Shown in pieces: positions 1 to 56,768 of a DNA stretch of 56,768 nucleotides (within the stretch, counting starts at the first letter, position 1; the number at the start of each line of letters is the position of its first letter). The notes beneath the pieces are model-generated. The model was not told the origin of the DNA, made no database searches, and worked only from the letters and a program-made list of their open reading frames with translations. The stretch is from positions 1 through 56,768 of IMG/VR virus record IMGVR_UViG_3300025030_000126. One strand, given 5' to 3'. The DNA comes from a virus (Duplodnaviria > Caudoviricetes). Made by a program: the position numbers and the translations under genes.

Positions 1-8
1 CCTGCATC

Positions 9-272
9 ATGCAGGTAGGCTTTTCCGGCGAGTACGTGGACAAGTGCGTAAAGGTGGAATGCACCCCGCAAGAAGCCCTCGCCCTGCTCAATCATAAAGG
101 CATCGTTGCTTCCTGCGAAGGATCAAGGCATGCCGACTTCATGCGCGAGACCAGCGGGCGGCACGGGTTCCTTGCATGGTTCTCTAACGGTCACACGCTC
201 ACTATCGGAATAGGGACCGACGCCAAAAGCAACCCGATTGCATCCTGCCTGCTGGCAGACTGGAGGAAGTAG
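9..272 (+). CDS. hypothetical phage protein (possibly 5'-truncated)
   Basis: ORF in a chain of abutting + strand ORFs. Confidence 0.55.
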   Translation: MQVGFSGEYVDKCVKVECTPQEALALLNHKGIVASCEGSRHADFMRETSGRHGFLAWFSNGHTLTIGIGTDAKSNPIASCLLADWRK

Positions 273-274
273 CC

Positions 275-499
275 ATGAGCAAGAAGATGACGAACTCAGA
301 GTATGCAGCGTCTAAAGGCATTACGCTGGAACAGCTCAGAACCGAAAGCATGGCATTCTTGCAGTGCGAAGGCTATGACGATGCAGGTAACGAGTACGAG
401 ACCCTTGACGCATGGCTTGACCGCAAAGCCCCAAAAGAGACTATGGACCCCGTAGACGGTGGGCGGGGAGTCGGTCAGTATGGTAAGGATGACGAATGA
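275..499 (+). CDS. hypothetical phage protein
   Basis: GGAGG upstream; ATGA overlap with next ORF. Confidence 0.7.
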   Translation: MSKKMTNSEYAASKGITLEQLRTESMAFLQCEGYDDAGNEYETLDAWLDRKAPKETMDPVDGGRGVGQYGKDDE

Positions 500-711
500 G
501 AATACCAGAGGGATTGCTGATGATGAGATGTTTTGCCTGCCGCGTACTCCGCACCATCAGGGCTTTCTTGTCCGTGCTCTCCGATGAGCGGGGCAAATGG
601 CGAGTCATCTTTCCTGGCGGCCTGAAAACGTATTGGCTTCCCTATTCGAAGGCTAAACATCTTCATGTGTTCGGCGGCGGCAGGCTGATATTTAGAGGGG
701 ATGAGGAATAA
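496..711 (+). CDS. hypothetical phage protein
   Basis: Translationally coupled on both sides (ATGA, TAATG). Confidence 0.6.
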   Translation: MRIPEGLLMMRCFACRVLRTIRAFLSVLSDERGKWRVIFPGGLKTYWLPYSKAKHLHVFGGGRLIFRGDEE

Positions 712-1076
712 TGCGACTTTTCGAGGAAATCCCACGGGTCAAGTTTGAAGTTGGCGCAGTCTACGAGCAACCGGAGACTGGAGCAAAGCGAAAGCTGCTT
801 TCGATCTACACCCGCAGGGGCAAGAAGCACGTCACCTACGAGGTCGTCACCCCGGACCCGCGCTATGGGGGCAAGGGCAACTTCGCACACCCTGGAGCGG
901 AACGCCACGTACTGTTCCACGCCTTCCAGAACTGGTTCACTGGCAACGACAACAGGAAATACATGCAGCAAGGAGCCCAACATGGAAACCGTCAAAACCG
1001 TAATGATGATCCCCGCCGACCCGCGCAACGGGAAGCCGCTTGTCACCTCAGCCATGAAAGCAGCTTGCATTGGTGA
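711..1076 (+). CDS. hypothetical phage protein
   Basis: GAGGA RBS, TAATG coupling; 3' end overlaps next gene. Confidence 0.55.
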   Translation: MRLFEEIPRVKFEVGAVYEQPETGAKRKLLSIYTRRGKKHVTYEVVTPDPRYGGKGNFAHPGAERHVLFHAFQNWFTGNDNRKYMQQGAQHGNRQNRNDDPRRPAQREAACHLSHESSLHW

Positions 1077-1374
1077 ATTCAGCGTTGAGCGGGAAGCGGC
1101 ATGCCCTTCCTGCTACTTTGAGGGCGAGGTGCCAGAACAGGGATGCACCATCTGCGGCGGGACCCTTACCTATACCGAAAAGATCGACGTCCCATGGGAC
1201 ACCATGAAGGACATCTACAAGATGATGGCGAACGTGGCCGCGAGCGGGATCACCGCCCCGGTGCAGCCCCCCGTGTTCACTGTCGGGTTCGACCCTCCGA
1301 TGAAGGGCGACCATGCAGCAGTAGCAATCAGGATTGGCGAGCAGTTGGCCGTCTTCACCGTGAAACCCCAATGA
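982..1374 (+). CDS. phage Zn-finger protein (CxxC..CxxC, GEFS...VPW..K.IYK type)
   Basis: AAGGAG RBS before ATG 982; CPSC/CTIC pairs in a motif common among phage accessory proteins. Confidence 0.7.
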   Translation: METVKTVMMIPADPRNGKPLVTSAMKAACIGEFSVEREAACPSCYFEGEVPEQGCTICGGTLTYTEKIDVPWDTMKDIYKMMANVAASGITAPVQPPVFTVGFDPPMKGDHAAVAIRIGEQLAVFTVKPQ

Positions 1375-1622
1375 ATTGCCCGGACTGCGGCACGACAACC
1401 AAGGTCATCAATACGCGACAGCACGCCACGCGCCGGTATCGGCGGCACGAGTGCGGGAACGGGCACAGGTTCACCACATGGGAACTGTTTGAAGCGGAAC
1501 TGCTCACCCTTGACGGTACCATCCCCCGCGAGCGCATAGCCGAGGCCGTAACGGCAGCTCTCCCGGAATTAATCGAGTCGATAGCTACGCGGTTGGCAAC
1601 AGCCAGCCACAGAGAGGGTTAG
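1371..1622 (+). CDS. Zn-ribbon protein, NrdR N-terminal-like (putative transcription regulator)
   Basis: MNCPDCG...TR....RRHEC..GHRFTTWE; ATGA overlap. Confidence 0.75.
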   Translation: MNCPDCGTTTKVINTRQHATRRYRRHECGNGHRFTTWELFEAELLTLDGTIPRERIAEAVTAALPELIESIATRLATASHREG

Positions 1623-1625
1623 GCC

Positions 1626-1781
1626 ATGAGCGAGAAAGCGGAATCGTACCAGTTTAACGAGAGAGGCGAAGTCCACTGTTGCCAGTGCCCGCTATTCAGC
1701 GTAAAGGATGTCCCTTGCAAGCACAAGCTGAAGGGTAAGCCTTGCCCGACGCGGGAGAGCATGGCAGCGGAGGCCGCATAG
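1626..1781 (+). CDS. small Cys-rich hypothetical protein (51 aa)
   Basis: Read manually: MSEKAESYQFNERGEVHCCQCP...; fills the gap and couples to GTG 1781. Confidence 0.5.
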   Translation: MSEKAESYQFNERGEVHCCQCPLFSVKDVPCKHKLKGKPCPTRESMAAEAA

Positions 1782-2308
1782 TGAGCGCGGCGGCCAAGGT
1801 GTGCCCTTGCGGGCGAGAAATAACCAAAGACCAGTGGGCCGTAGAAACCCCGGCGCAGCATGCCGAGCGCCTGGAGTCAGGGCGATGCCGAGCAAAGTGT
1901 AAGCGGCTTTTCCCGGCTGGCAAAGCGGAGCGCGGGAAGCCTAGCCTGCCCGATTCCATCCCCATTTCGTCATTGGTGGGGGAGGGTATTGTTCTGAGGC
2001 CGCAGCCAAAGGAGCAACCTTGGCGTTCTGAGTCCTACAGAGACTTCATACGCACGCAGATATGCCTCAACCCGGATTGTCGTTCAGGTATGCAGTCTGA
2101 GGCACACCACGAGCAGGAAGTGGGGCACGGCGGCAAGGCGACTCTCTGCGACGACTCCCGGACCCTCCCCCTGTGCCCCTTGTGTCATGTACCGATCAGG
2201 CACCACTACGGGCGTTCCATTTGGCGTAAATGGAAGATCGACCCGGAACAGATGATTCTGCACTTCAACGAGCTTTGGATGAGACAAGGAGGGGTTATAA
2301 AATCATGA
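1781..2308 (+). CDS. HNH-fold nuclease, DUF968/Ref-like
   Basis: WRSESYRDFIRTQIC..C...EAHH...DDSRTLPLCPLCH...H signature; start taken at GTG 1781. Confidence 0.7.
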   Translation: MSAAAKVCPCGREITKDQWAVETPAQHAERLESGRCRAKCKRLFPAGKAERGKPSLPDSIPISSLVGEGIVLRPQPKEQPWRSESYRDFIRTQICLNPDCRSGMQSEAHHEQEVGHGGKATLCDDSRTLPLCPLCHVPIRHHYGRSIWRKWKIDPEQMILHFNELWMRQGGVIKS

Positions 2309-3255
2309 AACGGTATAGCGCGGTAGAACTGGAGACCCTGCTGAAGGGCACCACAGAAGGCATTTGGAGCGAGGGCCGTATAGCGACCGTCTTCAGGTCG
2401 TCATCGTTCAACCGGACCCAAAGCGTGCTGATGGCACAGGTGAAAGGGGACGACGGTATCGCCCCCAGCGACCACGCCAGGGCGAATGGCATCCTGATGG
2501 CGATGGCCCGGAACTTTGCCATGGAGTTGCTGGACTATAAGCTCCATCGCTACGGGCAAGAGGACTGCTCCGGCTGCTCCGACCGCGACGCGGAGATCGA
2601 GAAACTGAAGGAGCGCGTGGCGTGGTTGGAGTCACAGAATGACTTTGACGCCAAGCGCCTGCGCCGTCTCGCTACGCTTTGCGGGGTATCAATCCCCGAG
2701 TCCGACGAGACCCTGCTGAACTGCGCCGGGACAGTGCTAGGCTCCATCATAAGAGGGGTTGAGGCAAGGGCGAATCAGTCTCAGGACACCCTGCACAAAG
2801 CCTTTCAGGTGATTCGCAGTAAAAAGGAACAGTTTGACCTCATCTACGCGGAGAACCTGCGTCTGAAGGAGTCGCTGCGCCCGGATCAGGTAGGCGATGC
2901 CATAAGAGAGGCAGCTTCCGACGTGGCGCTCGCCAAGGCCCGTGAACTGGAGTGCAAGGACTGCCAGCAGATCAACTTCCACGAGGACTGCCATGCCGTG
3001 CAGGAGAAGACCGCCGTCCGGTGCGTGGAGATTGCCGCGACCTTTAACGACGGCCATTATCCCCTTGGGATGCAAGCCCGGATAGCGGCAGCGATCAGGG
3101 AAGAGTTTGGGGTTGAGGATGGCGGCATTTGCCCTGAATGCAGATCCGACAGCACCATCACAACCGAGACCGCCAGCGGGGTCCAGGGCGACGGCCAAGA
3201 AGTTGGAGTCACAACCTATCTCTGCCTGCCGTGCAGAAACGTTTGGAGCGAATAG
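2305..3255 (+). CDS. Ead/Ea22-like mosaic phage protein with coiled coils and C-terminal Zn ribbon
   Basis: GGAGG RBS; N-terminal T.G.W...ANG.LMA pattern; CPEC/CLPC at C-terminus. Confidence 0.6.
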   Translation: MKRYSAVELETLLKGTTEGIWSEGRIATVFRSSSFNRTQSVLMAQVKGDDGIAPSDHARANGILMAMARNFAMELLDYKLHRYGQEDCSGCSDRDAEIEKLKERVAWLESQNDFDAKRLRRLATLCGVSIPESDETLLNCAGTVLGSIIRGVEARANQSQDTLHKAFQVIRSKKEQFDLIYAENLRLKESLRPDQVGDAIREAASDVALAKARELECKDCQQINFHEDCHAVQEKTAVRCVEIAATFNDGHYPLGMQARIAAAIREEFGVEDGGICPECRSDSTITTETASGVQGDGQEVGVTTYLCLPCRNVWSE

Positions 3256-3257
3256 CC

Positions 3258-3743
3258 ATGGATAAAGAGACTCAGTTCAAAGAGATAGTAGAGGCGCGGG
3301 GCGACGGCAAAATGGTTTCCTTGAGCAGTCATCCCCTCCCCGGAGAGTACGTCATCACCAGCATCCAAGCCGGGAACCTTCGCGGGGAGCGCGGCTGGGG
3401 CTTCTACATCGGCTACGTCGTGCAGGTCCGTAAGCAGGCAGGGGCTTTTGGCAGCGACATGATCCTGCTCCGGCACCCGGACGGCACCCTGATGCGCCAC
3501 GAGAACCAATCCTTCTACCGGATGCGCCCGGACTGGGAAGAGAAGGCCAAGGCGCTCTTTAACGAGGGAATCACCCCGGAGATGGAAGACTACACCCAGC
3601 CCTACACGCTGGGCAACGGGGAGTACCCGGAGACCGGGGCGATCATCGAGCCCAACAATAACGGCCCGGAGCCGGACAACAGCCCCATGGCATCCATCAC
3701 CATCACCCACGGAGACGGCAGTAAGACAGTGGAGGTATGCTGA
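3258..3743 (+). CDS. hypothetical phage protein
   Basis: GGAG RBS before ATG 3258; strong GC3 bias. Confidence 0.75.
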   Translation: MDKETQFKEIVEARGDGKMVSLSSHPLPGEYVITSIQAGNLRGERGWGFYIGYVVQVRKQAGAFGSDMILLRHPDGTLMRHENQSFYRMRPDWEEKAKALFNEGITPEMEDYTQPYTLGNGEYPETGAIIEPNNNGPEPDNSPMASITITHGDGSKTVEVC

Positions 3744-4402
3744 TGGCCGAGAACGTCAAGATTTTTGTGGTTTGCCTCGCATCCCTCAAGAAGTTCCGGG
3801 CGCATGCGGTCTATAACGGCGAGACCTTGGTAATCGGGATGGTCCAGCAGATTGAAGCGACCGGCATCTTCGGCAAATGGAAGGCTCCCCTGATTAAGGA
3901 GATCGAAGAGAGGAAGGCAGACGGGTACATCGTTCTTGTCGAGGAAAAGACGGACTACATATCTCAGTACGCAACGCAGTACCTCCTTGAGGAGTTGAAC
4001 GACGATCACGAAGGCTCCAGGCGGTCCAACTATTTCGATGCACTCGACTGGTTCTTTGCGCTTGCCGACACCGGCAACATTGTGTTCCATTCCGACTGCG
4101 CTCAATTCAACATTAACGCCGTCAGCGAGGGCGGCATGGTTGACCGGCAGAATGACGACAAGGGCCGGAGCGTCTATAAGGTGGACTGGAAGCGGTTCAA
4201 CGGTGGTTTCCGCGCAGTTCTGCTGTGCGTCGTGGCTGCCCTCTACGAACCCCTTTCCGAGCGGTTCCTTGACGTGATGTTCCAGGCCGACGAGCGGGCG
4301 CACGTCATAGCGAACCCCGCGCTGAAGATGCGGGCGCTGATCCATGATATGAACGTGTCGAAAGGAAAGGAACTGGAGAAGATCAGGGAGGGGATGTCAT
4401 GA
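3737..4402 (+). CDS. P1 Pmg-type putative morphogenetic protein (PmgP-like, exact paralog uncertain)
   Basis: VLVEE..D and KG..VY.VDW......R.VLLC pattern resembles a recalled P1 pmg gene upstream of gene 26. Confidence 0.55.
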   Translation: MLMAENVKIFVVCLASLKKFRAHAVYNGETLVIGMVQQIEATGIFGKWKAPLIKEIEERKADGYIVLVEEKTDYISQYATQYLLEELNDDHEGSRRSNYFDALDWFFALADTGNIVFHSDCAQFNINAVSEGGMVDRQNDDKGRSVYKVDWKRFNGGFRAVLLCVVAALYEPLSERFLDVMFQADERAHVIANPALKMRALIHDMNVSKGKELEKIREGMS

Positions 4403-4713
4403 CGGGCGCTCAATTCCCAAGCAGAAAAAAGGATTTACTGGTAGAGGTGTTTTTTATAGGCGCAGGCACTCCCCCGTTTATTTGCGGGGTAGACGGCCAC
4501 GCGACTACGAATGTGCTCGAAGAGATCGAAACCATGCTAGTGGATGAAGCCGATCTCGCCGAATACACCACTTTCGAGAAAGGAGAGGGGACCTACCTGT
4601 TCAAGGCGGTTCACGAGCCTGCCGACGAAGGATGTTCTGCTTACTGGGAGTTGGAACAGATAGCATTCGAGCCGACCCCCGCGCCCGATCTTGGAGAAGA
4701 CGACAGGGGGTAG
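4399..4713 (+). CDS. acidic hypothetical protein
   Basis: GGAGG RBS, ATGA overlap. Confidence 0.65.
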   Translation: MTGAQFPSRKKDLLVEVFFIGAGTPPFICGVDGHATTNVLEEIETMLVDEADLAEYTTFEKGEGTYLFKAVHEPADEGCSAYWELEQIAFEPTPAPDLGEDDRG

Positions 4714-4714
4714 T

Positions 4715-4888
4715 ATGCCGACTTGCTCTAAGGATCACCCCATCAACATCATTTGCCTTGACCGATGCTGCTACTTTGGAGAGCGCAACCCTCTCGTGAG
4801 GTTGCAGCGCCGTTTGGACCGAGTAGACAACGAGAACAAGCGGTTGAAGGCCCTTTGGGACAAGCGAACGGCAACCAAGGCAGGATAG
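4715..4888 (+). CDS. small hypothetical protein (Cys-rich + coiled coil)
   Basis: ATG 1 nt after previous stop. Confidence 0.5.
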   Translation: MPTCSKDHPINIICLDRCCYFGERNPLVRLQRRLDRVDNENKRLKALWDKRTATKAG

Positions 4889-5079
4889 GGAGGCAAAATT
4901 GAGTTACGGAGCACCCGAAAGCGTGGCCGTGGCAATGCCATGGAAAACCGAAACAGTGTGGTGCCCGTTCTGCGCGTCAGTATGGGTAACAGTCTTCATT
5001 CACGGTTCAAAGCTGCTTGAGTGTCCTGGCTGTCATAGGGATGTGACAGTAAGACTCGTTGGCAGGGCTTAAAATTGTC

Positions 5080-5108
5080 TTGTCAAGCAAAAATAAAAGC
5101 GTTAGAGT
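5080..5108 (+). promoter_or_regulatory. putative sigma70-type promoter
   Basis: TTGTCA-N17-TAGAGT in an AT-rich gap upstream of ORF 5131. Confidence 0.45.
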
Positions 5109-5130
5109 GCCGCAAACATGAGGTCATGCT

Positions 5131-5730
5131 ATGACTTACCCCAAGAAAGACGAAATGTGGTTTACTGGCATTGCCCGCGCCGAGCAGTTCTGCAACGCCA
5201 ACGGCCTAGTGGTGCCGCATTTTGTCCGTAAGGAAGAGAAGGATTGGCCCTTCGGGACCTGCGCCTACTACCGCATGACCCCTGATGGAAAAGGCAAGGT
5301 TGTCGGCTGCGTGAAAAAGATGGCTCATGTTGGAGTTGCGGCGGCGGCATGGTCTTACCCCGGATACATTGCCGATAGGACTCCCTTCGGAGTCATCGCC
5401 CACGAGATTGGGCACCATGTTGACTGTCTCATGGGGGAAGAAAGGGGACATACCTATTTTTCTGACTTCAGCAAACGCATAAAGGCGGAAAGCGGAGAAA
5501 AGCCGATTACCAGCTATGCCCCCAATGATGCGGAATGGTTTGCTGAGATGATGCGCCTCTTTATAACCAACCCCAACCTGCTCCGGGAGATCCGCCCTAA
5601 AACTTTCGACATCCTTTTGCGCGAGGGTTTGCAGACAGTGGAAGAGAGATGCTGGACGGAAGTGCTCAAAGATGCCCCGGAGCGTACCTACCAACAGGCT
5701 CTAAAGAAAGCATTAGGCAAACTCACATGA
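5131..5730 (+). CDS. zincin-like metallopeptidase (MPTase/lethal-factor-like)
   Basis: HEIGH motif followed by ITSYA...EWFAE. Confidence 0.8.
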   Translation: MTYPKKDEMWFTGIARAEQFCNANGLVVPHFVRKEEKDWPFGTCAYYRMTPDGKGKVVGCVKKMAHVGVAAAAWSYPGYIADRTPFGVIAHEIGHHVDCLMGEERGHTYFSDFSKRIKAESGEKPITSYAPNDAEWFAEMMRLFITNPNLLREIRPKTFDILLREGLQTVEERCWTEVLKDAPERTYQQALKKALGKLT

Positions 5731-6038
5731 CCATTTCCCGCCTCTCCCCCTACAACATCCCCGATGACCTTGTTCGTTCCGACCTGTACCGGGAAATCCG
5801 CATCGGCCAGACGGCGGATAACGACTGGTTCCTGCACGAGATACAGCCCGACGAAATACTGATGCCGGAGTTGATAGCATACCGCCGCTACCAGACGGTA
5901 GAGACAAAGTGGATCATCCTCGTGGCCGCAGGACTGGACGACATGCGCGAGGCCATGGAGTCCGGCAGCACGATAAAGCTCCCCCCGGTCGTCTGGATCA
6001 GGGAGAGGATCAAGTTCTATGCCGGGGAGACCGAGTAG
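5727..6038 (+). CDS. gp26: baseplate protein, P1 gp26-like
   Basis: PDE..MPELIAYR.Y.....W...AAGL.D......G..IKLPP..WIRE; synteny with gp25. Confidence 0.88.
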   Translation: MTISRLSPYNIPDDLVRSDLYREIRIGQTADNDWFLHEIQPDEILMPELIAYRRYQTVETKWIILVAAGLDDMREAMESGSTIKLPPVVWIRERIKFYAGETE

Positions 6039-7232
6039 ATGCCCGTAAAGCAGATTACCCGGATGGCAGAAGATGACAAGCAGCTTCGCTTGTTCGAACG
6101 GCGATGGAAGGCCGCGAACAGCCGCACCGTCAAATCCCGCGAAACGGAACCCGTCCAGAAGTTCCTCACCGAAGAACTTCTCCGGGACCGCAAATCCCTC
6201 ACCAAGAACGGCAGGCAGAACCTTGTGCTTCAGTACGGCTCTTCCGGCCAAGTGGAGTACACCCTTGCCGAGCTGAACGCCATGGCGAAGAAACTCTTCG
6301 CCGCTGAAGACAAGTTCGGCACCAACGTCCGGGGTGTGAAAGTCGGCGACTTGTTGAGGTCTTCTCTGACAATCGACAAGGCGCGGTCAAAGAAGATCAG
6401 GAGCGCAGCCCTTTACAAGGTGGCAGGCAACACCCTGTTCTTCCAGACGGCATCCAGCGGTGAAACGCCAGGGGCACCCTCTCATTACGTTGTCAGGATT
6501 CGCCTCGAAGACTGGGGCACCGCGATCAGGCGAGGGGAGGGGAAGAACTACTACCCTGCGGCGATCAAGGCCGCCATGGGGAACATCTCCTTCGACTGCT
6601 CGTGTGGGCGGCATCAATACTGGTACCGCTACCTCGCCACTATCGGCGGGTTCAACCTGATGCCTGAAGAGCTGGTATTCCCGAAAATCCGCAACCCGAA
6701 GCTCAAAGGGGCATGCTGCAAGCATACCCTGAAGACCATCATGACCATGCAGGGTCCTGTCATGTTGACCCGCATTGCGGCAGAGATGGAGAAACAGGCG
6801 CAGAAGACCAACTTCGAAGAGGGCCGGGGCAAGTTCGTCAAGGCCGATGAGGCCGAAAAGCTCCGGGCTCAGTCGGAAAAGATGAAGATGACCTCCGCGT
6901 TCAAGGCTTTCAAGAAGGCGCAAGCTGCTTTCGAGGAAAAGCAGAACAGCGCGGCAGCCAAGAAGGCTATAGCGGGGCTACGGGAAAGGAACGATGCCGC
7001 GATGAGACAGATCATCCAAGAGAAGCAGGCCGCCGAGGCCATAGCGAAGAAGGAAATACAAAAGAATAGGCAGTTGCAAGCGGATATTGTCAAAAGCAAA
7101 TTGGCGACAGCATTCAACGTGGGTGTGCGGTTCAAAGTTTCTAAGGAAGATATCATCAAAGGGTTTGCTGAGGATGAAAAACTTTCTGTCGAGGACGTAA
7201 CCGAGATAGCCAAAGAGGGTCGCTTGATATGA
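6039..7232 (+). CDS. gp25: tail-associated protein, P1 gp25-like (SWIM-type Zn finger)
   Basis: SFDCSCGRHQYWYRYLAT...FPKIRNP.L.GACCKH motif. Confidence 0.9.
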   Translation: MPVKQITRMAEDDKQLRLFERRWKAANSRTVKSRETEPVQKFLTEELLRDRKSLTKNGRQNLVLQYGSSGQVEYTLAELNAMAKKLFAAEDKFGTNVRGVKVGDLLRSSLTIDKARSKKIRSAALYKVAGNTLFFQTASSGETPGAPSHYVVRIRLEDWGTAIRRGEGKNYYPAAIKAAMGNISFDCSCGRHQYWYRYLATIGGFNLMPEELVFPKIRNPKLKGACCKHTLKTIMTMQGPVMLTRIAAEMEKQAQKTNFEEGRGKFVKADEAEKLRAQSEKMKMTSAFKAFKKAQAAFEEKQNSAAAKKAIAGLRERNDAAMRQIIQEKQAAEAIAKKEIQKNRQLQADIVKSKLATAFNVGVRFKVSKEDIIKGFAEDEKLSVEDVTEIAKEGRLI

Positions 7233-8275
7233 TATACCGGCATTTAAAGCTTAAATTGACGAAAGTACAAGAAGAGTCTGTCCATAGGTGGATTCCTAGC
7301 CTGACCTCAATATGGAATTGGGCAATTTGTAAAATAGAGAATGATTCGAAAGGGGGCATCTACTACTCGCAGAAAGAGTTCCAAAACATATTATGCGGGA
7401 CCAGTAAAGTCCTCAATATACCGAGCCACACAGTTCAAGGCGTGTTAATTTCTGCCCACATGGCATGGCAGATGTGTTATAAGAAGGCGGCTAAAAAACC
7501 AAGATTCAAGGGCAACCGCAACCGTCTCAACAGTATCCCGTTCCCCGACCCGTTCCGAGTACCAAAGGATAACAGAATCACGGTCCCAGGTTTGGGCAGG
7601 GTTCGTTACCACAAGCAAGATATCCCAGAGGGCAAGATCAAATGCGGCAGGGTCGTCAAGCGGGCCTCCGGCTGGTACCTTTGCCTATTCATTGATGCTG
7701 AACCTGCAAAAATATCTGGAACAGGCGAGGGGGCCGTTGGCATCGACCCCGGCTATAAGCACCTGCTCACCCTCTCAACTGGGGAGAAAGTCGCCCATCC
7801 GAAAGAGTTGCAGCACAGCATCAAGCGTATTGGACAAGCCCAGCGTGGTGGTAATAAACGACTTGTAGCCAGACTTAACGAACGTATTGCTAACCAACGG
7901 AAGGACCGAAACCATAAACTATCCCATCGTTTAGTTGCAGAGAATGCAGTTATTGCTTTCAGTAAAGACAACATCAAGGGTCTGTCTCGTGCAGGCTTTG
8001 GGAAGTCCGTGGCAGCAGCAGGTCATGGGCAGTTCCGATTAATGTTGGCGTACAAGAGCCGTGCAGGCGGTCGTCAATACATCGAAGTTCCCAGTAAAGG
8101 TTCCACTAGGACCTGTTCAACTTGCGGTGCCAGTACCGGGCCTCAAGGGCGAGCAGGACTATCGGTAAGGCAATGGACGTGTTCGGCGTGTGGGACGCCT
8201 CATGATCGCGACGTGAACGCCGCGATCAACACGCTCAATGCTGCGCTCGGAATGAGCGTCGAGAGGGCCATTTAA
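7229..8275 (+). CDS. tnpB: IS200/IS605-family TnpB RNA-guided nuclease homolog (RuvC-II Glu replaced)
   Basis: GIDPG (RuvC-I), CSTC/CSAC Zn ribbon, HDRDVNAAIN (RuvC-III); lower GC than flanks; no tnpA. Confidence 0.93.
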   Translation: MIYRHLKLKLTKVQEESVHRWIPSLTSIWNWAICKIENDSKGGIYYSQKEFQNILCGTSKVLNIPSHTVQGVLISAHMAWQMCYKKAAKKPRFKGNRNRLNSIPFPDPFRVPKDNRITVPGLGRVRYHKQDIPEGKIKCGRVVKRASGWYLCLFIDAEPAKISGTGEGAVGIDPGYKHLLTLSTGEKVAHPKELQHSIKRIGQAQRGGNKRLVARLNERIANQRKDRNHKLSHRLVAENAVIAFSKDNIKGLSRAGFGKSVAAAGHGQFRLMLAYKSRAGGRQYIEVPSKGSTRTCSTCGASTGPQGRAGLSVRQWTCSACGTPHDRDVNAAINTLNAALGMSVERAI

Positions 8276-8331
8276 GGCCCGTCTGAAACCTCAGATTGTC
8301 GAGAGAGTTCAAAAAGCAGTGGTCCGGGACC
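8225..8331 (+). ncRNA. putative TnpB omegaRNA/reRNA 3' scaffold, right end (…GAGTTCA, ~8311) and guide
   Basis: Short hairpins GGGCC..GGCCC and TCTGA-AACC-TCAGA after tnpB, ending in TTCA(A) as in IS605 right ends; 5' boundary unknown. Confidence 0.5.
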
Positions 8332-8359
8332 GCATACATCCTTCGACAGGGAAGCAAAT

Positions 8360-8581
8360 ATGGCTTGCGACATGACGATAAAAATCGAGCACATCCAGAC
8401 TTCTAGATCCAGCTTGGACTTCCAAGAGTTCGCACGTTACGTAGAGCGCACTGTGATGGCAACGTTATCGTCTGCGCCCAAAACGGACGGGCAGGAGGTG
8501 TACGGCGTGTCCCCTTTTTCGCAAATCCCCCGTGACATGCTGCCCCTTATGTTGCCCGCGCAGGCAAGGAGACCTCGATGA
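8360..8581 (+). CDS. hypothetical protein
   Basis: ATGA overlap with gp7. Confidence 0.45.
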   Translation: MACDMTIKIEHIQTSRSSLDFQEFARYVERTVMATLSSAPKTDGQEVYGVSPFSQIPRDMLPLMLPAQARRPR

Positions 8582-9057
8582 TACCCCGCGACTACCGAGC
8601 CACCGGCAATGCCCTCACCGCCGACATCAACACCACTATCACCTATCACCCGGACAGCTTCGAGTGCCTGCTTTACAGGGCCGATTTGTCAGCCCCGGAA
8701 ACGGTAGCGAGCAATGCCGATGTTGTGGGTTCCATGGAGACATCGGAGCGTGCCGTCACCTATCTGGACCCCGTGGAAGCGCGGGCGATGCGGGTCGTGG
8801 AAGGCCCGTTCTTCCAGTCGGCCACCAATGCGGGCGATGGCCCTGACGGCAACCTCGACCAGCCGCTGGTTCTGGTACTCAATCTGGAACCGGTGCCGGA
8901 GCAGTCCATCATCCAATATGAAGAGATGATCGGCGAGGACGACCGGAGGATGGTGAGCGTCTATGTCGTAAAGAGCGACCTGATAGGGTCCATTCCAGGC
9001 GGCAAAGAGCGCCACTACTGCATCCCGTTCAAAAGCATCGAAGGGGAGGCCCCGTGA
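8578..9057 (+). CDS. gp7: neck/connector protein, P1 gp7-like
   Basis: PDSF.CLLY ... V.Y.D ... VP..SI....E ... YCIP pattern; synteny 25-7-24. Confidence 0.8.
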   Translation: MIPRDYRATGNALTADINTTITYHPDSFECLLYRADLSAPETVASNADVVGSMETSERAVTYLDPVEARAMRVVEGPFFQSATNAGDGPDGNLDQPLVLVLNLEPVPEQSIIQYEEMIGEDDRRMVSVYVVKSDLIGSIPGGKERHYCIPFKSIEGEAP

Positions 9058-10145
9058 CAGAACTGAACGAACTATCGGAACTGCAAAGCGTCGACTTTGC
9101 CTTTGGAGCGTTTCTCGCTGGGGCCTTCGCGGGATACGCCGACAAGGGGCCGCAAGGCTGGCGGAACTTCATCAAGCGACCGGTGAATAAACAGATTTTC
9201 CGGCATGACGCCGACACCCCGGAACAGTTCATGCGCGACTTCCTTTCCAGCCAGAAGGACAAGAAAGTCACAAGCACGCGAACCAATGACGAGGATGTCG
9301 TTATCTCCAGCACCTTCGTCAATGCCCCGCTCTTCCCCGTGGTCTACTACTTCCGCAAGCCGGGGCTGGTGAACACGCAGGATCAGAAGGGTTCACGCGG
9401 GCGCGTATGGAACGGCAACAGGATTTTCGACCTCCAGCAGCTCCCCGTCGCGCTCGACTACAACCTCGTGCTGATGGCTTGGGACAAACTGGCCCTCGAC
9501 AAGATTTCCCTCGCGTGGTATGCCTACGTCTCTTCGCATGATGCTTTCATGGCCCCCTTCGAGATCGGCGGCGAAAGTTTTGACGTCCGGGTCTCTCTGA
9601 TGGATAACAAGAACATCGCCATGCAGAACGCCTCAGAAGTTATGGACGGCAAAAGGCTTTATGCCGCAACGACTCCGGTCTCCATCATGACCAACATCCT
9701 CTTCGGCAAAGAGATCGACCTTCCTGGCCCTTCTCGCGTCATTTTCGGCAGTGTCCCGCAGGCAGAACAGCGATACGTGCTTACTTTGGCCGACGATCTG
9801 TTCAGTTTTGACTCTGCAACGAAGGAGGATGGCCCCAGACCTATCAATCCGGGCACGGTCAGGCTCATGGTAGGGGCAAGGGTCGTAGCGACCGACGACG
9901 GCAAAGGGGCGATCAGCGGGAGCTATGAACTTGACGATATCGTCATCCCCATTGTCGGCACCGTGGACTACTACAGCGGCATCATTTCTGTGAGTTTTGG
10001 AAGTAACCCAGCGGGGGTAGTCAGCGTGGCATTCCAACCGCTTGACGGCAGGATCAATGTAGACTGGGAATTTGAAGGCGATGGCTTTTACGATGACGGC
10101 GGGATTGTCGACTACGATGACGGTCAACCTATGGTTTGGGGGTAA
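9054..10145 (+). CDS. gp24: tail terminator/stability protein, P1 gp24-like, with extra C-terminal beta domain
   Basis: VD.AF...F.KRP ... L.Y...LMA.DK ... RLYA...PVS pattern; synteny. Confidence 0.78.
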   Translation: MTELNELSELQSVDFAFGAFLAGAFAGYADKGPQGWRNFIKRPVNKQIFRHDADTPEQFMRDFLSSQKDKKVTSTRTNDEDVVISSTFVNAPLFPVVYYFRKPGLVNTQDQKGSRGRVWNGNRIFDLQQLPVALDYNLVLMAWDKLALDKISLAWYAYVSSHDAFMAPFEIGGESFDVRVSLMDNKNIAMQNASEVMDGKRLYAATTPVSIMTNILFGKEIDLPGPSRVIFGSVPQAEQRYVLTLADDLFSFDSATKEDGPRPINPGTVRLMVGARVVATDDGKGAISGSYELDDIVIPIVGTVDYYSGIISVSFGSNPAGVVSVAFQPLDGRINVDWEFEGDGFYDDGGIVDYDDGQPMVWG

Positions 10146-10151
10146 AAAGGA

Positions 10152-13100
10152 ATGAACAAGGTATATTTCTGGCTGGCACTGTTACTGATACCCACGGCGC
10201 TGATTGCTGCCGACATCTCGCACACTCCGCTCGTGCCGGGGGCGCTGCTGTCTACCGACCGAGTGCCGATGGGGCGACCTTCGAGCGGGCTGGCCGACGG
10301 GAAGGGCGCGGCCTACACTGCCAGTATGAACCAGATCAGGCAGTACGTCCAAGGGCAACTGTCATCCGCTCAAGGCGGGGTAGCCGCTACTGTCGATGTT
10401 GGAACTACTACCACCGGGGCCGCAGGCACCAGTGCGAGCGTCACAAATTCAGGCACCGACAAGGCCGCTATCCTCAACTTCACCGTGCCACGCGGAAACA
10501 CTGGTGCTGCGGGGACTACGGGGGCTGCTGCGACCATCGCGGTTGGCACAGTGACCACGGGCGCAGCCGGTTCCGAGGTAACAGTCACCAACGTCGGCAC
10601 ACCGACCGCCGCTGTATTCGATGTGCGTATCCCCAAAGGGGACAAGGGGGACACCGGGAATACCGGCGCGACAGGGGCACAAGGCGAAGCGGGGGTTCAA
10701 GGTATTCAGGGGATTCCCGGCGATCAGGGGCTGGAAGGACCTGCGGGCGCAGGTTCTGAAGTTCCGGGGCCGCCAGGGGCTCCCGGCGATCCGGGCCTGT
10801 CGGCGTATCAGGTGGCCGTTGCAAACGGGTTTGTTGGGGATGAAGCGGCATGGCTTGCCTCGCTCCAAGGTGAGACAGGACCTCCGGGTAGCGGCGGCTC
10901 TGGTGCGTTTGCCGACATCACGGGCGCACCGGGGGATAACTCTGCGCTGGCTGCCGCGCTCGGAGCGAAGGTTGACACCTCGTCTTTGGCAGCCGTGGCG
11001 ACAACCGGCGCGTATTCCGATCTCACAGGCAAGCCGACCCTCGGCAACTCCGCCGCTCTCGATGTCGGCACCACCGCCGGCACGGTGGCCGCGGGTGATG
11101 ATGCCAGGATAGTTGCGGGAGGGACGGCGTTGCAGTCGGATGGGGATGGGAGCGGCTTGACGGGTATCACCCCTGGGCAGGTCGGGGCAGCTACCGCAGC
11201 GCAGGGCGCTTTGGCGGATAGCGCGTTGCAGACCATCACCGACTCTACCAGCACGACAAGTAGCGCGACGGCGGCGAGCGCGACGGCGGTGAAGTCTTTA
11301 CAGGACTCTAAGGCATCGCTCACCGCCCCGTCCTTTACTACCAGCATTCAGACCCCAGCTATAGGGATCAACCACGCTCCGGTCACAACTGGGCCTTTGC
11401 TCTATCTCTACTCCCCACAGAAAACCCAAGGTTTCTACCAGTATCACTATCAGAATAGCGACCCCGGTATAGCAGACGGCGGCACATTCTCCCCATTCCA
11501 TGTTGAAGTGGCCACCACGGCCACGCAGGAAACACCCAATACGCTACTGAGCGGGGGGCTTACCTCCACGCTCAATTTCGGCCAAGGGGGCGCGGCATCT
11601 GTCGGGACCGGCCACGCCGCCAGCCTGTCGACGGTGATTTACGGCAACGGCGACGCCGCCAGCGAGCACGCCGGGATATTCAGTGCGCTGCGCTACGACA
11701 TTGGGACGGGCTTTGCTCAGACGGCGGGGCCTTCGGGACGCGGCTGGCTCACGGATTTCAACCTGCACGGGCCTGTCAACGTCCAGCCGAATCTCCTGAC
11801 GGGCATCAATATGTTTGCCAACAACTACTACAATGGCTCCCCGGTGTCCGGGCCGTCCGGCGCGATCTGGATCAGTACTGGAAAAGGGCTGGGCGGAGGC
11901 ACGGGCGGCGGTCCGCACACATCCGCTAACACCTACCCGCTAGATGTGGGACTCGGCATCGTTGGCACTTCCTATGCCGGGAGTACCGCAAACGGATTTA
12001 ACAAGGGCATCCAGATCGGGGGCACGGGCTCAGGGTGGGAGGTTCCGTCATCCAAAATAGGCACAGGTATATCTTTGGAGGGGACGCAGGGTGTTGGGGC
12101 CGATTTCTCCGTGGCGACTTTTAGCAACAACTCCACCGCCATCAAACTAGGTCCGACTCAGAAAATATCTGACGGTACCAACGCGTACACACTGGCGGAA
12201 CTTGCCGCAGGGGGCGGTGGAGGGGAGGCGAACACCACATCCAACGTAGGTACCGGCGAGGGCACTCTGGCGAAAGCTAAATCCGGCGTTGACCTCCCGT
12301 TTAAAACCATCAAAGCAGGTAGCAATATCACTATCACCAACAACGCTGATGATGTGACCGTTGAGGCAACGGGCGGTGGGGCGGGTACTGTCATAAGCGT
12401 GTCTTCAGCAAACGCCGATATTGCTGTATCAATGGCATCGCCAACGCCGGTTCTTACTCTTAATAGTGGTACCAGTGCTAACCAGATAGTCAAACGTGGC
12501 GCTAACGGAGCCGTTACGTTTGCGAACAGCGCGAACGATGGGACATCTACAATATCTCCATCCCGAACTATGACAGGGGGAACCGGCGCGGGAACCTCAT
12601 ACAGATCGCTAAACTCGACATTCGGGTTAACAACTACGGATTCTGCCGATAGTGGTTACCTCAGCGCGGGTGGCTTCACAACTACGTACAACGGTTCAGG
12701 TACGTCTGCTTTCACCGGCGAGCTGCGCTCGTTAGTTGTATCGGGCTATAACCAAGGTTCGGCGACTGCGTCAAATGTAACAGGTGTGCTATCAGCGGGT
12801 GGTGCTACAAGCACTGGTGGTATCGCTACGTACACCGGATTTAAATCAGCGCCTTATTCGCCAGGGGCGGGGGTCATAACTACAGCGATAGGCTTTCTGA
12901 GTGACTCCACTACCTATTCCAACGCTACAAATAAGTGGCATTTCTACGGGAACGGAGATGCCCGATCCTACCTTAACGGCAACCTCCAGATCGGCAGCGC
13001 CACGGCCACCACAGGCGCAGAAAAGCTCCAGGTGACGGGTAGCGCATCCATCTCGGGCAACCTCCTTGCCAAGACCTTTACCCCAACGCTCCCATCTGCG

Positions 13101-13409
13101 ACCACCTACGGAGCAACAACGACCATTGACCTTAGTTTGGGCGACTCACCCTCAGTCACCCTCACAGGAGACCCGGCGCTGGCGTTCAGCAATCCTGTAG
13201 CGGGGCAATGGCATACACTCAACCTGATTCAAGACGGGACAGGGGGCAGAACTGCCACATGGCCCTCGTCCGGCCTAGTCTGCACATGGCGGAATACATC
13301 AGGTAATGTGGCACCTACTTTACTGACAGGGGCGAACAAGGTCGACTCGTTCGTAATCCACACGCTATCGACAACCAGCGCCGAATGCTGGACTGCGAAT
13401 AACCAGTAA
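10152..13409 (+). CDS. collagen-repeat fibre-like protein with N-terminal signal peptide
   Basis: MNKVYFWLALLLIPTALIA|ADI; Gly-X-Y run; GLSAYQVAVANGFVG.EA.WLASL, LA.VATTG.YSDL.GKP and C-terminal QDGTGGRT.TWP motifs typical of phage fibres. Confidence 0.85.
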   Translation: MNKVYFWLALLLIPTALIAADISHTPLVPGALLSTDRVPMGRPSSGLADGKGAAYTASMNQIRQYVQGQLSSAQGGVAATVDVGTTTTGAAGTSASVTNSGTDKAAILNFTVPRGNTGAAGTTGAAATIAVGTVTTGAAGSEVTVTNVGTPTAAVFDVRIPKGDKGDTGNTGATGAQGEAGVQGIQGIPGDQGLEGPAGAGSEVPGPPGAPGDPGLSAYQVAVANGFVGDEAAWLASLQGETGPPGSGGSGAFADITGAPGDNSALAAALGAKVDTSSLAAVATTGAYSDLTGKPTLGNSAALDVGTTAGTVAAGDDARIVAGGTALQSDGDGSGLTGITPGQVGAATAAQGALADSALQTITDSTSTTSSATAASATAVKSLQDSKASLTAPSFTTSIQTPAIGINHAPVTTGPLLYLYSPQKTQGFYQYHYQNSDPGIADGGTFSPFHVEVATTATQETPNTLLSGGLTSTLNFGQGGAASVGTGHAASLSTVIYGNGDAASEHAGIFSALRYDIGTGFAQTAGPSGRGWLTDFNLHGPVNVQPNLLTGINMFANNYYNGSPVSGPSGAIWISTGKGLGGGTGGGPHTSANTYPLDVGLGIVGTSYAGSTANGFNKGIQIGGTGSGWEVPSSKIGTGISLEGTQGVGADFSVATFSNNSTAIKLGPTQKISDGTNAYTLAELAAGGGGGEANTTSNVGTGEGTLAKAKSGVDLPFKTIKAGSNITITNNADDVTVEATGGGAGTVISVSSANADIAVSMASPTPVLTLNSGTSANQIVKRGANGAVTFANSANDGTSTISPSRTMTGGTGAGTSYRSLNSTFGLTTTDSADSGYLSAGGFTTTYNGSGTSAFTGELRSLVVSGYNQGSATASNVTGVLSAGGATSTGGIATYTGFKSAPYSPGAGVITTAIGFLSDSTTYSNATNKWHFYGNGDARSYLNGNLQIGSATATTGAEKLQVTGSASISGNLLAKTFTPTLPSATTYGATTTIDLSLGDSPSVTLTGDPALAFSNPVAGQWHTLNLIQDGTGGRTATWPSSGLVCTWRNTSGNVAPTLLTGANKVDSFVIHTLSTTSAECWTANNQ

Positions 13410-13416
13410 TCATTAC

Positions 13417-13476
13417 CTGCGGCTAGGCTGATCCCCGAAAAGGCGCACCCTACGCCCTGCCGCAGATTCTATAGGG
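13417..13476 (+). ncRNA. candidate structured cis-RNA in intergenic gap
   Basis: CTGCGGC/GCCGCAG outer stem, GGCG/CGCC inner hairpin, loop CCCTA complementary to downstream TAGGG. Confidence 0.5.
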
Positions 13477-13495
13477 CAATCCTGTGGGAGGATTT

Positions 13496-13906
13496 ATGAA
13501 AAACGCAATGTTGATTTTTTGTATTACGGCAATGTTGATGATGTTCGCGGTTGTGGCACGGGGAGCGGATTACGGAATACTGCGCGAAGGTGGGTGGAAG
13601 TACGGGAACGTCTACTCCCTTGAACTAGCTCCGGGATTCTCGGCAAGGACAGTGAAAGAAGTGATGGGCGTGTACTCTGACTCAAGAGAAGCCCTCGCAG
13701 AGTACATTAGGGTTTCCAACAGACAAAACGGTGTGCCAGATGTGGTGCTGGCTGTCGTTCTCAAGTCCGCAGAAGGAGAAGAAATAAGATTAGACGTTGT
13801 GGCAGTAGATGATTTGCCGTTGCATAGTGTTCCCGTTGCTTGCGGCAAAATCAAAGCTAAAAAGTGCTGGTTCATCAAGTACAAAGATGAGGAGAAAGGC
13901 GAATGA
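13496..13906 (+). CDS. secreted hypothetical protein (signal peptide)
   Basis: GGAGG RBS; MKNAMLIFCITAMLMMFAVVARG|AD. Confidence 0.75.
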   Translation: MKNAMLIFCITAMLMMFAVVARGADYGILREGGWKYGNVYSLELAPGFSARTVKEVMGVYSDSREALAEYIRVSNRQNGVPDVVLAVVLKSAEGEEIRLDVVAVDDLPLHSVPVACGKIKAKKCWFIKYKDEEKGE

Positions 13907-14178
13907 AAACCCTCATCGTAGCACTGGTATTGATCCTGGCTGCATCAGCTGCGAGGGCGGAAGACGCAAAAGATACTCGAACTTTGCGCTCCGCAGTATC
14001 GGTGCTCCACCGGCAGGAACAAGACACCTGGAAAAGATTGAAGGCGTCTGAATATACTCTAGAGAAAACGGAGTGTGCAACAAAGGCACAGCGTAAGGAG
14101 CTGGAGGTATTGCGCCGCCAATGGGTTGACACACATTCTGCGCTCAGCAGTCTCAAAAGACTGCTCGGGCAGGACTAA
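13903..14178 (+). CDS. secreted coiled-coil protein (signal peptide)
   Basis: MKTLIVALVLILAASAARA|ED; ATGA overlap. Confidence 0.75.
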   Translation: MKTLIVALVLILAASAARAEDAKDTRTLRSAVSVLHRQEQDTWKRLKASEYTLEKTECATKAQRKELEVLRRQWVDTHSALSSLKRLLGQD

Positions 14179-14223
14179 CCACTTTCCGTTGCGGGAGAAC
14201 ACCCGCCATAAAGGAAACCTACG

Positions 14224-14667
14224 ATGAAAAAAATGATTTTTCTGATACTCCTCCTGCTCCCCTCACTCTGCTACGCCGGGCCGGGAGCGCGACGGTTGTT
14301 GATGGTGGCCAAGCCTCTACCTCCAAACGAACTATTCACCTCTGGTGCTAATGGTTGGTCCGGCGCATGGGGGTGGGAATCCAGTTCCCATATGGGCGGC
14401 GGAATGTATGCAACATCAGGCGAGTCCGCCATGACTAAAGTGATTTCTGCACCAGCACCTTGCAATATGACGGTTTACTCCAGGGTTTCCACGGGGTCGC
14501 TTTCGTCGTTCACGGCCTGCAACGGGGCTGCATGCGTCAATCTCAACACATCGTCTACGTGGACTAAATCAGGAGATTTGGCGCTTAGCACAGGTGACAA
14601 TACGATAACTATCACTGCGTCAGGTGGAACCTACGGCGCATTAATTGACACCATTGAATTTAGATAG
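14224..14667 (+). CDS. secreted beta-sandwich (CBM/galactose-binding-like) protein
   Basis: AAGGA RBS; MKKMIFLILLLLPSLCYA|G; ends L.TG.NTITI......IDTIEF. Confidence 0.7.
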   Translation: MKKMIFLILLLLPSLCYAGPGARRLLMVAKPLPPNELFTSGANGWSGAWGWESSSHMGGGMYATSGESAMTKVISAPAPCNMTVYSRVSTGSLSSFTACNGAACVNLNTSSTWTKSGDLALSTGDNTITITASGGTYGALIDTIEFR

Positions 14668-14807
14668 CGGCATCGGCAACGGCGGAACATGGGCCGCCGA
14701 CACGTTCAGGAAGCCGACACCGTAAACAACCGGCGTGCGGGCAATGAGTACGACGCGGCCAGATAGTTATCACCTGAACGCCGTAGGGCGGTCTTAAAGG
14801 AACCGAT

Positions 14808-15800
14808 ATGGCATCAAACCAAGAAGATATTTTAGTCCAGAAGATCACCATCATCCGGGATAACAAGCCCTTCGAGTCTTTTGATAGGTCGTTTCTCACG
14901 GAACTGACCTACATTGAGACATCGGATATCTCCGGCCCGCGCCTGATATTCGTCATGGACGACTACTATCGTATTATCCGGGATGAACTGGGGGTGAAGC
15001 CAAGGGACATCCTTGAGGTTGTGCTTTCAGACCGTTTCCAGCGCGACGGGCTCGACAAGGCAATCCGTTTCGTCATCCTGACAATGCCGATCAACGACCG
15101 GTGGATCACCTTCAACTGCATAGAGGCGAGTGTCTATAAATTGAAGCTCCCTGCGCGGGAAGCGGCGATATTCAGCCAGAAATCAGTCCAGGCCATCATT
15201 CAGAAGCTCGCCCCCGGACTGAAGTATGATGTGGGGTCGTTCCCTGTGCTAAACGACTACCATCTTTTACCCGCAATGCGGCCATCAAAGCTGCTCCGAC
15301 AGATGGCGCAGGAGCATGGTGCGGTCTGCTTCTGGCAAAGGGGCCAGATCGTGTTCAGGAAGCTGAAAGAGCTTTACAGCGCAGCGCCTGCGATGGTATA
15401 CAGCCACAACGACACGCGCAAGGAGAACAAGATCATCGTCTACTCCAGGCCGAACACCGAAGGCATCATACAGGATTTGACCGAGCGCAACTACGTTGGA
15501 TGGGACATGGTTGAGGGGTTCCAGAAGTCCAGCAGGGTCCCAAAAGCTCCGGCAGAATTCACGTCGGCATCCAAGGCGAGCCTCGATAACCTCACTGAGA
15601 TACCAAAGCCCGTCATTGACTTCAGCACGGCGGGCAACGGGGCGCTACTCCCCGGCCTTACTCTCGGGCTGGAGTGGAACACCGAACGCGCCGACATGCC
15701 TATTGACGAAAGCCTTCCTGCCAAGGTCGTCATCGGCATGGTAGCGCACTCGTGGAAGCCGCAGTCGTACTTCTGCCAAGTTTCCGGCATAAGGAACTAA
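14808..15800 (+). CDS. gp6: baseplate hub protein, P1 gp6-like
   Basis: Y.ET.D.SGP.L, YHL....RPS..LRQMA.E.GA, DESLP.KV..G.VAH pattern; precedes gp5. Confidence 0.82.
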   Translation: MASNQEDILVQKITIIRDNKPFESFDRSFLTELTYIETSDISGPRLIFVMDDYYRIIRDELGVKPRDILEVVLSDRFQRDGLDKAIRFVILTMPINDRWITFNCIEASVYKLKLPAREAAIFSQKSVQAIIQKLAPGLKYDVGSFPVLNDYHLLPAMRPSKLLRQMAQEHGAVCFWQRGQIVFRKLKELYSAAPAMVYSHNDTRKENKIIVYSRPNTEGIIQDLTERNYVGWDMVEGFQKSSRVPKAPAEFTSASKASLDNLTEIPKPVIDFSTAGNGALLPGLTLGLEWNTERADMPIDESLPAKVVIGMVAHSWKPQSYFCQVSGIRN

Positions 15801-15803
15801 ACT

Positions 15804-16541
15804 ATGAGCGATGATATGAGAAATCACGGGAAGCGTAACGACCGGATACACCGGGAGTGCGTCGGCATCGTGGAGACAGAGGGAAAGGACGACCCGAAAA
15901 AGCTGCTTTTGGTGCAGGTTCGGGTTTTTGGCATCTTCGACAACACACCCGTCAAAGACCTCCCTTGGGCGGAATACAAACTGCCTATCGGCGCACGGCC
16001 CAATGACGGCTCATTCGTCCCGGTGAAAAAGGGCGACCTTGTATGGACCGATTTCCCCTATAACGGCGATTCACGCCGCCCCCGGATAACCGGCAGTGTC
16101 CACTATGCCCCGGAAAAGGTGCCGAGCTTGCCCCACGAGACGTTCGCAGGACCAGACGCATACGTCCATGCCAGGACCGGCGATGAACCCGCGCAGCCCG
16201 CGCATGTCTACGGGGAGGACGCTGTAATGACCCTTCACGGGGTCATGATAGCGATCAACAAGGACGGTTCCTATAACGTCGTCCAAAAGGCTACCGGTAC
16301 GGAATTTACCATCACCAAGGACGGCGACATGATTTTCCACGTTGAGGGCGATGTGTACCGATCAGCATCCGGCTTGGAAGACGTGCGGATCACAGGCAAG
16401 CAGGCAACCACGGCCATGGAAGGGATAGACCACGACGGCGGCACGGGCGACCCCAAAGGCAACGTCAACGGGCACTGTCTTTGCTGCTGGAGTGGGCAAC
16501 CACACCCCATGGTATCGAACAACGTCAAATCAACCCTGTAG
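15804..16541 (+). CDS. gp5: baseplate spike, P1 gp5-like (OB fold + beta helix)
   Basis: DP.....VQVRV.G...LPWAEY...P.KKGDLVW.DF...GDSRRP.I.G; C-terminal CLCCWSGQPH metal-binding tip. Confidence 0.85.
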   Translation: MSDDMRNHGKRNDRIHRECVGIVETEGKDDPKKLLLVQVRVFGIFDNTPVKDLPWAEYKLPIGARPNDGSFVPVKKGDLVWTDFPYNGDSRRPRITGSVHYAPEKVPSLPHETFAGPDAYVHARTGDEPAQPAHVYGEDAVMTLHGVMIAINKDGSYNVVQKATGTEFTITKDGDMIFHVEGDVYRSASGLEDVRITGKQATTAMEGIDHDGGTGDPKGNVNGHCLCCWSGQPHPMVSNNVKSTL

Positions 16542-16550
16542 GAGCAAGGC

Positions 16551-16778
16551 ATGGCCCTCGACGCAAACCGACTGGCAGAATTACGAAAGGCCGCCATGGA
16601 TGCGGTGCCCTCGCCGCAAAGCAGCGATCCCGCCGACACCATCGCCTACCGGGAGGCCCTGCTTCTCGCTGACTCCATCGCCATCGTTGCCGAGATCGTC
16701 GGGCATTCCGAGCTTGTATCTGTAACGCATGATACCGGTGGAGCTGGAGCGGGCATAATCACGGGCAAGGTAAAATAG
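16551..16778 (+). CDS. small hypothetical protein downstream of spike
   Basis: AGGAG RBS; C-terminal G..TGKV typical of spike-adjacent small proteins. Confidence 0.65.
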   Translation: MALDANRLAELRKAAMDAVPSPQSSDPADTIAYREALLLADSIAIVAEIVGHSELVSVTHDTGGAGAGIITGKVK

Positions 16779-16787
16779 GGAGCTACC

Positions 16788-16958
16788 ATGCAAGATAAAG
16801 GCATAGGCCGCGACGCCTACAGGAGAAGCCTGGAGCAGAACACAGGGAACCCCGTTTATGGCAGGAAGTCAAAGCCTATGAGCACTGCAAAGCGCGAAGA
16901 ACTGGCACGCCTCTATGACATAGAAGTCGGCAAGAAAGCCACATCCCTCCTAGATTAA
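16788..16958 (+). CDS. small hypothetical protein (56 aa)
   Basis: Read manually: GGGAG RBS, MQDKGIGRDAYRRSLEQ... Confidence 0.45.
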   Translation: MQDKGIGRDAYRRSLEQNTGNPVYGRKSKPMSTAKREELARLYDIEVGKKATSLLD

Positions 16959-17080
16959 TCCCCAAATCCCCAATAATACCTTTATATACCCTTTCTAAGC
17001 TTTTCCTTTCTCCGTATTGTTGTCGCCAATATCTACTGCTTTGATGCGACAACCCTAATACAAGGAAAAAGGAGAGCCCC

Positions 17081-18691
17081 ATGAGTACCGAAGCGTACCA
17101 AGCTCTGGTGACGGACGTCACAGAGAAAGCGCAGCACATGAAGGATGCGCTTATCAAACCGGTGATTGACGAAAGCACCGGCAAATTCATCCTGGAGAAG
17201 GCCGCAAGGACGGACGCTCTCAATGCAGCGGTTCCGCACACCATTTTCGAAGGGTGCGGCCCGGATGCAGGCATGGTGCTGGCGACCGCCTCCAACGCTG
17301 TCCGTGCATTTTGCAGGCAGCGCAACCGCATGCCGGGGGATGACCTGCTGGCATCGGCCTACACCGCCATCCAGAACGTCATGGGAGCGTCCGCGCACAC
17401 GTCTCGTTCCGGGCTGATCCTCGAAAGCGCGGCGACCATGAACACGCAGGACTCCAACCAGTCGCTCATGCGTAACCGCATGATTGCCCTGGTGCTGCCG
17501 ACCATGCTCCAGTCGATCACCTCCAACATGATCGGCTACATCCCCGGCCAGTTCAACCAGTCCGAAATATTCCGCGTCTGGAAGACGGCAGGGTCCACCT
17601 TTGGCGACCTCACCAAGGGCGACCGCATTCAGTGGGACTACACCGGCCAGTACAGCTCCATGGACCAGCGCCACCTGACCATCGCGGGCGACGGTGCCAA
17701 GAGGGGCCTCGCCGACGAGTTCGACTTCGTTTCCACCGACAAGTTCGGCGGTGCCTACCCGATGAAGAAAAAGCGGGTTCGCATCCTGCACGACGGGAAC
17801 CCCGTGGGCCAGGACGACGGCAACGGCTACCTGACCGGCAACTTCAAGGTCGGCGAGACCGCCGTAGTCGTGTCCGGCACCGTGGATTATGTCAACGGCG
17901 TCATCCATCCGGTCTTCAGCGTCGCACCGGCCAACCTGATCCCCGTGCATGTCGCCTTCGACGTGGACATCGAGAAGGCCCCGCAGCTCATCCCGTCGAT
18001 CAACCACGAGATGGACAGCTACACCGTCTACCCGCACGAGTCGGCGATCACCGCGAGCACGACCCTCCAGGCACTCTGGGGCATGCGCCGGGAGTTCAAT
18101 GTGAACGTGGACAACATGGCGACCCTTGCCATGAAGAACCTGCTCGCCGCCGACAAGGACCGCAAGCATCTGCACGACCTGTACTTCTACATGAAGGGGT
18201 CCGAAAGCTGGACCTACACCATCCCGGAAACCGGCGTCAACATGCAGGACTACTACGAGACCCTGAGAACCACGCTTCTCACCATCTCCTCGACCCTGCT
18301 GAACGCGAACGGCGTCTCCGGCCTTGTCGGCATCGTGGCCGACCTGAAGACCTGCGCCATCATGAAGTCGATGCGCTCCCCGCACTTCGACCCCGCCCCC
18401 GGCTACGCGCAGATCCCGCAGCCGCACTATGTCGGACGCCTGTTCGGCATGTGGGACCTCTACGAAGACCCGCAGCGGGCCGACTACTCCAGCCTCTGCT
18501 TCGCCAAGGGGCGCAACATCTGCGAGGCGGCCTACATCGGCGGCGACGCGATCCCCGCCATTGCCTTCAAGCATGGCGTCCTGGGCGACCTGAAGTACAA
18601 CAACACCCTCTGGGAGTTGTCCTACCGCGACCTCCAGCAGTTCAACGGGCGCGACTACATCATGGAGCTGAAGCTCATCCCCGCCGAATAA
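17081..18691 (+). CDS. gp23: major capsid protein, P1 gp23-like
   Basis: 536 aa, very high GC3, AAGGAG RBS, N-terminal propeptide ending ILE|SAA, FDVDIEKAP.LIP.INHEM motif; followed by terminator then sheath. Confidence 0.92.
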   Translation: MSTEAYQALVTDVTEKAQHMKDALIKPVIDESTGKFILEKAARTDALNAAVPHTIFEGCGPDAGMVLATASNAVRAFCRQRNRMPGDDLLASAYTAIQNVMGASAHTSRSGLILESAATMNTQDSNQSLMRNRMIALVLPTMLQSITSNMIGYIPGQFNQSEIFRVWKTAGSTFGDLTKGDRIQWDYTGQYSSMDQRHLTIAGDGAKRGLADEFDFVSTDKFGGAYPMKKKRVRILHDGNPVGQDDGNGYLTGNFKVGETAVVVSGTVDYVNGVIHPVFSVAPANLIPVHVAFDVDIEKAPQLIPSINHEMDSYTVYPHESAITASTTLQALWGMRREFNVNVDNMATLAMKNLLAADKDRKHLHDLYFYMKGSESWTYTIPETGVNMQDYYETLRTTLLTISSTLLNANGVSGLVGIVADLKTCAIMKSMRSPHFDPAPGYAQIPQPHYVGRLFGMWDLYEDPQRADYSSLCFAKGRNICEAAYIGGDAIPAIAFKHGVLGDLKYNNTLWELSYRDLQQFNGRDYIMELKLIPAE

Positions 18692-18721
18692 GCGTAAAGC
18701 GAACACGGGAACGGGACAATG

Positions 18722-18753
18722 AAGGGGCGGTCTGAAAGGGCCGCCCCCTCTTT
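18722..18753 (+). terminator. probable intrinsic terminator after capsid gene
   Basis: GGGGCGGTCT-GAAA-GGGCCGCCCC then CTCTTT. Confidence 0.7.
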
Positions 18754-18765
18754 AAAGGAGCTTCC

Positions 18766-19251
18766 ATGAAGGTCACTTTCATCAACAACAGTTGCAGCAG
18801 GTTACGTCGGCTTTACTCGCGGTTCGAACTGGACCTCCCCGGCAACAAGGAAACCACACTGCTTGTCCCGGACGTGCTTGTGGACAACGTGGAACGCTAT
18901 CTCCGCACACACCATCCTGCCGTAGTGATGGTGAAAAATGCGGCTGATGCGGGGCCAGCCCCGGCAGCCTCAAGCGTCGCGGTGACCATTACGGACAAGA
19001 CGGTTCTGGATATCAACGTGGACGATCAGGAGACCGAAGCGCCGGGCATCACCATCGAGCAGCATCTGCGATCCATTGGGCTGCTCTCGGACACTCCCGT
19101 AGAAGAGGCCCCCATCGTTGCCGAAGTTGCCGAAGTACCGGCAGAGCAGGCGGCACCGGAAGCATCCAAACCGGCCAAAAAGGGCGGCGGCAACCTGATC
19201 CCGGCGAAGAAAGCTGATAAGCCTGCCAAAACTTCCGGAGGCAAGAAATGA
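18766..19251 (+). CDS. hypothetical protein with Ala/Pro/Glu/Lys-rich tail
   Basis: AAGGAG RBS; ATGA overlap with sheath. Confidence 0.75.
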   Translation: MKVTFINNSCSRLRRLYSRFELDLPGNKETTLLVPDVLVDNVERYLRTHHPAVVMVKNAADAGPAPAASSVAVTITDKTVLDINVDDQETEAPGITIEQHLRSIGLLSDTPVEEAPIVAEVAEVPAEQAAPEASKPAKKGGGNLIPAKKADKPAKTSGGKK

Positions 19252-20957
19252 AGCAAGTCATAACCAATGCCGCAGACATCACCATTCTGCGTACCGATGC
19301 CAGCGCGACCACGAAGACAGGGGGCGGGCCTATCTCCATCGGAGCATCGGCTGTAGTGGCGAGCAAGGGGAAGCCCTTCACGGTCATTCGCACGCTGGCA
19401 TCTACCCTGGAAAAACTTTTCGGCAAGGCACTCCCCAAGAAAGCGGCAGGGGCCGAGGGGCTCCGGCACGTCAACGACGCGCTGAAAGAACTGCTTTACT
19501 GCAACTTGGTCCGGGTCGTCAACGAGGATTACCGGTTCCCGTCGCTGGCTTTCGCTACGGATGACGGGGCGGCCACCACTGCGGCCAATACCCACAACAC
19601 TGTTTTGTCCATCGGGGCGGGCAATTTTCTCCAGGTCTGGCCGGTGGACGGCGACCCCTCCGTCAACCGTTCCTTCGAGGTTGCCAATGTGGTGACGGAC
19701 AAGGGCGCATACGATACCGCAGTGGTCTACGCGGTCAACGATGTAGTGGACGTGGCGGGCGGGCGTCTGATCTGCATCGCCCCCCATATCGCCACCGATG
19801 CCGACCCGACCCTGGCGATCCCGACCGTCCGGTGGGAGGTCTACAACGGCCAGTACGACGAGCGGTTCACCATCAACTTCTACGACGAGGACAAAGACGG
19901 CACCGAGTATCTGCTTGAAACCTACCTTGTCGGCGTGGACTCCTTCGACAAGGATGACATGGGACTCCCGGCCTACATCGAAACTGTTCTTGAGCAGCAG
20001 TCCACGCGCTTCAGGGCGAACTTTGATGAAGACGAGACGTGGGCCACGGTTCTCACCGGCCTGAAAGGGATCACCAAGACCACGTTCACCGGGGGCACCA
20101 ACGGCGGCGAGCCTGTTACCGCCGACTGGAATGCCGCCTGGGACCTGTTCAGGAACGAGACCTTTGCCGCGAACCACATGTTCGCTGCGGGTCTCTACGA
20201 TGCCGATGCGCTCGCCAACATGATCGACGTTGCCGACAAAAGGCGGGCCGCCTGCTACTTCGACGTTTCCCCGGCACTCACCTCCGCACAGGCCATCGAG
20301 TGGCTGAAAGGCACAGGGCTTGCCAGCCGCAATGCCCGCGTCACCCACTCGCCGTTCTCGGCCAACGACCCGACCTATGGCGGGGGGATGGTATGGGGCG
20401 TTTCCGGCGACAAGGTAGCGGCCAAGTGCCGAGGGGAAGCAATCTTCTCCGGGTCAACTCCCGGTGTCCACTTCGCAGCGGCAGGCGCGAACCGCGCCAT
20501 GCTCACCCGCACGGGTGTGAAGCCCCTGCACGAGGAAGACGCGCCCGACCGGGATGCCCTTTACAGGGCGAGGATCAATCCGGTAGTCGCCGGGGGAACT
20601 GGAGGGGCGGTCATAGACGACGACCTTTCCCTGCACTTCAAAGAGGACTACAGCAGGCTTGCCTGGGTTGTGGACATCGACAACTACATCGCCCACAGGT
20701 TCTACCAGGGAGCCGCAGCACTGAAGTTTGAACCGGACGGCCTTACCTTCTCCGGTCTGACCTCCATGACCAAGGAGATTCTGGACGAGATGGTCACTTC
20801 CGGGGCGCTCGTGAAACCCCGCGACCCCGAAGACGGCGACAAGGAGTACATCCTCACCGTCGAGCAGATCGAGATAGACCTTTGGCTGGTAACGTGGTAC
20901 ATCTGCCCCACCGGCAGTGCCCGCAGGATCGTCGGACAGCCGCGCTACATCAAATAG
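19248..20957 (+). CDS. gp22: contractile tail sheath protein, P1 gp22-like
   Basis: D.DDMG.PAYIET.LE, RINPV...IDD.L, FEPDG.T, CPTGSARRI.G.P motifs. Confidence 0.92.
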   Translation: MKQVITNAADITILRTDASATTKTGGGPISIGASAVVASKGKPFTVIRTLASTLEKLFGKALPKKAAGAEGLRHVNDALKELLYCNLVRVVNEDYRFPSLAFATDDGAATTAANTHNTVLSIGAGNFLQVWPVDGDPSVNRSFEVANVVTDKGAYDTAVVYAVNDVVDVAGGRLICIAPHIATDADPTLAIPTVRWEVYNGQYDERFTINFYDEDKDGTEYLLETYLVGVDSFDKDDMGLPAYIETVLEQQSTRFRANFDEDETWATVLTGLKGITKTTFTGGTNGGEPVTADWNAAWDLFRNETFAANHMFAAGLYDADALANMIDVADKRRAACYFDVSPALTSAQAIEWLKGTGLASRNARVTHSPFSANDPTYGGGMVWGVSGDKVAAKCRGEAIFSGSTPGVHFAAAGANRAMLTRTGVKPLHEEDAPDRDALYRARINPVVAGGTGGAVIDDDLSLHFKEDYSRLAWVVDIDNYIAHRFYQGAAALKFEPDGLTFSGLTSMTKEILDEMVTSGALVKPRDPEDGDKEYILTVEQIEIDLWLVTWYICPTGSARRIVGQPRYIK

Positions 20958-21007
20958 CCACCGTTTGAAACAACGAGTTCACTTTCAGAGTAAAAAGGAG
21001 AGCAGAC

Positions 21008-21205
21008 ATGTTAAAGGAAGTAGTTACCGACAACTCGCAGATGTACCCCTCAGACGTCGCCAATCTCAGAGAGGCGGTGGTGGAGATGCAGGCCATCCTT
21101 GCACTTCTCGGAATCGACTCGCCGGAAGGCATCACCGACGCCGGGGACGGAGTGAAACTGAAACTGGTAGTGACCAACCGCGTAGCCGAATGGGTCGAAG
21201 CGTAA
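21008..21205 (+). CDS. small hypothetical protein
   Basis: AAGGAG RBS. Confidence 0.65.
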   Translation: MLKEVVTDNSQMYPSDVANLREAVVEMQAILALLGIDSPEGITDAGDGVKLKLVVTNRVAEWVEA

Positions 21206-21257
21206 CCCTTCCGGTCAGTCACCCCTTAACACAATTCCGTAAAAAGGAGATTTTCAC

Positions 21258-21482
21258 ATGAAAAAGTCGATACTTGTTGCAATCGCTCTGTTTGTCCTGT
21301 GGGTTGTCGGCGGGGCTGCCTTTGCCGCCTCTGGCGACCGGACCCCGGTGAACAAACTGAAGCACGGTGCCCCGGCTGCCGGTTCTACCTGTGTCCAGGG
21401 GGAACAGAGGGTGACTGCGAAGTTCGTATTCACCTGCATGACCACGAACGGGTGGAAAAACTACAGCTCCGCTTCCTTCTAA
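21258..21482 (+). CDS. small secreted protein (signal peptide)
   Basis: AAGGAG RBS; MKKSILVAIALFVLWVVGGAAFA|AS; GS.C..G.....F.FTC..TN.WK mini-domain of fibre type. Confidence 0.75.
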   Translation: MKKSILVAIALFVLWVVGGAAFAASGDRTPVNKLKHGAPAAGSTCVQGEQRVTAKFVFTCMTTNGWKNYSSASF

Positions 21483-21523
21483 CTGGACTATCCAAAATCA
21501 CCGCCCGCAGGAGGGTAGATAAG

Positions 21524-22198
21524 ATGCGCGAAGAATTCAATTATTATGCACACCAGCCGCACGAAGAGGAATCCTTCCTGGGGGTAGGGTCGATGGCGCT
21601 GAGACCGGGAATGACCATCCTTGAGGCCGCCGCGCCCGACAGTTCCCTGATGGGGGATTTTTCGGGGAGCCAGACCCGTAGCGCGGCAATGGCTCTCGCC
21701 CTGGCGTTTGTCGAGGGGGGCGACTTCAGTTATGCAGCCCTCGAAGCGGGCGCTTTCCTGATGGCCGATGCCGACGAGGATCAGGACATCTCCGATGACG
21801 AGCAGGACTTCTTGAACGAACTGCTCCAGGGTGTGGCCGACGCTTTCACCTCCCTGGGGGCCGATGCCGGAAACGTCGCATCCTTCATGGATGACGAAGA
21901 CGACGCGGCAGGGGCGACCCTTGGCGCGTTCCTCTCCGAGAAGATGAGCGGGACGACCATGGACGACGACGAGATCATCGCCAACTACGCGGTCGGCGGC
22001 GACATGGTTCTGGAGTCCATCGTCAAGGTCGTCAGGTCCGGCAAGGTTGTACTGAAGCGCAAGCGCATCGGCAGGCCGAAGAAGATCACCGCGATCCAGC
22101 GGGCGGGCTTGAAGAAAGCCCGCATGAGGGCCTTCACCGGGGCAGCGAAAGTCCACCGCGCCAAGTCGATGAAGATCAGAAAGCAGAGAGGGATGTAG
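21524..22198 (+). CDS. gp21: P1 gp21-like protein (acidic body, basic C-terminus; prohead-core-like)
   Basis: ALGAD...V....DDEDD.A and VVR.GKV...RKR....Q..LKKAR..A......R.KSM.IRK.RG. Confidence 0.85.
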   Translation: MREEFNYYAHQPHEEESFLGVGSMALRPGMTILEAAAPDSSLMGDFSGSQTRSAAMALALAFVEGGDFSYAALEAGAFLMADADEDQDISDDEQDFLNELLQGVADAFTSLGADAGNVASFMDDEDDAAGATLGAFLSEKMSGTTMDDDEIIANYAVGGDMVLESIVKVVRSGKVVLKRKRIGRPKKITAIQRAGLKKARMRAFTGAAKVHRAKSMKIRKQRGM

Positions 22199-22201
22199 TA
22201 A

Positions 22202-22780
22202 ATGGGATTTGTCGGGAACGCCGATAACCGAGTAAGCGAGTATCTGAAGGCATGGATCAAGCCGACAGGTTCAGATTCTGGCGTAGTCGGTCTTATCGGC
22301 CCCGGCACTTCCCGGCAGCTCCAGTCGAACTGGAACTCTCCCTTCGAGCAATCCAGCGTCGGCAGCGCCTACGAAAAGACGGCGGGGCTGGTTCAGCAGA
22401 TGACGGGGCTCACCTCCGTCTCGGCACTGAACGGCGAACAGATTTGGGACGGCAACCGACCGGAAAGCGTCAACCTCGTCCTGATCTTTTACGCGATCAC
22501 CGACCCCGCCAAGGAGGTCATGCAGGCACTGGCTGCACTCGAAAGTATGGCGTCGCCACAAGTTAATAAATTTGCCCCTGGGGGGAGAATTCCCCAGACC
22601 GTGACGTTGAACATCGGGAGAGTCAGCCTTTTTACTGAAATGGTCATCGAAAACATCCCGTCTCCGCTTGACGGGCCGAAAGACAGCCTTGGCAGGCTAA
22701 TCAAGGCGGAAGTCAATATCACCCTCCAGACCAAAAACATGTATAACGCCTCAGACATACCCAGATCCTGGCGCGTTTAG
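22202..22780 (+). CDS. pmgG: tail tube initiator, P1 PmgG-like
   Basis: W.SPFE.S.G, QIWDG.RP, GGRIP..V.LNIGR; synteny 21-pmgG-bplB. Confidence 0.82.
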   Translation: MGFVGNADNRVSEYLKAWIKPTGSDSGVVGLIGPGTSRQLQSNWNSPFEQSSVGSAYEKTAGLVQQMTGLTSVSALNGEQIWDGNRPESVNLVLIFYAITDPAKEVMQALAALESMASPQVNKFAPGGRIPQTVTLNIGRVSLFTEMVIENIPSPLDGPKDSLGRLIKAEVNITLQTKNMYNASDIPRSWRV

Positions 22781-22790
22781 GAGAACTTAA

Positions 22791-23318
22791 ATGTCGAACC
22801 TCGCAGGCAACAAAGAGAACATCGCACGCGTGAAGCAGAGCTACAAAAACATGCTTGCCCTTGGCGAGGGTGCGAATGGTGCCGACTTCCGCATGACGTT
22901 CAAAGAATATCCCGATCTGGAGTTTCTGGTCCAGTCCGGGCAGCTCGCGGCCATGGCGCGTGAGATGATCGAATCGAAAGGCCCGCATGGCGTCATGTTC
23001 AACCAGCAGGGCAATTTCAAGAACGCGGTCGACGCACCGGTCACCTTCAAATCGGTCATCTCCGGCAAAGAGCGGGAGTTTTTGGCCGACTGGGTGAAGA
23101 ACAAGAAGTACATCACCGTCATCCTGGCTCAGATTTCCGAGTCGCAGCCGCAGTCCAATGCGAACAACACCGTCACCTATGAGGATACGTGGATCGAGAT
23201 CGACGGCACGGACCTCTCCGTTGACGATGGGGCTGTGCTGGTGAAGCCCTCCGGGACGCTGCATATCAACTGGGTGAGCTGGCTGGACGACGGCCAGGAA
23301 ACCTTGAGTTGGAAGTAA
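22791..23318 (+). CDS. bplB: tail tube protein, P1 BplB-like
   Basis: K.LA.GE...F.MT.K.Y..L..LV...QL..M.RE..E...P.G..FNQ.G..KN. Confidence 0.87.
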   Translation: MSNLAGNKENIARVKQSYKNMLALGEGANGADFRMTFKEYPDLEFLVQSGQLAAMAREMIESKGPHGVMFNQQGNFKNAVDAPVTFKSVISGKEREFLADWVKNKKYITVILAQISESQPQSNANNTVTYEDTWIEIDGTDLSVDDGAVLVKPSGTLHINWVSWLDDGQETLSWK

Positions 23319-23335
23319 CCCCCTCCCTGCTGTAG

Positions 23336-23363
23336 CCGGTATGGTGTTTTCCCGCCATACCGG
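23336..23363 (+). terminator. hairpin after tube gene (terminator or mRNA-stability element)
   Basis: CCGGTATGG/CCATACCGG 9-bp stem; weak U-tract. Confidence 0.45.
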
Positions 23364-23402
23364 TCATTTACAACTACCCCGGATGATCCCCAAGGAGCCA
23401 CC

Positions 23403-24065
23403 TTGACAGCCGAAGACCTCCTAGAACAAGTCGTCGCCCAATTTCAGGTCATGCTTCTGTCGCCGGAGGCGCAGGCGTCCATTCTCGCGCAGGTTCTCCG
23501 GGTTTGTCAGGCCAAGATGGGACCTTTCACCGAGATCACCTGTGATGGCACCGTGGACACCCCCGCTGATTTCCTCTCTGTGGCTTCCGCTATGGACGCC
23601 AACGGGCGCTGGCAGGATGTGGTAAGGGTTAAAACCGCAGCAATCCCCGAGACCGAAACAGACGCCGCCGTCGCGGCAACGGACAAACTCCAGATCGTGG
23701 GGCAAGTTCCTGTTGACCCCCCTGTGCTTTCACCCTTGGAAGTGGCGCTCACAGTCGGTAACCGGAACGGCTTTTACGGGGCTGGCCGAGTTGCGAGCAC
23801 CAAGGCCGTGAAGCCCTTCAGGATCTTCTATTTCATCGACTTGGCGCAGTGCGAAGAGCTGCCGCCGCTTGTCCAATCGTACCTTTACGAGTACCTCTAC
23901 ATCCGCCTGGAGATTCCGAACAACAAGAGATCTCGTGAGGTTGCCAGCACCACGGGCATGCAGGTTGAGCTTCCGAGCGATGAAGAGCTGAAGCAGCGCA
24001 AAGACCTCATCGAGACCGACATGGAAGAGTCGGCGGCCATCATCCCTTCAGCGGCGGTTTTCTAA
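23403..24065 (+). CDS. pmgC: head-tail adaptor, P1 PmgC-like
   Basis: TTG start with AAGGAG; LLE.V...F, PADFL.V, YL...LEIPN..R.R, L.QRK...E..M....AIIP. Confidence 0.78.
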   Translation: MTAEDLLEQVVAQFQVMLLSPEAQASILAQVLRVCQAKMGPFTEITCDGTVDTPADFLSVASAMDANGRWQDVVRVKTAAIPETETDAAVAATDKLQIVGQVPVDPPVLSPLEVALTVGNRNGFYGAGRVASTKAVKPFRIFYFIDLAQCEELPPLVQSYLYEYLYIRLEIPNNKRSREVASTTGMQVELPSDEELKQRKDLIETDMEESAAIIPSAAVF

Positions 24066-24640
24066 TGGCCGAAGACTTCAACAGACTGAAGCGTATTTCC
24101 AGGCGGTTGGTTCATGCACCGTTCCAACACCCTTGGGAGTTCCGCTTAGAGATCAGCGGCATGGCCGAAAGTCTCTCCAGACGCACCGATGGCGTGAGCG
24201 ACTTCGATCTGCTGGTCAAGGACATCTCCTACGGTTCGATCACCATCGAGACCGAAGTGATAAAGGCCGGGGGGATCACGCTGACCTTCCCCGTGGGTAC
24301 CGAACCTGTCACGATGACGATGACGATCAGAGACTTCAAAACCCGCCCTTTCTACCGGTGGTTCCGGGACGAGTGGGTTCCGCTGGTAGTCAACCCCGAC
24401 GGCACGTTCAACCTGCCGACCCAGTACCTGAAAAAGGTCAGCCGAATTTCTCTCTCCGACCCCAAAGACATCGAGACGTGGTACATGCTCCCGACTAAGA
24501 TCGGAGATGTCACCGAGTCGGTTGAGGCAGATGGGTTTCTTGAAACGCCTGTAACGATGATCCAATTCCGGTCTCAAGGCGATACCGGCACGAAAGCAAC
24601 TTATCAGGAGTTTGTTGAACCCAAGTGGGCGAAGCAATAA
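24065..24640 (+). CDS. tub: tail tube-like baseplate protein, P1 Tub-like
   Basis: W.F..EI.G, KDI.Y...IE.E.IK.GG, V.NPDGT.N.P.QYL, GDVT. Confidence 0.87.
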   Translation: MAEDFNRLKRISRRLVHAPFQHPWEFRLEISGMAESLSRRTDGVSDFDLLVKDISYGSITIETEVIKAGGITLTFPVGTEPVTMTMTIRDFKTRPFYRWFRDEWVPLVVNPDGTFNLPTQYLKKVSRISLSDPKDIETWYMLPTKIGDVTESVEADGFLETPVTMIQFRSQGDTGTKATYQEFVEPKWAKQ

Positions 24641-24665
24641 GCATTTTGCGTAAAGGGGTGGGTAA

Positions 24666-25535
24666 ATGGCTTGGTTAAACGCAACATTGGCCGATTCTGT
24701 GGCTGGCATGACAGCGAAGGCGAATGCCGCCATTGCCGCAGCCGAGGCTGCACTTGCAGCACTCAACAGCCAGACGACGGCGATGCAGTCCAAACTGACC
24801 GCCATGCTCGACGCGGCGACCGATAACAAGTCGATGCTCGACAAGATGGCAGAGTCCGGCTTCTACATGATAACCCTCGCGCCCCAAGTGGGTTCATGGA
24901 CCGCAAGGCTGACCGGGGCGGCGAACGAGCCGATCAACTCCGGGTTTTGTGCCGGGACCGCTAACCTGATCCTTTCCGCCGACCCTGCGGTCGTGGCAAA
25001 TGCCTATGCCAAGGTCAAGGCCGCGCTGCTCAAGCCGATTGACGATGCGAACAAGTTCATAGATCAGACCGATTTCTCCGACTTCATCCCGGAAGCCCCG
25101 GTCTATGACGATTTCCCCGCAGCCGAGTTGCCTGACTGGGATGTCCTGTACCCTTCAGGCCAATGGCAATCGGCCAAGCTGGGGGATGTTTTCGGCGGGG
25201 CAATGTCTGGTCTGGGTACTGCGTCGGAGGGGTTAAATAAGGGCGTCAAGGAGCTTCTAGCCACGGCCAACCACGTCGGGAAGATCACCTCCGCTTTGGA
25301 CAAAGGACTGACGGCAGCACAGGACTTCATGGCGGGCTTGCAAGCTACGGGCGTTTACTCTATCATGCTGCCACCTGGGGCCGGGGGCTACCTCGACCGC
25401 CTCCAGGCCGAAGCAGGCGCACCGCCCGTCGACTCCGAAATGTATAGCGCGGGGTTCGTCTGCATCGCCGTTGCTGCCGGGGCCGAAGACCTCGCCGCCA
25501 AGTACGCCACCATCAACCAGCTCATGAAAGGCTAG
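24666..25535 (+). CDS. Ala-rich hypothetical protein with internal duplication
   Basis: Two similar units (SGFYMITLAP..G.W..RL..A..P / TGVYSIMLPP..GY..RL..A.P). Confidence 0.75.
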   Translation: MAWLNATLADSVAGMTAKANAAIAAAEAALAALNSQTTAMQSKLTAMLDAATDNKSMLDKMAESGFYMITLAPQVGSWTARLTGAANEPINSGFCAGTANLILSADPAVVANAYAKVKAALLKPIDDANKFIDQTDFSDFIPEAPVYDDFPAAELPDWDVLYPSGQWQSAKLGDVFGGAMSGLGTASEGLNKGVKELLATANHVGKITSALDKGLTAAQDFMAGLQATGVYSIMLPPGAGGYLDRLQAEAGAPPVDSEMYSAGFVCIAVAAGAEDLAAKYATINQLMKG

Positions 25536-25540
25536 AACCT

Positions 25541-26395
25541 ATGCTGCCACGTTTTTCACTGCCGTCCAGGCCGGACATACTTATCACCATGAGGGAGGCG
25601 ACCGTCGCCGAGACTCTTGACTTCGCCGGGGTCAGCGTCGGCCACGAGGAAGAGGTGACAACCCTTTTCCTCAACACCGTTCAGGACAAAGCAAGTTTCG
25701 TGGACTGCCGGACGTGGACGGCGGAAGACCGCAGGTATGCGCTGTACTGGTACTACAGCAACACCCCCGGCGACAAGGACGGCCCGCTCTCCTACGAGTG
25801 TCAGCACTGCGGGGAACTGCACCACTTCCTTCAGGACTACCGCAAGCTGGACGAGACCTATAAGCCGATTCAGGGACTACCAGAGCGAGAACTGGAATGG
25901 GAAGGCGAGAAGGTCATCGTAAGGCCAGTGGATGGCTACGGCATGGAAGAGCTGGAAGAAATGCAACTCGTGCTGGATGAAATCGGGGACGAGAACAGCG
26001 GGGAGTACCAGAGACAGGCCGCCCTTATGCGCTTCACTCGGTTTGAACTGGCTGTCAGTTTTGCCGATCCCGGCAATTGGGCGAACCGCATCGCCGACAA
26101 GCTGAAGAGCAAGAAGGATCTCGAAGCGGAAGGAAAGGCCAAGGCCGCCGAACTCCGGGCGGCAAAGCGCAAGAAGCTCATGTCCATGTCCTACGGCAAG
26201 TTTGAGCAGTTTGCGGGACTGGTCGTGGAGAAGCTGCTGGAGATGGAGCACGGGCTGAATTCGATTTACGAGGGGGGCAAAGTCTTTCTCATCACCCCGC
26301 CGCACCAGTGCCCCAAAAAGAAGGACGACAAGGAGGCAACGACCCGAATCCGGGTCACCTTTCGGAATAGCGACTACATTCCAAGACTACACTGA
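25541..26395 (+). CDS. pmgB: tail assembly chaperone, P1 PmgB-like
   Basis: LP.F.LPSRP, TWTAEDR..AL.W, Y.C.HCG..H, EHGL, PPH.CP, V.FR..D.IP. Confidence 0.9.
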   Translation: MLPRFSLPSRPDILITMREATVAETLDFAGVSVGHEEEVTTLFLNTVQDKASFVDCRTWTAEDRRYALYWYYSNTPGDKDGPLSYECQHCGELHHFLQDYRKLDETYKPIQGLPERELEWEGEKVIVRPVDGYGMEELEEMQLVLDEIGDENSGEYQRQAALMRFTRFELAVSFADPGNWANRIADKLKSKKDLEAEGKAKAAELRAAKRKKLMSMSYGKFEQFAGLVVEKLLEMEHGLNSIYEGGKVFLITPPHQCPKKKDDKEATTRIRVTFRNSDYIPRLH

Positions 26396-26525
26396 GGCGT
26401 CCTGGCACATCGTCCTGAACGACCTCTGCTTTTTCTGGCATCAGGATAAGGGCAGCATGCTCCAGACCGAAAAGAGCCACGTCCTTTCCTCCTATAACTC
26501 CATGCTGCGACGATTAAAAAAGTAG
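26361..26525 (+). CDS. putative +1 frameshift extension of PmgB (G-T-type chaperone)
   Basis: Open +1 frame from TTT_CGG site to TAG 6 nt before sit; encodes ...SWHIVLNDLCFFWHQD...LRRLKK; no upstream start codon. Confidence 0.65.
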   Translation, partial: FGIATTFQDYTEASWHIVLNDLCFFWHQDKGSMLQTEKSHVLSSYNSMLRRLKK

Positions 26526-26531
26526 GGGCCT

Positions 26532-28400
26532 ATGTTCGAAGAAACCGTCAAAACCCAGAAGGCCGAAGAGAAGGACCCGATAGAGGCTCTTTCCGAAATC
26601 CTCGAAAAGTTCGAGAGCCGCCCCCTTCTCAAGAAAATCGAGCGCAACACCGCCGTGCTGCCGACCCTGCTACGAGCCCTGACTGTCGCCAAAGGGACCA
26701 AGGCCGCGCACATGTACGTGCGGGACTTTGCCAAGATCGAAAAACCCCTGCGGCAATCCACAGAACGGCTGAAGGCGACCGCTGGCCCCGTCGCCGTGCG
26801 CCCCTCGGCGGTCGCGGCCCGGATAGCGCAAGCGGCGACAGCCAGGGCCGTCACCCGGAACGCTTCTCCGGTGCTCCCCGCGCCCGTAGTGCCTACGCCA
26901 GTTGTCACCCCTATCCCCGCCACGCCTCGCTCCGCACGAGCGGCAATTTCCCGCGCCACAACAGCCATCAATCAGCCGGAACGCGCCAAAAACGGACGGT
27001 TCAAGTCGGCGGGGGAACTGGAGAGGGAAAAGCAGCAAAGCCAAGAACCTGTCAAGGGAATGAAGGGCTGGTTTAAGGCCGCCATTGGTGCCGTCATCGG
27101 CAAGGGGAAGGATAAGGGCGGGGATATAGGGGACGCGGCAGGCAAGGCCGTTGGCGGGCCAATTTGGGAGGCTGCCAAAGAGATGCAGGGCGCTGTCGGC
27201 GAGCTGAAGGAAAAGCTTCAGGACGACAAGACCCTGTTGGGGAAAGCTTTCAAGTTCCTGGGCCGGAAGACCCGCCTTGCTACCGGACGTAACGCCGCGC
27301 CGACCGAAGGGACCGAGCAGCGTCGGCACCGCGAACTGATCCAGGCCATAGAGGGCGGTGGGCATGGCGGCGGCGGGGGCAGTGCCGGGGCTGGTATTGC
27401 CGAAGCTATCGGCGGTGGGATCACCGGGGCAACAGGCGTCAAGTTTTTGAGCAAGATTCCTGGGGCGAGCATCGCGGCCAAGGTCCTGGCAAAAGCAGGT
27501 CCGGTGCTGGGGGTGCTCGCCAGCGGGACGGTGCTTGCGGGAGCAGCCGCCGTGCTGGCTGGAGGGTCTGCGCTGAAATCCCTCTTCATGGGTGGAAGCA
27601 ACCCGATCAACGACCTCTATAAGAAGACGGGATTGCCAAAAGTCAGCGAAAGCCCCGAGCAGCAGGAGATGAACCGCAGGGGTGTAGCCTTCACCAAGAA
27701 GATGAATGAGGAGAGAGTTAAACAGGGCAAACAGCCCCTAGAGTACAACCCCGTCACTGGGGATGTGATACCGCAAGCTGCTAGCGAGCAAATAGAGAAG
27801 TCCAGCAAGAAGAACGGGCTGAACTCGAACCTCATCAAGGGCGTAATCAGCACGGAAAGCCAAGGAAACCCTAATGCTAAGTCGAAGGCCGGAGCTGTGG
27901 GGCTTATGCAACTCATGCCTCGAACAGCAAGAGACCTTGGCGTTGCCGACCGCCGAGACCCAAAGGCGAACATAAAGGGGGGGACCGCACACTTAGGCCG
28001 CCTGATGAAAAAGTATGGCGGCAACGAAACCCATGCGCTTCAGGCGTACAACTGGGGCGAAGGAAACATGGACGCCTACCTAAAAACGGGACGGGGGGCG
28101 AAGGGACAAGCGATGCCGCTGGAAACAATCAACTACCCTGTCAAGGTCCAGCGCAACAAGTCAGCATATGAGCGGGGGGCTATCGTCCCGGCAAAGACGC
28201 AAATCAAGGAGGTATCCCAGCCGACATCTCTGAAGGATGTGGTTCCCGCCCCCTTGACGGCAACCCTTATGGGGACCGAAAAGCTCATATCGGCACTGAA
28301 CAAGCAAGGTGCGCCCAAGAAGGAAACCGCAGGGCTGGCCCCGATCAAAACCCACTTCGATGACACGATCCTCAACCTGATGACCCACGACAGGATTTGA
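26532..28400 (+). CDS. sit: tape measure protein with lytic transglycosylase domain, P1 Sit-like
   Basis: ES.GNPNAKS.AGA.GLMQLMP...AYNWGEG SLT motif; R...GRF and G.A.GGP.W motifs; synteny pmgB-sit-pmgA. Confidence 0.9.
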   Translation: MFEETVKTQKAEEKDPIEALSEILEKFESRPLLKKIERNTAVLPTLLRALTVAKGTKAAHMYVRDFAKIEKPLRQSTERLKATAGPVAVRPSAVAARIAQAATARAVTRNASPVLPAPVVPTPVVTPIPATPRSARAAISRATTAINQPERAKNGRFKSAGELEREKQQSQEPVKGMKGWFKAAIGAVIGKGKDKGGDIGDAAGKAVGGPIWEAAKEMQGAVGELKEKLQDDKTLLGKAFKFLGRKTRLATGRNAAPTEGTEQRRHRELIQAIEGGGHGGGGGSAGAGIAEAIGGGITGATGVKFLSKIPGASIAAKVLAKAGPVLGVLASGTVLAGAAAVLAGGSALKSLFMGGSNPINDLYKKTGLPKVSESPEQQEMNRRGVAFTKKMNEERVKQGKQPLEYNPVTGDVIPQAASEQIEKSSKKNGLNSNLIKGVISTESQGNPNAKSKAGAVGLMQLMPRTARDLGVADRRDPKANIKGGTAHLGRLMKKYGGNETHALQAYNWGEGNMDAYLKTGRGAKGQAMPLETINYPVKVQRNKSAYERGAIVPAKTQIKEVSQPTSLKDVVPAPLTATLMGTEKLISALNKQGAPKKETAGLAPIKTHFDDTILNLMTHDRI

Positions 28401-28404
28401 AGCC

Positions 28405-28752
28405 ATGGCCGAGATAGAAGAGTACAGTTTCCTCATGGATATTGACGAATCGGGCTTAGAACGGATGTCCGATCAGCAGGCCATGGAAGAGAGAATCCGG
28501 GAGTGGCTTGCAACGCCTGAAGGGACCGTTGCGGATAAGCCGGGATGGGGTCACAGGCTTTCAAGGCTGAAGTTCGAGCCATCGGGGCCTGACACAAACG
28601 TGATGGCGGAAATGCTCATTGCTGAAAAGCTTTCCCTTGACATCAAAGATATGGTACTAAAAGGCGTCCTAGTGGATTTTAAGGAAATAGACCTTATGTA
28701 TGTGGTCATCGACTTTGGCTTTGGGGCCTTTGAGGGGGATGTCAAGTTATGA
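28405..28752 (+). CDS. pmgA: baseplate sheath initiator, P1 PmgA-like
   Basis: R..EWL.TP.G.V...P.WG..L...K.EP. Confidence 0.87.
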   Translation: MAEIEEYSFLMDIDESGLERMSDQQAMEERIREWLATPEGTVADKPGWGHRLSRLKFEPSGPDTNVMAEMLIAEKLSLDIKDMVLKGVLVDFKEIDLMYVVIDFGFGAFEGDVKL

Positions 28753-30155
28753 TTTCTGTGCAAGACGCCATAGACCAGTTCAAAGCGATCATTGGCACAG
28801 CCGCGTCTTGGGTCCGGCTGGCAAAAAGCCAGTTTGTGGACCAGATAGCGATTTTCCTGAGCTGGGCTTTGCGTGATGCGCTTTGGAAACTGGAACGGGT
28901 GAAGCAAGAATTCTTTCTCGCCACCGCCATCAACGACTCATCTGTCAGAGCCCACGCTGAAGGGCGGGAATACCTGCCCCGAAAAACGACTCCCTCCAGG
29001 GGGGCTGCACGGATAACGAATAACGGTGCCTACTCCGTTGCTATCCCGGCAGACACCCCCTTCGTATCAGTGGCACAGGTTGATTACCTGATAGAATCGG
29101 CAGTCGCCATCCTGCCTGGAGCATACGCCGACATAGAAGTCGTGCAGCTCTCCAAACAGGCACCCATAACGGTCTCAGTTTTGGAAGAGGTGCCCTTTAT
29201 CGAGATTCTGTTCCCGAAAGAGACAAGCGGCAAGCTCGCGTCCTTCAGGGTGTCGGTGGATACCGGCGACGGCTTCGAGTCTTGGACCTATGCCCGTCTG
29301 TTCCAAAACTGTGCTGCCGATGCAAAGGTCTACGATGAGTTTTACAATCACAGCGGGCAGACGGGTATCCGCTTTGGGAACGGCATATTCGGGATGATAC
29401 CTCCGTTCGACTCCGTGCTGAAGGTGGACTACTGGACGTCCGAGGGGGACACGGTCCTCGTGACAGGCCAGCAACTGCAACTGGTCTCCGATCTGCTGGA
29501 CCTGAATGGGGACTCCGCAGACCTGGGGATCGTCACGCTGGACAGCATAGACGGCGGCGGGGCGGGCGAAAGCATCACGGAGATGCGTAAAAACCTCCAT
29601 TACTGGCCACGGTATAACAACAAACTGGTATGGGATGACGATTATGCCTTCTACATCAAAAGCAGGGTCGCGGGGATCACCTGGATCAAGTGCTGGGGGG
29701 AGCAGGAGCAGGAGGCGGAAAGCGGCTTTGACGTGCAGAATATAAACAAGATTTTCGTCTCGGCCTACGCGCCGGGGAACGCGGGACTTTCCGACGAAGT
29801 GCTGGCCGTGCTGGCCGACATCCCGCTCCTGAACCGGAAGTTCAACTGGACGGCCCCGCTGCTGTCGGCATTCACCATCGCCATCACGGGCAAGGTCGGG
29901 CGGGACGTGGATATCCCTGCGGCGGTCATCGGCATAAAGGACGTTTTGATCCCGAATTACGGTCTCGATTCGGCTGCGAGGCTTGATGTTGTCCGTGTCT
30001 CGGACCTGTACGATATCGTCAAGGCAACGGGCTACTTCAACGGCCCCGGAGCCTATTATGAGATAGCCATTGCAGGGGTCACCTCGCCCGCAGAGCTGAA
30101 AGAGGCTGTGTCGCTCGACATCGAAAGCAGCACGTTTACCCTTACCTACCCTTAA
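28749..30155 (+). CDS. bplA: baseplate wedge protein, P1 BplA-like
   Basis: EFFLATA...SSV.AHAE.REY.P, GIRFGNG..G..PP, LVW..DY, WGEQEQE. Confidence 0.9.
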   Translation: MISVQDAIDQFKAIIGTAASWVRLAKSQFVDQIAIFLSWALRDALWKLERVKQEFFLATAINDSSVRAHAEGREYLPRKTTPSRGAARITNNGAYSVAIPADTPFVSVAQVDYLIESAVAILPGAYADIEVVQLSKQAPITVSVLEEVPFIEILFPKETSGKLASFRVSVDTGDGFESWTYARLFQNCAADAKVYDEFYNHSGQTGIRFGNGIFGMIPPFDSVLKVDYWTSEGDTVLVTGQQLQLVSDLLDLNGDSADLGIVTLDSIDGGGAGESITEMRKNLHYWPRYNNKLVWDDDYAFYIKSRVAGITWIKCWGEQEQEAESGFDVQNINKIFVSAYAPGNAGLSDEVLAVLADIPLLNRKFNWTAPLLSAFTIAITGKVGRDVDIPAAVIGIKDVLIPNYGLDSAARLDVVRVSDLYDIVKATGYFNGPGAYYEIAIAGVTSPAELKEAVSLDIESSTFTLTYP

Positions 30156-30167
30156 AAGGAGTCTCTT

Positions 30168-31199
30168 ATGCTTGACTGGATGGTGAAGAGACTCACCCCC
30201 GCCAAAAGGGAAGTCGCCAGATGGAGAGACCTGGGAGCCGCATTGCAGACCTTTTGGGAAACCCTCTTCGATCCCGAACTCGACAAAATTCGCCGCATGA
30301 ACTCCATATACACGGCAGATCTTGACGGGCAACGCCGGATCGTCGCCGACCTGGGGGATTACTTCGAACCGGATCAGGCCGACATATCCATCCCCATATC
30401 CGTTGCCATGCGGAAGCTGGAACTGGCGATGAAGGACACTGATTATCCTATCCGTTCGGCAATCCAGCGTATCGGACTGGAAGGGTCGATAGGGGGGTCA
30501 TCGCAGTCGCTCTACCTGCTTGATGGGGGAGGCAGCGGCAAGGTGGGGCGTCTCCAAGCCAGATGGAACAGGGGGGCATCTTGGCAGATCGAGGTGCAGA
30601 CTGTCCAAGGGTATGAGCCGAGCGACCCCATTCTTATCCTCGACAAGGGTGAGAGCGGCAGAGTGGGGAGCATCCAGGCCCAAATCATAGGAGAGAACGA
30701 CGACCACGAGGATATGTGGTACGCCACGGTAGCCACCGCAGACGGGGTGCCTTCACCGGAAGTCTGGATGAAGGATGTGGACGGAGCCCGCAAATCGGTC
30801 CTGCTTGAAGCCGAGATCATGGTGGTAGACGGAGACGGCGTGGAGACTTGGCAACTTCTGGCAGTCAGAAGCAGGTACATCAACGGCGAAGGGGTGCAGT
30901 GGCTCCCGCTATGGGCTTTGGAGTCGGACGGACCTTATGGCACCCAGTTTTACAATGAGGCGGTGGGCATCCCCGAAGGGGCCTATTTAACCTCTCGCGG
31001 GGTGATACTCGCCGACCTGCGTGCCATAGATCAGGCGTCGCTGTCTCGCATAGACGATCTGGTCAGGAATATCAAGCCACTGCACATCGTCTATGACGGG
31101 ATGATTTTCATAGGCACTGATTTCTCGCAGTCTTTCAACCTCATTGCCGAATCGGATGAGCACATACTCGCCGAGGAAGGCGACAACGTTATCACGTAA
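30168..31199 (+). CDS. gp16: baseplate wedge protein, P1 gp16-like, with internal insertion
   Basis: W...RLTPAK, P.L..I....SIYT, W.PLWA...YG, YLTSRG, PLHIVYDG. Confidence 0.85.
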   Translation: MLDWMVKRLTPAKREVARWRDLGAALQTFWETLFDPELDKIRRMNSIYTADLDGQRRIVADLGDYFEPDQADISIPISVAMRKLELAMKDTDYPIRSAIQRIGLEGSIGGSSQSLYLLDGGGSGKVGRLQARWNRGASWQIEVQTVQGYEPSDPILILDKGESGRVGSIQAQIIGENDDHEDMWYATVATADGVPSPEVWMKDVDGARKSVLLEAEIMVVDGDGVETWQLLAVRSRYINGEGVQWLPLWALESDGPYGTQFYNEAVGIPEGAYLTSRGVILADLRAIDQASLSRIDDLVRNIKPLHIVYDGMIFIGTDFSQSFNLIAESDEHILAEEGDNVIT

Positions 31200-31214
31200 C
31201 AGGGAGATCTTTTT

Positions 31215-31979
31215 ATGAAATTGTTCAGGTACGTCGCGGCCTTAATGCTGTTCCACACCGCAGCCTTTGCAGCAGACATCAAAGTCACTCAGATGCCTGC
31301 TGCGATCAGTGTCGCGCCTACCGATCTGCTGATGCTGGTGCAGGGGAGCGCGTCCAAGAAGGCGACTGTAGGTCAGGTCACACTAGGGGGTGTAGGGTAT
31401 GCGGCCAATGCGGGGACGGTAGCCAACACCATCCCGGTTCGAGACGGGGTCGGCAAGCTCCCTGGCAGCATAACCGGCGATGCCGACACGGTGGACGGAT
31501 TCCATGCCGCAGCCTTCGCCACGGCAGCGCAAGGGACTAACGCCGACAAGGCCGCTCCTACCGGGACCGTTATCACCTTTGCCGGGGCTACTTGCCCATC
31601 CGGGTGGCTGGCGGCAAACGGCGCGGCGGTAAGTCGGGCATCTCAATCCGTCCTTTTCGCGGTGATAGGGGTCACCTACGGCACTGGGGACGGCACTACT
31701 ACCTACAACCTACCTGACCTTAGAGGCGAATTCGTAAGGGGCCTGGATAGCGGCAGGGGGGTAGACAGTGACCGCGTACTCGGTAGCTGGCAGAACCATA
31801 CGTTCCAGCAGCATACTCACGGCGGGGTGCCTCTGAAAGAGAACGATGCCAGTGACGGTTCTGCCGCAAGCACCGTTTCCTTCACTGGCACCACTGCTAC
31901 AACTGGGGCCGTAACCGGCAGCTACGGCACGGAGACTCGCCCGCGAAACGTGGCACTCCTGTACTGCATCAAACCCTAA
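31215..31979 (+). CDS. tail fibre protein with tail-collar domain and N-terminal signal peptide
   Basis: PTG.VI.FAG...PSGWL.ANG..VSR.....LFAVIG.TYG.GDG.TT.NLPDLRGEFVRG.D; ETRPRNVALLYCIK; starts MKLFRYVAALMLFHTAAFA|ADI. Confidence 0.9.
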   Translation: MKLFRYVAALMLFHTAAFAADIKVTQMPAAISVAPTDLLMLVQGSASKKATVGQVTLGGVGYAANAGTVANTIPVRDGVGKLPGSITGDADTVDGFHAAAFATAAQGTNADKAAPTGTVITFAGATCPSGWLAANGAAVSRASQSVLFAVIGVTYGTGDGTTTYNLPDLRGEFVRGLDSGRGVDSDRVLGSWQNHTFQQHTHGGVPLKENDASDGSAASTVSFTGTTATTGAVTGSYGTETRPRNVALLYCIKP

Positions 31980-32001
31980 TCGCTGAGAATTGGAGGTTGT
32001 A

Positions 32002-35000
32002 ATGAAATATTTGCTGATGAGCGGAAAACAGGCGGGCATTGCAGCGGCACTGATTTTCGTCGTATGGGCGGCGATGTTCGAGCCGACCCCGGACCTCGCC
32101 AGGGCCGCAACGGTAATCGGCCCCAGTTTCATGAACATAACGTCGCCGGGGCAGCAGACGCTGAGATCTACGCAGATCGGCAATACCGTGGAGATCGTCG
32201 GGACCGGCGATATAACCATTACCACGGATCGAACGGCCAAGAAATTAACCATATCGTCGTCCGGTGCCGCGAACCTTACAACCCTCACGAATCAGGCGAC
32301 AGCCGCAGCAACTTCGGCGCAGTCTTCAGCCACATCGGCCATGAACGACGCGGTGACGGCATTCACCAGGGCAGATGCGGCGAGTGCTTCCGCCATCTCA
32401 GCGGCACAAGCGGCTACCAACGCATCGGCGGCGAAGTCGGCGGCGGTGCAGGCGCAGGCCAACGCAGTGCTGGCGCAGGCACAGGCGAATACGGCGGCGG
32501 CGACGGCATCGGCTATGGTGGAGACCGCAAGCAGCATAGTGATGGATGTCGAGGGGGCGGCGGCGTCAGCAGCGGCGGCGGCCATTTCGGAAGCCAATGC
32601 AGTCTTCGCCGCAAACGAAGCCGATGGAGACGCGGCGGCGGCGGAAACGTCTGCCACGGATGCCGCTACTTCGAGCACTTCCGCTTCAGGGTTCGCAGAC
32701 GCGGCCAACACCTCCGCATCGCAAGCCAGCACATCGGCGGGCCAGGCGGGAACCAGTGCCAGTGCAGCCGCTTCCAGCGCCACCACGGCGACGACCAAGG
32801 CGGCAGACGCCAGCACTTCGGCCACGGCAGCGGCGACATCGGCAAGTTCCGCCGACACCTACAAAACCGCAGCAGAAACAGCCAGCACGGCGGCGACGAG
32901 CGCCAAGGTGGCGGCAGAAGCGGCCAACACGGCGGCGGGTACGTCTGCTTCAGCAGCGGCAACGAGTGCGAGCAACGCAAGTTCTTCTGCCGGTGCCGCA
33001 TCTACGAGCGCCAGTGCTGCGAACACCTCGAAGCTTGCTGCCGAAACGGCGCAGACTGCGGCAACATCGGCGCAGACGGCAGCGGTCACGGCGAAGAACT
33101 CAGCAGAGTCGGCCAGCGCAGCAGCGGCCACCAGTGCGACCAACGCGGCGAACAGCGCCACGGAAGCGGGAGGGAGCGCCAGTGCGGCGGCGACTTCAGC
33201 AAGCGCGGCATCAACGCAGGCGACCAATGCGGGGAACTCAGCCACGGCGGCTAATACATCCAAACTGTCAGCCGAATCAGCTTATGACGCAGCCAGGGTG
33301 CAGACTTCTGGGGTAACCTTCAGTCTACCCACCTACGAGTTATTCTGGGGGTATGGTGGCGACCCTGCAACTACGGTAGCGATATACTCTTCTGGAGGTG
33401 CAACTATTAGTACGGTGGCTAACACCTCAGGTTCAGGCGGCCTAGCCCTGTCTATCTCCGGTGCTCCACCGTCTTGGATTGGTACACGAAAAGCTTATCC
33501 AGTAACCGAGGGACGAAAGTACAGGCTGACCGTTAAGGCAAGAAAAACTGTAGATGACGGTGGACTACTCTATATAATGTCAACACCACTAGATAGTAGC
33601 TACATGGCAATAAGGTACGACTATCTGGGTCTGCCCGCACTTGTAGTCGCTAATGGCTGGCAGACCTACAGCTATGAAATAATACCAATAGCGGGCGACA
33701 AATTTATTAGACCCGCAATTCTTCCCAACTACAACAACCTTACTGGAACAACTGAGATAGGTCAGATGTCTTTTGAAGATATCACGGAGTCAACAGCGGC
33801 AGCAACACAGGCGAGCGCAGCGGTCACCAGCGCGAATAACGCTTCCACTAGTGCGACCAATGCCGGGACGTCTGCCAGTGCAGCAGCTACCAGTGCAACC
33901 ACGGCGTCTACCCAAGCGGGCGATGCCAGCACTTCAGCCTCCCAAGCATCCACTTCCGCAACAAATGCTTCTGGGTCGGCCAACAGCGCCAGCACCAGCG
34001 CCACGGCAGCGGCCAACAGTGCGACCAATGCCGGGGACAGTGCTGGTGCGGCGGCCACGAGCGCAAGCACGGCTTCAACTCAGGCGACCAACGCAGGGAC
34101 GTCTGCTTCGGCGGCGGCGGTAAGCGCCGTTACCGCAGCATCAGAGGCCGCAGGTGCCAGCACCTCGGCGAGTGCAGCATCGACCTCGGCGAGTAGCGCA
34201 TCGACCTCGGCGGGGGCGGCTGGCACGTCGGCAACAGCGGCGGCGGCAAGTGCGACGGCGGCTAGCACCTCGGCGGGTAGTGCCAGCACCTATGCCAGCC
34301 AAGCTTCTACGTCGGCAGGCAATGCGGCGACCAGTGAGACCGCAGCGGGAACCAGTGCAAGCAATGCCAGCGCCTCTGCCAGCACTGCGTCATCGCAGGC
34401 AAGCAGCGCATCTACTTCAGCGGGTAATGCCTCTGCCAGCGCCACGGCGGCAAGTAACAGCGCCACTGCCGCAAGTACGTCAGAAGGGAATGCCCTTTCC
34501 TACTCGAATAGCGCAGCGTCGTCATCCAGCACCGCTTCGAGTGCAGCTACCACGGCAGGAACTCACGCAAGCAACGCCTCTGGGTACGCGACAAGCGCGG
34601 CGACGAGCGCCAGCGAGGCCGACACGGCGGCGAACCAGTATTCCGCTCAGTACACTCTCAAGGTCGATGCCAACGGGAAGGTTGCGGGGATCGGGCTTTT
34701 CTCGGATGGTACTCTAGGGAGCCATATTGATTTCACCGCCGATGCCATTACCATAGCTTCGGGCAAAACAAGTCCAACCGATACCACTACAGGGTACTGG
34801 CTGGGAAATGATTCAGGGACACCTAAACTCAGTATTGGCAGCAGTACCAACTATATGAAGTGGGACGGCACAAGCCTGAATTACACGGGAAAGATTAATG
34901 GCGACTATATCGTAAGGGGGAAGGTTTTCGCTAATAGCACCATAGAGGGTTCTGGATTCTATATTACCAAAGGCAGCACTGGCAGTTGGATAGTCTGGTT

Positions 35001-35187
35001 CACCGCCCCGTTCACTGCGGAACCTACTGTTACGATTACACCCCTAAGATTCGGAAAGGGAGCTGCCGTATCAATGTCGAGCAGTGGTGTTGGTGATTTT
35101 GGTGTTTACACAACGCTAGAGGACGCTGGGGGTGTTGCTCAGTATTCGGACGAAAGTTTCTCTTTTATAGCGATTGGGCCGCGATAA
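32002..35187 (+). CDS. long tail fibre (Ala/Ser/Thr-rich stalk, internal CBM-like domain, DUF1983-like and C-terminal receptor-binding domains) with signal-peptide-like N-terminus
   Basis: GGAGG RBS; Stf-like A/S/T repeats; YTLKVDANGKVAGIGL; F..PF...PTV...FSFIAIG terminus. Confidence 0.85.
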   Translation: MKYLLMSGKQAGIAAALIFVVWAAMFEPTPDLARAATVIGPSFMNITSPGQQTLRSTQIGNTVEIVGTGDITITTDRTAKKLTISSSGAANLTTLTNQATAAATSAQSSATSAMNDAVTAFTRADAASASAISAAQAATNASAAKSAAVQAQANAVLAQAQANTAAATASAMVETASSIVMDVEGAAASAAAAAISEANAVFAANEADGDAAAAETSATDAATSSTSASGFADAANTSASQASTSAGQAGTSASAAASSATTATTKAADASTSATAAATSASSADTYKTAAETASTAATSAKVAAEAANTAAGTSASAAATSASNASSSAGAASTSASAANTSKLAAETAQTAATSAQTAAVTAKNSAESASAAAATSATNAANSATEAGGSASAAATSASAASTQATNAGNSATAANTSKLSAESAYDAARVQTSGVTFSLPTYELFWGYGGDPATTVAIYSSGGATISTVANTSGSGGLALSISGAPPSWIGTRKAYPVTEGRKYRLTVKARKTVDDGGLLYIMSTPLDSSYMAIRYDYLGLPALVVANGWQTYSYEIIPIAGDKFIRPAILPNYNNLTGTTEIGQMSFEDITESTAAATQASAAVTSANNASTSATNAGTSASAAATSATTASTQAGDASTSASQASTSATNASGSANSASTSATAAANSATNAGDSAGAAATSASTASTQATNAGTSASAAAVSAVTAASEAAGASTSASAASTSASSASTSAGAAGTSATAAAASATAASTSAGSASTYASQASTSAGNAATSETAAGTSASNASASASTASSQASSASTSAGNASASATAASNSATAASTSEGNALSYSNSAASSSSTASSAATTAGTHASNASGYATSAATSASEADTAANQYSAQYTLKVDANGKVAGIGLFSDGTLGSHIDFTADAITIASGKTSPTDTTTGYWLGNDSGTPKLSIGSSTNYMKWDGTSLNYTGKINGDYIVRGKVFANSTIEGSGFYITKGSTGSWIVWFTAPFTAEPTVTITPLRFGKGAAVSMSSSGVGDFGVYTTLEDAGGVAQYSDESFSFIAIGPR

Positions 35188-35188
35188 A

Positions 35189-35228
35189 GTTGTGGGCCAG
35201 TTGATATTAGCATCAACTGGCCCACAAC
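35189..35228. terminator. bidirectional terminator-like hairpin between convergent genes
   Basis: Perfect 17-bp inverted repeat GTTGTGGGCCAGTTGAT/ATCAACTGGCCCACAAC with 6-nt loop. Confidence 0.75.
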
Positions 35229-35239
35229 GGAAATCCAGG

Positions 35240-35569
35240 TTAAGGAACAATAACGCCCGAATACAGATAGCCAACACCCCCCGTAATAGTTACTAATTTG
35301 AAATCGCTGGGTACAAACTTGGTAACTCTCATAGACTCCCCGCTGGAGGGCAATATGTCGTAGCCGGGGTCGTAGAAAACTAGGTATTTGTGCCCATCAG
35401 TGGCAGTTATGAGGGTATTGCCCCTTTCATCGCCAGCCACACTGGCGACATCGGCTATTACCTCCGCGTATTCCACCATTTTGGGCGCGTCACTCTCAGG
35501 TGAACTGCCGCAGGCCGTTAGCGAAAACATCAGGATGAGAATCGTTATTGCCAGCTTCAAATTTGTCAT
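35240..35569 (-). CDS. lipoprotein moron (candidate superinfection exclusion)
   Basis: MTNLKLAITILILMFSLTA|C lipobox; own promoter and terminator; only credible minus-strand gene. Confidence 0.8.
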   Translation of the reverse strand: MTNLKLAITILILMFSLTACGSSPESDAPKMVEYAEVIADVASVAGDERGNTLITATDGHKYLVFYDPGYDILPSSGESMRVTKFVPSDFKLVTITGGVGYLYSGVIVP

Positions 35570-35605
35570 TTCGTAGCCCCTTTTCAGAAAGTTATGGTAG
35601 CTCCA

Positions 35606-35640
35606 TTTATACCCCTTTTAGATTATCTGTCAAACAAATA
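35606..35640 (-). promoter_or_regulatory. sigma70-type promoter with repeated TGTTTGACAGATAA box
   Basis: TTGACA-N16-TATAAA on minus strand; 20-mer identical to 53633-53652. Confidence 0.75.
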
Positions 35641-35725
35641 ATGCAGCAAAAAGGGCTTCCAATAAAAATATTGTGAATTGTCAATTAATCAAGTATCTTG
35701 TGGGGCAAAAAACAGGAGGGGCGGC

Positions 35726-37543
35726 ATGGTAACGATAGAGTTTGAGGACTACACCAAAAAGGGGCTCAAGTCGCTCCTCCAGAAGTTCGATAAAGCAGGG
35801 CTCCCGGTAAAGGAGACCGTGGCCGACAACAAGAGCAAGCGCGAGAACGGTTACGCCATCAAGGCGGCTATGCTCACCTTCGAGAGCGGTCAGACTCTCG
35901 TGCTGAAGATCAAGGCCGGGGGAAGTCTCTATCAGGCAAAGCTGAACGGCAAGGTCCTGGCGATCAAGAACTACATCAAGCCGGACACCTTCACCGATGA
36001 GGTCCTGGCCTACGTCAAGGAGAATGAGCCCGCCTACGCGAAGCAGAAGGAAAAGCAGCTTTCGCGGGTGAAGGTCATCGCCCCCAAGGTCAAGGCGATC
36101 AACACCAGCACTGCCGAGCAGATTCACACCTTCACGGCGTCCTTGGAGGAGTTCAAAGGACAGAACGGGGCTGTGCAGGAGCAGATTGCGGCACTCCAGC
36201 CCGTTGTGGTCGAGAAGGACAGGAGCCTGCTGAGACTCCAGGCACAGATCGAAGAGGAAAACAACAAATCGACCGTTCTGCAAAGGCAACTCGAAAACCT
36301 GAAGAGCGGCATCATGGAGAGCGCCAACGATGGGCAACTCATGGAAACGCAGTGCCCCAAGTGCGGAGCAGTGATGGACGATTGCGAAGGCGGCAAAAAA
36401 TGCCCCGCATGCGGTTGTCAAATCGACGGCACGGGGGCAATCCTCGAAGCCGCAGGCACCGCCCCGGTGCAGATCGACCGTATCCGTATCGCGCAGGATC
36501 TGCTGCACGGCAGAGCAAGACACCCGAAACTCACCGCTGCCTTCATCGAGGGATTCAACAACTCCTGCGAGATCAACGACGCCATCGCCTTCATCGAGAG
36601 CTTCACCGATGACGAGCTGATGGGGTTCCTGAAGGCCGAAGAGAACATCTTTGAGTCGGTGCAGCTCAAGGCAGAGGGGAAGATTGCCCGACTCACCAAG
36701 AAAGAGTTCCTGACCGGCATCAAGGCCCCGGAAGATGCCGCGATCCTCGAAGCCGTCGACCTGTTCAACGCGCATCAGGAAGAGCAGGACATGCCGGGGC
36801 GGGCGATGATTCTGGAGTGGGGCAGCGATAACGACGGCAACCCGGATAATGGTGTTGAAACAGGCTCCCCTGCCGAGATTATCGGCGTTCCCGATGGGCG
36901 TGCTACCTACGCCGAACGCTCCGAGTCTACCGGCTGGGCGGTTTTCCAGGACACCACGATTCTCTCCCCCTTCACCTATCCGGCGCCTATCGTTGCAACC
37001 AGCGGTTCCCGTGGCGATTGCCCGAAATGCGGCAGCGACATGACCGCCTGCGAGGGAGGCAGGGAGTGCCCCGCCTGCGGGTGCAAGACCGACATGGACG
37101 GCATGGTGATGGAGAGCGCCAAGCCCCATAGCAACGGTACCGAAGTCACCCTCAAGGGCCACCGTGAAGAGGGCGACGCGCTCGCGGGCAAGAAGGTGCT
37201 GATTCTCGAATCCGTCCCGACCGCTCATGGCCCCTTCTACAAGGTCCAGCACGAGGGGATGATCTACCGGGGCATAGCGCCCGCGATGATCCTCGAAGGC
37301 ATCGGGCTGGAGATCGACAGGAGCGGGGAGCACGACATTGACGACCCGCTGCATGTTGACGACCCCGAGCACGATCAGGGGGCAACAACCCACAAGCCGT
37401 GCCCGTGGTGCGGAGCAGACGTGCAGGAAAATGTCTGCATCAACTGTCACCGGCAGTACCCGATGGCCGTGCAGGACAGGAAGACCTGGGAGGCCGCCAA
37501 CAAGCCGCTTCCGGCCAACGATTTCCCCGAGCAATACGAATAG
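35726..37543 (+). CDS. hdf: Hdf homolog with long C-terminal extension (Zn ribbons, repeated protease-site motifs)
   Basis: F.....KGL..L...F.K.G ... Q.KLNGK N-terminal domain + coiled coil as in P1 Hdf; directly upstream of darA. Confidence 0.82.
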   Translation: MVTIEFEDYTKKGLKSLLQKFDKAGLPVKETVADNKSKRENGYAIKAAMLTFESGQTLVLKIKAGGSLYQAKLNGKVLAIKNYIKPDTFTDEVLAYVKENEPAYAKQKEKQLSRVKVIAPKVKAINTSTAEQIHTFTASLEEFKGQNGAVQEQIAALQPVVVEKDRSLLRLQAQIEEENNKSTVLQRQLENLKSGIMESANDGQLMETQCPKCGAVMDDCEGGKKCPACGCQIDGTGAILEAAGTAPVQIDRIRIAQDLLHGRARHPKLTAAFIEGFNNSCEINDAIAFIESFTDDELMGFLKAEENIFESVQLKAEGKIARLTKKEFLTGIKAPEDAAILEAVDLFNAHQEEQDMPGRAMILEWGSDNDGNPDNGVETGSPAEIIGVPDGRATYAERSESTGWAVFQDTTILSPFTYPAPIVATSGSRGDCPKCGSDMTACEGGRECPACGCKTDMDGMVMESAKPHSNGTEVTLKGHREEGDALAGKKVLILESVPTAHGPFYKVQHEGMIYRGIAPAMILEGIGLEIDRSGEHDIDDPLHVDDPEHDQGATTHKPCPWCGADVQENVCINCHRQYPMAVQDRKTWEAANKPLPANDFPEQYE

Positions 37544-37572
37544 CCATTAATTTCCCGGAGGGAGGGACACCA

Positions 37573-39459
37573 ATGTTATACCGCATGCAGGACGCAAGGA
37601 AGATCAGAATCACCTTTGACCCGTTTGCCAAAGGGTTCACCCCGGAGCAACTGACCGATGCTCACTACCGCCTCACCTGTGACCCGAAACAGGCGCTGCT
37701 GATTCTGGAGTGCGCCGACATGGCCGACATGGACGCGGAGTACGGCGGCGAAGAGCAGACCTGCAACGGCTGTTCTGGCAACTGCGCGGGCTGCGGCAAT
37801 GCGCGGGACAACGGGATGGTTCTGGAGGCGGTGCGGGTTCGCTCCTTCTCCCGGACGGCACAGACCATGATGGCCCTCGCCAAGTCCCTGAACCGGTACA
37901 TGGCCGACAAGGGTCTGACGGTAGGAGAGGCCAACATCGGCAAGCCCCGGCAGTCCGGCATGTTCGCCACTGTGACGGTGCAGTTCCCTGTTTCGGACGG
38001 GCAGGCGATCACTATCGTTTTCCACTCCCCGGACAACAACAAGATGAAGATCACCGCCGCCGACGAGATACTGGCCTTCCGCTGGCTCTTGAACAAGCGG
38101 GACATCACCGTGGCCGTTTCCCCGGAAGGTGAAGCCGACGTGTCTCTGGAAGAAGTAGGCAAGCGCGTCGCCATGCTGGTAGAGAAGAACGCCAAGGTCT
38201 TCGCTTCCAAGTCCAAGGAGATAGCCGACCAGAAGACGGCGCTCGCCGACGTGCAGACTCAGGTTGCCACGGCGCAGGCCGAGAACCAGACCCTGATGGC
38301 GACCCTCACGGAGACTCAGGCGCAGGCGGAAACGCTCGACGGTGACATCCAAAAGGCGACCGAGCAGCTTACCAAGGTGCAGGCGTTCAACGCTGAACTT
38401 GAAACCCAGATCAGCTCCCTTCAGGCCGTGCAGAAGGGGAACGAGGGTAAAGCTCCGGGGGAAGGGGCGAAAACCCCGGAACAGGTGCAGGCCGAAGCGG
38501 ACGCGGCAATAATCACAGGTTCGGTTGATAAGTACGTTAATGAAATGTCCGGTAGAGGGTTCACTGTGAAGCCTCTAGGAGAAGGGCTGTCATTTCAGGG
38601 CGCGTCCTTTGATGACCCTTCTGGGGAGGCTGCTGGCGGGCTGGCATTGAGATCCTTTTACTATCCTTCGGGTAAGGGCGGCTTTACCGTGCAGGCTTCT
38701 CTTAATGCCGGGGCAGGCAAAGTTGCCGAAGACTCTGCCGAGTACACGGCCAAGTCGTTTGCGACACTCGATGGCATGTTTGCAAAAGCCCTCGCATGGA
38801 TAGACAAGAAACTGGCAGGGATGAAGAAGGCGGAAGCCGAGGTTGTCAACCCGCCTCTTGAAGTCCCTGTTGGGACGCCAAAGGAAAATAGTGTCTTCTT
38901 TGCAGAAGGACCAGTACGCAAAGGGTTATCCTCTACAGAAATAGACGCAGAAACACAAGCTTGGCTTAATAATGCCATGGGTGAGGCTACAGCCAAAGTC
39001 CGTAGTCTCAACCTACCGGCTGAATTCAACGAGCAGGTAGACCGATTTGAAAAATCAATCGGCAACGTAGTCACGCTGAATGACCAAAGAGTAGCCGATG
39101 ACGGCAATATGGTCTGGTTTATGATACGTAATGCACTCAAGATCGACGCCGCAGAAGTGGAGGATCGCGTTTATCAGTATCAAGTAGAGGTAATAGCCAG
39201 AATCAAAGACGCAGGAGATCAGGCGATACCGACCGACACCAACCCCGACCGCGCCGAAGAGAACGAGGCCGTCACCATCCTGAACGACATCATCGCCGGG
39301 GCCTATGCAACCAGTACCGAAATGGATGCGGCTCTTGACGAGGCGGCATCAGCACTGGAAGCCGCTGGGATGATGGACGACCCCGCAATCGACAAGCTGC
39401 TGAATGAAGCAGCCGATGCGCTTACGGTCAAGCTCCAAGCCGAATCGGCGGGGGTGTAA
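37573..39459 (+). CDS. darA: defence against restriction protein A (internal head protein)
   Basis: P.SDGQ.I.I.FHSP, AF..LLNK.D.T.V.P, LVEKN...F; C-terminal A..AL.AAG......L.N.AA..L...L....GV. Confidence 0.92.
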   Translation: MLYRMQDARKIRITFDPFAKGFTPEQLTDAHYRLTCDPKQALLILECADMADMDAEYGGEEQTCNGCSGNCAGCGNARDNGMVLEAVRVRSFSRTAQTMMALAKSLNRYMADKGLTVGEANIGKPRQSGMFATVTVQFPVSDGQAITIVFHSPDNNKMKITAADEILAFRWLLNKRDITVAVSPEGEADVSLEEVGKRVAMLVEKNAKVFASKSKEIADQKTALADVQTQVATAQAENQTLMATLTETQAQAETLDGDIQKATEQLTKVQAFNAELETQISSLQAVQKGNEGKAPGEGAKTPEQVQAEADAAIITGSVDKYVNEMSGRGFTVKPLGEGLSFQGASFDDPSGEAAGGLALRSFYYPSGKGGFTVQASLNAGAGKVAEDSAEYTAKSFATLDGMFAKALAWIDKKLAGMKKAEAEVVNPPLEVPVGTPKENSVFFAEGPVRKGLSSTEIDAETQAWLNNAMGEATAKVRSLNLPAEFNEQVDRFEKSIGNVVTLNDQRVADDGNMVWFMIRNALKIDAAEVEDRVYQYQVEVIARIKDAGDQAIPTDTNPDRAEENEAVTILNDIIAGAYATSTEMDAALDEAASALEAAGMMDDPAIDKLLNEAADALTVKLQAESAGV

Positions 39460-39460
39460 C

Positions 39461-40120
39461 ATGGCCCTTTCCTTTTCCGAGAGACGAAGCCTTCAAAAGA
39501 CCGTCATGACCAACCTCGCAGCCCTTGCGGCGGGGAAGGTCACCTTTTCCGACCGGCGCAGACTCCAGAAAGAAGTCATTGAGGCCATGGCGAAGTTGAA
39601 CGCCACGGCCCCGGCAGTAGTGACCGAAACGGGCAAGCAACCGTGGGAACTGACCTACAGCGTAATCAAGGACGCTCTGGACTTCATTGATTTGGCGGGC
39701 AGGGATAAGGCCGCGTCATTGATTGCAGCACTCTATCCTGAAAACGCTGATGAGACGTCACCCCGTCTTGATTTCACAAGCCTTTCAAGGAGGCACAAGG
39801 ATTCAATCAGGCAGGCACTCGCAGACGGCAAGACCGTCCCGCCTGAAGTCCTTGCTGAGTATGCAGAGTTTTCGCAAGTCAACCTCCCGCCCATCAACCA
39901 GAACCTCGCCGACCTTCAGTCGGGCAAGTTCGACAGTCTCGACCCTCTGGCCTTCCTTGGCAAGCTGAAGTCCATCGCCGACGCCATCAACGACATCGAA
40001 CCCCTGAAGGGTCCGGCCATCGCCTACATCGAGAAGAACAGTGACAAGGTGAACTCCATCATGGAGAGTGCCATGCACGAGGCTTTCGGGAAGCTCTGGA
40101 GCGCGGGCGCGGGGGCGTAG
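39461..40120 (+). CDS. ddrA: DdrA homolog with central insertion
   Basis: M.LS..E...L N-terminus and L..KF......AF.G.L C-terminal domain; follows darA. Confidence 0.78.
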   Translation: MALSFSERRSLQKTVMTNLAALAAGKVTFSDRRRLQKEVIEAMAKLNATAPAVVTETGKQPWELTYSVIKDALDFIDLAGRDKAASLIAALYPENADETSPRLDFTSLSRRHKDSIRQALADGKTVPPEVLAEYAEFSQVNLPPINQNLADLQSGKFDSLDPLAFLGKLKSIADAINDIEPLKGPAIAYIEKNSDKVNSIMESAMHEAFGKLWSAGAGA

Positions 40121-42685
40121 ATGCAAAAAACCATCTGTGTCGACTTCGACGGGGTAATCGCCGACTACAGCCAGGGCTTTCAAGGCAGGGAGGTATTTGG
40201 CGAGCCTTTGCACGGGGCGGGTTCCAGCATGGGGGCGCTCAAGGAGGATGGCTGGAGGGTCATCATCTTCACCACGCGCCCGAACACCCCCGCCTTGCGC
40301 GAGTACCTGCGCGAGAACGGCATCCCCTACGATTACATCAACGAGAATCCCGACCAGCCGAAGGGGGCCAATCCAGGGAAACCAATAGCCAGCGTCTACC
40401 TTGACGACCGCGCCTTTAGGTTCAAGGGGTGGGCCGATTTCCGCTATGCTCTTGACGCTATGGTGAAAGAAAAGATCCTGGAGTCTGCCGCTTCCGACGA
40501 CTGGCAGGGGCTAAAGCTGCTTTTGGAACCGTCACAGGCCCCCTTGATTTTAGAGGGTGCCATCACCCCGGACGACGACCTGCTCAACGAGTGGTGGGGT
40601 AAGATTTGGCCCCAGTATGAGGATGAGGGGTACACGAAAGACGAGATAAGGGGGTACATCCTTAGTGGCAACTGGGATGCCGACCATCTCCGCAACGACA
40701 TCGCCGAGCATGACGCCAAGTATGACGACGGCCCCGGTATTGTGCTTTCCGACAGTGCGGCGGAAGAGGCGCAGACCTACGCCGTCAAGGGTATTCGGAA
40801 CGCTCCCGACTTCGCTTCCCTGGCGTCGTGGTTCGCTTCCGCTTTCGACAACGGGCCAGCGGGGGAATTTACCGGTGTCTCGGACGCAGCACGGAACATT
40901 GACGCCGTTTGGTCGGTTGCCAACCGTCTAAAGACTTTACGCGCAATCCATGATGACGAAAACGCGGATATTGACGACCGACTGGAGGCGACCAAGGAAT
41001 TCAATACCATCGTGATCGACTATCAGATCGGCCTTGGAAATGGCGCGTTTATCTACAAGGACACCGTCACAAGGTTGACAGGCGTAGACGTCAGCAAACT
41101 CAAAATGCCGATTGAGGGAACCGTGTACGGCAACATGAAACTCGCCGCTTATCGTGATGAGGCTCAGAACGTATACGCCCGCGCAGGAGTGGCACCGCAG
41201 GCCGCACTCAGGAGGATCAAAGCCGCCAACGACGAAGTGACCCGCGCCACGGAAGAACTGAGCGCCAAGGTGACGCCGATCAACCAAGCATGGGATTCCC
41301 GACGTATAGCTATCCTCGATCAAAATAGTTACAAGGAGAAACAGCAGGAGATCAAGGATGTTGAGGCGGCGTTCAGGGCGAGGCGGGAGGAATTGGGCAA
41401 AGAGCGGCCCAAGGATTTCTCCTACGCTATCGGAGCCAACCAGGCGGATTACCTGCGGACCTACGAAGAATGGTCAGCGAAGATGCAGGCCATATGGGAT
41501 GAGCAGGGTGACGCACTCGGAAAGATCCGGGACGAGCTACGGGCGCTCTATGCCGCCGCCGAGCAAGAGGCAGGCGACATCAACGCGGAGACGGCCCCCT
41601 TCCTCGAAGAGTACAAGCGTTTCACCGACGCACAAAGTGCCGAGATAGCCGCAGCTCGTGCCGATATCGGCAAGATCAAGGAGCACGTTATTGCCGTTTC
41701 CCCTGTGTCGCAAGAGACCGCCGAGCAATGGTTCAAAGACATGGTGTTGATCCCCAAGAACATGCAAGCCAACTTAAAGAAACGCGGCTATGACATGGAG
41801 ACCTTGCAGCGGGACATGACGGAGTTCCATCGCCTCACGGGTGGGAGGCTCCCCCGTATCAGCTTTGAGACCAAAGGGGGTGGCAGGGCCGCAGCGCAGC
41901 CGGGGATAGGAGTGGTGTATGTGGCCGGTGACTTCCCGCGTCAAACCCTTTTCCATGAACTCGCTCATATCCTAGAAGACGACGAAAGGACCCGTATCAT
42001 AGCCAACAGTTTTCTTGACCAGAGAACCGGGAGACTGGAAGAACGGAAACTGAAAAGATTGTCCGAACTCACGGGGAACCCTGGCTATAAATCTAGCGAG
42101 GTAGCGTTCCCTGATAGTTTCGTCAATCCTTACGTGGGGAAACATTACAGCGACGGGGCAACCGAGGTCTTCTCTATGGGGATGCAGTATTTCTCTTCAC
42201 CGGAGGCTATGGCGACCTTACTGGAGAAGGACCCCGATCACTTCAACTTCATGCTGGGCTATGCCGCTACCTTGCCACGGATTGACAAGGCCAAAGTGGA
42301 GGCACAGCAAAAGGCCATGGGCGAAAAGAAGGATGCCTTGCAAACCTCAGAGGAGTTTTTAAAGTCCATCGACAAGAAAATCGCCAAGGCAGGGGATTTC
42401 TGGACTAAAGAGAATATTGGTATTATCAATGGCTATCGGAATACGTTCTTCGCGCAATATGATGGTCCTGACTATCACAAAGAGGGCGTGATTTCGCGCC
42501 ATCAAACGTGGTCAGTCAAGGGAGAAAAGAATATCAAGCGGGCTATCTGGATCTGGATTGCGGCAGGCAAGCCGATGAGCGGAGATTTCTACATTGATAA
42601 CCTAGTCAACGATGTATTCAGCCGAAAGAAGATAGAGATCACCGGCAGTTTTGCCAAAGACCCAGCCATACAGGGGGCGCTATGA
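40121..42685 (+). CDS. ddrB: DdrB-like polyvalent protein: HAD phosphatase + coiled coil + zincin metallopeptidase
   Basis: DFDGVI...FTTR...K...YLDDRA (HAD); RLTGG, HELAH, Y.GK.Y...ATEVFSM as in P1 DdrB C-terminus. Confidence 0.82.
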   Translation: MQKTICVDFDGVIADYSQGFQGREVFGEPLHGAGSSMGALKEDGWRVIIFTTRPNTPALREYLRENGIPYDYINENPDQPKGANPGKPIASVYLDDRAFRFKGWADFRYALDAMVKEKILESAASDDWQGLKLLLEPSQAPLILEGAITPDDDLLNEWWGKIWPQYEDEGYTKDEIRGYILSGNWDADHLRNDIAEHDAKYDDGPGIVLSDSAAEEAQTYAVKGIRNAPDFASLASWFASAFDNGPAGEFTGVSDAARNIDAVWSVANRLKTLRAIHDDENADIDDRLEATKEFNTIVIDYQIGLGNGAFIYKDTVTRLTGVDVSKLKMPIEGTVYGNMKLAAYRDEAQNVYARAGVAPQAALRRIKAANDEVTRATEELSAKVTPINQAWDSRRIAILDQNSYKEKQQEIKDVEAAFRARREELGKERPKDFSYAIGANQADYLRTYEEWSAKMQAIWDEQGDALGKIRDELRALYAAAEQEAGDINAETAPFLEEYKRFTDAQSAEIAAARADIGKIKEHVIAVSPVSQETAEQWFKDMVLIPKNMQANLKKRGYDMETLQRDMTEFHRLTGGRLPRISFETKGGGRAAAQPGIGVVYVAGDFPRQTLFHELAHILEDDERTRIIANSFLDQRTGRLEERKLKRLSELTGNPGYKSSEVAFPDSFVNPYVGKHYSDGATEVFSMGMQYFSSPEAMATLLEKDPDHFNFMLGYAATLPRIDKAKVEAQQKAMGEKKDALQTSEEFLKSIDKKIAKAGDFWTKENIGIINGYRNTFFAQYDGPDYHKEGVISRHQTWSVKGEKNIKRAIWIWIAAGKPMSGDFYIDNLVNDVFSRKKIEITGSFAKDPAIQGAL

Positions 42686-45243
42686 CCTACTTTCCCATTA
42701 CCCCCTACATCTTCGCAGTGGTAACTCTTGCTGGTACGGTTAAGATATCCTTTCCGGCAACCCAATGGGACATAGCAGTATCCCCGGAAACGGACGGCCC
42801 CGGCGCGGCCATTCTTGCGGGTTACTTGGCAGAGTACGGCATAGGTTTCAGGGGCCAGCTTTTCACTCTGGAAGCCGTTTCTCCCATGGACCTACACCAT
42901 GCCCTTCTGATGAACGCTACAACGCACCACGGCCCTCTCATAGTCTCCTTTGACGTGATAGGGTATGTTCCCGAAACGAACCCGGACGCCGAGGATGACA
43001 GCCGGTGGGCTGATGAAGAGGATGATGAGGACGATGGAAACATGGGGATCAGTGCGGTGCTGGAAAGCGCAATCGCAGAGGATTGGCGTGAGGAACTTTA
43101 TGCTGCCATGGCGGAAGACGGCCATTTATTTGAGTCTTCTGCTGAAGATAACGAATGGCGTCTCAAGCCGAGCGTACTGGGGCGGTTGCAGGGTAAAGCT
43201 TTACAGGAAGTCAGGGCACTTGGTTTCGATACCGAAGAAAGCGCCATAGTGATTGACGGTAGCGCTATCGCATATATCCGTACAAAACATGGCAATCAAC
43301 TCACTCAGGAGGATGAAAAATACCTCAAACTTGCGGTAACCCATCCTACGGAAATCTTGCCAAATATCGACAAGGGCGGATTCATGGGGGTGGGCCGCTC
43401 TAAGAGCGTCCTGATGATCTATCGTGGTGACAAGGATTACATGACGATTGTGGAGGTGGGGCCAAAGGACGGAACAAATGTAGTATGGAACTTTTGGAAG
43501 ATGAAGGGGGCCAAGGCGAGTAATTACTTGGCTAAATTTAGACAAGAAAAAGCCCGCATTCTTCAGTCTGGAGGGGCGACCATAGCTATCCCTCGTGTTC
43601 CTCCTACCAATGGAGGCAGTGGCAAACCGGAGGGTCTTCCCGGAAGTCAGACTGAAGAAGCGGGTTCTTCAGATTCAAAGGTATCAAAAGACGGCAAGCC
43701 TGTCAAGCCTATCCTCGAATCTGCCACAGCCGAAGAGGTACACGCCGCCGCTCACGAGGCCGCCACGAGTCACCTGAACGACCTCCCGGAGCCGACCGAA
43801 GCGCAGAAGCTGGTGGGGAAGTACAAGATGGGGCACGTCCGTATGCACGGGCTTGACATCACCATCGAGAACCCCAAGGGCTCCGAGCGTAAAGGGATCG
43901 ACCCGGACGGCAAGCCGTGGGCCGTCACCATGCCCTACCACTACGGCTACATCAAGGGAACGCTTGCCGTGGACGGCGACCACGTTGACTGCTGCATCGG
44001 GGATCACCCGGAGAGCGAGCTTGTTTTTGTGACGGACCAAGTAGACGCTAAAACTGGGCGCTATGATGAGGTGAAGTGCATCCTTGGCTGCCTCTCTCAG
44101 AAAGATGCTCATACCCTATTCATTTCTGGGTTCAGCGACAACAAGGGGGCGAAGCGGCTGGGGGCGATGACCGCGCTGCATATGCCGGACTTCAAGTCAT
44201 GGCTCTCCGGGGATACCACAAAGCCGCTTTCGGATGCGATTATGGAGGCGGCCTTCACCGAGTCCGAGTTACGAGAATGGGCGCAACGCTCCCCGCTTGC
44301 ATGGAAAGCCCGGATTCTTGACGCAGTATCCTTTGACGACATACAAGCGGCTTTCGCGCAGAAATGGCCGGGGGTCATCTCCCCGCCTGCTGCTGTCAGA
44401 TATAGGGGGATGGAGAACCTACACCCAACGGCAATGGCCGAAGTGGAGAAAGTGCTAGGCCAGATAGTGAACGATTTTGGACTGCCTGAGATCGGCGTTT
44501 CCGTGGGAACTGATAGCCGTAGGGCGCTGGGCACTGCAAGCTGGGGCGGTTTTTCGCTGAACAAAAAGTTTGAGAACAAGCCGCTAAATGAAATAGACAA
44601 GGAATTGCAGCTTCAGTACAGGTTAGGCTGGGTTACGGCGCACGAAGCCGGACATGTCATTGAACATATTATTGAGGATGCTCCCGATGTAAGGGGAGAA
44701 AAAAACCTTGGGTACCAGCGGGCTATAAGGAAAATCAAAGCCGATCAAGCCAAAGATACCAGCGCAGATGGTGGTACTGTTACGCTCTATGCTCAGAAAA
44801 ACAACAGCGAGTTTGTAGCAGAGCATTTTGCCGATGCGGTCATTAGGGGCGACAAGGCAAGCCCCTATTCCAAACTGGTATACCAGACACTAAAGGAGTG
44901 GTATGCCAAAAACAAATACAAAAGTTTCAGAGATGCCAGTAACGGGTACAAGCAAGAGCTGGATAAAGAGCGGGCGATTAAAGCCGAGAAACTTGCACGG
45001 GCCATAACCAAAGAGACTCTGCCCGGAAATGGCAGCATCGTAGAAGATAAATTCGGCAAGGAATATCTGGTTATGATGGCAAGGAACAGCATTGTCAATG
45101 TCGTGCCAATCATAGACGGTAAGGCGCAAGTCAACTCAGAGAGTCGGATTTCATTCAACATAGACCCCGGCTTTACACCGGCATCCGATCAAACTAGGAA
45201 CCAGCCATTATATACGACAGGACGTGACTATTATGCAGATTGA
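42682..45243 (+). CDS. polyvalent protein: Hxr-like N-terminus + PBECR-like nuclease + inorganic pyrophosphatase-like domain + zincin metallopeptidase
   Basis: Acidic-tailed N-domain in hxr position; I..S.I.YI..KHG; IENPKGS.R.G.D..GK.W...M..HYGYIKGT..DGDHVD; HEAGH...YA..N.SEFVAE. Confidence 0.8.
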   Translation: MTYFPITPYIFAVVTLAGTVKISFPATQWDIAVSPETDGPGAAILAGYLAEYGIGFRGQLFTLEAVSPMDLHHALLMNATTHHGPLIVSFDVIGYVPETNPDAEDDSRWADEEDDEDDGNMGISAVLESAIAEDWREELYAAMAEDGHLFESSAEDNEWRLKPSVLGRLQGKALQEVRALGFDTEESAIVIDGSAIAYIRTKHGNQLTQEDEKYLKLAVTHPTEILPNIDKGGFMGVGRSKSVLMIYRGDKDYMTIVEVGPKDGTNVVWNFWKMKGAKASNYLAKFRQEKARILQSGGATIAIPRVPPTNGGSGKPEGLPGSQTEEAGSSDSKVSKDGKPVKPILESATAEEVHAAAHEAATSHLNDLPEPTEAQKLVGKYKMGHVRMHGLDITIENPKGSERKGIDPDGKPWAVTMPYHYGYIKGTLAVDGDHVDCCIGDHPESELVFVTDQVDAKTGRYDEVKCILGCLSQKDAHTLFISGFSDNKGAKRLGAMTALHMPDFKSWLSGDTTKPLSDAIMEAAFTESELREWAQRSPLAWKARILDAVSFDDIQAAFAQKWPGVISPPAAVRYRGMENLHPTAMAEVEKVLGQIVNDFGLPEIGVSVGTDSRRALGTASWGGFSLNKKFENKPLNEIDKELQLQYRLGWVTAHEAGHVIEHIIEDAPDVRGEKNLGYQRAIRKIKADQAKDTSADGGTVTLYAQKNNSEFVAEHFADAVIRGDKASPYSKLVYQTLKEWYAKNKYKSFRDASNGYKQELDKERAIKAEKLARAITKETLPGNGSIVEDKFGKEYLVMMARNSIVNVVPIIDGKAQVNSESRISFNIDPGFTPASDQTRNQPLYTTGRDYYAD

Positions 45244-45484
45244 AACCGACGAGCATGGCTCAGTTACGCATGGCCCGACTTTCAGTGCAGACGAACTTAT
45301 CCAATTGCAGGCGTTTAAGGACGAAATGGACGCAGCATATCCTCACGACGATGGCTCCAAGTGGAGTAATGAGGCTACACCTGTCAGGGTGAAATACAAC
45401 GGGATATTGACTGTGGGGCTCATCCCCGACGATGACATGGTTCATATCCCCATAACGCCCTACGTTTTCCCTCTTAGGGGATAA
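45233..45484 (+). CDS. small acidic hypothetical protein
   Basis: AGGA RBS, overlaps end of upstream gene. Confidence 0.6.
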   Translation: MQIETDEHGSVTHGPTFSADELIQLQAFKDEMDAAYPHDDGSKWSNEATPVRVKYNGILTVGLIPDDDMVHIPITPYVFPLRG

Positions 45485-45569
45485 CGGCATAGAATAAGCG
45501 TGGACTTTCCTTGCAGTTTTGACATACAATGCCGTCGCAATTCGACCGTCATAAAGGAGCGTCCACGCA

Positions 45570-48500
45570 ATGAGAGTAAATCCCGGAACCGGCGCACTTG
45601 GTTATGCCAAGCTGTCGTTACAGCAGGCGACCTCATTCCTCGACTTCGCCGAGGTTTTCAAGACCCTCTTCAAGATCAGCATCCCCGGACAGGACCCGCC
45701 GAAGGACCCCAACGACTACAAGAACGAGAACAGCGACTACGGCCTGCTGGTTCGCGGCAAGAAGGCTCGCGAGAAGCTGAACAAGGCGGCCAAGGAAATT
45801 CTCTCCCGCGTGACGAACCCCGCCGACCTCAACGAAGAGGAACGGGCCATCCTGAAGCAGTATTCCGGCAAGGGGGGGCTCTCCGACAACTCCCAGTACG
45901 AATACTACACCCCCCAGCACGTCGCTGAAGGCGTCTGGAGCGGCCTTGTAGCCAACGGCATGAGTAACGGCAACATCCTTGACCCCAGTTGCTTTGTACC
46001 CACAACCTTGGTCAAAACACGCGAGGGCCGTAAACCGATCAGCGAGATACTGAACGGGGATCAGGTTTTCTGCCATGACGGCGGGTACCACGAAGTTGTC
46101 AATCTAGTTTCCCATGACGTTGAGGCAAGCCTTGTTGCTATCGAGGTGTCTGCCTTCCCCTCCCCACTTGAATCAACCTCCGACCATGAACTTTACGCGG
46201 TACAGACTAAAAAATGCACCGCAAGAAAAGACAGGCCATGCCATGTGCAGCAGGGTGAAACGTGCCAGTACCTTCAGAGGTACGGTTCAAAGACACGCAA
46301 GCACCGTTGTGGTGAGCCGTGGAAGTCTTACGTGCCATCGTGGGTGCCCGCTGAAAAACTCCAAATAGGGGATTGCCTTGTCGAAGTTTTTGACCGCACG
46401 GTAGAGGATGTTTCGACGCTGGTTCTATCGGAAGAGCGTACTGCTAATCTGCGCGGGCCACTCTCCATAGACTGCGACATCGCCTTACTTAAAGCCATAG
46501 GCATCTACCTCGCGGAAGGCTTTGTAGACGAAAACTCAGTCATTTTCGCCTTCAGAGAAGATGAAACGGACATGCACGAAGCCCTCATCTCAGCTTTCGA
46601 GCCCCATGGATGGAAAGTCAATGTCGTTGAGAGAGAAAACAACGAGTCTTCGCGCTTCATGGTGCATTCGCGCTCCCTTGTCGGGTTGATGAAGCAGTTC
46701 GGGCGTGGCGCAGAAAATAAAGCTATTCCAGCATGGTGCATGACTCTGCCATTGGAGAAGCAGGCCGCGTTGCTTTGGGGTATTTGGCGGGGCGATGGTA
46801 GCACGAGCAAGGACGGGATCACGGCGGTTGCGTCCGTAAGCAAAGAACTTGCTTTTGGAATAAGGGATATCCTCTATCGTTTTGGAATAGTCCCAAGCGT
46901 GGGGATAAGGACCGCGCTCAAGCCGGAGACCAAGCTCATTTTGGGGCAAACTATTACGCGGCAGTTGCCGATGTATAGTGTCGATATCTACGGGGAGCAT
47001 TTGGAAAATGCGGCAAAGGTTTTCGGTATCCAGCACCCGCAGATCGAAGCCCGCTCGCATACCCGGAACCTGTCTGGAGTAGTTAAAGACGGCATGGTTT
47101 TCCACAAGGTCAAACAGACGTCAAGGTTCGACTATGCCGGGAAGGTTCACGACCTGACAGTCGAGGGCGCACATAGCTATACCGCTGGCCCCTGTACCGT
47201 TCACAACTGCGGCCACGGCATGTTTTCGGCGACCAAACCGGCAGGCATGGTCATCACCGGCTGCGACCTCGACCCCGTGGCATCCAAGGTGGCGCAGCTT
47301 CTCAACGCAGGCGACTCCATCACCAACAAGAGCTTCGAGAAGTTCTGCTCCGACACCCCGGACAACTCCTTCGACGGCTGCTGCACCAACGTGCCCTTCG
47401 GCGACGCCCGTGGGGCCTACAAGTTCGATGACCCCCCCTACAAGAACGAGGGGAAGATTCAACGGTACTTCATCTCCCGGATTCTGGACAAGATCAAGCC
47501 GGGGGGGCTCGCCGTCCTGATCGTTCCTACCGACATCGTAGGGGCCAAGGGCTCGACCGACTGGGCCAAGTGGCGCAACTCCGTTTCCCGCAAGGCCGAG
47601 TTCCTTGGCGCTCACAAGCTCCCTTCCAAAACCTTCGCAGCACAGGGCACCGATACCGTCGTGGACGTGGTTGTCTTCCGCAAGCACCCGCAGAGCCTGC
47701 TGGACATCGTGAACGACCTCTCCTTCGAGACCCTGATGAGTACCAACGTCATCTTTGACGAGTTCATTGCAGGGCGCTACTGGCTGGGCGAGGGGCGGCC
47801 CTTCATCATGGGCAAGTGGGTCCCGAAGATTGCAGGCGACAGGTTCAGCCGGGAAGCCGTGGACGGCGACGTGGACGACGCGGGACTGAAGGCGAAGCTG
47901 GCCTCACGTTTCGTTTCCCGGATCGACTGGGCCGCGCTCGCCGTGGCAGAGCCGGTGCCCCGCAACTACGTGGAAGGCGACCGCAAGGTGATAAACGGCA
48001 TCGAGTGCGAGATGCAGCAGGGCGCATGGACCCGCGTGGCTTCAGTGGACGACAAGGAGGCCCTTGACCCGCAGAAGTACGGCGCTGCCAGCATCGAAGA
48101 GCTGAAGGCTCGCCTCGACTCCCCCAAGGGCTGCCTTTCCTTCACCGCGTACCAGCTCTTCGCCATCTACAAGACCTACCCGGACCTGCTGTCGGCCCTC
48201 GCTTCGGCATCGGTAGAGTTCGCCATGAGCCAGCCCAAGGAAGAGCTGGCGGAACAGCTCTTCAGGGGCTCCATCATCGGCGGAATGATTGCCCGCTATC
48301 AGGATCGGTTCAACAACGGGAGCGCCGACGACTCCGAGCGCCTTGCGCTTCAGGACCTCATCTCAAACGAGATCGACCGCTTCGGGCACCCGAAGAACAA
48401 CCGGGGCATCATGCTCACCGGGGAGTCTTCCAAGATGTTCGGCCTGTTCTCCAACGCCCTTGACGAGAAGGGGAACTTCTCCGACCTCTTGAACGGCACC

Positions 48501-51500
48501 CTTGAGGACTCCGGGCGGCATCTCCAGTACGACTCTACCAACGTGCAGTCGCTGGTGGAACACCTGTTCATCCGGGAAGGCATCCAGACCATCGAGCTTG
48601 ACGACGTGCAGAAGCTCTACACCGGGGGGCTGCCGGTGGCGTCTCTGGGCGACCTCGCCGCCTTCGACAACGTAGCCATCTCCCCGGACGGGATCATCTA
48701 CCCGATGTCCCGCTACTGCTCCGGCGACATCTATCCCAAACTTCAGGCCCTCTACGCCGCCATGGCCGACGAGACCGACGAGCGGATCAAGGCGAAGTAC
48801 ATGCAGATGATCGGGATCATCAACGGCAAGAGGAAGAAGACCAAGCCGGAAGATGTCGCCTTCGACTTCAACCACAAGTGGTACTCCAAGAGCTACGTGC
48901 TGGACTTCCTGAAGGAAAACGGCTACCCGCAAGTCACCTACGGCAGCGAGCAGGAAGTGCAGAAGGAAGACCCCTACTCCGGCAAGATGCGTACCGTGAA
49001 GGAGTGGGTGCAGGACCCGGAGAACCCCTTCGGCTCCTTCCGCATTCTGGGGGGCAAGAAGCCCGCAGGCTTCGACCTCCAGTTCGAGAACTACATGAAC
49101 GGCAAGCCTATCAGGGGCGGCAAGGATGACGACGACGGAGACCTGAAAAAGCAGTATTACGACAACATCAAGAACTTCCGCGAAACCTTCAACATGTGGA
49201 TGCAGCAGCAGCCCAACATTGACGAGCTGGCGGAACAGTACAACATGAAGTTCAACGCCTTCCTCCCCCCTGAGTACGAGATGACCGACTTGGGGCTTCA
49301 GGGAGTCAGCAAGAAGATCGTGCTGCACGGCTACCAGAACGCGGCTATTCGGCGTTTTTCCGAGGAAGGGCGGGGTATCCTCGCCGACGACGTGGGACTG
49401 GGCAAGACGCTCCAGACGCTGGCCCTTGTCAAGTACAACCTCCAGATGGGGCGCAGCAAGAAGACCTGTATCGTGGTTCCCAAGGCGGTCTTCTCCAACT
49501 GGTATCACGAGGCCCGCAACTACTACGAGGGGATGGACGACGCGCTGTTCGTGGGGATGCGCTTTGACCGCGCCAAGGACGGGGTAATCCTTCAGGAGCC
49601 GGTTCTCGATGAGGCAGGGAACCAGAAGATCAACAAGTACACCAACGAGGCCATGTGGCAGGACAAGATAGCCTCCGGGGAGTTCGACGCCACGGAAGTC
49701 TATGACGACATGTGGCAGATTCCGCAGAGCAACGTGAAGCTCGTGGTGATGACCTACGAGAAGTTCAAGAGCATACCGCTCCGGCCCGACACGAAACAGG
49801 GGTTCATCGACAAGTGGAGCCAGCGCGGCCTGCTCTCCAAACAGGCCATCAAGGCCAACTCCGAAGGGAAGGACGACGAGGTAGGCGACGAGAAGAGCCT
49901 GAACTACAACGAGGTCAAGCAGGTAGAACGCGCCGAGGGCAAGTTCGCCGATACCGGGGCCAAGAAGGGGGAGCTGCCGTACTTCGAGGACATGGGCTTC
50001 ACCGACGTGATAACCGACGAATTCCACTCCTACAAGAACAGCTTCGAGGCAGGCGAAGAGGCCAGCCGCCTTGCCTACGTCTCTACCGCCCCGGCGTCAC
50101 AGCGCGGGCTCGACATGCAGATGAAAATGGGGCACATCCGGGCGACCAACAACGACCGGGGCTCCTACGGGCTCACGGCGACGCCCGTCACTAACTCCCC
50201 GGTGGAAATCTTCAACATGCTGGCCTACGTCATGCCGCTGGAGGAATTCGAGCGGTTCGGCGTCTTCACCCCCGACGACTTTATCCGGGTCTTTGGACAG
50301 AAGGACATCGTGGACAAGATGACCATCGCCAACGAGACCAAGGCGACGGAAGGGCTTGTCGGCTTCCAGAACCTCGACGGGCTCCGCAACATCTTCCACA
50401 AATACTGCCTGCTTCGCACGGCAAAGGACGTGGACCTCGATCTTCCCCCCAGCGAGGAATTCCACGAGGAAGCAATCCTCACCGACGAGCAGCAGGGTAT
50501 CTATGACGAGCTGAAGGAAGAGGCCAAGGCCGCGACCAAGGATGACAGCTCGAAGTTCTCCGGCGACCCCCGCCCCGTCTTCTCCATCATCCGTGACATG
50601 GAGCAGGTTTCCATGGACCCGGACATCTTCCACAGACGGATGACCTTTCACTTCGCCAAGGGGGATCAGGAGAAGGTAAAGCAGCTTTTGAAGATCATCC
50701 CGCAGGAAGTCTCCGTCCGGGTCACTCCCCGCGTGGGCGACCCGGAGTATGACCTCGAAAGGGCCGAGATGGGCGAGCCCCAGAAAGCGGTGAGCCGTAT
50801 CTACCGCCTGCTAGATTCGCTGGAGACGGACCTGAAGGGGGATGTCTTCATCGTGCGCCTTGCCGACGCCTTCGAGCCGTTCCTGATGGACGCCAAGAAG
50901 CTCCGGGACGTGAAGCTCGACGTGGGCACCGTGGGGCACCCGCTCACCCCGAAATACGCCCTGCTGGTGGACAGGGTGCAGAAGATCCACGAGTTGGGCG
51001 GCAAACAGATCATCTTCAGCGATGAGAAGGCCCAACATCAAAAGGTGGCGCGTATCCTCACCCACTATCTGCCGATGCTCCGGAGCAAGATCGGCATCAT
51101 CAACGCCGACGAGGCGAAGGGGAGCGAGCTTCAGCGGATCAGCGACCGCTACAACTCCGGGGAATACTCCATGGTCATCTGTAACCAGAAGGCCGAAGTG
51201 GGCGTCAACCTCCAGAAAGGGACCCGCGCAATCCATCACCTTACCTTCCCGTGGACCCCTTCCAGCATCCAGCAGCGCAACGGGCGCGGGGTCAGGCAGG
51301 GCAACGAGGCCGACAACATCAAGATTTACTACTATCAGGGCAAGGGCTCCTTCGACGCCTACCGCCTGCACCTGATAAGCAAGAAAGCAGGGTGGATTGG
51401 CGACATCTTCCGCTCCGACTCATCGACCGCCGCCAACGCCAATGCCGCGAGCGCCGACGAAATCCGGTTCATGTTCGAGGACAACCCGGAAGAGGCCAAG

Positions 51501-53108
51501 CGGAAGTACATGGAAGTGGAAGCCAAGAAGGCGGAAAAGGCCAAGGCGCAGGCCAAGGCCCGCCTCGTGAACCAGTTGCAGGTTCTGGCCTCCAACGCCT
51601 CCGTGCTGCCACGCCTCGACGCGGCCAAGGAAGAAGACCGCGTAAAATACACCGCCGACATTGACAAGCTCAAGAACCAGATAGCCAACCTGCGCGACCG
51701 GGGCATGAGACTGGAAGAGGGGAGCGACGACCGCAAGGAAATATCCAAAACGATCCAGAACAAACAGGACACGCTGGATAGGACCCAGTGGAAGCTGGAC
51801 AATCTGGATTCTTCCTACGACAGACAGAAGGCCGAAGTACAGTCCCGGATCAACAAGATCACCCTCGAACTCCGGGTCAAGGCGCAAAAGGGGGAGCTTT
51901 CCTTCGATGAGAAGCTGATCGACAACCCCGGCAACTGCGTGGTGACGCCCAAGGGGATAGTCCTTACCGTGGGCGACATGTACGAGTTCGAGTACGGCTA
52001 CGGCGGCAAGACCGTCATCAAGGTCATCGAAGTGAATTCTGCTTCGAGGGGATTCAAGGCCGACGCCTTGCTGGGCCAGCTCAACTGGAATTCCATACCC
52101 AAGCAGTCGGATAATGATTGGTACGACGTGCAGGACTTCATTGCCGACCGTTCCCCGGTCAAGGTCTCCTACTCCGAAAAGGAAATGGCGCTCCAGAAAC
52201 TTCTCAGTCAGGAGTGGCGCTATGCCGACCTGCTCCGGGGCGACCTCGACAAGGAGACCTTCACCGAGCATTATGATAAAATCCGTTTCTACAGCTACGA
52301 TGGTTTCGTGCTGAGAGGGGCGCAGGGGATACTGTTCGGCAAGCCTCAGACGGGCCTGACGGTCTCTTATCCCGACGAAAAGAACGAGGCATGGAAGAAG
52401 GAGGTATGCGAGGCGTATCTCGCGCTGAAGCGGGCGAATCGCGCCTACGAGGCTAATAGCGTCATGAAGCTGATATTCGGCTACGCCTACGATGCCGTCG
52501 CCAGCGAGTACGGCAGGAAAGCAACCGAAGCAGAGGTATTGACGGCATGCTCGACCGCATGGCAGACGTACCTGAAAGAGTCAGGGTATGCCACACAGCC
52601 CGTCATTCCCGGCGTAGCCGTGGTAAGGGCTGCCGGTGACATCAAAGTGGCGGCACAGGCCCTTGGCGATAACACGAGCGAGATAAACACCATCGCCGAA
52701 CGGTACATGAACAGCCTCAAGGAAGACTTGAGGGCCAAGGAAGCGCAGGCGCGTGAGGAAGCCGAGCGGCTCGCACTGGAAGCCATCAAGAACGACCCCA
52801 ACTTCAAAGAGGTCCCGGAGCAGGTAAAAGCTGCTTTCCTCGCCTTGGGGATCACCGTCAAGACCAACAACACCAACGTGGTCATCCCCGGCTACAAGGG
52901 CCGCCCCGGCAAGAGCCATGCCCCCTTCACGAGCTGGTTCTTTCAGGACAGGAACGGCTTCAACGGGGTGCTGAGAAGGGTAAGCCCCATGATGAAAACC
53001 CGTTGGTCCGCGCAGTTCTTCTCCGAAACAGGCGGCGACTTCAACGGCGCATGGTGGTACGTGCCCATTTCTACCGACCTTGCCGAGGTTTACAAGCTGA
53101 TGGCGTAA
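45570..53108 (+). CDS. darB: DarB: N6-adenine DNA methyltransferase + SNF2-type helicase, intein-containing
   Basis: YSG.GG...S.YEYYTP, LDPS/CG.G, NVPFG; DVGLGKT, DEFH, LTATP, Q..GRG.RQGN; followed by ulx. Confidence 0.95.
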   Translation: MRVNPGTGALGYAKLSLQQATSFLDFAEVFKTLFKISIPGQDPPKDPNDYKNENSDYGLLVRGKKAREKLNKAAKEILSRVTNPADLNEEERAILKQYSGKGGLSDNSQYEYYTPQHVAEGVWSGLVANGMSNGNILDPSCFVPTTLVKTREGRKPISEILNGDQVFCHDGGYHEVVNLVSHDVEASLVAIEVSAFPSPLESTSDHELYAVQTKKCTARKDRPCHVQQGETCQYLQRYGSKTRKHRCGEPWKSYVPSWVPAEKLQIGDCLVEVFDRTVEDVSTLVLSEERTANLRGPLSIDCDIALLKAIGIYLAEGFVDENSVIFAFREDETDMHEALISAFEPHGWKVNVVERENNESSRFMVHSRSLVGLMKQFGRGAENKAIPAWCMTLPLEKQAALLWGIWRGDGSTSKDGITAVASVSKELAFGIRDILYRFGIVPSVGIRTALKPETKLILGQTITRQLPMYSVDIYGEHLENAAKVFGIQHPQIEARSHTRNLSGVVKDGMVFHKVKQTSRFDYAGKVHDLTVEGAHSYTAGPCTVHNCGHGMFSATKPAGMVITGCDLDPVASKVAQLLNAGDSITNKSFEKFCSDTPDNSFDGCCTNVPFGDARGAYKFDDPPYKNEGKIQRYFISRILDKIKPGGLAVLIVPTDIVGAKGSTDWAKWRNSVSRKAEFLGAHKLPSKTFAAQGTDTVVDVVVFRKHPQSLLDIVNDLSFETLMSTNVIFDEFIAGRYWLGEGRPFIMGKWVPKIAGDRFSREAVDGDVDDAGLKAKLASRFVSRIDWAALAVAEPVPRNYVEGDRKVINGIECEMQQGAWTRVASVDDKEALDPQKYGAASIEELKARLDSPKGCLSFTAYQLFAIYKTYPDLLSALASASVEFAMSQPKEELAEQLFRGSIIGGMIARYQDRFNNGSADDSERLALQDLISNEIDRFGHPKNNRGIMLTGESSKMFGLFSNALDEKGNFSDLLNGTLEDSGRHLQYDSTNVQSLVEHLFIREGIQTIELDDVQKLYTGGLPVASLGDLAAFDNVAISPDGIIYPMSRYCSGDIYPKLQALYAAMADETDERIKAKYMQMIGIINGKRKKTKPEDVAFDFNHKWYSKSYVLDFLKENGYPQVTYGSEQEVQKEDPYSGKMRTVKEWVQDPENPFGSFRILGGKKPAGFDLQFENYMNGKPIRGGKDDDDGDLKKQYYDNIKNFRETFNMWMQQQPNIDELAEQYNMKFNAFLPPEYEMTDLGLQGVSKKIVLHGYQNAAIRRFSEEGRGILADDVGLGKTLQTLALVKYNLQMGRSKKTCIVVPKAVFSNWYHEARNYYEGMDDALFVGMRFDRAKDGVILQEPVLDEAGNQKINKYTNEAMWQDKIASGEFDATEVYDDMWQIPQSNVKLVVMTYEKFKSIPLRPDTKQGFIDKWSQRGLLSKQAIKANSEGKDDEVGDEKSLNYNEVKQVERAEGKFADTGAKKGELPYFEDMGFTDVITDEFHSYKNSFEAGEEASRLAYVSTAPASQRGLDMQMKMGHIRATNNDRGSYGLTATPVTNSPVEIFNMLAYVMPLEEFERFGVFTPDDFIRVFGQKDIVDKMTIANETKATEGLVGFQNLDGLRNIFHKYCLLRTAKDVDLDLPPSEEFHEEAILTDEQQGIYDELKEEAKAATKDDSSKFSGDPRPVFSIIRDMEQVSMDPDIFHRRMTFHFAKGDQEKVKQLLKIIPQEVSVRVTPRVGDPEYDLERAEMGEPQKAVSRIYRLLDSLETDLKGDVFIVRLADAFEPFLMDAKKLRDVKLDVGTVGHPLTPKYALLVDRVQKIHELGGKQIIFSDEKAQHQKVARILTHYLPMLRSKIGIINADEAKGSELQRISDRYNSGEYSMVICNQKAEVGVNLQKGTRAIHHLTFPWTPSSIQQRNGRGVRQGNEADNIKIYYYQGKGSFDAYRLHLISKKAGWIGDIFRSDSSTAANANAASADEIRFMFEDNPEEAKRKYMEVEAKKAEKAKAQAKARLVNQLQVLASNASVLPRLDAAKEEDRVKYTADIDKLKNQIANLRDRGMRLEEGSDDRKEISKTIQNKQDTLDRTQWKLDNLDSSYDRQKAEVQSRINKITLELRVKAQKGELSFDEKLIDNPGNCVVTPKGIVLTVGDMYEFEYGYGGKTVIKVIEVNSASRGFKADALLGQLNWNSIPKQSDNDWYDVQDFIADRSPVKVSYSEKEMALQKLLSQEWRYADLLRGDLDKETFTEHYDKIRFYSYDGFVLRGAQGILFGKPQTGLTVSYPDEKNEAWKKEVCEAYLALKRANRAYEANSVMKLIFGYAYDAVASEYGRKATEAEVLTACSTAWQTYLKESGYATQPVIPGVAVVRAAGDIKVAAQALGDNTSEINTIAERYMNSLKEDLRAKEAQAREEAERLALEAIKNDPNFKEVPEQVKAAFLALGITVKTNNTNVVIPGYKGRPGKSHAPFTSWFFQDRNGFNGVLRRVSPMMKTRWSAQFFSETGGDFNGAWWYVPISTDLAEVYKLMA
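45990..47207 (+). mobile_element. intein (406 aa) with LAGLIDADG homing endonuclease
   Basis: Starts CFVPTTLV, block B STSDHEL, IGIYLAEG and WGIWRGDG motifs, ends VHDLTVEGAHSY...VHN|C; removal restores ILDPSCGHG; lower GC3. Confidence 0.95.
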
Positions 53109-53113
53109 TAATC

Positions 53114-53144
53114 TGTTTGACAGATAAACAAAAGATGATAAATT
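53114..53144 (+). promoter_or_regulatory. sigma70-type promoter upstream of ulx with TGTTTGACAGATAA box
   Basis: TTGACA-N16-TAAATT with TG extension. Confidence 0.65.
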
Positions 53145-53165
53145 TGCGACAAGGGGGATGCAGAT

Positions 53166-53570
53166 ATGATCTATAAACCGAAAGCCGAAGAATTAAATGC
53201 CATGCTGGCTGAATCGGGCCAAGCCCGCGACATGTGGGCTGAAGGATTCCTGGCAGTGGTCAAGCGCGTCCTTCTCAAGGACCCGCTGCGCTATCGCAGC
53301 TTTGGCCCGTGGTGGTGGCTGGTCAAGGCGGCGTTTTTGAAACGCGACGAGGCCGCCTTTGGGCAGACCATGGAGGACGCCTGGACCGAGAGTATGACCT
53401 ATGGCGACGAGACCCTGGACCTGTTGGCAGCGTTTGCCTATCAGGACGCGCAGATAGGGCGCGGGATCATGCGCGAGGCGCAGCACGTCCTTGATACGGA
53501 CGATGACCCGATCAAATTCTTCTCCAATGACGAAGATATGGAGCAGAGAGCGGCGGTCAAAAGGCCGTAA
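53166..53570 (+). CDS. ulx: Ulx homolog (Dar system accessory)
   Basis: FL.....LLK.P..YRS.GP.W...K...L......FG, Y....L.L.AA..Y; downstream of darB. Confidence 0.88.
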   Translation: MIYKPKAEELNAMLAESGQARDMWAEGFLAVVKRVLLKDPLRYRSFGPWWWLVKAAFLKRDEAAFGQTMEDAWTESMTYGDETLDLLAAFAYQDAQIGRGIMREAQHVLDTDDDPIKFFSNDEDMEQRAAVKRP

Positions 53571-53596
53571 CGAAAACCGGGATAGTTGATAACAGG

Positions 53597-53626
53597 AGGG
53601 GAGCGTGAAAGCGTTCCCCTTTTTTT
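53597..53626 (+). terminator. intrinsic terminator ending dar operon
   Basis: AGGGGAGCGT-GAAA-GCGTTCCCCT + T-run. Confidence 0.88.
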
Positions 53627-53632
53627 GTGTAT

Positions 53633-53667
53633 TATTTGTTTGACAGATAATCCAAAGGGTGTATATT
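53633..53667 (+). promoter_or_regulatory. sigma70-type promoter with TGTTTGACAGATAA box
   Basis: TTGACA-N16-TATATT with TG extension. Confidence 0.8.
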
Positions 53668-53670
53668 TGG

Positions 53671-53868
53671 GCTGTAACTGGCAGCAAATGCTGAAAGGCT
53701 AAAATCTCAAGTACCGAGCGAGTAACCCTTGAGCCTCACGAGGCAATAGTGGGCGAACGCAGCCGAAGCGGTAGAGTAGGCAACAGCCGGAGACAGAAAC
53801 GGGGGGGAGACCCCCGGCCAGTTCTACCAATAACAGCTCCGGGGTGGAGGGTGGGCCTTTGCCCCGGA
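53671..53868 (+). ncRNA. candidate multi-helix leader/ncRNA, family unknown
   Basis: Starts right after the -10; closing AACTGGC/GCCAGTT helix, several internal hairpins, GGGGG-GAGA-CCCCC; no credible ORF. Confidence 0.6.
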
Positions 53869-53891
53869 AGCACAACGCAAGGAGGAAGGCC

Positions 53892-54227
53892 ATGATTAGC
53901 TTCAAGACGAATGGCGTAGACAAGGGACTTATCAAGGCGATAGTGGCACGGGCCGTTGCAGACGGGCTTGCTGAAGCCGAGAACTCCATTAACGTGAGCA
54001 TGAGCATCACCGCTTGCCATTGCAACGGCTGCCCATTGAAGTTGCAGGAGCTGCTGAACGCCGACGGGTTCAACTTCGCTCATGACCTCTTTGGCATCGA
54101 CCGTAACGTGAGCCATACTACCGGCAAGCTCAAGAACCATTTCCTCCCCCGCTACGCCAAGCCTGGAAGCGCCGTGGAGATCGGCACCGCGATTCACAAG
54201 GCCATTCTGGAGGGAGAAGCGGCATGA
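53892..54227 (+). CDS. conserved phage protein (DUF6874-like)
   Basis: M.ITACH.NGCPL.L..LL.AD.FNFAHD.FGI......TGKL.N.FLPR. Confidence 0.8.
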   Translation: MISFKTNGVDKGLIKAIVARAVADGLAEAENSINVSMSITACHCNGCPLKLQELLNADGFNFAHDLFGIDRNVSHTTGKLKNHFLPRYAKPGSAVEIGTAIHKAILEGEAA

Positions 54228-54676
54228 TTACCATCAAAGAGATCAGGCAGCTTATCGGGCAGGACGCCGAGCATGAAATTAAGGATTTCACCAAGCTCGT
54301 GAACCTTGGCGTGAACATGGGATGGCTCAAGAGGGCCGCGCCTTCCGTCGTAGAATTGACCGAGGAAGGGGCGCTTGCCTCGAAGCGCGTAGATGACAAG
54401 TGCCGCGTCAAACACCTGCGCTGCGCCTGCTGCGGGTCCGATGCTCCGGCGTTTCTCCAGTGGTTCAATCAGGATACCGGCTATGGGCTTTGCCCACGCT
54501 GTAACGGCAAGATCGCTATCAAGGAGGGCGTGGAGTACGTCCGGCGCACCTACGGACAGCCGGGGGTGCATCACTCCATTGACATCACCGGGACGCTCGT
54601 GCCGGGGGACCACAGCGAGTGCGGCCCCGACTGCTGCATTACCGGCGACCGCTGCGACGGGAGCCACCTGCAATGA
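54224..54676 (+). CDS. Zn-finger hypothetical protein
   Basis: C.CCG.....QWFNQDTGYGLCPRC; ATGA overlap. Confidence 0.75.
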   Translation: MITIKEIRQLIGQDAEHEIKDFTKLVNLGVNMGWLKRAAPSVVELTEEGALASKRVDDKCRVKHLRCACCGSDAPAFLQWFNQDTGYGLCPRCNGKIAIKEGVEYVRRTYGQPGVHHSIDITGTLVPGDHSECGPDCCITGDRCDGSHLQ

Positions 54677-54810
54677 GAATCATCATGGTCAAAATCACCG
54701 ACCCGAAGCCCTGCATTCAGTGCGAGAGGATCATCCAGATCGGCGAGTGGGCGCAGGCCCACGGCAGCACGGGTTTTTCTTGCGCGACATGCGGAGCGGG
54801 GAATGCTTAA
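54673..54810 (+). CDS. small CxxC-CxxC protein
   Basis: ATGA overlap; CIQC..CATC. Confidence 0.5.
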   Translation: MRIIMVKITDPKPCIQCERIIQIGEWAQAHGSTGFSCATCGAGNA

Positions 54811-54862
54811 TGACGGCAGCTATTTTCGAAGGCCATGAGCCCAATACATAGGAGAGACAGCG

Positions 54863-55207
54863 ATGCCAAAAGGATTTAATGCCAATGGGGAACCTCTTGG
54901 GGGTGCAAAGCCGGGGGCGGGCCGGAAGAAGGACTACAGGAAAGAGAACCCACTGAAGGTCAACAAGGGCATACGCTTTACCTGCGACGAGCACGAGGGG
55001 ATCACTAAGGCACGGGAGATCACTGGAGAGGGTGAAACCGAATTCATGCGCGAAGCGATCACCTCTAAGGTGGCGAAGACGCTGAAGAGGGCGGCAAAGT
55101 CGGGTGATATCTCGGTTGAGGAGTATGTGGCCAGGCTGTTTGCCATGAGTGAGCGCTACGGGAAACCGGGCTATGCCATGCAAGCCCGAGAGCTGAAAGC
55201 AGGCTGA
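54863..55207 (+). CDS. putative DNA-binding protein (GGA.PGAGRK + RHH-like)
   Basis: AGGAG RBS; GGAKPGAGRKK followed by beta-helix-helix pattern. Confidence 0.65.
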   Translation: MPKGFNANGEPLGGAKPGAGRKKDYRKENPLKVNKGIRFTCDEHEGITKAREITGEGETEFMREAITSKVAKTLKRAAKSGDISVEEYVARLFAMSERYGKPGYAMQARELKAG

Positions 55208-55344
55208 AGAGGCTAAATTTTTTTGGCCAAAAAACAGGCGTTGCAGCGTGGCAAGAATTTGGAAAAAAAGATTCTAAGTATCAGTGAATAAAATCAACTA
55301 CCTATAAAAAAACATTATGGGTAGTAGGGCAAAACGGGGGGGAT

Positions 55345-55563
55345 ATGAAGGGACCGTTAGACGAAAATCGAGAGCTGACCGAGTTCGGGGATAAGACACC
55401 GCGCCTGTTCTATTGGGAGGAAGCTGTTGACGCCTGGTGCCCGGTTCCAGTGGACATCTGTGTGCTCGACCCCGAGGACCTGGACGAAGGGGAGGTCACC
55501 ACTATCCAGTTCAAGCGCGTTGATATGACGGATGCTGAGTTCGACGCTTTGCCGGAGGAATAG
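55345..55563 (+). CDS. small acidic hypothetical protein
   Basis: G-rich RBS; GE...I.......AEF..LPE terminus. Confidence 0.65.
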   Translation: MKGPLDENRELTEFGDKTPRLFYWEEAVDAWCPVPVDICVLDPEDLDEGEVTTIQFKRVDMTDAEFDALPEE

Positions 55564-55801
55564 AGCCCTGTCCCTCGGATTTGTCAACGCCACGTGTGGC
55601 CATTGCGGCCACGTCGCCGACCTGGATGAGTTTTGCCGCACTCCGATCTTTGGCGAGCTGCCGAAGGGTGAGCATCAGTGCCCGGCCTGTGGTACCGCCT
55701 TCAAGCGGACCATGAGCGCGTACAAGATTTTTCAGGCCGGTGGGGAGTGGCATGCGATACCGGGAAAGTGTGAGCTTGTGCCGGTGGGGGGGAGGCTTTA
55801 A
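55532..55801 (+). CDS. Zn-ribbon hypothetical protein (start uncertain)
   Basis: CGHCG...CPACG. Confidence 0.55.
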   Translation: MLSSTLCRRNRALSLGFVNATCGHCGHVADLDEFCRTPIFGELPKGEHQCPACGTAFKRTMSAYKIFQAGGEWHAIPGKCELVPVGGRL

Positions 55802-55981
55802 TGCTGGGTGAACTGCTGTACTTGATCCGCCAGGACTTAGTGGATGTTTGGGAGAATATTCGGGATCTGTTCCAGGACGATGATGAGAACTAGCCCCCCC
55901 CGCCCCTCTCTCCCTCGCGCGCGCGTTAGCGGGTCACTCTGTGGTACCTGAGTGAGGACCAAAACCAAGGAGGTAACACAG

Positions 55982-56179
55982 ATGGAATTTGAGCCGGTCG
56001 ATTCAACAAACGTTGAAGGAACCCACCACGACGGCGAGGAGATCATGCACGTCCGGTTCATCGGTGGCGCGGTCTACAGGTACGAGGGCGTCACAGTCAA
56101 GGGCTACCAGAAGCTGAGAGAGGCCAAGAGCGTCGGCAAGCATCTGAGACTGATGGATGTCAGGGGCGTGAAGCTGTGA
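55982..56179 (+). CDS. KTSC-domain protein
   Basis: PV.S.N......D......V.F..G.VY.Y.GV....Y..L..A.S.GK; AAGGAGGT RBS. Confidence 0.88.
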   Translation: MEFEPVDSTNVEGTHHDGEEIMHVRFIGGAVYRYEGVTVKGYQKLREAKSVGKHLRLMDVRGVKL

Positions 56180-56235
56180 AGCATCCGGCTTAGTCCGGTT
56201 AATCAGCCGCGATGCGGCATAAATTGGAGGGGGCA

Positions 56236-56768
56236 ATGAGCAAAGCTGAAAAAGCAAAGAAGGTAAAGGGTGCTGATGACGTGACGGTTATATCCGGTTT
56301 TAAGGGTTTCAATAGGGATATGGCCTGCCGTGGGTATCAGTTCAAAGAAGGCGAAACACATAAGCACGATGGTGTAGCGAAAGCTTGTGACTCTGGCTTT
56401 CATTACTGTGAGAATCCTCTGGACGTTTTTAACTACTATGCGCCAGGGCAAAGCGTTTTCTGTGATGTGGCCGGTAGCGGCCACATCGACCGGCACAATG
56501 ATGATAGCAAGGTAGCCTGCACTGAGATCAAGATCGGCGCATCGATTAAGCTGCACGACTTCATCGGGGCCTCTGTCAAGTTTCTTTTTAACCGCAAATA
56601 TGAAGAGGTCACATCCCAACACGCCACCGGCTACAGGTCGGCATCGAGCGCCACCGGCGACAGTTCGGCATCGAGCGCCACCGGCGACAGTTCGGCATCG
56701 AGCGCCACCGGCTACAGGTCGGCATCGAGCGCCACCGGCTACAGGTCGGCATCGAGCGCCACCGGCGA
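56236..56768 (+). CDS. phage protein (DUF7666-like) with 9-aa repeats; 3'-truncated
   Basis: Read manually: GFKGFNRDMACRGYQF.EG...C.SGFHYCENPLDVFNYY; runs off the window. Confidence 0.85.
   Translation, partial: MSKAEKAKKVKGADDVTVISGFKGFNRDMACRGYQFKEGETHKHDGVAKACDSGFHYCENPLDVFNYYAPGQSVFCDVAGSGHIDRHNDDSKVACTEIKIGASIKLHDFIGASVKFLFNRKYEEVTSQHATGYRSASSATGDSSASSATGDSSASSATGYRSASSATGYRSASSATG
56623..56768 (+). repeat. in-frame 27-bp tandem repeat (ATG[YR/DS]SASS), at least 5.4 copies
   Basis: GCCACCGGC(TACAGG/GACAGT)TCGGCATCGAGC units. Confidence 0.95.

Follow-up and report, generated by a model that had tools for sequence, protein, structure and literature searches.

All three tail fibre proteins encoded in the tail region of a distant P1-like myophage start with N-termini that have the anatomy of Sec-type signal peptides. 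We propose that these N-termini are genuine signals cut by signal peptidase I and that the fibres fold in the periplasm and dock, at or after lysis, on particles built in the cytoplasm; the probability of this reading is put at about 45%. Tailed-phage virions are taken to be built entirely in the cytoplasm, and phages are known to employ host secretion for lysis and exclusion proteins and, in filamentous and membrane-containing phages, more widely. The literature searched did not mention Sec signals for fibres of tailed phages. If such conserved and recurrent signals on receptor-binding fibres are real, either the last assembly step takes place outside the cytoplasm or fibre genes have a second function in the envelope.

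The window analysed spans 56,768 nt, roughly 57 of the genome's approximately 97 kb. PHROG matches, the P1 map and blastp identify it as a distant P1-like myophage: homologs of gp22, gp21, PmgG, PmgC, PmgB, PmgA, Sit, BplA and gp16 are all present in P1 order, and the tail module is of the P1-like (Punavirus) type, the relationship being distant. The sheath shares 31% identity with P1 and 37% with Vibrio plasmids, and blastp links the BplA-like protein with P1 BplA at 2e-66. Both phages have in common the order capsid, sheath, gp21, PmgG, tube, PmgC, PmgB, Sit, PmgA, BplA, gp16 and then fibres, and the series 23-22-21-pmgG-...-bplA-16-31215-32002 parallels 16-R-S of P1. A U-type chaperone gene, part of the P1 module, is absent here. 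Between its fibres and P1 S, R and U blastp finds nothing significant (best match E 0.002 across 38 residues), and in contrast to R, S and U, whose N-termini are not hydrophobic, the fibres described here all carry leaders. Sequences used for comparison include the relative G001 (96.5 kb), L008 and L118 (T4-like contig, 214 kb). The fibres and the gp16-like protein are the following (the arrow marks a predicted cut):

10152 to 13409, + strand: collagen-repeat fibre, 1085 aa; leader residues 1-19 (10152-10208), predicted cut LIA↓ADIS, score 5.47
31215 to 31979, + strand: short fibre, 254 aa, with T4 gp12-like collar tip, at the P1 gene R position; leader residues 1-19 (31215-31271), predicted cut AFA↓ADIK
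32002 to 35187, + strand: fibre, 1061 aa, 57% Ala+Ser+Thr, no Cys, at the P1 gene S position; leader residues 1-35 (32002-32106) with an ARA↓AT cut, 1-23 with a VWA↓A cut
30168 to 31199, + strand: gp16-like baseplate protein (phrog_2015; P1 gp16 at 5e-10), no signal-like N-terminus; modelled docking site at residues 317-343 (31116-31196)

Anatomy and translation of the leaders

N-termini were scored with a purpose-written heuristic (n-region charge, uncharged hydrophobic core, small residues at -3 and -1; cut-off 4.4), which is calibrated only on P1 and one plasmid and is not a trained predictor. The original prediction had ascribed basic-hydrophobic-AxA-type leaders to the three fibre-like genes and four small neighbours and none to capsid, sheath, tube and baseplate proteins. 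This distribution is recovered: positive are 3/3 fibres (5.2-5.95) and 4/4 small neighbours (5.7-7.8), and, in the 6039-35187 module, 0/20 remaining genes (fibres versus others, Fisher p = 5.6e-4). Among all six-frame ORFs of at least 60 aa 12 of 270 pass, namely these seven genes, a lipoprotein gene at 35240 and four shadow ORFs. The additional genes are:

13496 to 13906, + strand: small protein, 136 aa, signal-like N-terminus, score 7.02; GGAGG ahead of the ATG; directly 3' of fibre gene 10152
13903 to 14178, + strand: small protein, 91 aa, MKTLIVALVLILAASAARA↓ED, score 6.38; remainder charged and helix-like
14224 to 14667, + strand: small protein, 147 aa, signal-like N-terminus, score 5.71
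21258 to 21482, + strand: small Cys-containing protein, 74 aa, MKKSILVAIALFVLWVVGGAAFA↓ASGD, score 7.79; inserted between the sheath and gp21-like genes
35240 to 35569, - strand: predicted lipoprotein, 109 aa, MTNLKLAITILILMFSLTA↓C lipobox (LTA↓C), score 5.43; convergent on the long fibre gene 32002

Two controls were scored likewise. Only SimB and SimC (5.8-6.0) are positive among 26 proteins of phage P1, and none of its structural proteins, S, R, U and 16 included, gives a score, as had been assumed for P1 S and R. None of 32 CDS from the tail region of a P1-like Vibrio plasmid reaches 4.4.

The fibre N-termini read MNKVYFWLALLLIPTALIA↓ADIS (10152), MKLFRYVAALMLFHTAAFA↓ADIK (31215) and MKYLLMSGKQAGIAAALIFVVWAAMFEPTPDLARA↓ATVIG (32002). 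Their n-regions are short and positively charged (MNK, MKLFR and MKYLLMSGK). The uncharged cores comprise 14-17 residues in this phage, G001 and L008 (scores 5.2-6.6) and are of signal-peptide length, shorter than a membrane span. Small residues stand at -3 and -1, with L-I-A in 10152, A-F-A in 31215 (V-F-A in G001) and A-R-A or A-Q-A in 32002, and a net positive charge is absent from the first mature residues. A lipoprotein (signal peptidase II) signal on the fibres was rejected since no Cys lies at or near the junctions and a lipobox is found only in the neighbour ORF 35240-35569; a Tat signal was rejected since RR occurs in none of the leaders. With no Cys in 32002 and two each in 10152 and 31215, disulfide formation offers no obvious motive for export.

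In this phage, G001 and L008 the leader ATGs of both 31215 and 32002 are preceded at 5-9 nt by Shine-Dalgarno (SD) motifs; 10152 has one with less clear spacing. The 32002 ORF opens at TTG 31990, and GGAGG is found 5 nt upstream of ATG 32002. None of the in-frame downstream starts of the fibre genes is preceded by an SD, which supports translation of the leaders. That the starts are miscalled or the hydrophobicity fortuitous, the true proteins starting downstream, is accordingly very improbable. High-GC DNA does give Ala/Leu/Val-rich frames, and the heuristic passes 4 of ~200 non-gene (shadow) ORFs, about 2%, but at 2% each three out of three fibres would be positive by chance at ~1e-5. Moreover, the reading frames remain open and hydrophobic in 3-4 relatives despite the divergence of their leaders, and a downstream start would truncate the conserved motif that begins right behind the leader of 31215.

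Divergence and recurrence of the leaders

In relatives of all three fibres the leaders evolve in the manner of signal peptides: their sequence drifts but their properties persist, and conservation of the mature protein sets in at the predicted cut; the proposal to align homologs thus yielded leaders that diverge or are swapped in front of proteins that align. For 10152, which shows collagen repeats and tail-fibre PHROG matches, the G001 ortholog has an identical leader and the homolog in the T4-like contig a different one, MKKEGWVIVSFFLLITIGAFA, followed by the same ADISHTPLV. In the four orthologs of the 31215 family (31215 included) K2, R5 and F-A at -2 and -1 are invariant, -3 is A or V, and the cores differ by hydrophobic-for-hydrophobic swaps only; leader identity of 31215 is 10/19 and 13/19 versus 80% and 88% over the next 56 residues. 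The long fibre 32002, with tail-fibre PHROG matches as low as 6e-20, has three orthologs with unalignable leaders and a common A-x-A↓AT(V/I)IGPS junction, and DNA homology of this region to G001 restarts at 32103, i.e. at the junction.

The site in 32002 is less regular. In 2/3 of its orthologs 10-15 residues, charges included, lie between the core and ARA↓AT, which is long for a signal-peptidase site and atypical, and in 32002 itself the heuristic favours VWA↓A; the exact cut is only predicted. This long c-region would suit hydrophobic N-termini that are not export signals at all and instead form a retained, buried trimeric helix, anchor the protein at the assembly site on the inner membrane from the cytoplasmic side or are removed by another protease during tail maturation. 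The remaining tail parts are all cytoplasmic, membrane-associated baseplate assembly is described for T4, and AlphaFold2 predicted a helix only for the leader, at low confidence. A structural helix, however, should be conserved in sequence, and these leaders are replaced wholesale with charge, core length and A-x-A kept. Together with the independent leaders described below, which end in a -3/-1 site, and a complex model that docks well without the leader, this makes such a role unlikely.

The short fibre 31215 carries a phage tail collar with a T4 gp12-like receptor-binding tip (Pfam Collar 1e-21; PF07484 over residues 117-174 with 76.9 bits versus a cut-off of 24; T4 gp12 tip 1OCY, 5e-7). 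An HMM of its N-terminal motif matches with an i-E of 4.4e-23 directly behind the leader. The motif was said to normally open fibres at Met1, and this holds: in 107/130 unrelated representatives, which begin M-AD.K or similar, it stands at residue 3 or earlier. 31215 shares with these leaderless fibres the module M-AD(L/V/I)K(I/V)S.LPAA...VQGG..KKAT; none of the solved structures contains it. In 31215, its three orthologs and 11 of the 130 representatives a signal-like leader takes the place of Met1. These 11 leaders are independent (scores 4.4-6.7), and 8/11 read ...A↓AD..., with Met1 replaced by Ala at -1. The other 119/130 have no signal-like leader, which means that the motif fold does not require the periplasm. 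Two unrelated viral contigs also carry signal-like leaders in their tail modules.

It is conceivable, and we hold it more tentatively than the reading for this phage, that some tailed phages possess a periplasmic assembly branch in which receptor-binding fibres, perhaps also tip or accessory proteins, are exported by Sec, cut by the host signal peptidase, folded beyond the cytoplasm and snapped at lysis, via a freed N-terminal module, onto finished particles that lack fibres. Such a branch might have arisen repeatedly, with candidates among P1-like, T4-like and podovirus-like contigs and, within one family of fibre N-termini, in about 8% of the members.

Modelled docking on the gp16-like protein

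As a check, the original prediction had named structure prediction of the gp16 C-terminus with mature 31215. An interface was obtained in which residues 317-343 of the gp16-like protein contact residues 1-9 and 21-28 of the mature fibre. The model reached an ipSAE of 0.72 in three runs versus 0.00 for the best of 3 controls; this mark is reached by 58/80 solved complexes and 2/110 mismatched pairs, the present case with three copies and 3-row alignments being unlike that calibration. The runs have at least 64% of contacts in common with a partner pLDDT of at least 87, and the gp16-like chain is poorly folded within the complex (pLDDT 48-49). The model favours a virion role of 31215 over a purely cell-surface role.

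A second, leaderless copy of the fibre was not detected. When all frames of at least 50 aa in the window and in G001 were searched with the motif HMM, 31215 and its ortholog were the only hits (next E 1.1), and 20 large ORFs of G001 that lie beyond the common structural block include no fibre. The view that no leaderless fibre adjoins the gp16 gene can thus be extended to the window and to G001 as searched.

According to the preferred reading, the late tail operons would supply fibre precursors, which would pass through SecYEG in unfolded form. They would be cut at LIA↓ADIS, AFA↓ADIK and ARA↓ATVIG and then fold and trimerise in the periplasm, and capsid, sheath, tube and baseplate would be built in the cytoplasm in the fashion of P1. 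Cleavage would expose an AD.K... N-terminus, as leaderless relatives do after removal of Met, and the freed N-terminal module of the fibre trimer may grip the C-terminal tail of the gp16-like protein. Since docking would depend on this freed N-terminus, fibres could join otherwise complete particles only once cytoplasm and periplasm merge at lysis, or later in the lysate. Such an encounter of periplasmic fibres with cytoplasmic particles within a burst that lasts seconds would be kinetically demanding. The fibres of T4 lack signal peptides, and their synthesis, chaperoning and attachment all occur in the cytoplasm. Attachment of the T4 long tail fibres is nevertheless the last, separable step, and fibreless particles accept separately made fibres in vitro, a precedent for what docking at lysis needs.

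The kinetic difficulty would be avoided if the leaders were true export signals of a pool that acts in the envelope, by masking the phage's own receptor in transit or on debris, in superinfection exclusion or as adhesin, virions being fitted either from a fraction that folds in the cytoplasm ahead of export or with precursor that has not been cleaved. The signal-like features are then the same as those behind periplasmic docking, P1 exports exclusion proteins (the SimB and SimC above), and a lipoprotein gene converges on the long fibre gene. Exported phage-like fibres are displayed by Bdellovibrio, where 21/21 MAT fibres have a signal peptide (PMC10769870). The genes lie, however, within tail operons at the P1 R and S positions, with neither a leaderless second copy nor an SD-bearing internal start. 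The mature N-terminus is modelled in the interface, the place that three retained 19-residue hydrophobic leaders would occupy, and a route across the outer membrane is not encoded in the sequence read. An envelope pool is therefore considered improbable, and docking at or after lysis remains preferred.

Known secretion systems and accessory genes

MAT fibres of Bdellovibrio bacteriovorus are described as trimeric, phage-fibre-like, exported and displayed proteins in which a signal peptide is followed by a conserved anchoring domain at the N-terminus and by tips that vary; the N-domain is β-rich, comprises about 130 aa and has no structural homologue (PMC10769870). Compared by description, their likeness to the present fibres is architectural only. 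MAT fibres are chromosomally encoded and belong to no virion but are anchored on the surface of the predator cell. The host Sec system also serves other phage proteins, such as the P1 Sim proteins and the Sec-dependent or SAR endolysins, and SimB and SimC score like the fibre leaders; unlike fibres, they are non-structural and act in the envelope. A GH108 endolysin of G001 has a signal-like N-terminus, so this lineage already employs Sec in lysis.

Secretion signals on fibres would affect the annotation of fibre genes, where leaders are easily trimmed as errors, the expression of fibres for host-range engineering (with or without leader, in the periplasm or not) and the interpretation of virion proteomes.

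A conserved periplasmic chaperone was not found. The four small neighbours have no counterpart in G001 (for 21258, at that position) and are thus strain-specific accessory genes and not a conserved part of a fibre-export system. Pfam and PHROG searches gave no family for 13496, for which the Atlas search was also without usable lead, and no match for 13903. A weak carbohydrate-binding lead exists for 14224, with Atlas features pointing to CBM6/CBM35 clusters at 0.78, under the tool's bar of 0.9. The product of 35240-35569, without match in PHROG or Pfam, is a predicted envelope protein, possibly of the exclusion type, and in G001 a different signal-bearing ORF is located at its position.

Structural module and fibre genes

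The window (56,768 bases) is a complete virus record, and according to PHROG searches it contains a P1-type structural module with the following members:

17081-18691, capsid-like protein
19248-20957, sheath
21524-22198, gp21-like protein
in the module, PmgG, tube proteins, PmgC and PmgB
26532-28400, Sit-like tape measure with transglycosylase domain
in the module, PmgA-like and BplA-like proteins
30168-31199, gp16-like protein

Their order is that of the annotated P1 map (23-22-21-pmgG-bplB-...-pmgC-tub-pmgB-sit-pmgA-bplA-16-R-S-U), and in blastp the BplA-like protein matches P1 BplA with 2e-66 and the gp16-like protein P1 gp16 with 5e-10. The kinship with P1 is distant, since the sheath is 31% identical to its P1 counterpart and 37% to those of Vibrio and Alteromonas P1-like plasmids. 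One relative is G001, a 96,554-base IMG/VR contig (84% complete by CheckV estimate) that aligns collinearly with the window and shares 70-94% nucleotide identity with it. Two conserved module ORFs on the plus strand (18766-19251 and 24666-25535) are present in G001 as well and have no PHROG match.

Three fibre-like proteins, designated by their ORF starts, belong to this region. ORF 31215 is assigned as a fibre by the Pfam Collar domain (1e-21) and a T4 gp12-like tip (1OCY, 5e-7), ORF 10152 by collagen repeats and tail-fibre PHROG matches and ORF 32002 by tail-fibre PHROG matches. ORF 31215 occupies the position of P1 R and 32002 that of P1 S, but P1 has U after S whereas no U-type chaperone gene follows 32002. 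In blastp P1 S, R and U have no significant similarity to any of the three. The long fibre (32002-35187) consists to 57% of Ala, Ser and Thr, lacks Cys and is built of long degenerate A/S/T repeats broken by two globular-looking stretches (around residues 430-600 and 880-1061). Homologue searches with its N-terminus (residues 1-130 and 34-92) gave no match and missed the known ortholog too, so that this negative carries no weight.

The three proteins and their signal-like N-termini are present as the original prediction described them. Leaders were scored with a simple heuristic of our own, not a trained predictor, that demands an n-region of net positive charge, a hydrophobic core free of charged residues and small side chains at positions -3 and -1 (cut 4.4). 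All three fibres pass, as do the four small neighbours (13496, 13903, 14224 and 21258) that had also been named as leader-bearing, and none of the 20 remaining module genes does so, as had been claimed for the other structural proteins (Fisher p = 5.6e-4, fibres versus others). Over the six frames of the window 12 of 270 ORFs of at least 60 aa pass, namely these seven genes, a lipoprotein gene (35240-35569) and four shadow ORFs. Among 26 P1 proteins SimB and SimC alone pass, and P1 S, R, U, 16 and the other structural proteins receive no score at all, in line with the earlier statement that the P1 S and R fibres carry no signal peptide. At the same cut 0 of 32 CDS pass in the tail region of a P1-like plasmid from Vibrio.

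In 31215 and 32002 the leader ATG lies close behind the preceding gene and 5-9 nt after a Shine-Dalgarno (SD) motif, and this holds for the window, for G001 and for L008, a 12.9-kb metagenome contig that is the second relative of the window; ahead of 10152 the spacing of the SD motif is less clear. No in-frame ATG, GTG or TTG codon downstream of the leader ATGs has an SD motif. Downstream starts were rejected on this ground and because a start behind the leader would cut into conserved sequence. Neither a lipoprotein nor a Tat signal was accepted for any of the three fibres.

Leaders and the sequence behind them

Signal peptides typically keep charge, core length and the A-x-A site (the von Heijne -3/-1 rule) while their sequence drifts or is replaced. 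The alignment of homologs that the original prediction had proposed reveals this pattern, i.e. leader properties are kept, leader sequence drifts or is exchanged and the mature part is conserved. A leader of 19 residues is found in all four 31215 orthologs (the window protein, P0002, P0003 from L008 and P0004 from G001), with K2, R5, M11, L12, F18 and A19 invariant, A or V at -3 and only swaps among hydrophobic or small residues at the other core positions. Compared with the window protein the leaders are identical in 10/19 (G001) and 13/19 (L008) positions, and the next 56 residues in 80% and 88%, respectively. The leaders of the 32002 orthologs are wholly unalignable (MKYLLMSGKQAGIAAALIFVVWAAMFEPTPDLARA in the window, MISRIKLLLAVIFASAVIISSSAQA in G001, MRNIDMRKVAIFSLILTVWAVLSGVPPTCLKPVSVDMARA in L008) and each enters the same AT(V/I)IGPS; the blastn alignment of window and G001 resumes at 32103, in codon 34/35, where 32002 has its A↓A junction (arrow, predicted cut). 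The 10152 ortholog of G001 has an identical leader, and a homolog in the viral contig L118 a different one (MKKEGWVIVSFFLLITIGAFA) followed by the same ADISHTPLV. That the leaders are an artefact, for instance of misplaced starts, is close to excluded.

A profile of mature 31215 residues 1-56 was searched against 1.84 billion representatives (E <=1e-3) and gave 132 matches, 130 without the two own orthologs. The first motif position falls at residue 3 or earlier in 107 of these 130, with the typical start M-AD(L/V/I)K(I/V)S.LPAA, which bears out the claim that the motif normally begins at Met1; it falls at residues 4-10 in six, at 11-30 in 15 and further downstream in two. Four of the 15 have a non-hydrophobic extension (MS.RSEV.RIFNEL) and the other 11 unrelated signal-like leaders with scores of 4.43-6.68; all other heuristic positives among the 130 score at most 3.65 and are located inside the motif. 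As eight of the 11 leaders read ...A↓AD.., Met1 is replaced here by the -1 Ala of the cleavage site. Met before Ala is removed from protein N-termini, and cleavage at A↓AD would, judged from the sequences, generate the same N-terminus as in the Met-processed leaderless majority. The ten of the 11 that were looked up (P0052 was left out) are all singletons from metagenome assemblies. With the 56-residue mature motif tblastn found no match in cultured phages at E <=0.01, i.e. no cultured example, and the profile gave none among solved structures.

In 93 IMG/VR loci, a biased sample because retrieved with two leader-bearing proteins as queries, the motif HMM matched 15 frames, two of them with hydrophobic leaders. 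One is found in L113, a viral contig of 67% GC; the T4-like L118 (IMG/VR, 214,553 bases) contains further leader-bearing proteins:

L113 9728-11731, leader MKNMNMPIKRVVACAMSLLLVGQTLA↓QTKIS, downstream of genes for a major head protein, an adaptor, a head-closure protein and a 150-aa leaderless fibre
L118 2938-4353, collagen-like fibre with a signal (the 10152 homolog), immediately behind T4-type genes for head closure and sheath stabiliser
L118 4949-6313, second signal-like protein (MDRITALFFVWLLLPTTTFA↓ADV, >455 aa) next to this fibre, without family match

Therefore, this architecture is not peculiar to the window phage.

Proposed export and docking, and competing readings

The best-supported reading is that true Sec signal peptides are attached to true virion fibres; export, cleavage, periplasmic folding and docking at lysis we infer. 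The fibres would be exported via Sec, lose their leaders at the A↓A sites and fold in the periplasm; lysis would then unite the two compartments, and the freed N-terminal module would join the fibres to the gp16-like tail. Structure prediction of the gp16 C-terminus with mature 31215, likewise suggested originally, was run with the gp16-like protein and three copies of mature residues 1-91, each side as a three-row alignment. The models score 0.72, 0.72 and 0.73, and the best of three controls scores 0.00; in the calibration of the tool, which differs from the present job, 58 of 80 solved complexes attain that mark, as do 2 of 110 mismatched pairs. The runs have at least 64% of contacts in common, with partner pLDDT of at least 87 and a poorly modelled gp16-like chain (pLDDT 48-49). 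In the modelled interface gp16-like residues 317-343 meet residues 1-9 and 21-28 of the mature fibre in all three copies. The complex model supports a putative binding of 31215 to the gp16-like protein, and if it is right the residues just behind the predicted cut form the docking surface, which would fit a need for leader removal. Modelled alone with AlphaFold2, the 31215 precursor gave an unusable structure (mean pLDDT 27.6), and the gp16-like alignment retrieved no relative from genome contigs.

It had also been stated that no leaderless fibre lies next to gp16, and among frames of at least 50 aa in the window and G001 the motif HMM indeed matches only 31215 and its ortholog (next E 1.1). 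PHROG searches with 20 of 114 ORFs picked in the available 84% of G001, selected from larger ORFs beyond the structural block common to both, revealed no further fibre; among them are portal, small terminase, ParB, RecT, exonuclease, replication initiator and DarA-, DdrA- and DarB-like proteins as well as the GH108 endolysin and the FN3-domain protein listed below.

Several points speak against export and docking. The score comes from a heuristic, and the 32002 leader has a long c-region. The need for a periplasmic stage is not obvious, with 119 of the 130 motif relatives lacking a signal-like leader, no Cys in 32002 and two in each other fibre. Docking within the burst is kinetically difficult. 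One rival explanation is a non-export role of the hydrophobic N-terminus, to be weighed against the A↓AD junctions and the retained leader properties. In a second the exported fibre pool would have a function in the envelope, to be set beside the modelled contact with the gp16-like tail.

In the full-text literature searched no Sec signals on tailed-phage fibres were found described; subscription journals are thinly covered and a prior report is possible. Five papers use "signal peptide" only for cargo tags of eCIS, in methods or in references (PMC12210884, PMC3556154, PMC12923769, PMC3322345, bioRxiv 10.64898/2026.03.17.712343). The nearest precedent found is cellular, namely the Bdellovibrio MAT fibres, in 21/21 of which a conserved N-domain comes after a signal peptide (PMC10769870).

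Neighbouring genes and the host

The four small neighbours have strong signal-like N-termini and SD sites, no family matches and no counterparts in G001; ESM Atlas leads for 14224 and 13496 are sub-threshold only. They are variable accessory genes. The Vibrio plasmid has a leaderless "tail assembly chaperone" in their slot; by their position the small proteins would be candidate periplasmic fibre helpers. Immediately after its first fibre gene G001 encodes a 526-aa leaderless protein as well as an FN3-domain protein, where the window has three small signal-bearing genes; an endolysin lies beyond the part covered by the window:

G001, L007 3578-4537, minus strand, the FN3-domain protein (319 aa), which carries a separate leader (MIWRLLVLSLLIVSPAWA↓SPQ)
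G001 62716-63405 in reverse-complement coordinates (L004 13150-13839, minus strand), GH108 and PG_binding_3 endolysin with signal- or SAR-like N-terminus MKRFLVALWVLLGLA...

In T5 the gene of a receptor-blocking lipoprotein adjoins the receptor-binding gene. The layout of the window, where a predicted lipoprotein (35240-35569, minus strand, lipobox LTA↓C) is convergent on the long fibre gene, recalls this arrangement by analogy; at the same place G001 has a different signal-bearing ORF.

A TnpB-type IS element (7229-8275, plus strand, with 8360-8581; Pfam Cas12f1-like TNB 3e-20, OrfB_IS605) lies as an insert between two tail genes and is absent from G001, and the last ~60 residues of the phrog_1722 tail protein upstream of it differ from those of G001. 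The best genome match of the element (74% identical) is in an Oryzomonas (Geobacteraceae) MAG, and this sole clue hints weakly at a diderm host of the Geobacteraceae kind.

No tRNA genes were found. Ten peripheral window ORFs have no PHROG matches, some of these picks being possibly wrong frames. A 2512-aa ORF (45570-53108, plus strand) is collinear with one of 2122 aa in G001, and the adjoining 1195-aa G001 protein matches DarB-like and internal-virion-protein PHROGs.

What the first reader, a model, noticed from the sequence alone, without database searches (positions are those of the whole stretch)
35726..45243. Dar operon proteins look like polyproteins segmented by repeated head-protease sites
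Seen: [IVL][LMF]E-[SAG, sometimes W/C] recurs in Hdf (36311 IMES, 36440 ILEA, 36647 IFES, 36743 ILEA, 36809 ILEW, 37106 VMES, 37202 ILES, 37289 ILEG), DarA (37702, 37819), DdrA (40058), DdrB (40475 ILES, 40547 ILEG) and the Hxr fusion (43057 VLES, 43126 LFES, 43711 ILES, 44239 IMEA). It also ends the capsid propeptide (17417 ILESA) and occurs in gp21 (21617, 22007). In DdrB and the Hxr fusion the sites fall at domain borders (HAD | peptidase; Hxr | nuclease | pyrophosphatase | peptidase). Established: T4-type prohead proteases cleave after (I/L)-X-E, and P1 gp23 and DarA are processed. Inference: effectors are packaged as concatemers and released in the head by the maturation protease, giving a plug-in cassette for injected anti-defence enzymes.
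Basis: partly seen in the sequence, partly recalled or inferred. Interest (0 to 1): 0.85.

Follow-up and report, generated by a model that had tools for sequence, protein, structure and literature searches.

The report
Protease-site punctuation of phage Dar cargo
In this P1-like phage the proteins that are packed into the head to fight host restriction carry many copies of the head-maturation protease's cutting motif, placed at the borders of their modules, which suggests they are loaded as fusions and cut apart inside the capsid.

Summary
All 21 motif occurrences lie at the stated coordinates. In Hdf, DarA, DdrA, DdrB and the 853-aa protein the motif occurs 17 times against 1.6 expected (0 of 2000 shuffles reach 17). 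'ILE' is the most over-represented tripeptide in those five proteins.

The motif matches the only mapped cut in phage P1: gp23 is cut at AMLE|S, and the window's capsid LILE|S aligns with that site. The DarA site aligns with P1 LLE|A at residues 66-69, and residues 1-69 are missing from the P1 cryo-EM map.

In six P1-like genomes the motif is concentrated in MCP, Pro, portal and gp21 (45 observed, 5.6 expected) and in Dar cargo (45 observed, 9.2 expected). It is not enriched elsewhere (43 observed, 50.2 expected). Sites also share an unselected Ala at P2'.

Sites sit at module borders:
- The InPase module is flanked by sites in 7 of 7 Dar-type proteins and in 0 of 11 others.
- 30 of 111 homology breakpoints lie within 12 residues of a site, against 9 expected.

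Cleavage itself is inferred, not shown. The 'Hxr' label is not supported. The Hdf tail looks more like small peptides than enzymes. I rate this a new variant of a known kind.

The parts
35726..37543 (+). Hdf-like gene (605 aa). Residues 1-198 are the Hdf/DarA_N-type domain plus a helix. Residues 199-605 are a lineage-specific tail carrying 8 motif sites.
   Evidence: phrog_1620 and PF18788. BLAST to P1 Hdf covers residues 3-195 only. Sites. All motif Glu residues are invariant in 5 homologues.
36311..36322 (+). Site IME|S (Hdf residues 196-199), at the end of the part homologous to P1 Hdf
36440..36451 (+). Site ILE|A (Hdf 239-242). With the previous site it brackets a hypervariable cassette.
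36647..36658 (+). Site IFE|S (Hdf 308-311)
36743..36754 (+). Site ILE|A (Hdf 340-343)
36809..36820 (+). Site ILE|W (Hdf 362-365; P1' is Trp here and Cys in homologues)
37106..37117 (+). Site VME|S (Hdf 461-464), after a zinc-ribbon-like CxxC...CxxC segment
37202..37213 (+). Site ILE|S (Hdf 493-496)
37289..37300 (+). Site ILE|G (Hdf 522-525)
37573..39459 (+). DarA gene (628 aa). The DarA_N domain lies downstream of the two N-terminal sites.
   Evidence: PF18788 E 5.6e-27 and phrog_1926. BLAST to P1 DarA.
37702..37713 (+). Site ILE|C (DarA 44-47); only partly conserved in relatives
37819..37830 (+). Site VLE|A (DarA 83-86). It would remove an 85-residue propeptide. It aligns with P1 DarA LLE|A at 66-69.
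   Evidence: P1 DarA loses about 9 kDa and residues 1-69 are not seen in the map (PMC12810830).
39461..40120 (+). DdrA-like gene (219 aa)
   Evidence: phrog_1855 at E 2.5e-4, a weak match
40058..40069 (+). Site IME|S (DdrA 200-203). It would remove the last 17 residues. It is conserved in the G001 and G003 homologues.
40121..42685 (+). DdrB-like gene (854 aa). HAD-like domain at 1-121, a 24-residue spacer, then a 709-residue body with an HExxH metallopeptidase-like region.
   Evidence: phrog_1238 (residues 2-121) and phrog_20397 (517-741). BLAST to the C-terminal part of P1 DdrB. DxDGV and HELAH are read from the translation.
40475..40486 (+). Site ILE|S (DdrB 119-122), at the end of the HAD-like domain
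   Evidence: The G001 homologue lacks the HAD domain and starts 4 residues before this site.
40547..40558 (+). Site ILE|G (DdrB 143-146)
42682..45243 (+). Order of parts: leader module 1-128, spacer 129-151, PBECR3 nuclease-fold module 152-346, InPase 347-522, HExxH-bearing tail 523-853.
   Evidence: PF18812 (178-280) and PF18823 (373-508). Homology breakpoints at 130, 159, 344 and 526. HEAGH is read. No likeness to P1 Hxr.
43057..43068 (+). Site VLE|S (residues 126-129), after the leader module and its acidic run
43126..43137 (+). Site LFE|S (residues 149-152), in front of the nuclease-fold module
43711..43722 (+). Site ILE|S (residues 344-347), exactly at the upstream border of InPase
44239..44250 (+). 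Site IME|A (residues 520-523), exactly at the downstream border of InPase
17081..18691 (+). Major capsid protein (536 aa), homologue of P1 gp23
   Evidence: phrog_1014. 28-29% identity to P1 gp23.
17417..17428 (+). Site ILE|S (MCP 113-116). It aligns with the mapped P1 gp23 cut MLE|S (E120|S121).
17243..17254 (+). Site IFE|G (MCP 55-58), inside the propeptide. IFE|G is kept in G001-G003. G004 (IYES) and P1 (VFAG) lack the motif at this column.
21524..22198 (+). gp21 homologue (224 aa): acidic body and a very basic 60-residue C-terminus
   Evidence: phrog_1053. BLAST to P1 gp21. Fragment pI values.
21617..21628 (+). Site ILE|A (gp21 32-35). The aligned column carries I-L/F-E in all 6 genomes, but P1' is Glu in G002 and G003.
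22007..22018 (+). Site VLE|S (gp21 162-165), in front of the basic tail. It is conserved in 5 of 6 genomes; P1 has LTE|A.
45570..53108 (+).
53166..53570 (+). Ulx-like gene; no site
   Evidence: phrog_1629, BLAST

Best explanation
The recurring motif, consensus x-(I/V/L)-(L/M/F)-E|(S/A/G)-A, is the recognition site of the P1-type prohead maturation protease Pro, which cuts after Glu as T4 gp21 does. The Pro gene lies in the missing part of this 63%-complete record.

Proposed sequence of events:
1. The Dar proteins are built into the procapsid as precursors.
2. Pro then trims the capsid protein, the portal tail and itself.
3. Pro cuts the Dar cargo at its module borders.

Predicted cuts in the cargo:
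- An 85-residue propeptide is removed from DarA.
- A 17-residue tail is removed from DdrA.
- The HAD-like domain and a spacer are removed from DdrB.
- The 853-aa polyvalent protein is split into leader, spacer, PBECR3 nuclease-fold module, InPase and a metallopeptidase-bearing tail.
- The 400-residue Hdf extension is chopped into small peptides. That leaves a 22-kDa Hdf the size of P1's.

Because a site marks each junction, modules can be added, lost or reordered by recombination without disturbing packaging. DarB carries no site and stays whole.

What is shown: the motif's positions, its enrichment, its conservation, its coincidence with module borders, and its identity with the mapped P1 gp23 site.

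What is inferred: that Pro is the enzyme, that these sites are cut, and that the released enzymatic modules act separately after ejection. I put cleavage at about 0.75 and separately acting released effectors at about 0.45.
For: 1. Match to experiment in P1.
- gp23 is cut at E120|S121 (Edman sequencing, PMC9024508). The sequence there is AMLE|SVAAEM, and the window's LILE|SA aligns with it, as do all 4 relatives.
- P1 DarA has a single site, LLE|A at 66-69. It loses about 9 kDa, and residues 1-69 are absent from the cryo-EM map (PMC12810830).
- P1 Hdf has no site and is reported as not processed.
- P1 DarB has no site and is described as a 250-kDa virion protein.

2. Enrichment.
- In the window, 17 observed against 1.6 expected.
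- Over six genomes: MCP, Pro, portal and gp21 have 45 against 5.6; Dar cargo 45 against 9.2; DarB plus Ulx 6 against 7.4; all other proteins 43 against 50.2.

3. Positions outside the search pattern also differ between head or Dar sites and other sites.
- P2' is Ala in 52 of 88 against 6 of 48.
- P3 is Ile in 57 of 88 against 13 of 48.
- P1' is Ser in 52 of 88 against 6 of 48.

4. Pro itself carries 3-5 sites. Sites at about residues 26, 164 and 176 recur in the relatives (the first is lost in G004). They bracket the invariant His56 and Ser129, as expected for a self-trimming protease.

5. Protease type. Language-model look-alikes of Pro residues 1-200 are Peptidase_S77 and S80 prohead proteases, scores 0.92-0.93 (a lead only). 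T4 gp21 cuts after Glu in I/LxE (PMC12991175, passage read).

6. Module borders.
- InPase has a site at its upstream border in 7 of 7 Dar-type proteins. It has one at its downstream border in 5 of the 5 whose chain continues past the domain. In 11 other InPase proteins the counts are 0 of 11 upstream and 0 downstream.
- 30 of 111 homology breakpoints lie within 12 residues of a site, against 9.0 expected. For the 853-aa protein it is 4 of 4 sites.
- In the AlphaFold model the 344 and 520 sites sit at the two edges of the only confident domain, and the 126 and 149 sites lie in low-confidence linker.

7. Hdf. All motif Glu residues are invariant in 5 homologues, while residues 199-238, between two sites, are replaced by unrelated sequence.

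8. Codons at the sites vary, so selection acts on the protein, not the DNA.
Against: - No cleavage data exist for this phage or its relatives.
- Pro is only a predicted protease even in P1. It matched no Pfam protease family and no solved structure by sequence profile. Peptidase_S77 and S78 models found nothing in the four relatives.
- P1 DdrB is reported to be processed to 76 kDa (as cited in PMC5512222). Its one strict site would instead give fragments of 47.9 and 60.9 kDa. Only a looser IGE|A site gives 80 kDa.
- Dar cargo is not significantly enriched in P1 (2 against 1.24) or in G002 (4 against 1.82; 112 of 1000 shuffles reach 4).
- Several module junctions carry no site. Examples are the DdrB body 146-854, which G001 encodes as two genes, and residues 523-853 of the polyvalent protein.
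- Both AlphaFold models are poor (mean pLDDT 52.8 and 45.2), so statements about exposure are weak.
- The cross-genome counts and the breakpoint test include orthologous sites, so their p-values are overstated.
- My gene caller is crude. It lost DarA in the window and Hdf in G001.
- Depletion of the motif in DarB is seen in the window and G001 (1 against 5.6 and 4.7) but not in G002 or G003 (9 against 5.8 and 6 against 5.7).
Confidence: 0.62

Rival explanations
1. The sites are real Pro sites, but their role is clearance rather than release of effectors. The cut-off parts (the Hdf tail, the leaders, the spacers, perhaps the N-terminal domains) would serve in assembly, size determination or targeting. 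They would then be degraded to make room for DNA, like T4 core proteins or the multi-cut propeptides of giant phages. Only the last or largest piece would be the working cargo.
For: - Seven of the eight pieces predicted downstream of the Hdf domain have 22-81 residues and one has 99; none has a recognisable enzyme fold.
- P1 DarA and Hdf govern head size, and the DarA and MCP N-termini are proposed to act as scaffold (PMC12810830).
- In SPN3US all identified cuts other than the protease's own self-cleavage produce N-terminal propeptides, and long propeptides are removed by multiple cuts (PMC10052503).
- gp21, which is absent from the P1 virion table, carries conserved sites.
Against: - The InPase and PBECR3 modules are internal, are flanked by sites on both sides, and are well-conserved enzyme folds. 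That is hard to square with disposable propeptides.
- The Hdf tail is 63-93% conserved in sequence over its length, which is more than a spacer would need.
- Module order changes between relatives, so no single 'last piece' is privileged.
Confidence: 0.22
2. The cuts are made by the zincin-like metallopeptidase (HExxH) domains embedded in DdrB and in the 853-aa protein. This is the mechanism Iyer et al. proposed for polyvalent proteins. The head protease would not be involved.
For: - Both proteins carry HExxH regions (PHROG and P1 DdrB likeness).
- PMC5512222 proposes that the MPTase processes polyvalent proteins into functional units and that P1 DdrB cuts itself (passages read).
Against: - The same motif marks the mapped capsid maturation cut in P1.
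- It is also concentrated in Pro, the portal tail and gp21, which have no such peptidase.
- P1 = Glu with a hydrophobic residue at P3 is the known preference of T4 gp21.
- InPase proteins from other contexts lack the motif at the same borders (0 of 11).
Confidence: 0.08
3. The motif is not cut. It is either a shared structural or docking element of head-internal proteins, or a by-product of composition and common descent.
For: - No cleavage has been seen here.
- Many counted sites are orthologous.
- Some of the Hdf sites follow similar zinc-ribbon-like segments, so part of the count may come from internal duplication.
Against: - Edman sequencing in P1 places a cut exactly after the motif's Glu.
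- Controls with Asp, Gln or the reversed motif are flat.
- Codons differ and there are no long DNA repeats.
- The motif appears at junctions of unrelated modules.
Confidence: 0.05

Closest known systems
Phage P1 head maturation and Dar system (gp23, DarA, Hdf, DdrA, DdrB, DarB, Ulx; predicted protease Pro)
   Same: - Homologues of Hdf, DarA, DdrA, DdrB, DarB and Ulx are present, and the first four keep P1's order.
- The capsid site aligns with the mapped P1 cut, and the DarA site aligns with the end of the unseen P1 N-terminus.
- Pro homologues are present in 4 of 4 relatives.
   Different: - Distant relative: about 28% capsid identity and 57% GC.
- P1 Hdf is 203 aa, has no site and is not processed. 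Here Hdf is 605 aa with 8 sites.
- P1 has 2 strict sites in its Dar cargo; the window has 17.
- An extra polyvalent protein replaces hxr, and DdrB has gained a HAD-like head.
T4 prohead protease gp21 with capsid-targeting sequences on internal proteins (IPI-III, Alt)
   Same: - Cuts after Glu in I/LxE.
- Cargo destined for injection is loaded into the prohead and trimmed there. Foreign proteins can be targeted and processed (described in PMC9024508).
   Different: - In T4 a short N-terminal targeting peptide is removed from single-domain cargo (recalled).
- Here the sites are internal and multiple, and they separate whole domains.
- The consensus is tighter (I-L-E|S-A).
- Pro did not match the S77 Pfam model.
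Giant-phage (phiKZ, SPN3US) prohead protease processing of head and ejection proteins
   Same: One protease cuts many head proteins, often at several sites, and cuts itself (PMC10052503, abstract and passages).
   Different: There all identified cuts, apart from the protease's own self-cleavage, produce N-terminal propeptides. Here the predicted cuts also lie between internal enzymatic modules.
Polyvalent proteins of phages and conjugative elements (Iyer et al. 2017)
   Same: - Multi-domain, head-packaged proteins with InPase, PBECR and MPTase domains in shuffled orders.
- The idea that they are cut into functional units (PMC5512222).
   Different: - That paper assigns the cutting to the embedded MPTase. 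In its text, 'prohead' occurs once, in the reference list.
- Here a head-protease motif marks the junctions, and only in the P1-like lineage.

Membership tests
P1-type Dar (defence against restriction) operon | Homologues of hdf, darA, ddrA and ddrB in that order, with darB and ulx also present | tested here: met
   phrog_1620, PF18788, phrog_1855 (weak, E 2.5e-4), phrog_10089 and phrog_1629. BLAST to P1 Hdf, DarA, DdrB, DarB and Ulx. DdrA gave no BLAST hit to P1 DdrA.
P1-type Dar (defence against restriction) operon | An hxr gene after ddrB | tested here: not met
   BLAST at E 0.01 and a profile of 7 leader modules searched against the P1 proteome at E <= 10 both fail to find Hxr.
Substrates of a T4/P1-type prohead protease | The site matches an experimentally mapped cut of the family's protease | tested here: met
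   P1 gp23 AMLE|S aligns with the window's LILE|S. The same motif class occurs in the Dar proteins.
Substrates of a T4/P1-type prohead protease | A cognate protease gene in the genome | tested here: inconclusive
   Absent from the window, which is the whole 63%-complete record. Present in 4 of 4 relatives at 36-41% identity to P1 Pro.
Substrates of a T4/P1-type prohead protease | The protease belongs to the S77/S78/S80 herpesvirus-fold serine proteases | tested here: inconclusive
   No Pfam match. S77 and S78 models find nothing in the relatives. No PDB match by profile. Language-model look-alikes are S77 and S80 clusters. PMC9024508 reports an HHpred match to HK97 gp4.
Substrates of a T4/P1-type prohead protease | The protein is present in the procapsid and is actually cleaved | not testable with these tools
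   The only support is by homology: the P1 Dar proteins are found in virions (Table 1 of PMC9024508).
Polyvalent proteins (Iyer et al. 2017) | Several unrelated effector domains in one polypeptide, encoded in a phage packaging or late context, with shuffled architectures among relatives | tested here: met
   PBECR3 plus InPase plus an HExxH region. Relatives combine InPase with other modules in other orders.
Viral polyprotein in the strict sense | Every released piece is a separate working protein | not testable with these tools
   The enzymatic modules are plausible as separate proteins. The Hdf peptides and the spacers are not evidently functional.

The most novel reading that the evidence does not exclude
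P1-like phages run a plug-and-play delivery system. Any module placed between two I-L-E|S-A sites downstream of a conserved N-terminal leader (or fused to a resident Dar protein) rides into the procapsid. The head protease then frees it there, and it is injected with the DNA. The sites would serve both as processing signals and as the joints at which anti-defence modules are exchanged between phages. Toxic modules such as the nuclease-fold domain would stay harmless as fusions until they are sealed inside the capsid.
Probability: 0.4. Interest if true: 0.8.

Novelty: new variant of a known kind. Interest (0 to 1): 0.68.

Why it matters
- It gives a concrete, testable answer to how polyvalent head-packaged proteins are processed. 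The proposed enzyme is the capsid maturation protease acting at junction sites, rather than, or as well as, their own metallopeptidase domains.
- It proposes a consensus site for the P1-type protease. In the papers I read, only one cut has been mapped.
- It predicts the mature ends of P1 DarA and of the portal, Pro and gp21.
- P1 is already being explored as a protein-delivery particle through the DarB targeting signal (PMC9024508). Site-flanked cassettes would be a natural design rule for such cargo.
- I found no paper making this link, in three searches: 4 papers held at least 3 of the terms; 111 papers matched, of which I looked at the 15 listed; 0 hits. Piya et al. 2017 is not in the searchable library, and supplements were closed.

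Tried and rejected
- Nucleotide search of phage GenBank records with the Dar region found no match. The window has no close sequenced relative there.
- P1 Pro and portal proteins searched in the window's own record found nothing. The record is the window itself.
- Pfam on Pro and on the gp21-type, HAD-like and C-terminal regions found nothing useful.
- PDB sequence searches with the Pro profile, the HAD-like head and the C-terminal tail gave only chance-level hits.
- Peptidase_S77 and S78 models searched in four relatives gave no match.
- P1 DdrB: I tried to reconcile the reported 76-kDa product with a motif site. The strict site does not fit.
- Depletion of the motif in DarB as a sign of avoidance: seen in the window and G001, not in G002 or G003. 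Dropped as inconclusive.
- A DNA-repeat origin of the motif was rejected.
- The AlphaFold model of Hdf (mean pLDDT 45.2) is too poor to say more than that all 8 sites lie in segments below pLDDT 50, in a model where 358 of 605 residues do.

Full report
What the window is.
All long ORFs lie on the + strand. The window encodes the tail, baseplate, sheath and capsid genes of a distant P1-like myophage. The capsid protein is 27-29% identical to P1-group gp23, and the sheath, PmgB, PmgC, PmgG and gp21 homologues are recognisable. The window is a whole IMG/VR record judged 63% complete, and it holds no portal or Pro gene.

- Hdf-like, 35726-37543.
- DarA, 37573-39459.
- DdrA-like, 39461-40120.
- DdrB-like, 40121-42685.
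- An 853-aa polyvalent protein, 42682-45243.

It is followed by DarB (45570-53108, which contains an intein) and an Ulx-like gene (53166-53570).

The observation.
All motif occurrences are at the coordinates given. Counts against within-protein shuffles:
- The five Dar proteins hold 17 sites against 1.61 expected; 0 of 2000 shuffles reach 17.
- MCP plus gp21 hold 4 against 0.32.
- DarB holds 0 against 1.16.
- The other 36 ORFs hold 2 against 4.20.
- The reversed motif and the Asp and Gln versions are flat.

'ILE' comes first in the Dar proteins (10 against 1.03, p 1.5e-7), and in the rest of the window it is 2 against 2.92. Half of the ILE signal is in Hdf. Without Hdf it is 5 against 0.8 and ranks seventh. 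Codons differ among the sites, and there are only 15-17 nt DNA repeats, so the repetition is at the protein level.

Link to a known cut.
Gonzales et al. (PMC9024508; abstract, passages and Table 1 read) mapped the mature N-terminus of P1 gp23 by Edman degradation to S121. The P1 sequence there is AMLE|SVAAEM. In a six-genome alignment the window's LILE|SA, and the equivalent sites of four relatives, fall in the same column.

The other P1 Dar proteins fit the motif as follows:
- P1 DarA has one site, LLE|A at residues 66-69. The 2026 cryo-EM paper (PMC12810830; passages read) says residues 1-69 are not visible and that about 9 kDa is removed. The window's VLE|A (residues 83-86) aligns with that site in all six genomes.
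- P1 Hdf has no site and is reported as unprocessed.
- P1 DarB has no site and is described as a 250-kDa virion protein.
- P1 DdrB is the misfit. It is said to be processed to 76 kDa (as cited in PMC5512222), but its one strict site predicts fragments of 47.9 and 60.9 kDa.

Relatives.
A search with DarA found seven viral loci. Four of the contigs behind them, G001-G004 (75-97 kb), each encode a P1 Pro homologue at 36-41% identity. I fetched them whole.

I called genes with a simple codon-model caller of my own. It lost DarA in the window and Hdf in G001. I labelled genes by BLAST. Motif counts over the six genomes, P1 included:
- MCP, Pro, portal and gp21: 45 observed against 5.6 expected.
- Dar cargo: 45 against 9.2.
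- DarB plus Ulx: 6 against 7.4.
- Everything else: 43 against 50.2.

Taken genome by genome, Dar cargo is significant in the window, G001, G003 and G004 (0 of 1000 shuffles). It is not significant in G002 (112 of 1000) or P1 (351 of 1000). Many of these sites are orthologous, so the pooled numbers overstate independence.

Pro itself carries 3-5 sites. Sites at about residues 26, 164 and 176 recur in the relatives (the first is lost in G004), and they bracket the invariant His56 and Ser129. The portal has a site 12-22 residues from its C-terminus in P1, G001 and G004.

Positions that were not part of the search pattern separate head or Dar sites from the rest:
- P2' is Ala in 52 of 88 against 6 of 48.
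- P3 is Ile in 57 of 88 against 13 of 48.
- P1' is Ser in 52 of 88 against 6 of 48.

This gives a consensus of I-L-E|S-A.

Which enzyme.
T4 gp21 cuts after Glu in I/LxE (PMC12991175, passage read). I could not place Pro by standard tests:
- It has no Pfam family.
- The S77 and S78 models found nothing in the four relatives.
- A sequence profile found nothing in the PDB.

Two weaker lines point the right way. ESM-Atlas look-alikes of Pro residues 1-200 are S77 and S80 prohead-protease clusters at 0.92-0.93, which is a lead and not a test. Gonzales et al. report an HHpred match of P1 Pro to HK97 gp4. So the assignment of the cuts to Pro is an inference. It rests on the capsid site and on the distribution of the motif.

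Module borders.
In the 853-aa protein the four sites (Glu 128, 151, 346, 522) coincide with homology breakpoints at 130, 159, 344 and 526. They delimit five parts:
- a leader module, 1-128;
- a 23-residue spacer;
- a PBECR3 nuclease-fold module;
- InPase, 347-522;
- a tail bearing HExxH.

The AlphaFold model is poor overall (mean pLDDT 52.8). Its one confident domain, InPase, begins just after the 344 site and ends at the 520 site. The other two sites lie in low-confidence linker.

The database search gave 20 proteins, the window's own among them:
- Seven share modules with the window. All seven have a site at the upstream InPase border. All five whose chain continues past the domain have a site at the downstream border.
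- Eleven InPase proteins of other kinds (fused to portal, MuF, JAB, GGDEF and others) have no site at either border.
- Two of the 20 have no InPase.

Module order differs among relatives. For example, one has leader, InPase, spacer, nuclease-fold; another has leader, other modules, InPase at the end. The sites stay at the joints. Over 22 cargo proteins, 30 of 111 internal homology breakpoints lie within 12 residues of a site, against 9.0 expected. The nominal p of 3e-9 is overstated by shared ancestry.

In DdrB the two sites follow the HAD-like head (phrog_1238, residues 2-121). The G001 homologue lacks that head and starts four residues before the first site.

Hdf.
Only residues 3-195 resemble P1 Hdf, and the first site is at 196-199. 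The remaining 400 residues hold seven more sites, plus a similar FIE|S at 289-292. Cutting would give pieces of 22-99 residues, three of them with CxxC...CxxC segments.

Four homologues (63-91% identical in this part) keep every motif Glu. Residues 199-238, between the first two sites, are replaced by unrelated sequence of different length. This is a small variable cassette between fixed sites.

The Hdf model is too poor to use (mean pLDDT 45.2). These pieces do not look like enzymes. For Hdf a scaffold-like or peptide-releasing role is at least as likely as 'effectors'.

The 'Hxr' label.
The leader module of the 853-aa protein is N-terminal in 7 of 7 proteins that have it. It is followed by an acidic run and a site. 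It has no detectable likeness to P1 Hxr, so the label is not supported. A targeting role is my inference, by analogy with the DarB and T4 targeting signals.

Comparison with what is known.
- Head-protease trimming of injected proteins is classical in T4.
- Multi-site cutting of head and ejection proteins is documented in SPN3US. There all identified cuts other than the protease's self-cleavage produce N-terminal propeptides (PMC10052503).
- Polyvalent proteins, and the idea that they are cut into units, were described by Iyer et al., who assign the cutting to embedded metallopeptidases (PMC5512222).

What is new here is the proposed P1-type consensus and its placement at the joints of shuffled modules in one lineage. 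It points to the maturation protease as the processing enzyme.

Three literature searches found no paper stating this: 4 papers; 111 papers matched, 15 listed and looked at; 0 papers. Piya et al. 2017 is outside the searchable library, and supplements were closed.

Verdict.
The mechanism is well supported by comparison but has not been tested by experiment.

Noticed in passing
window 21524-22198: The gp21 homologue carries two motif sites. The first (ILE|A here) has I-L/F-E in all six genomes, with Glu at P1' in G002 and G003. The second (VLE|S here) is kept in five of six; P1 has LTE|A. Cutting would free a 60-residue C-terminal peptide of pI 12. P1 gp21 is not in the virion mass-spectrometry table, and no scaffold protein is known for P1. 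It may be a processed head-assembly or DNA-binding protein rather than 'baseplate or tail tube'.
   Followed up: partly
window 45570-53108 (about residues 141-546): DarB contains an intein (Hint_2, LAGLIDADG_3 and Intein_splicing hits). It is inserted at the position matching P1 DarB residue 120. G001 DarB (2122 aa) is about 390 residues shorter, which fits its absence there; I did not align the two.
   Followed up: partly
window 7229-8275: A TnpB / Cas12f-like ORF (Cas12f1-like_TNB and OrfB_IS605) sits among the phage genes upstream of the tail-fibre region.
   Followed up: no
window 36320-36439 (Hdf residues 199-238): A hypervariable cassette lies between two invariant motif sites. It is a zinc-ribbon-like CxxC...CxxC segment here and in one homologue, and unrelated sequence of 40-95 residues in three others.
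   Followed up: partly
L015:14431-15447 (Pro of relative G001) and its orthologues: The Pro homologues carry 3-5 copies of the motif. Sites at about residues 26, 164 and 176 recur (the first is lost in G004) and bracket the invariant His56 and Ser129. This suggests self-trimming to a core of about 138 residues. PHROGs labels this family 'tail fiber protein', which looks wrong.
   Followed up: partly
window 42682-43065 (residues 1-128 of the 853-aa protein): A conserved module of about 105 residues is always N-terminal (7 of 7 proteins). It is followed by an acidic run and a motif site. It may be a capsid-targeting leader. It is unrelated to P1 Hxr.
   Followed up: partly
L016 (G001 53766-55959) versus window 40121-42685: The closest relative encodes the DdrB body as two overlapping ORFs (matching window DdrB 115-482 and 497-854) and lacks the HAD-like head. 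This could be a real split or a frameshift in the assembly.
   Followed up: no
window 10152-13409 and 31990-35187: Two very long fibre-like proteins have low-complexity Ala/Ser/Thr-rich repeats. One has a collagen-repeat hit. They dominate the tripeptide statistics of the non-Dar proteins.
   Followed up: no
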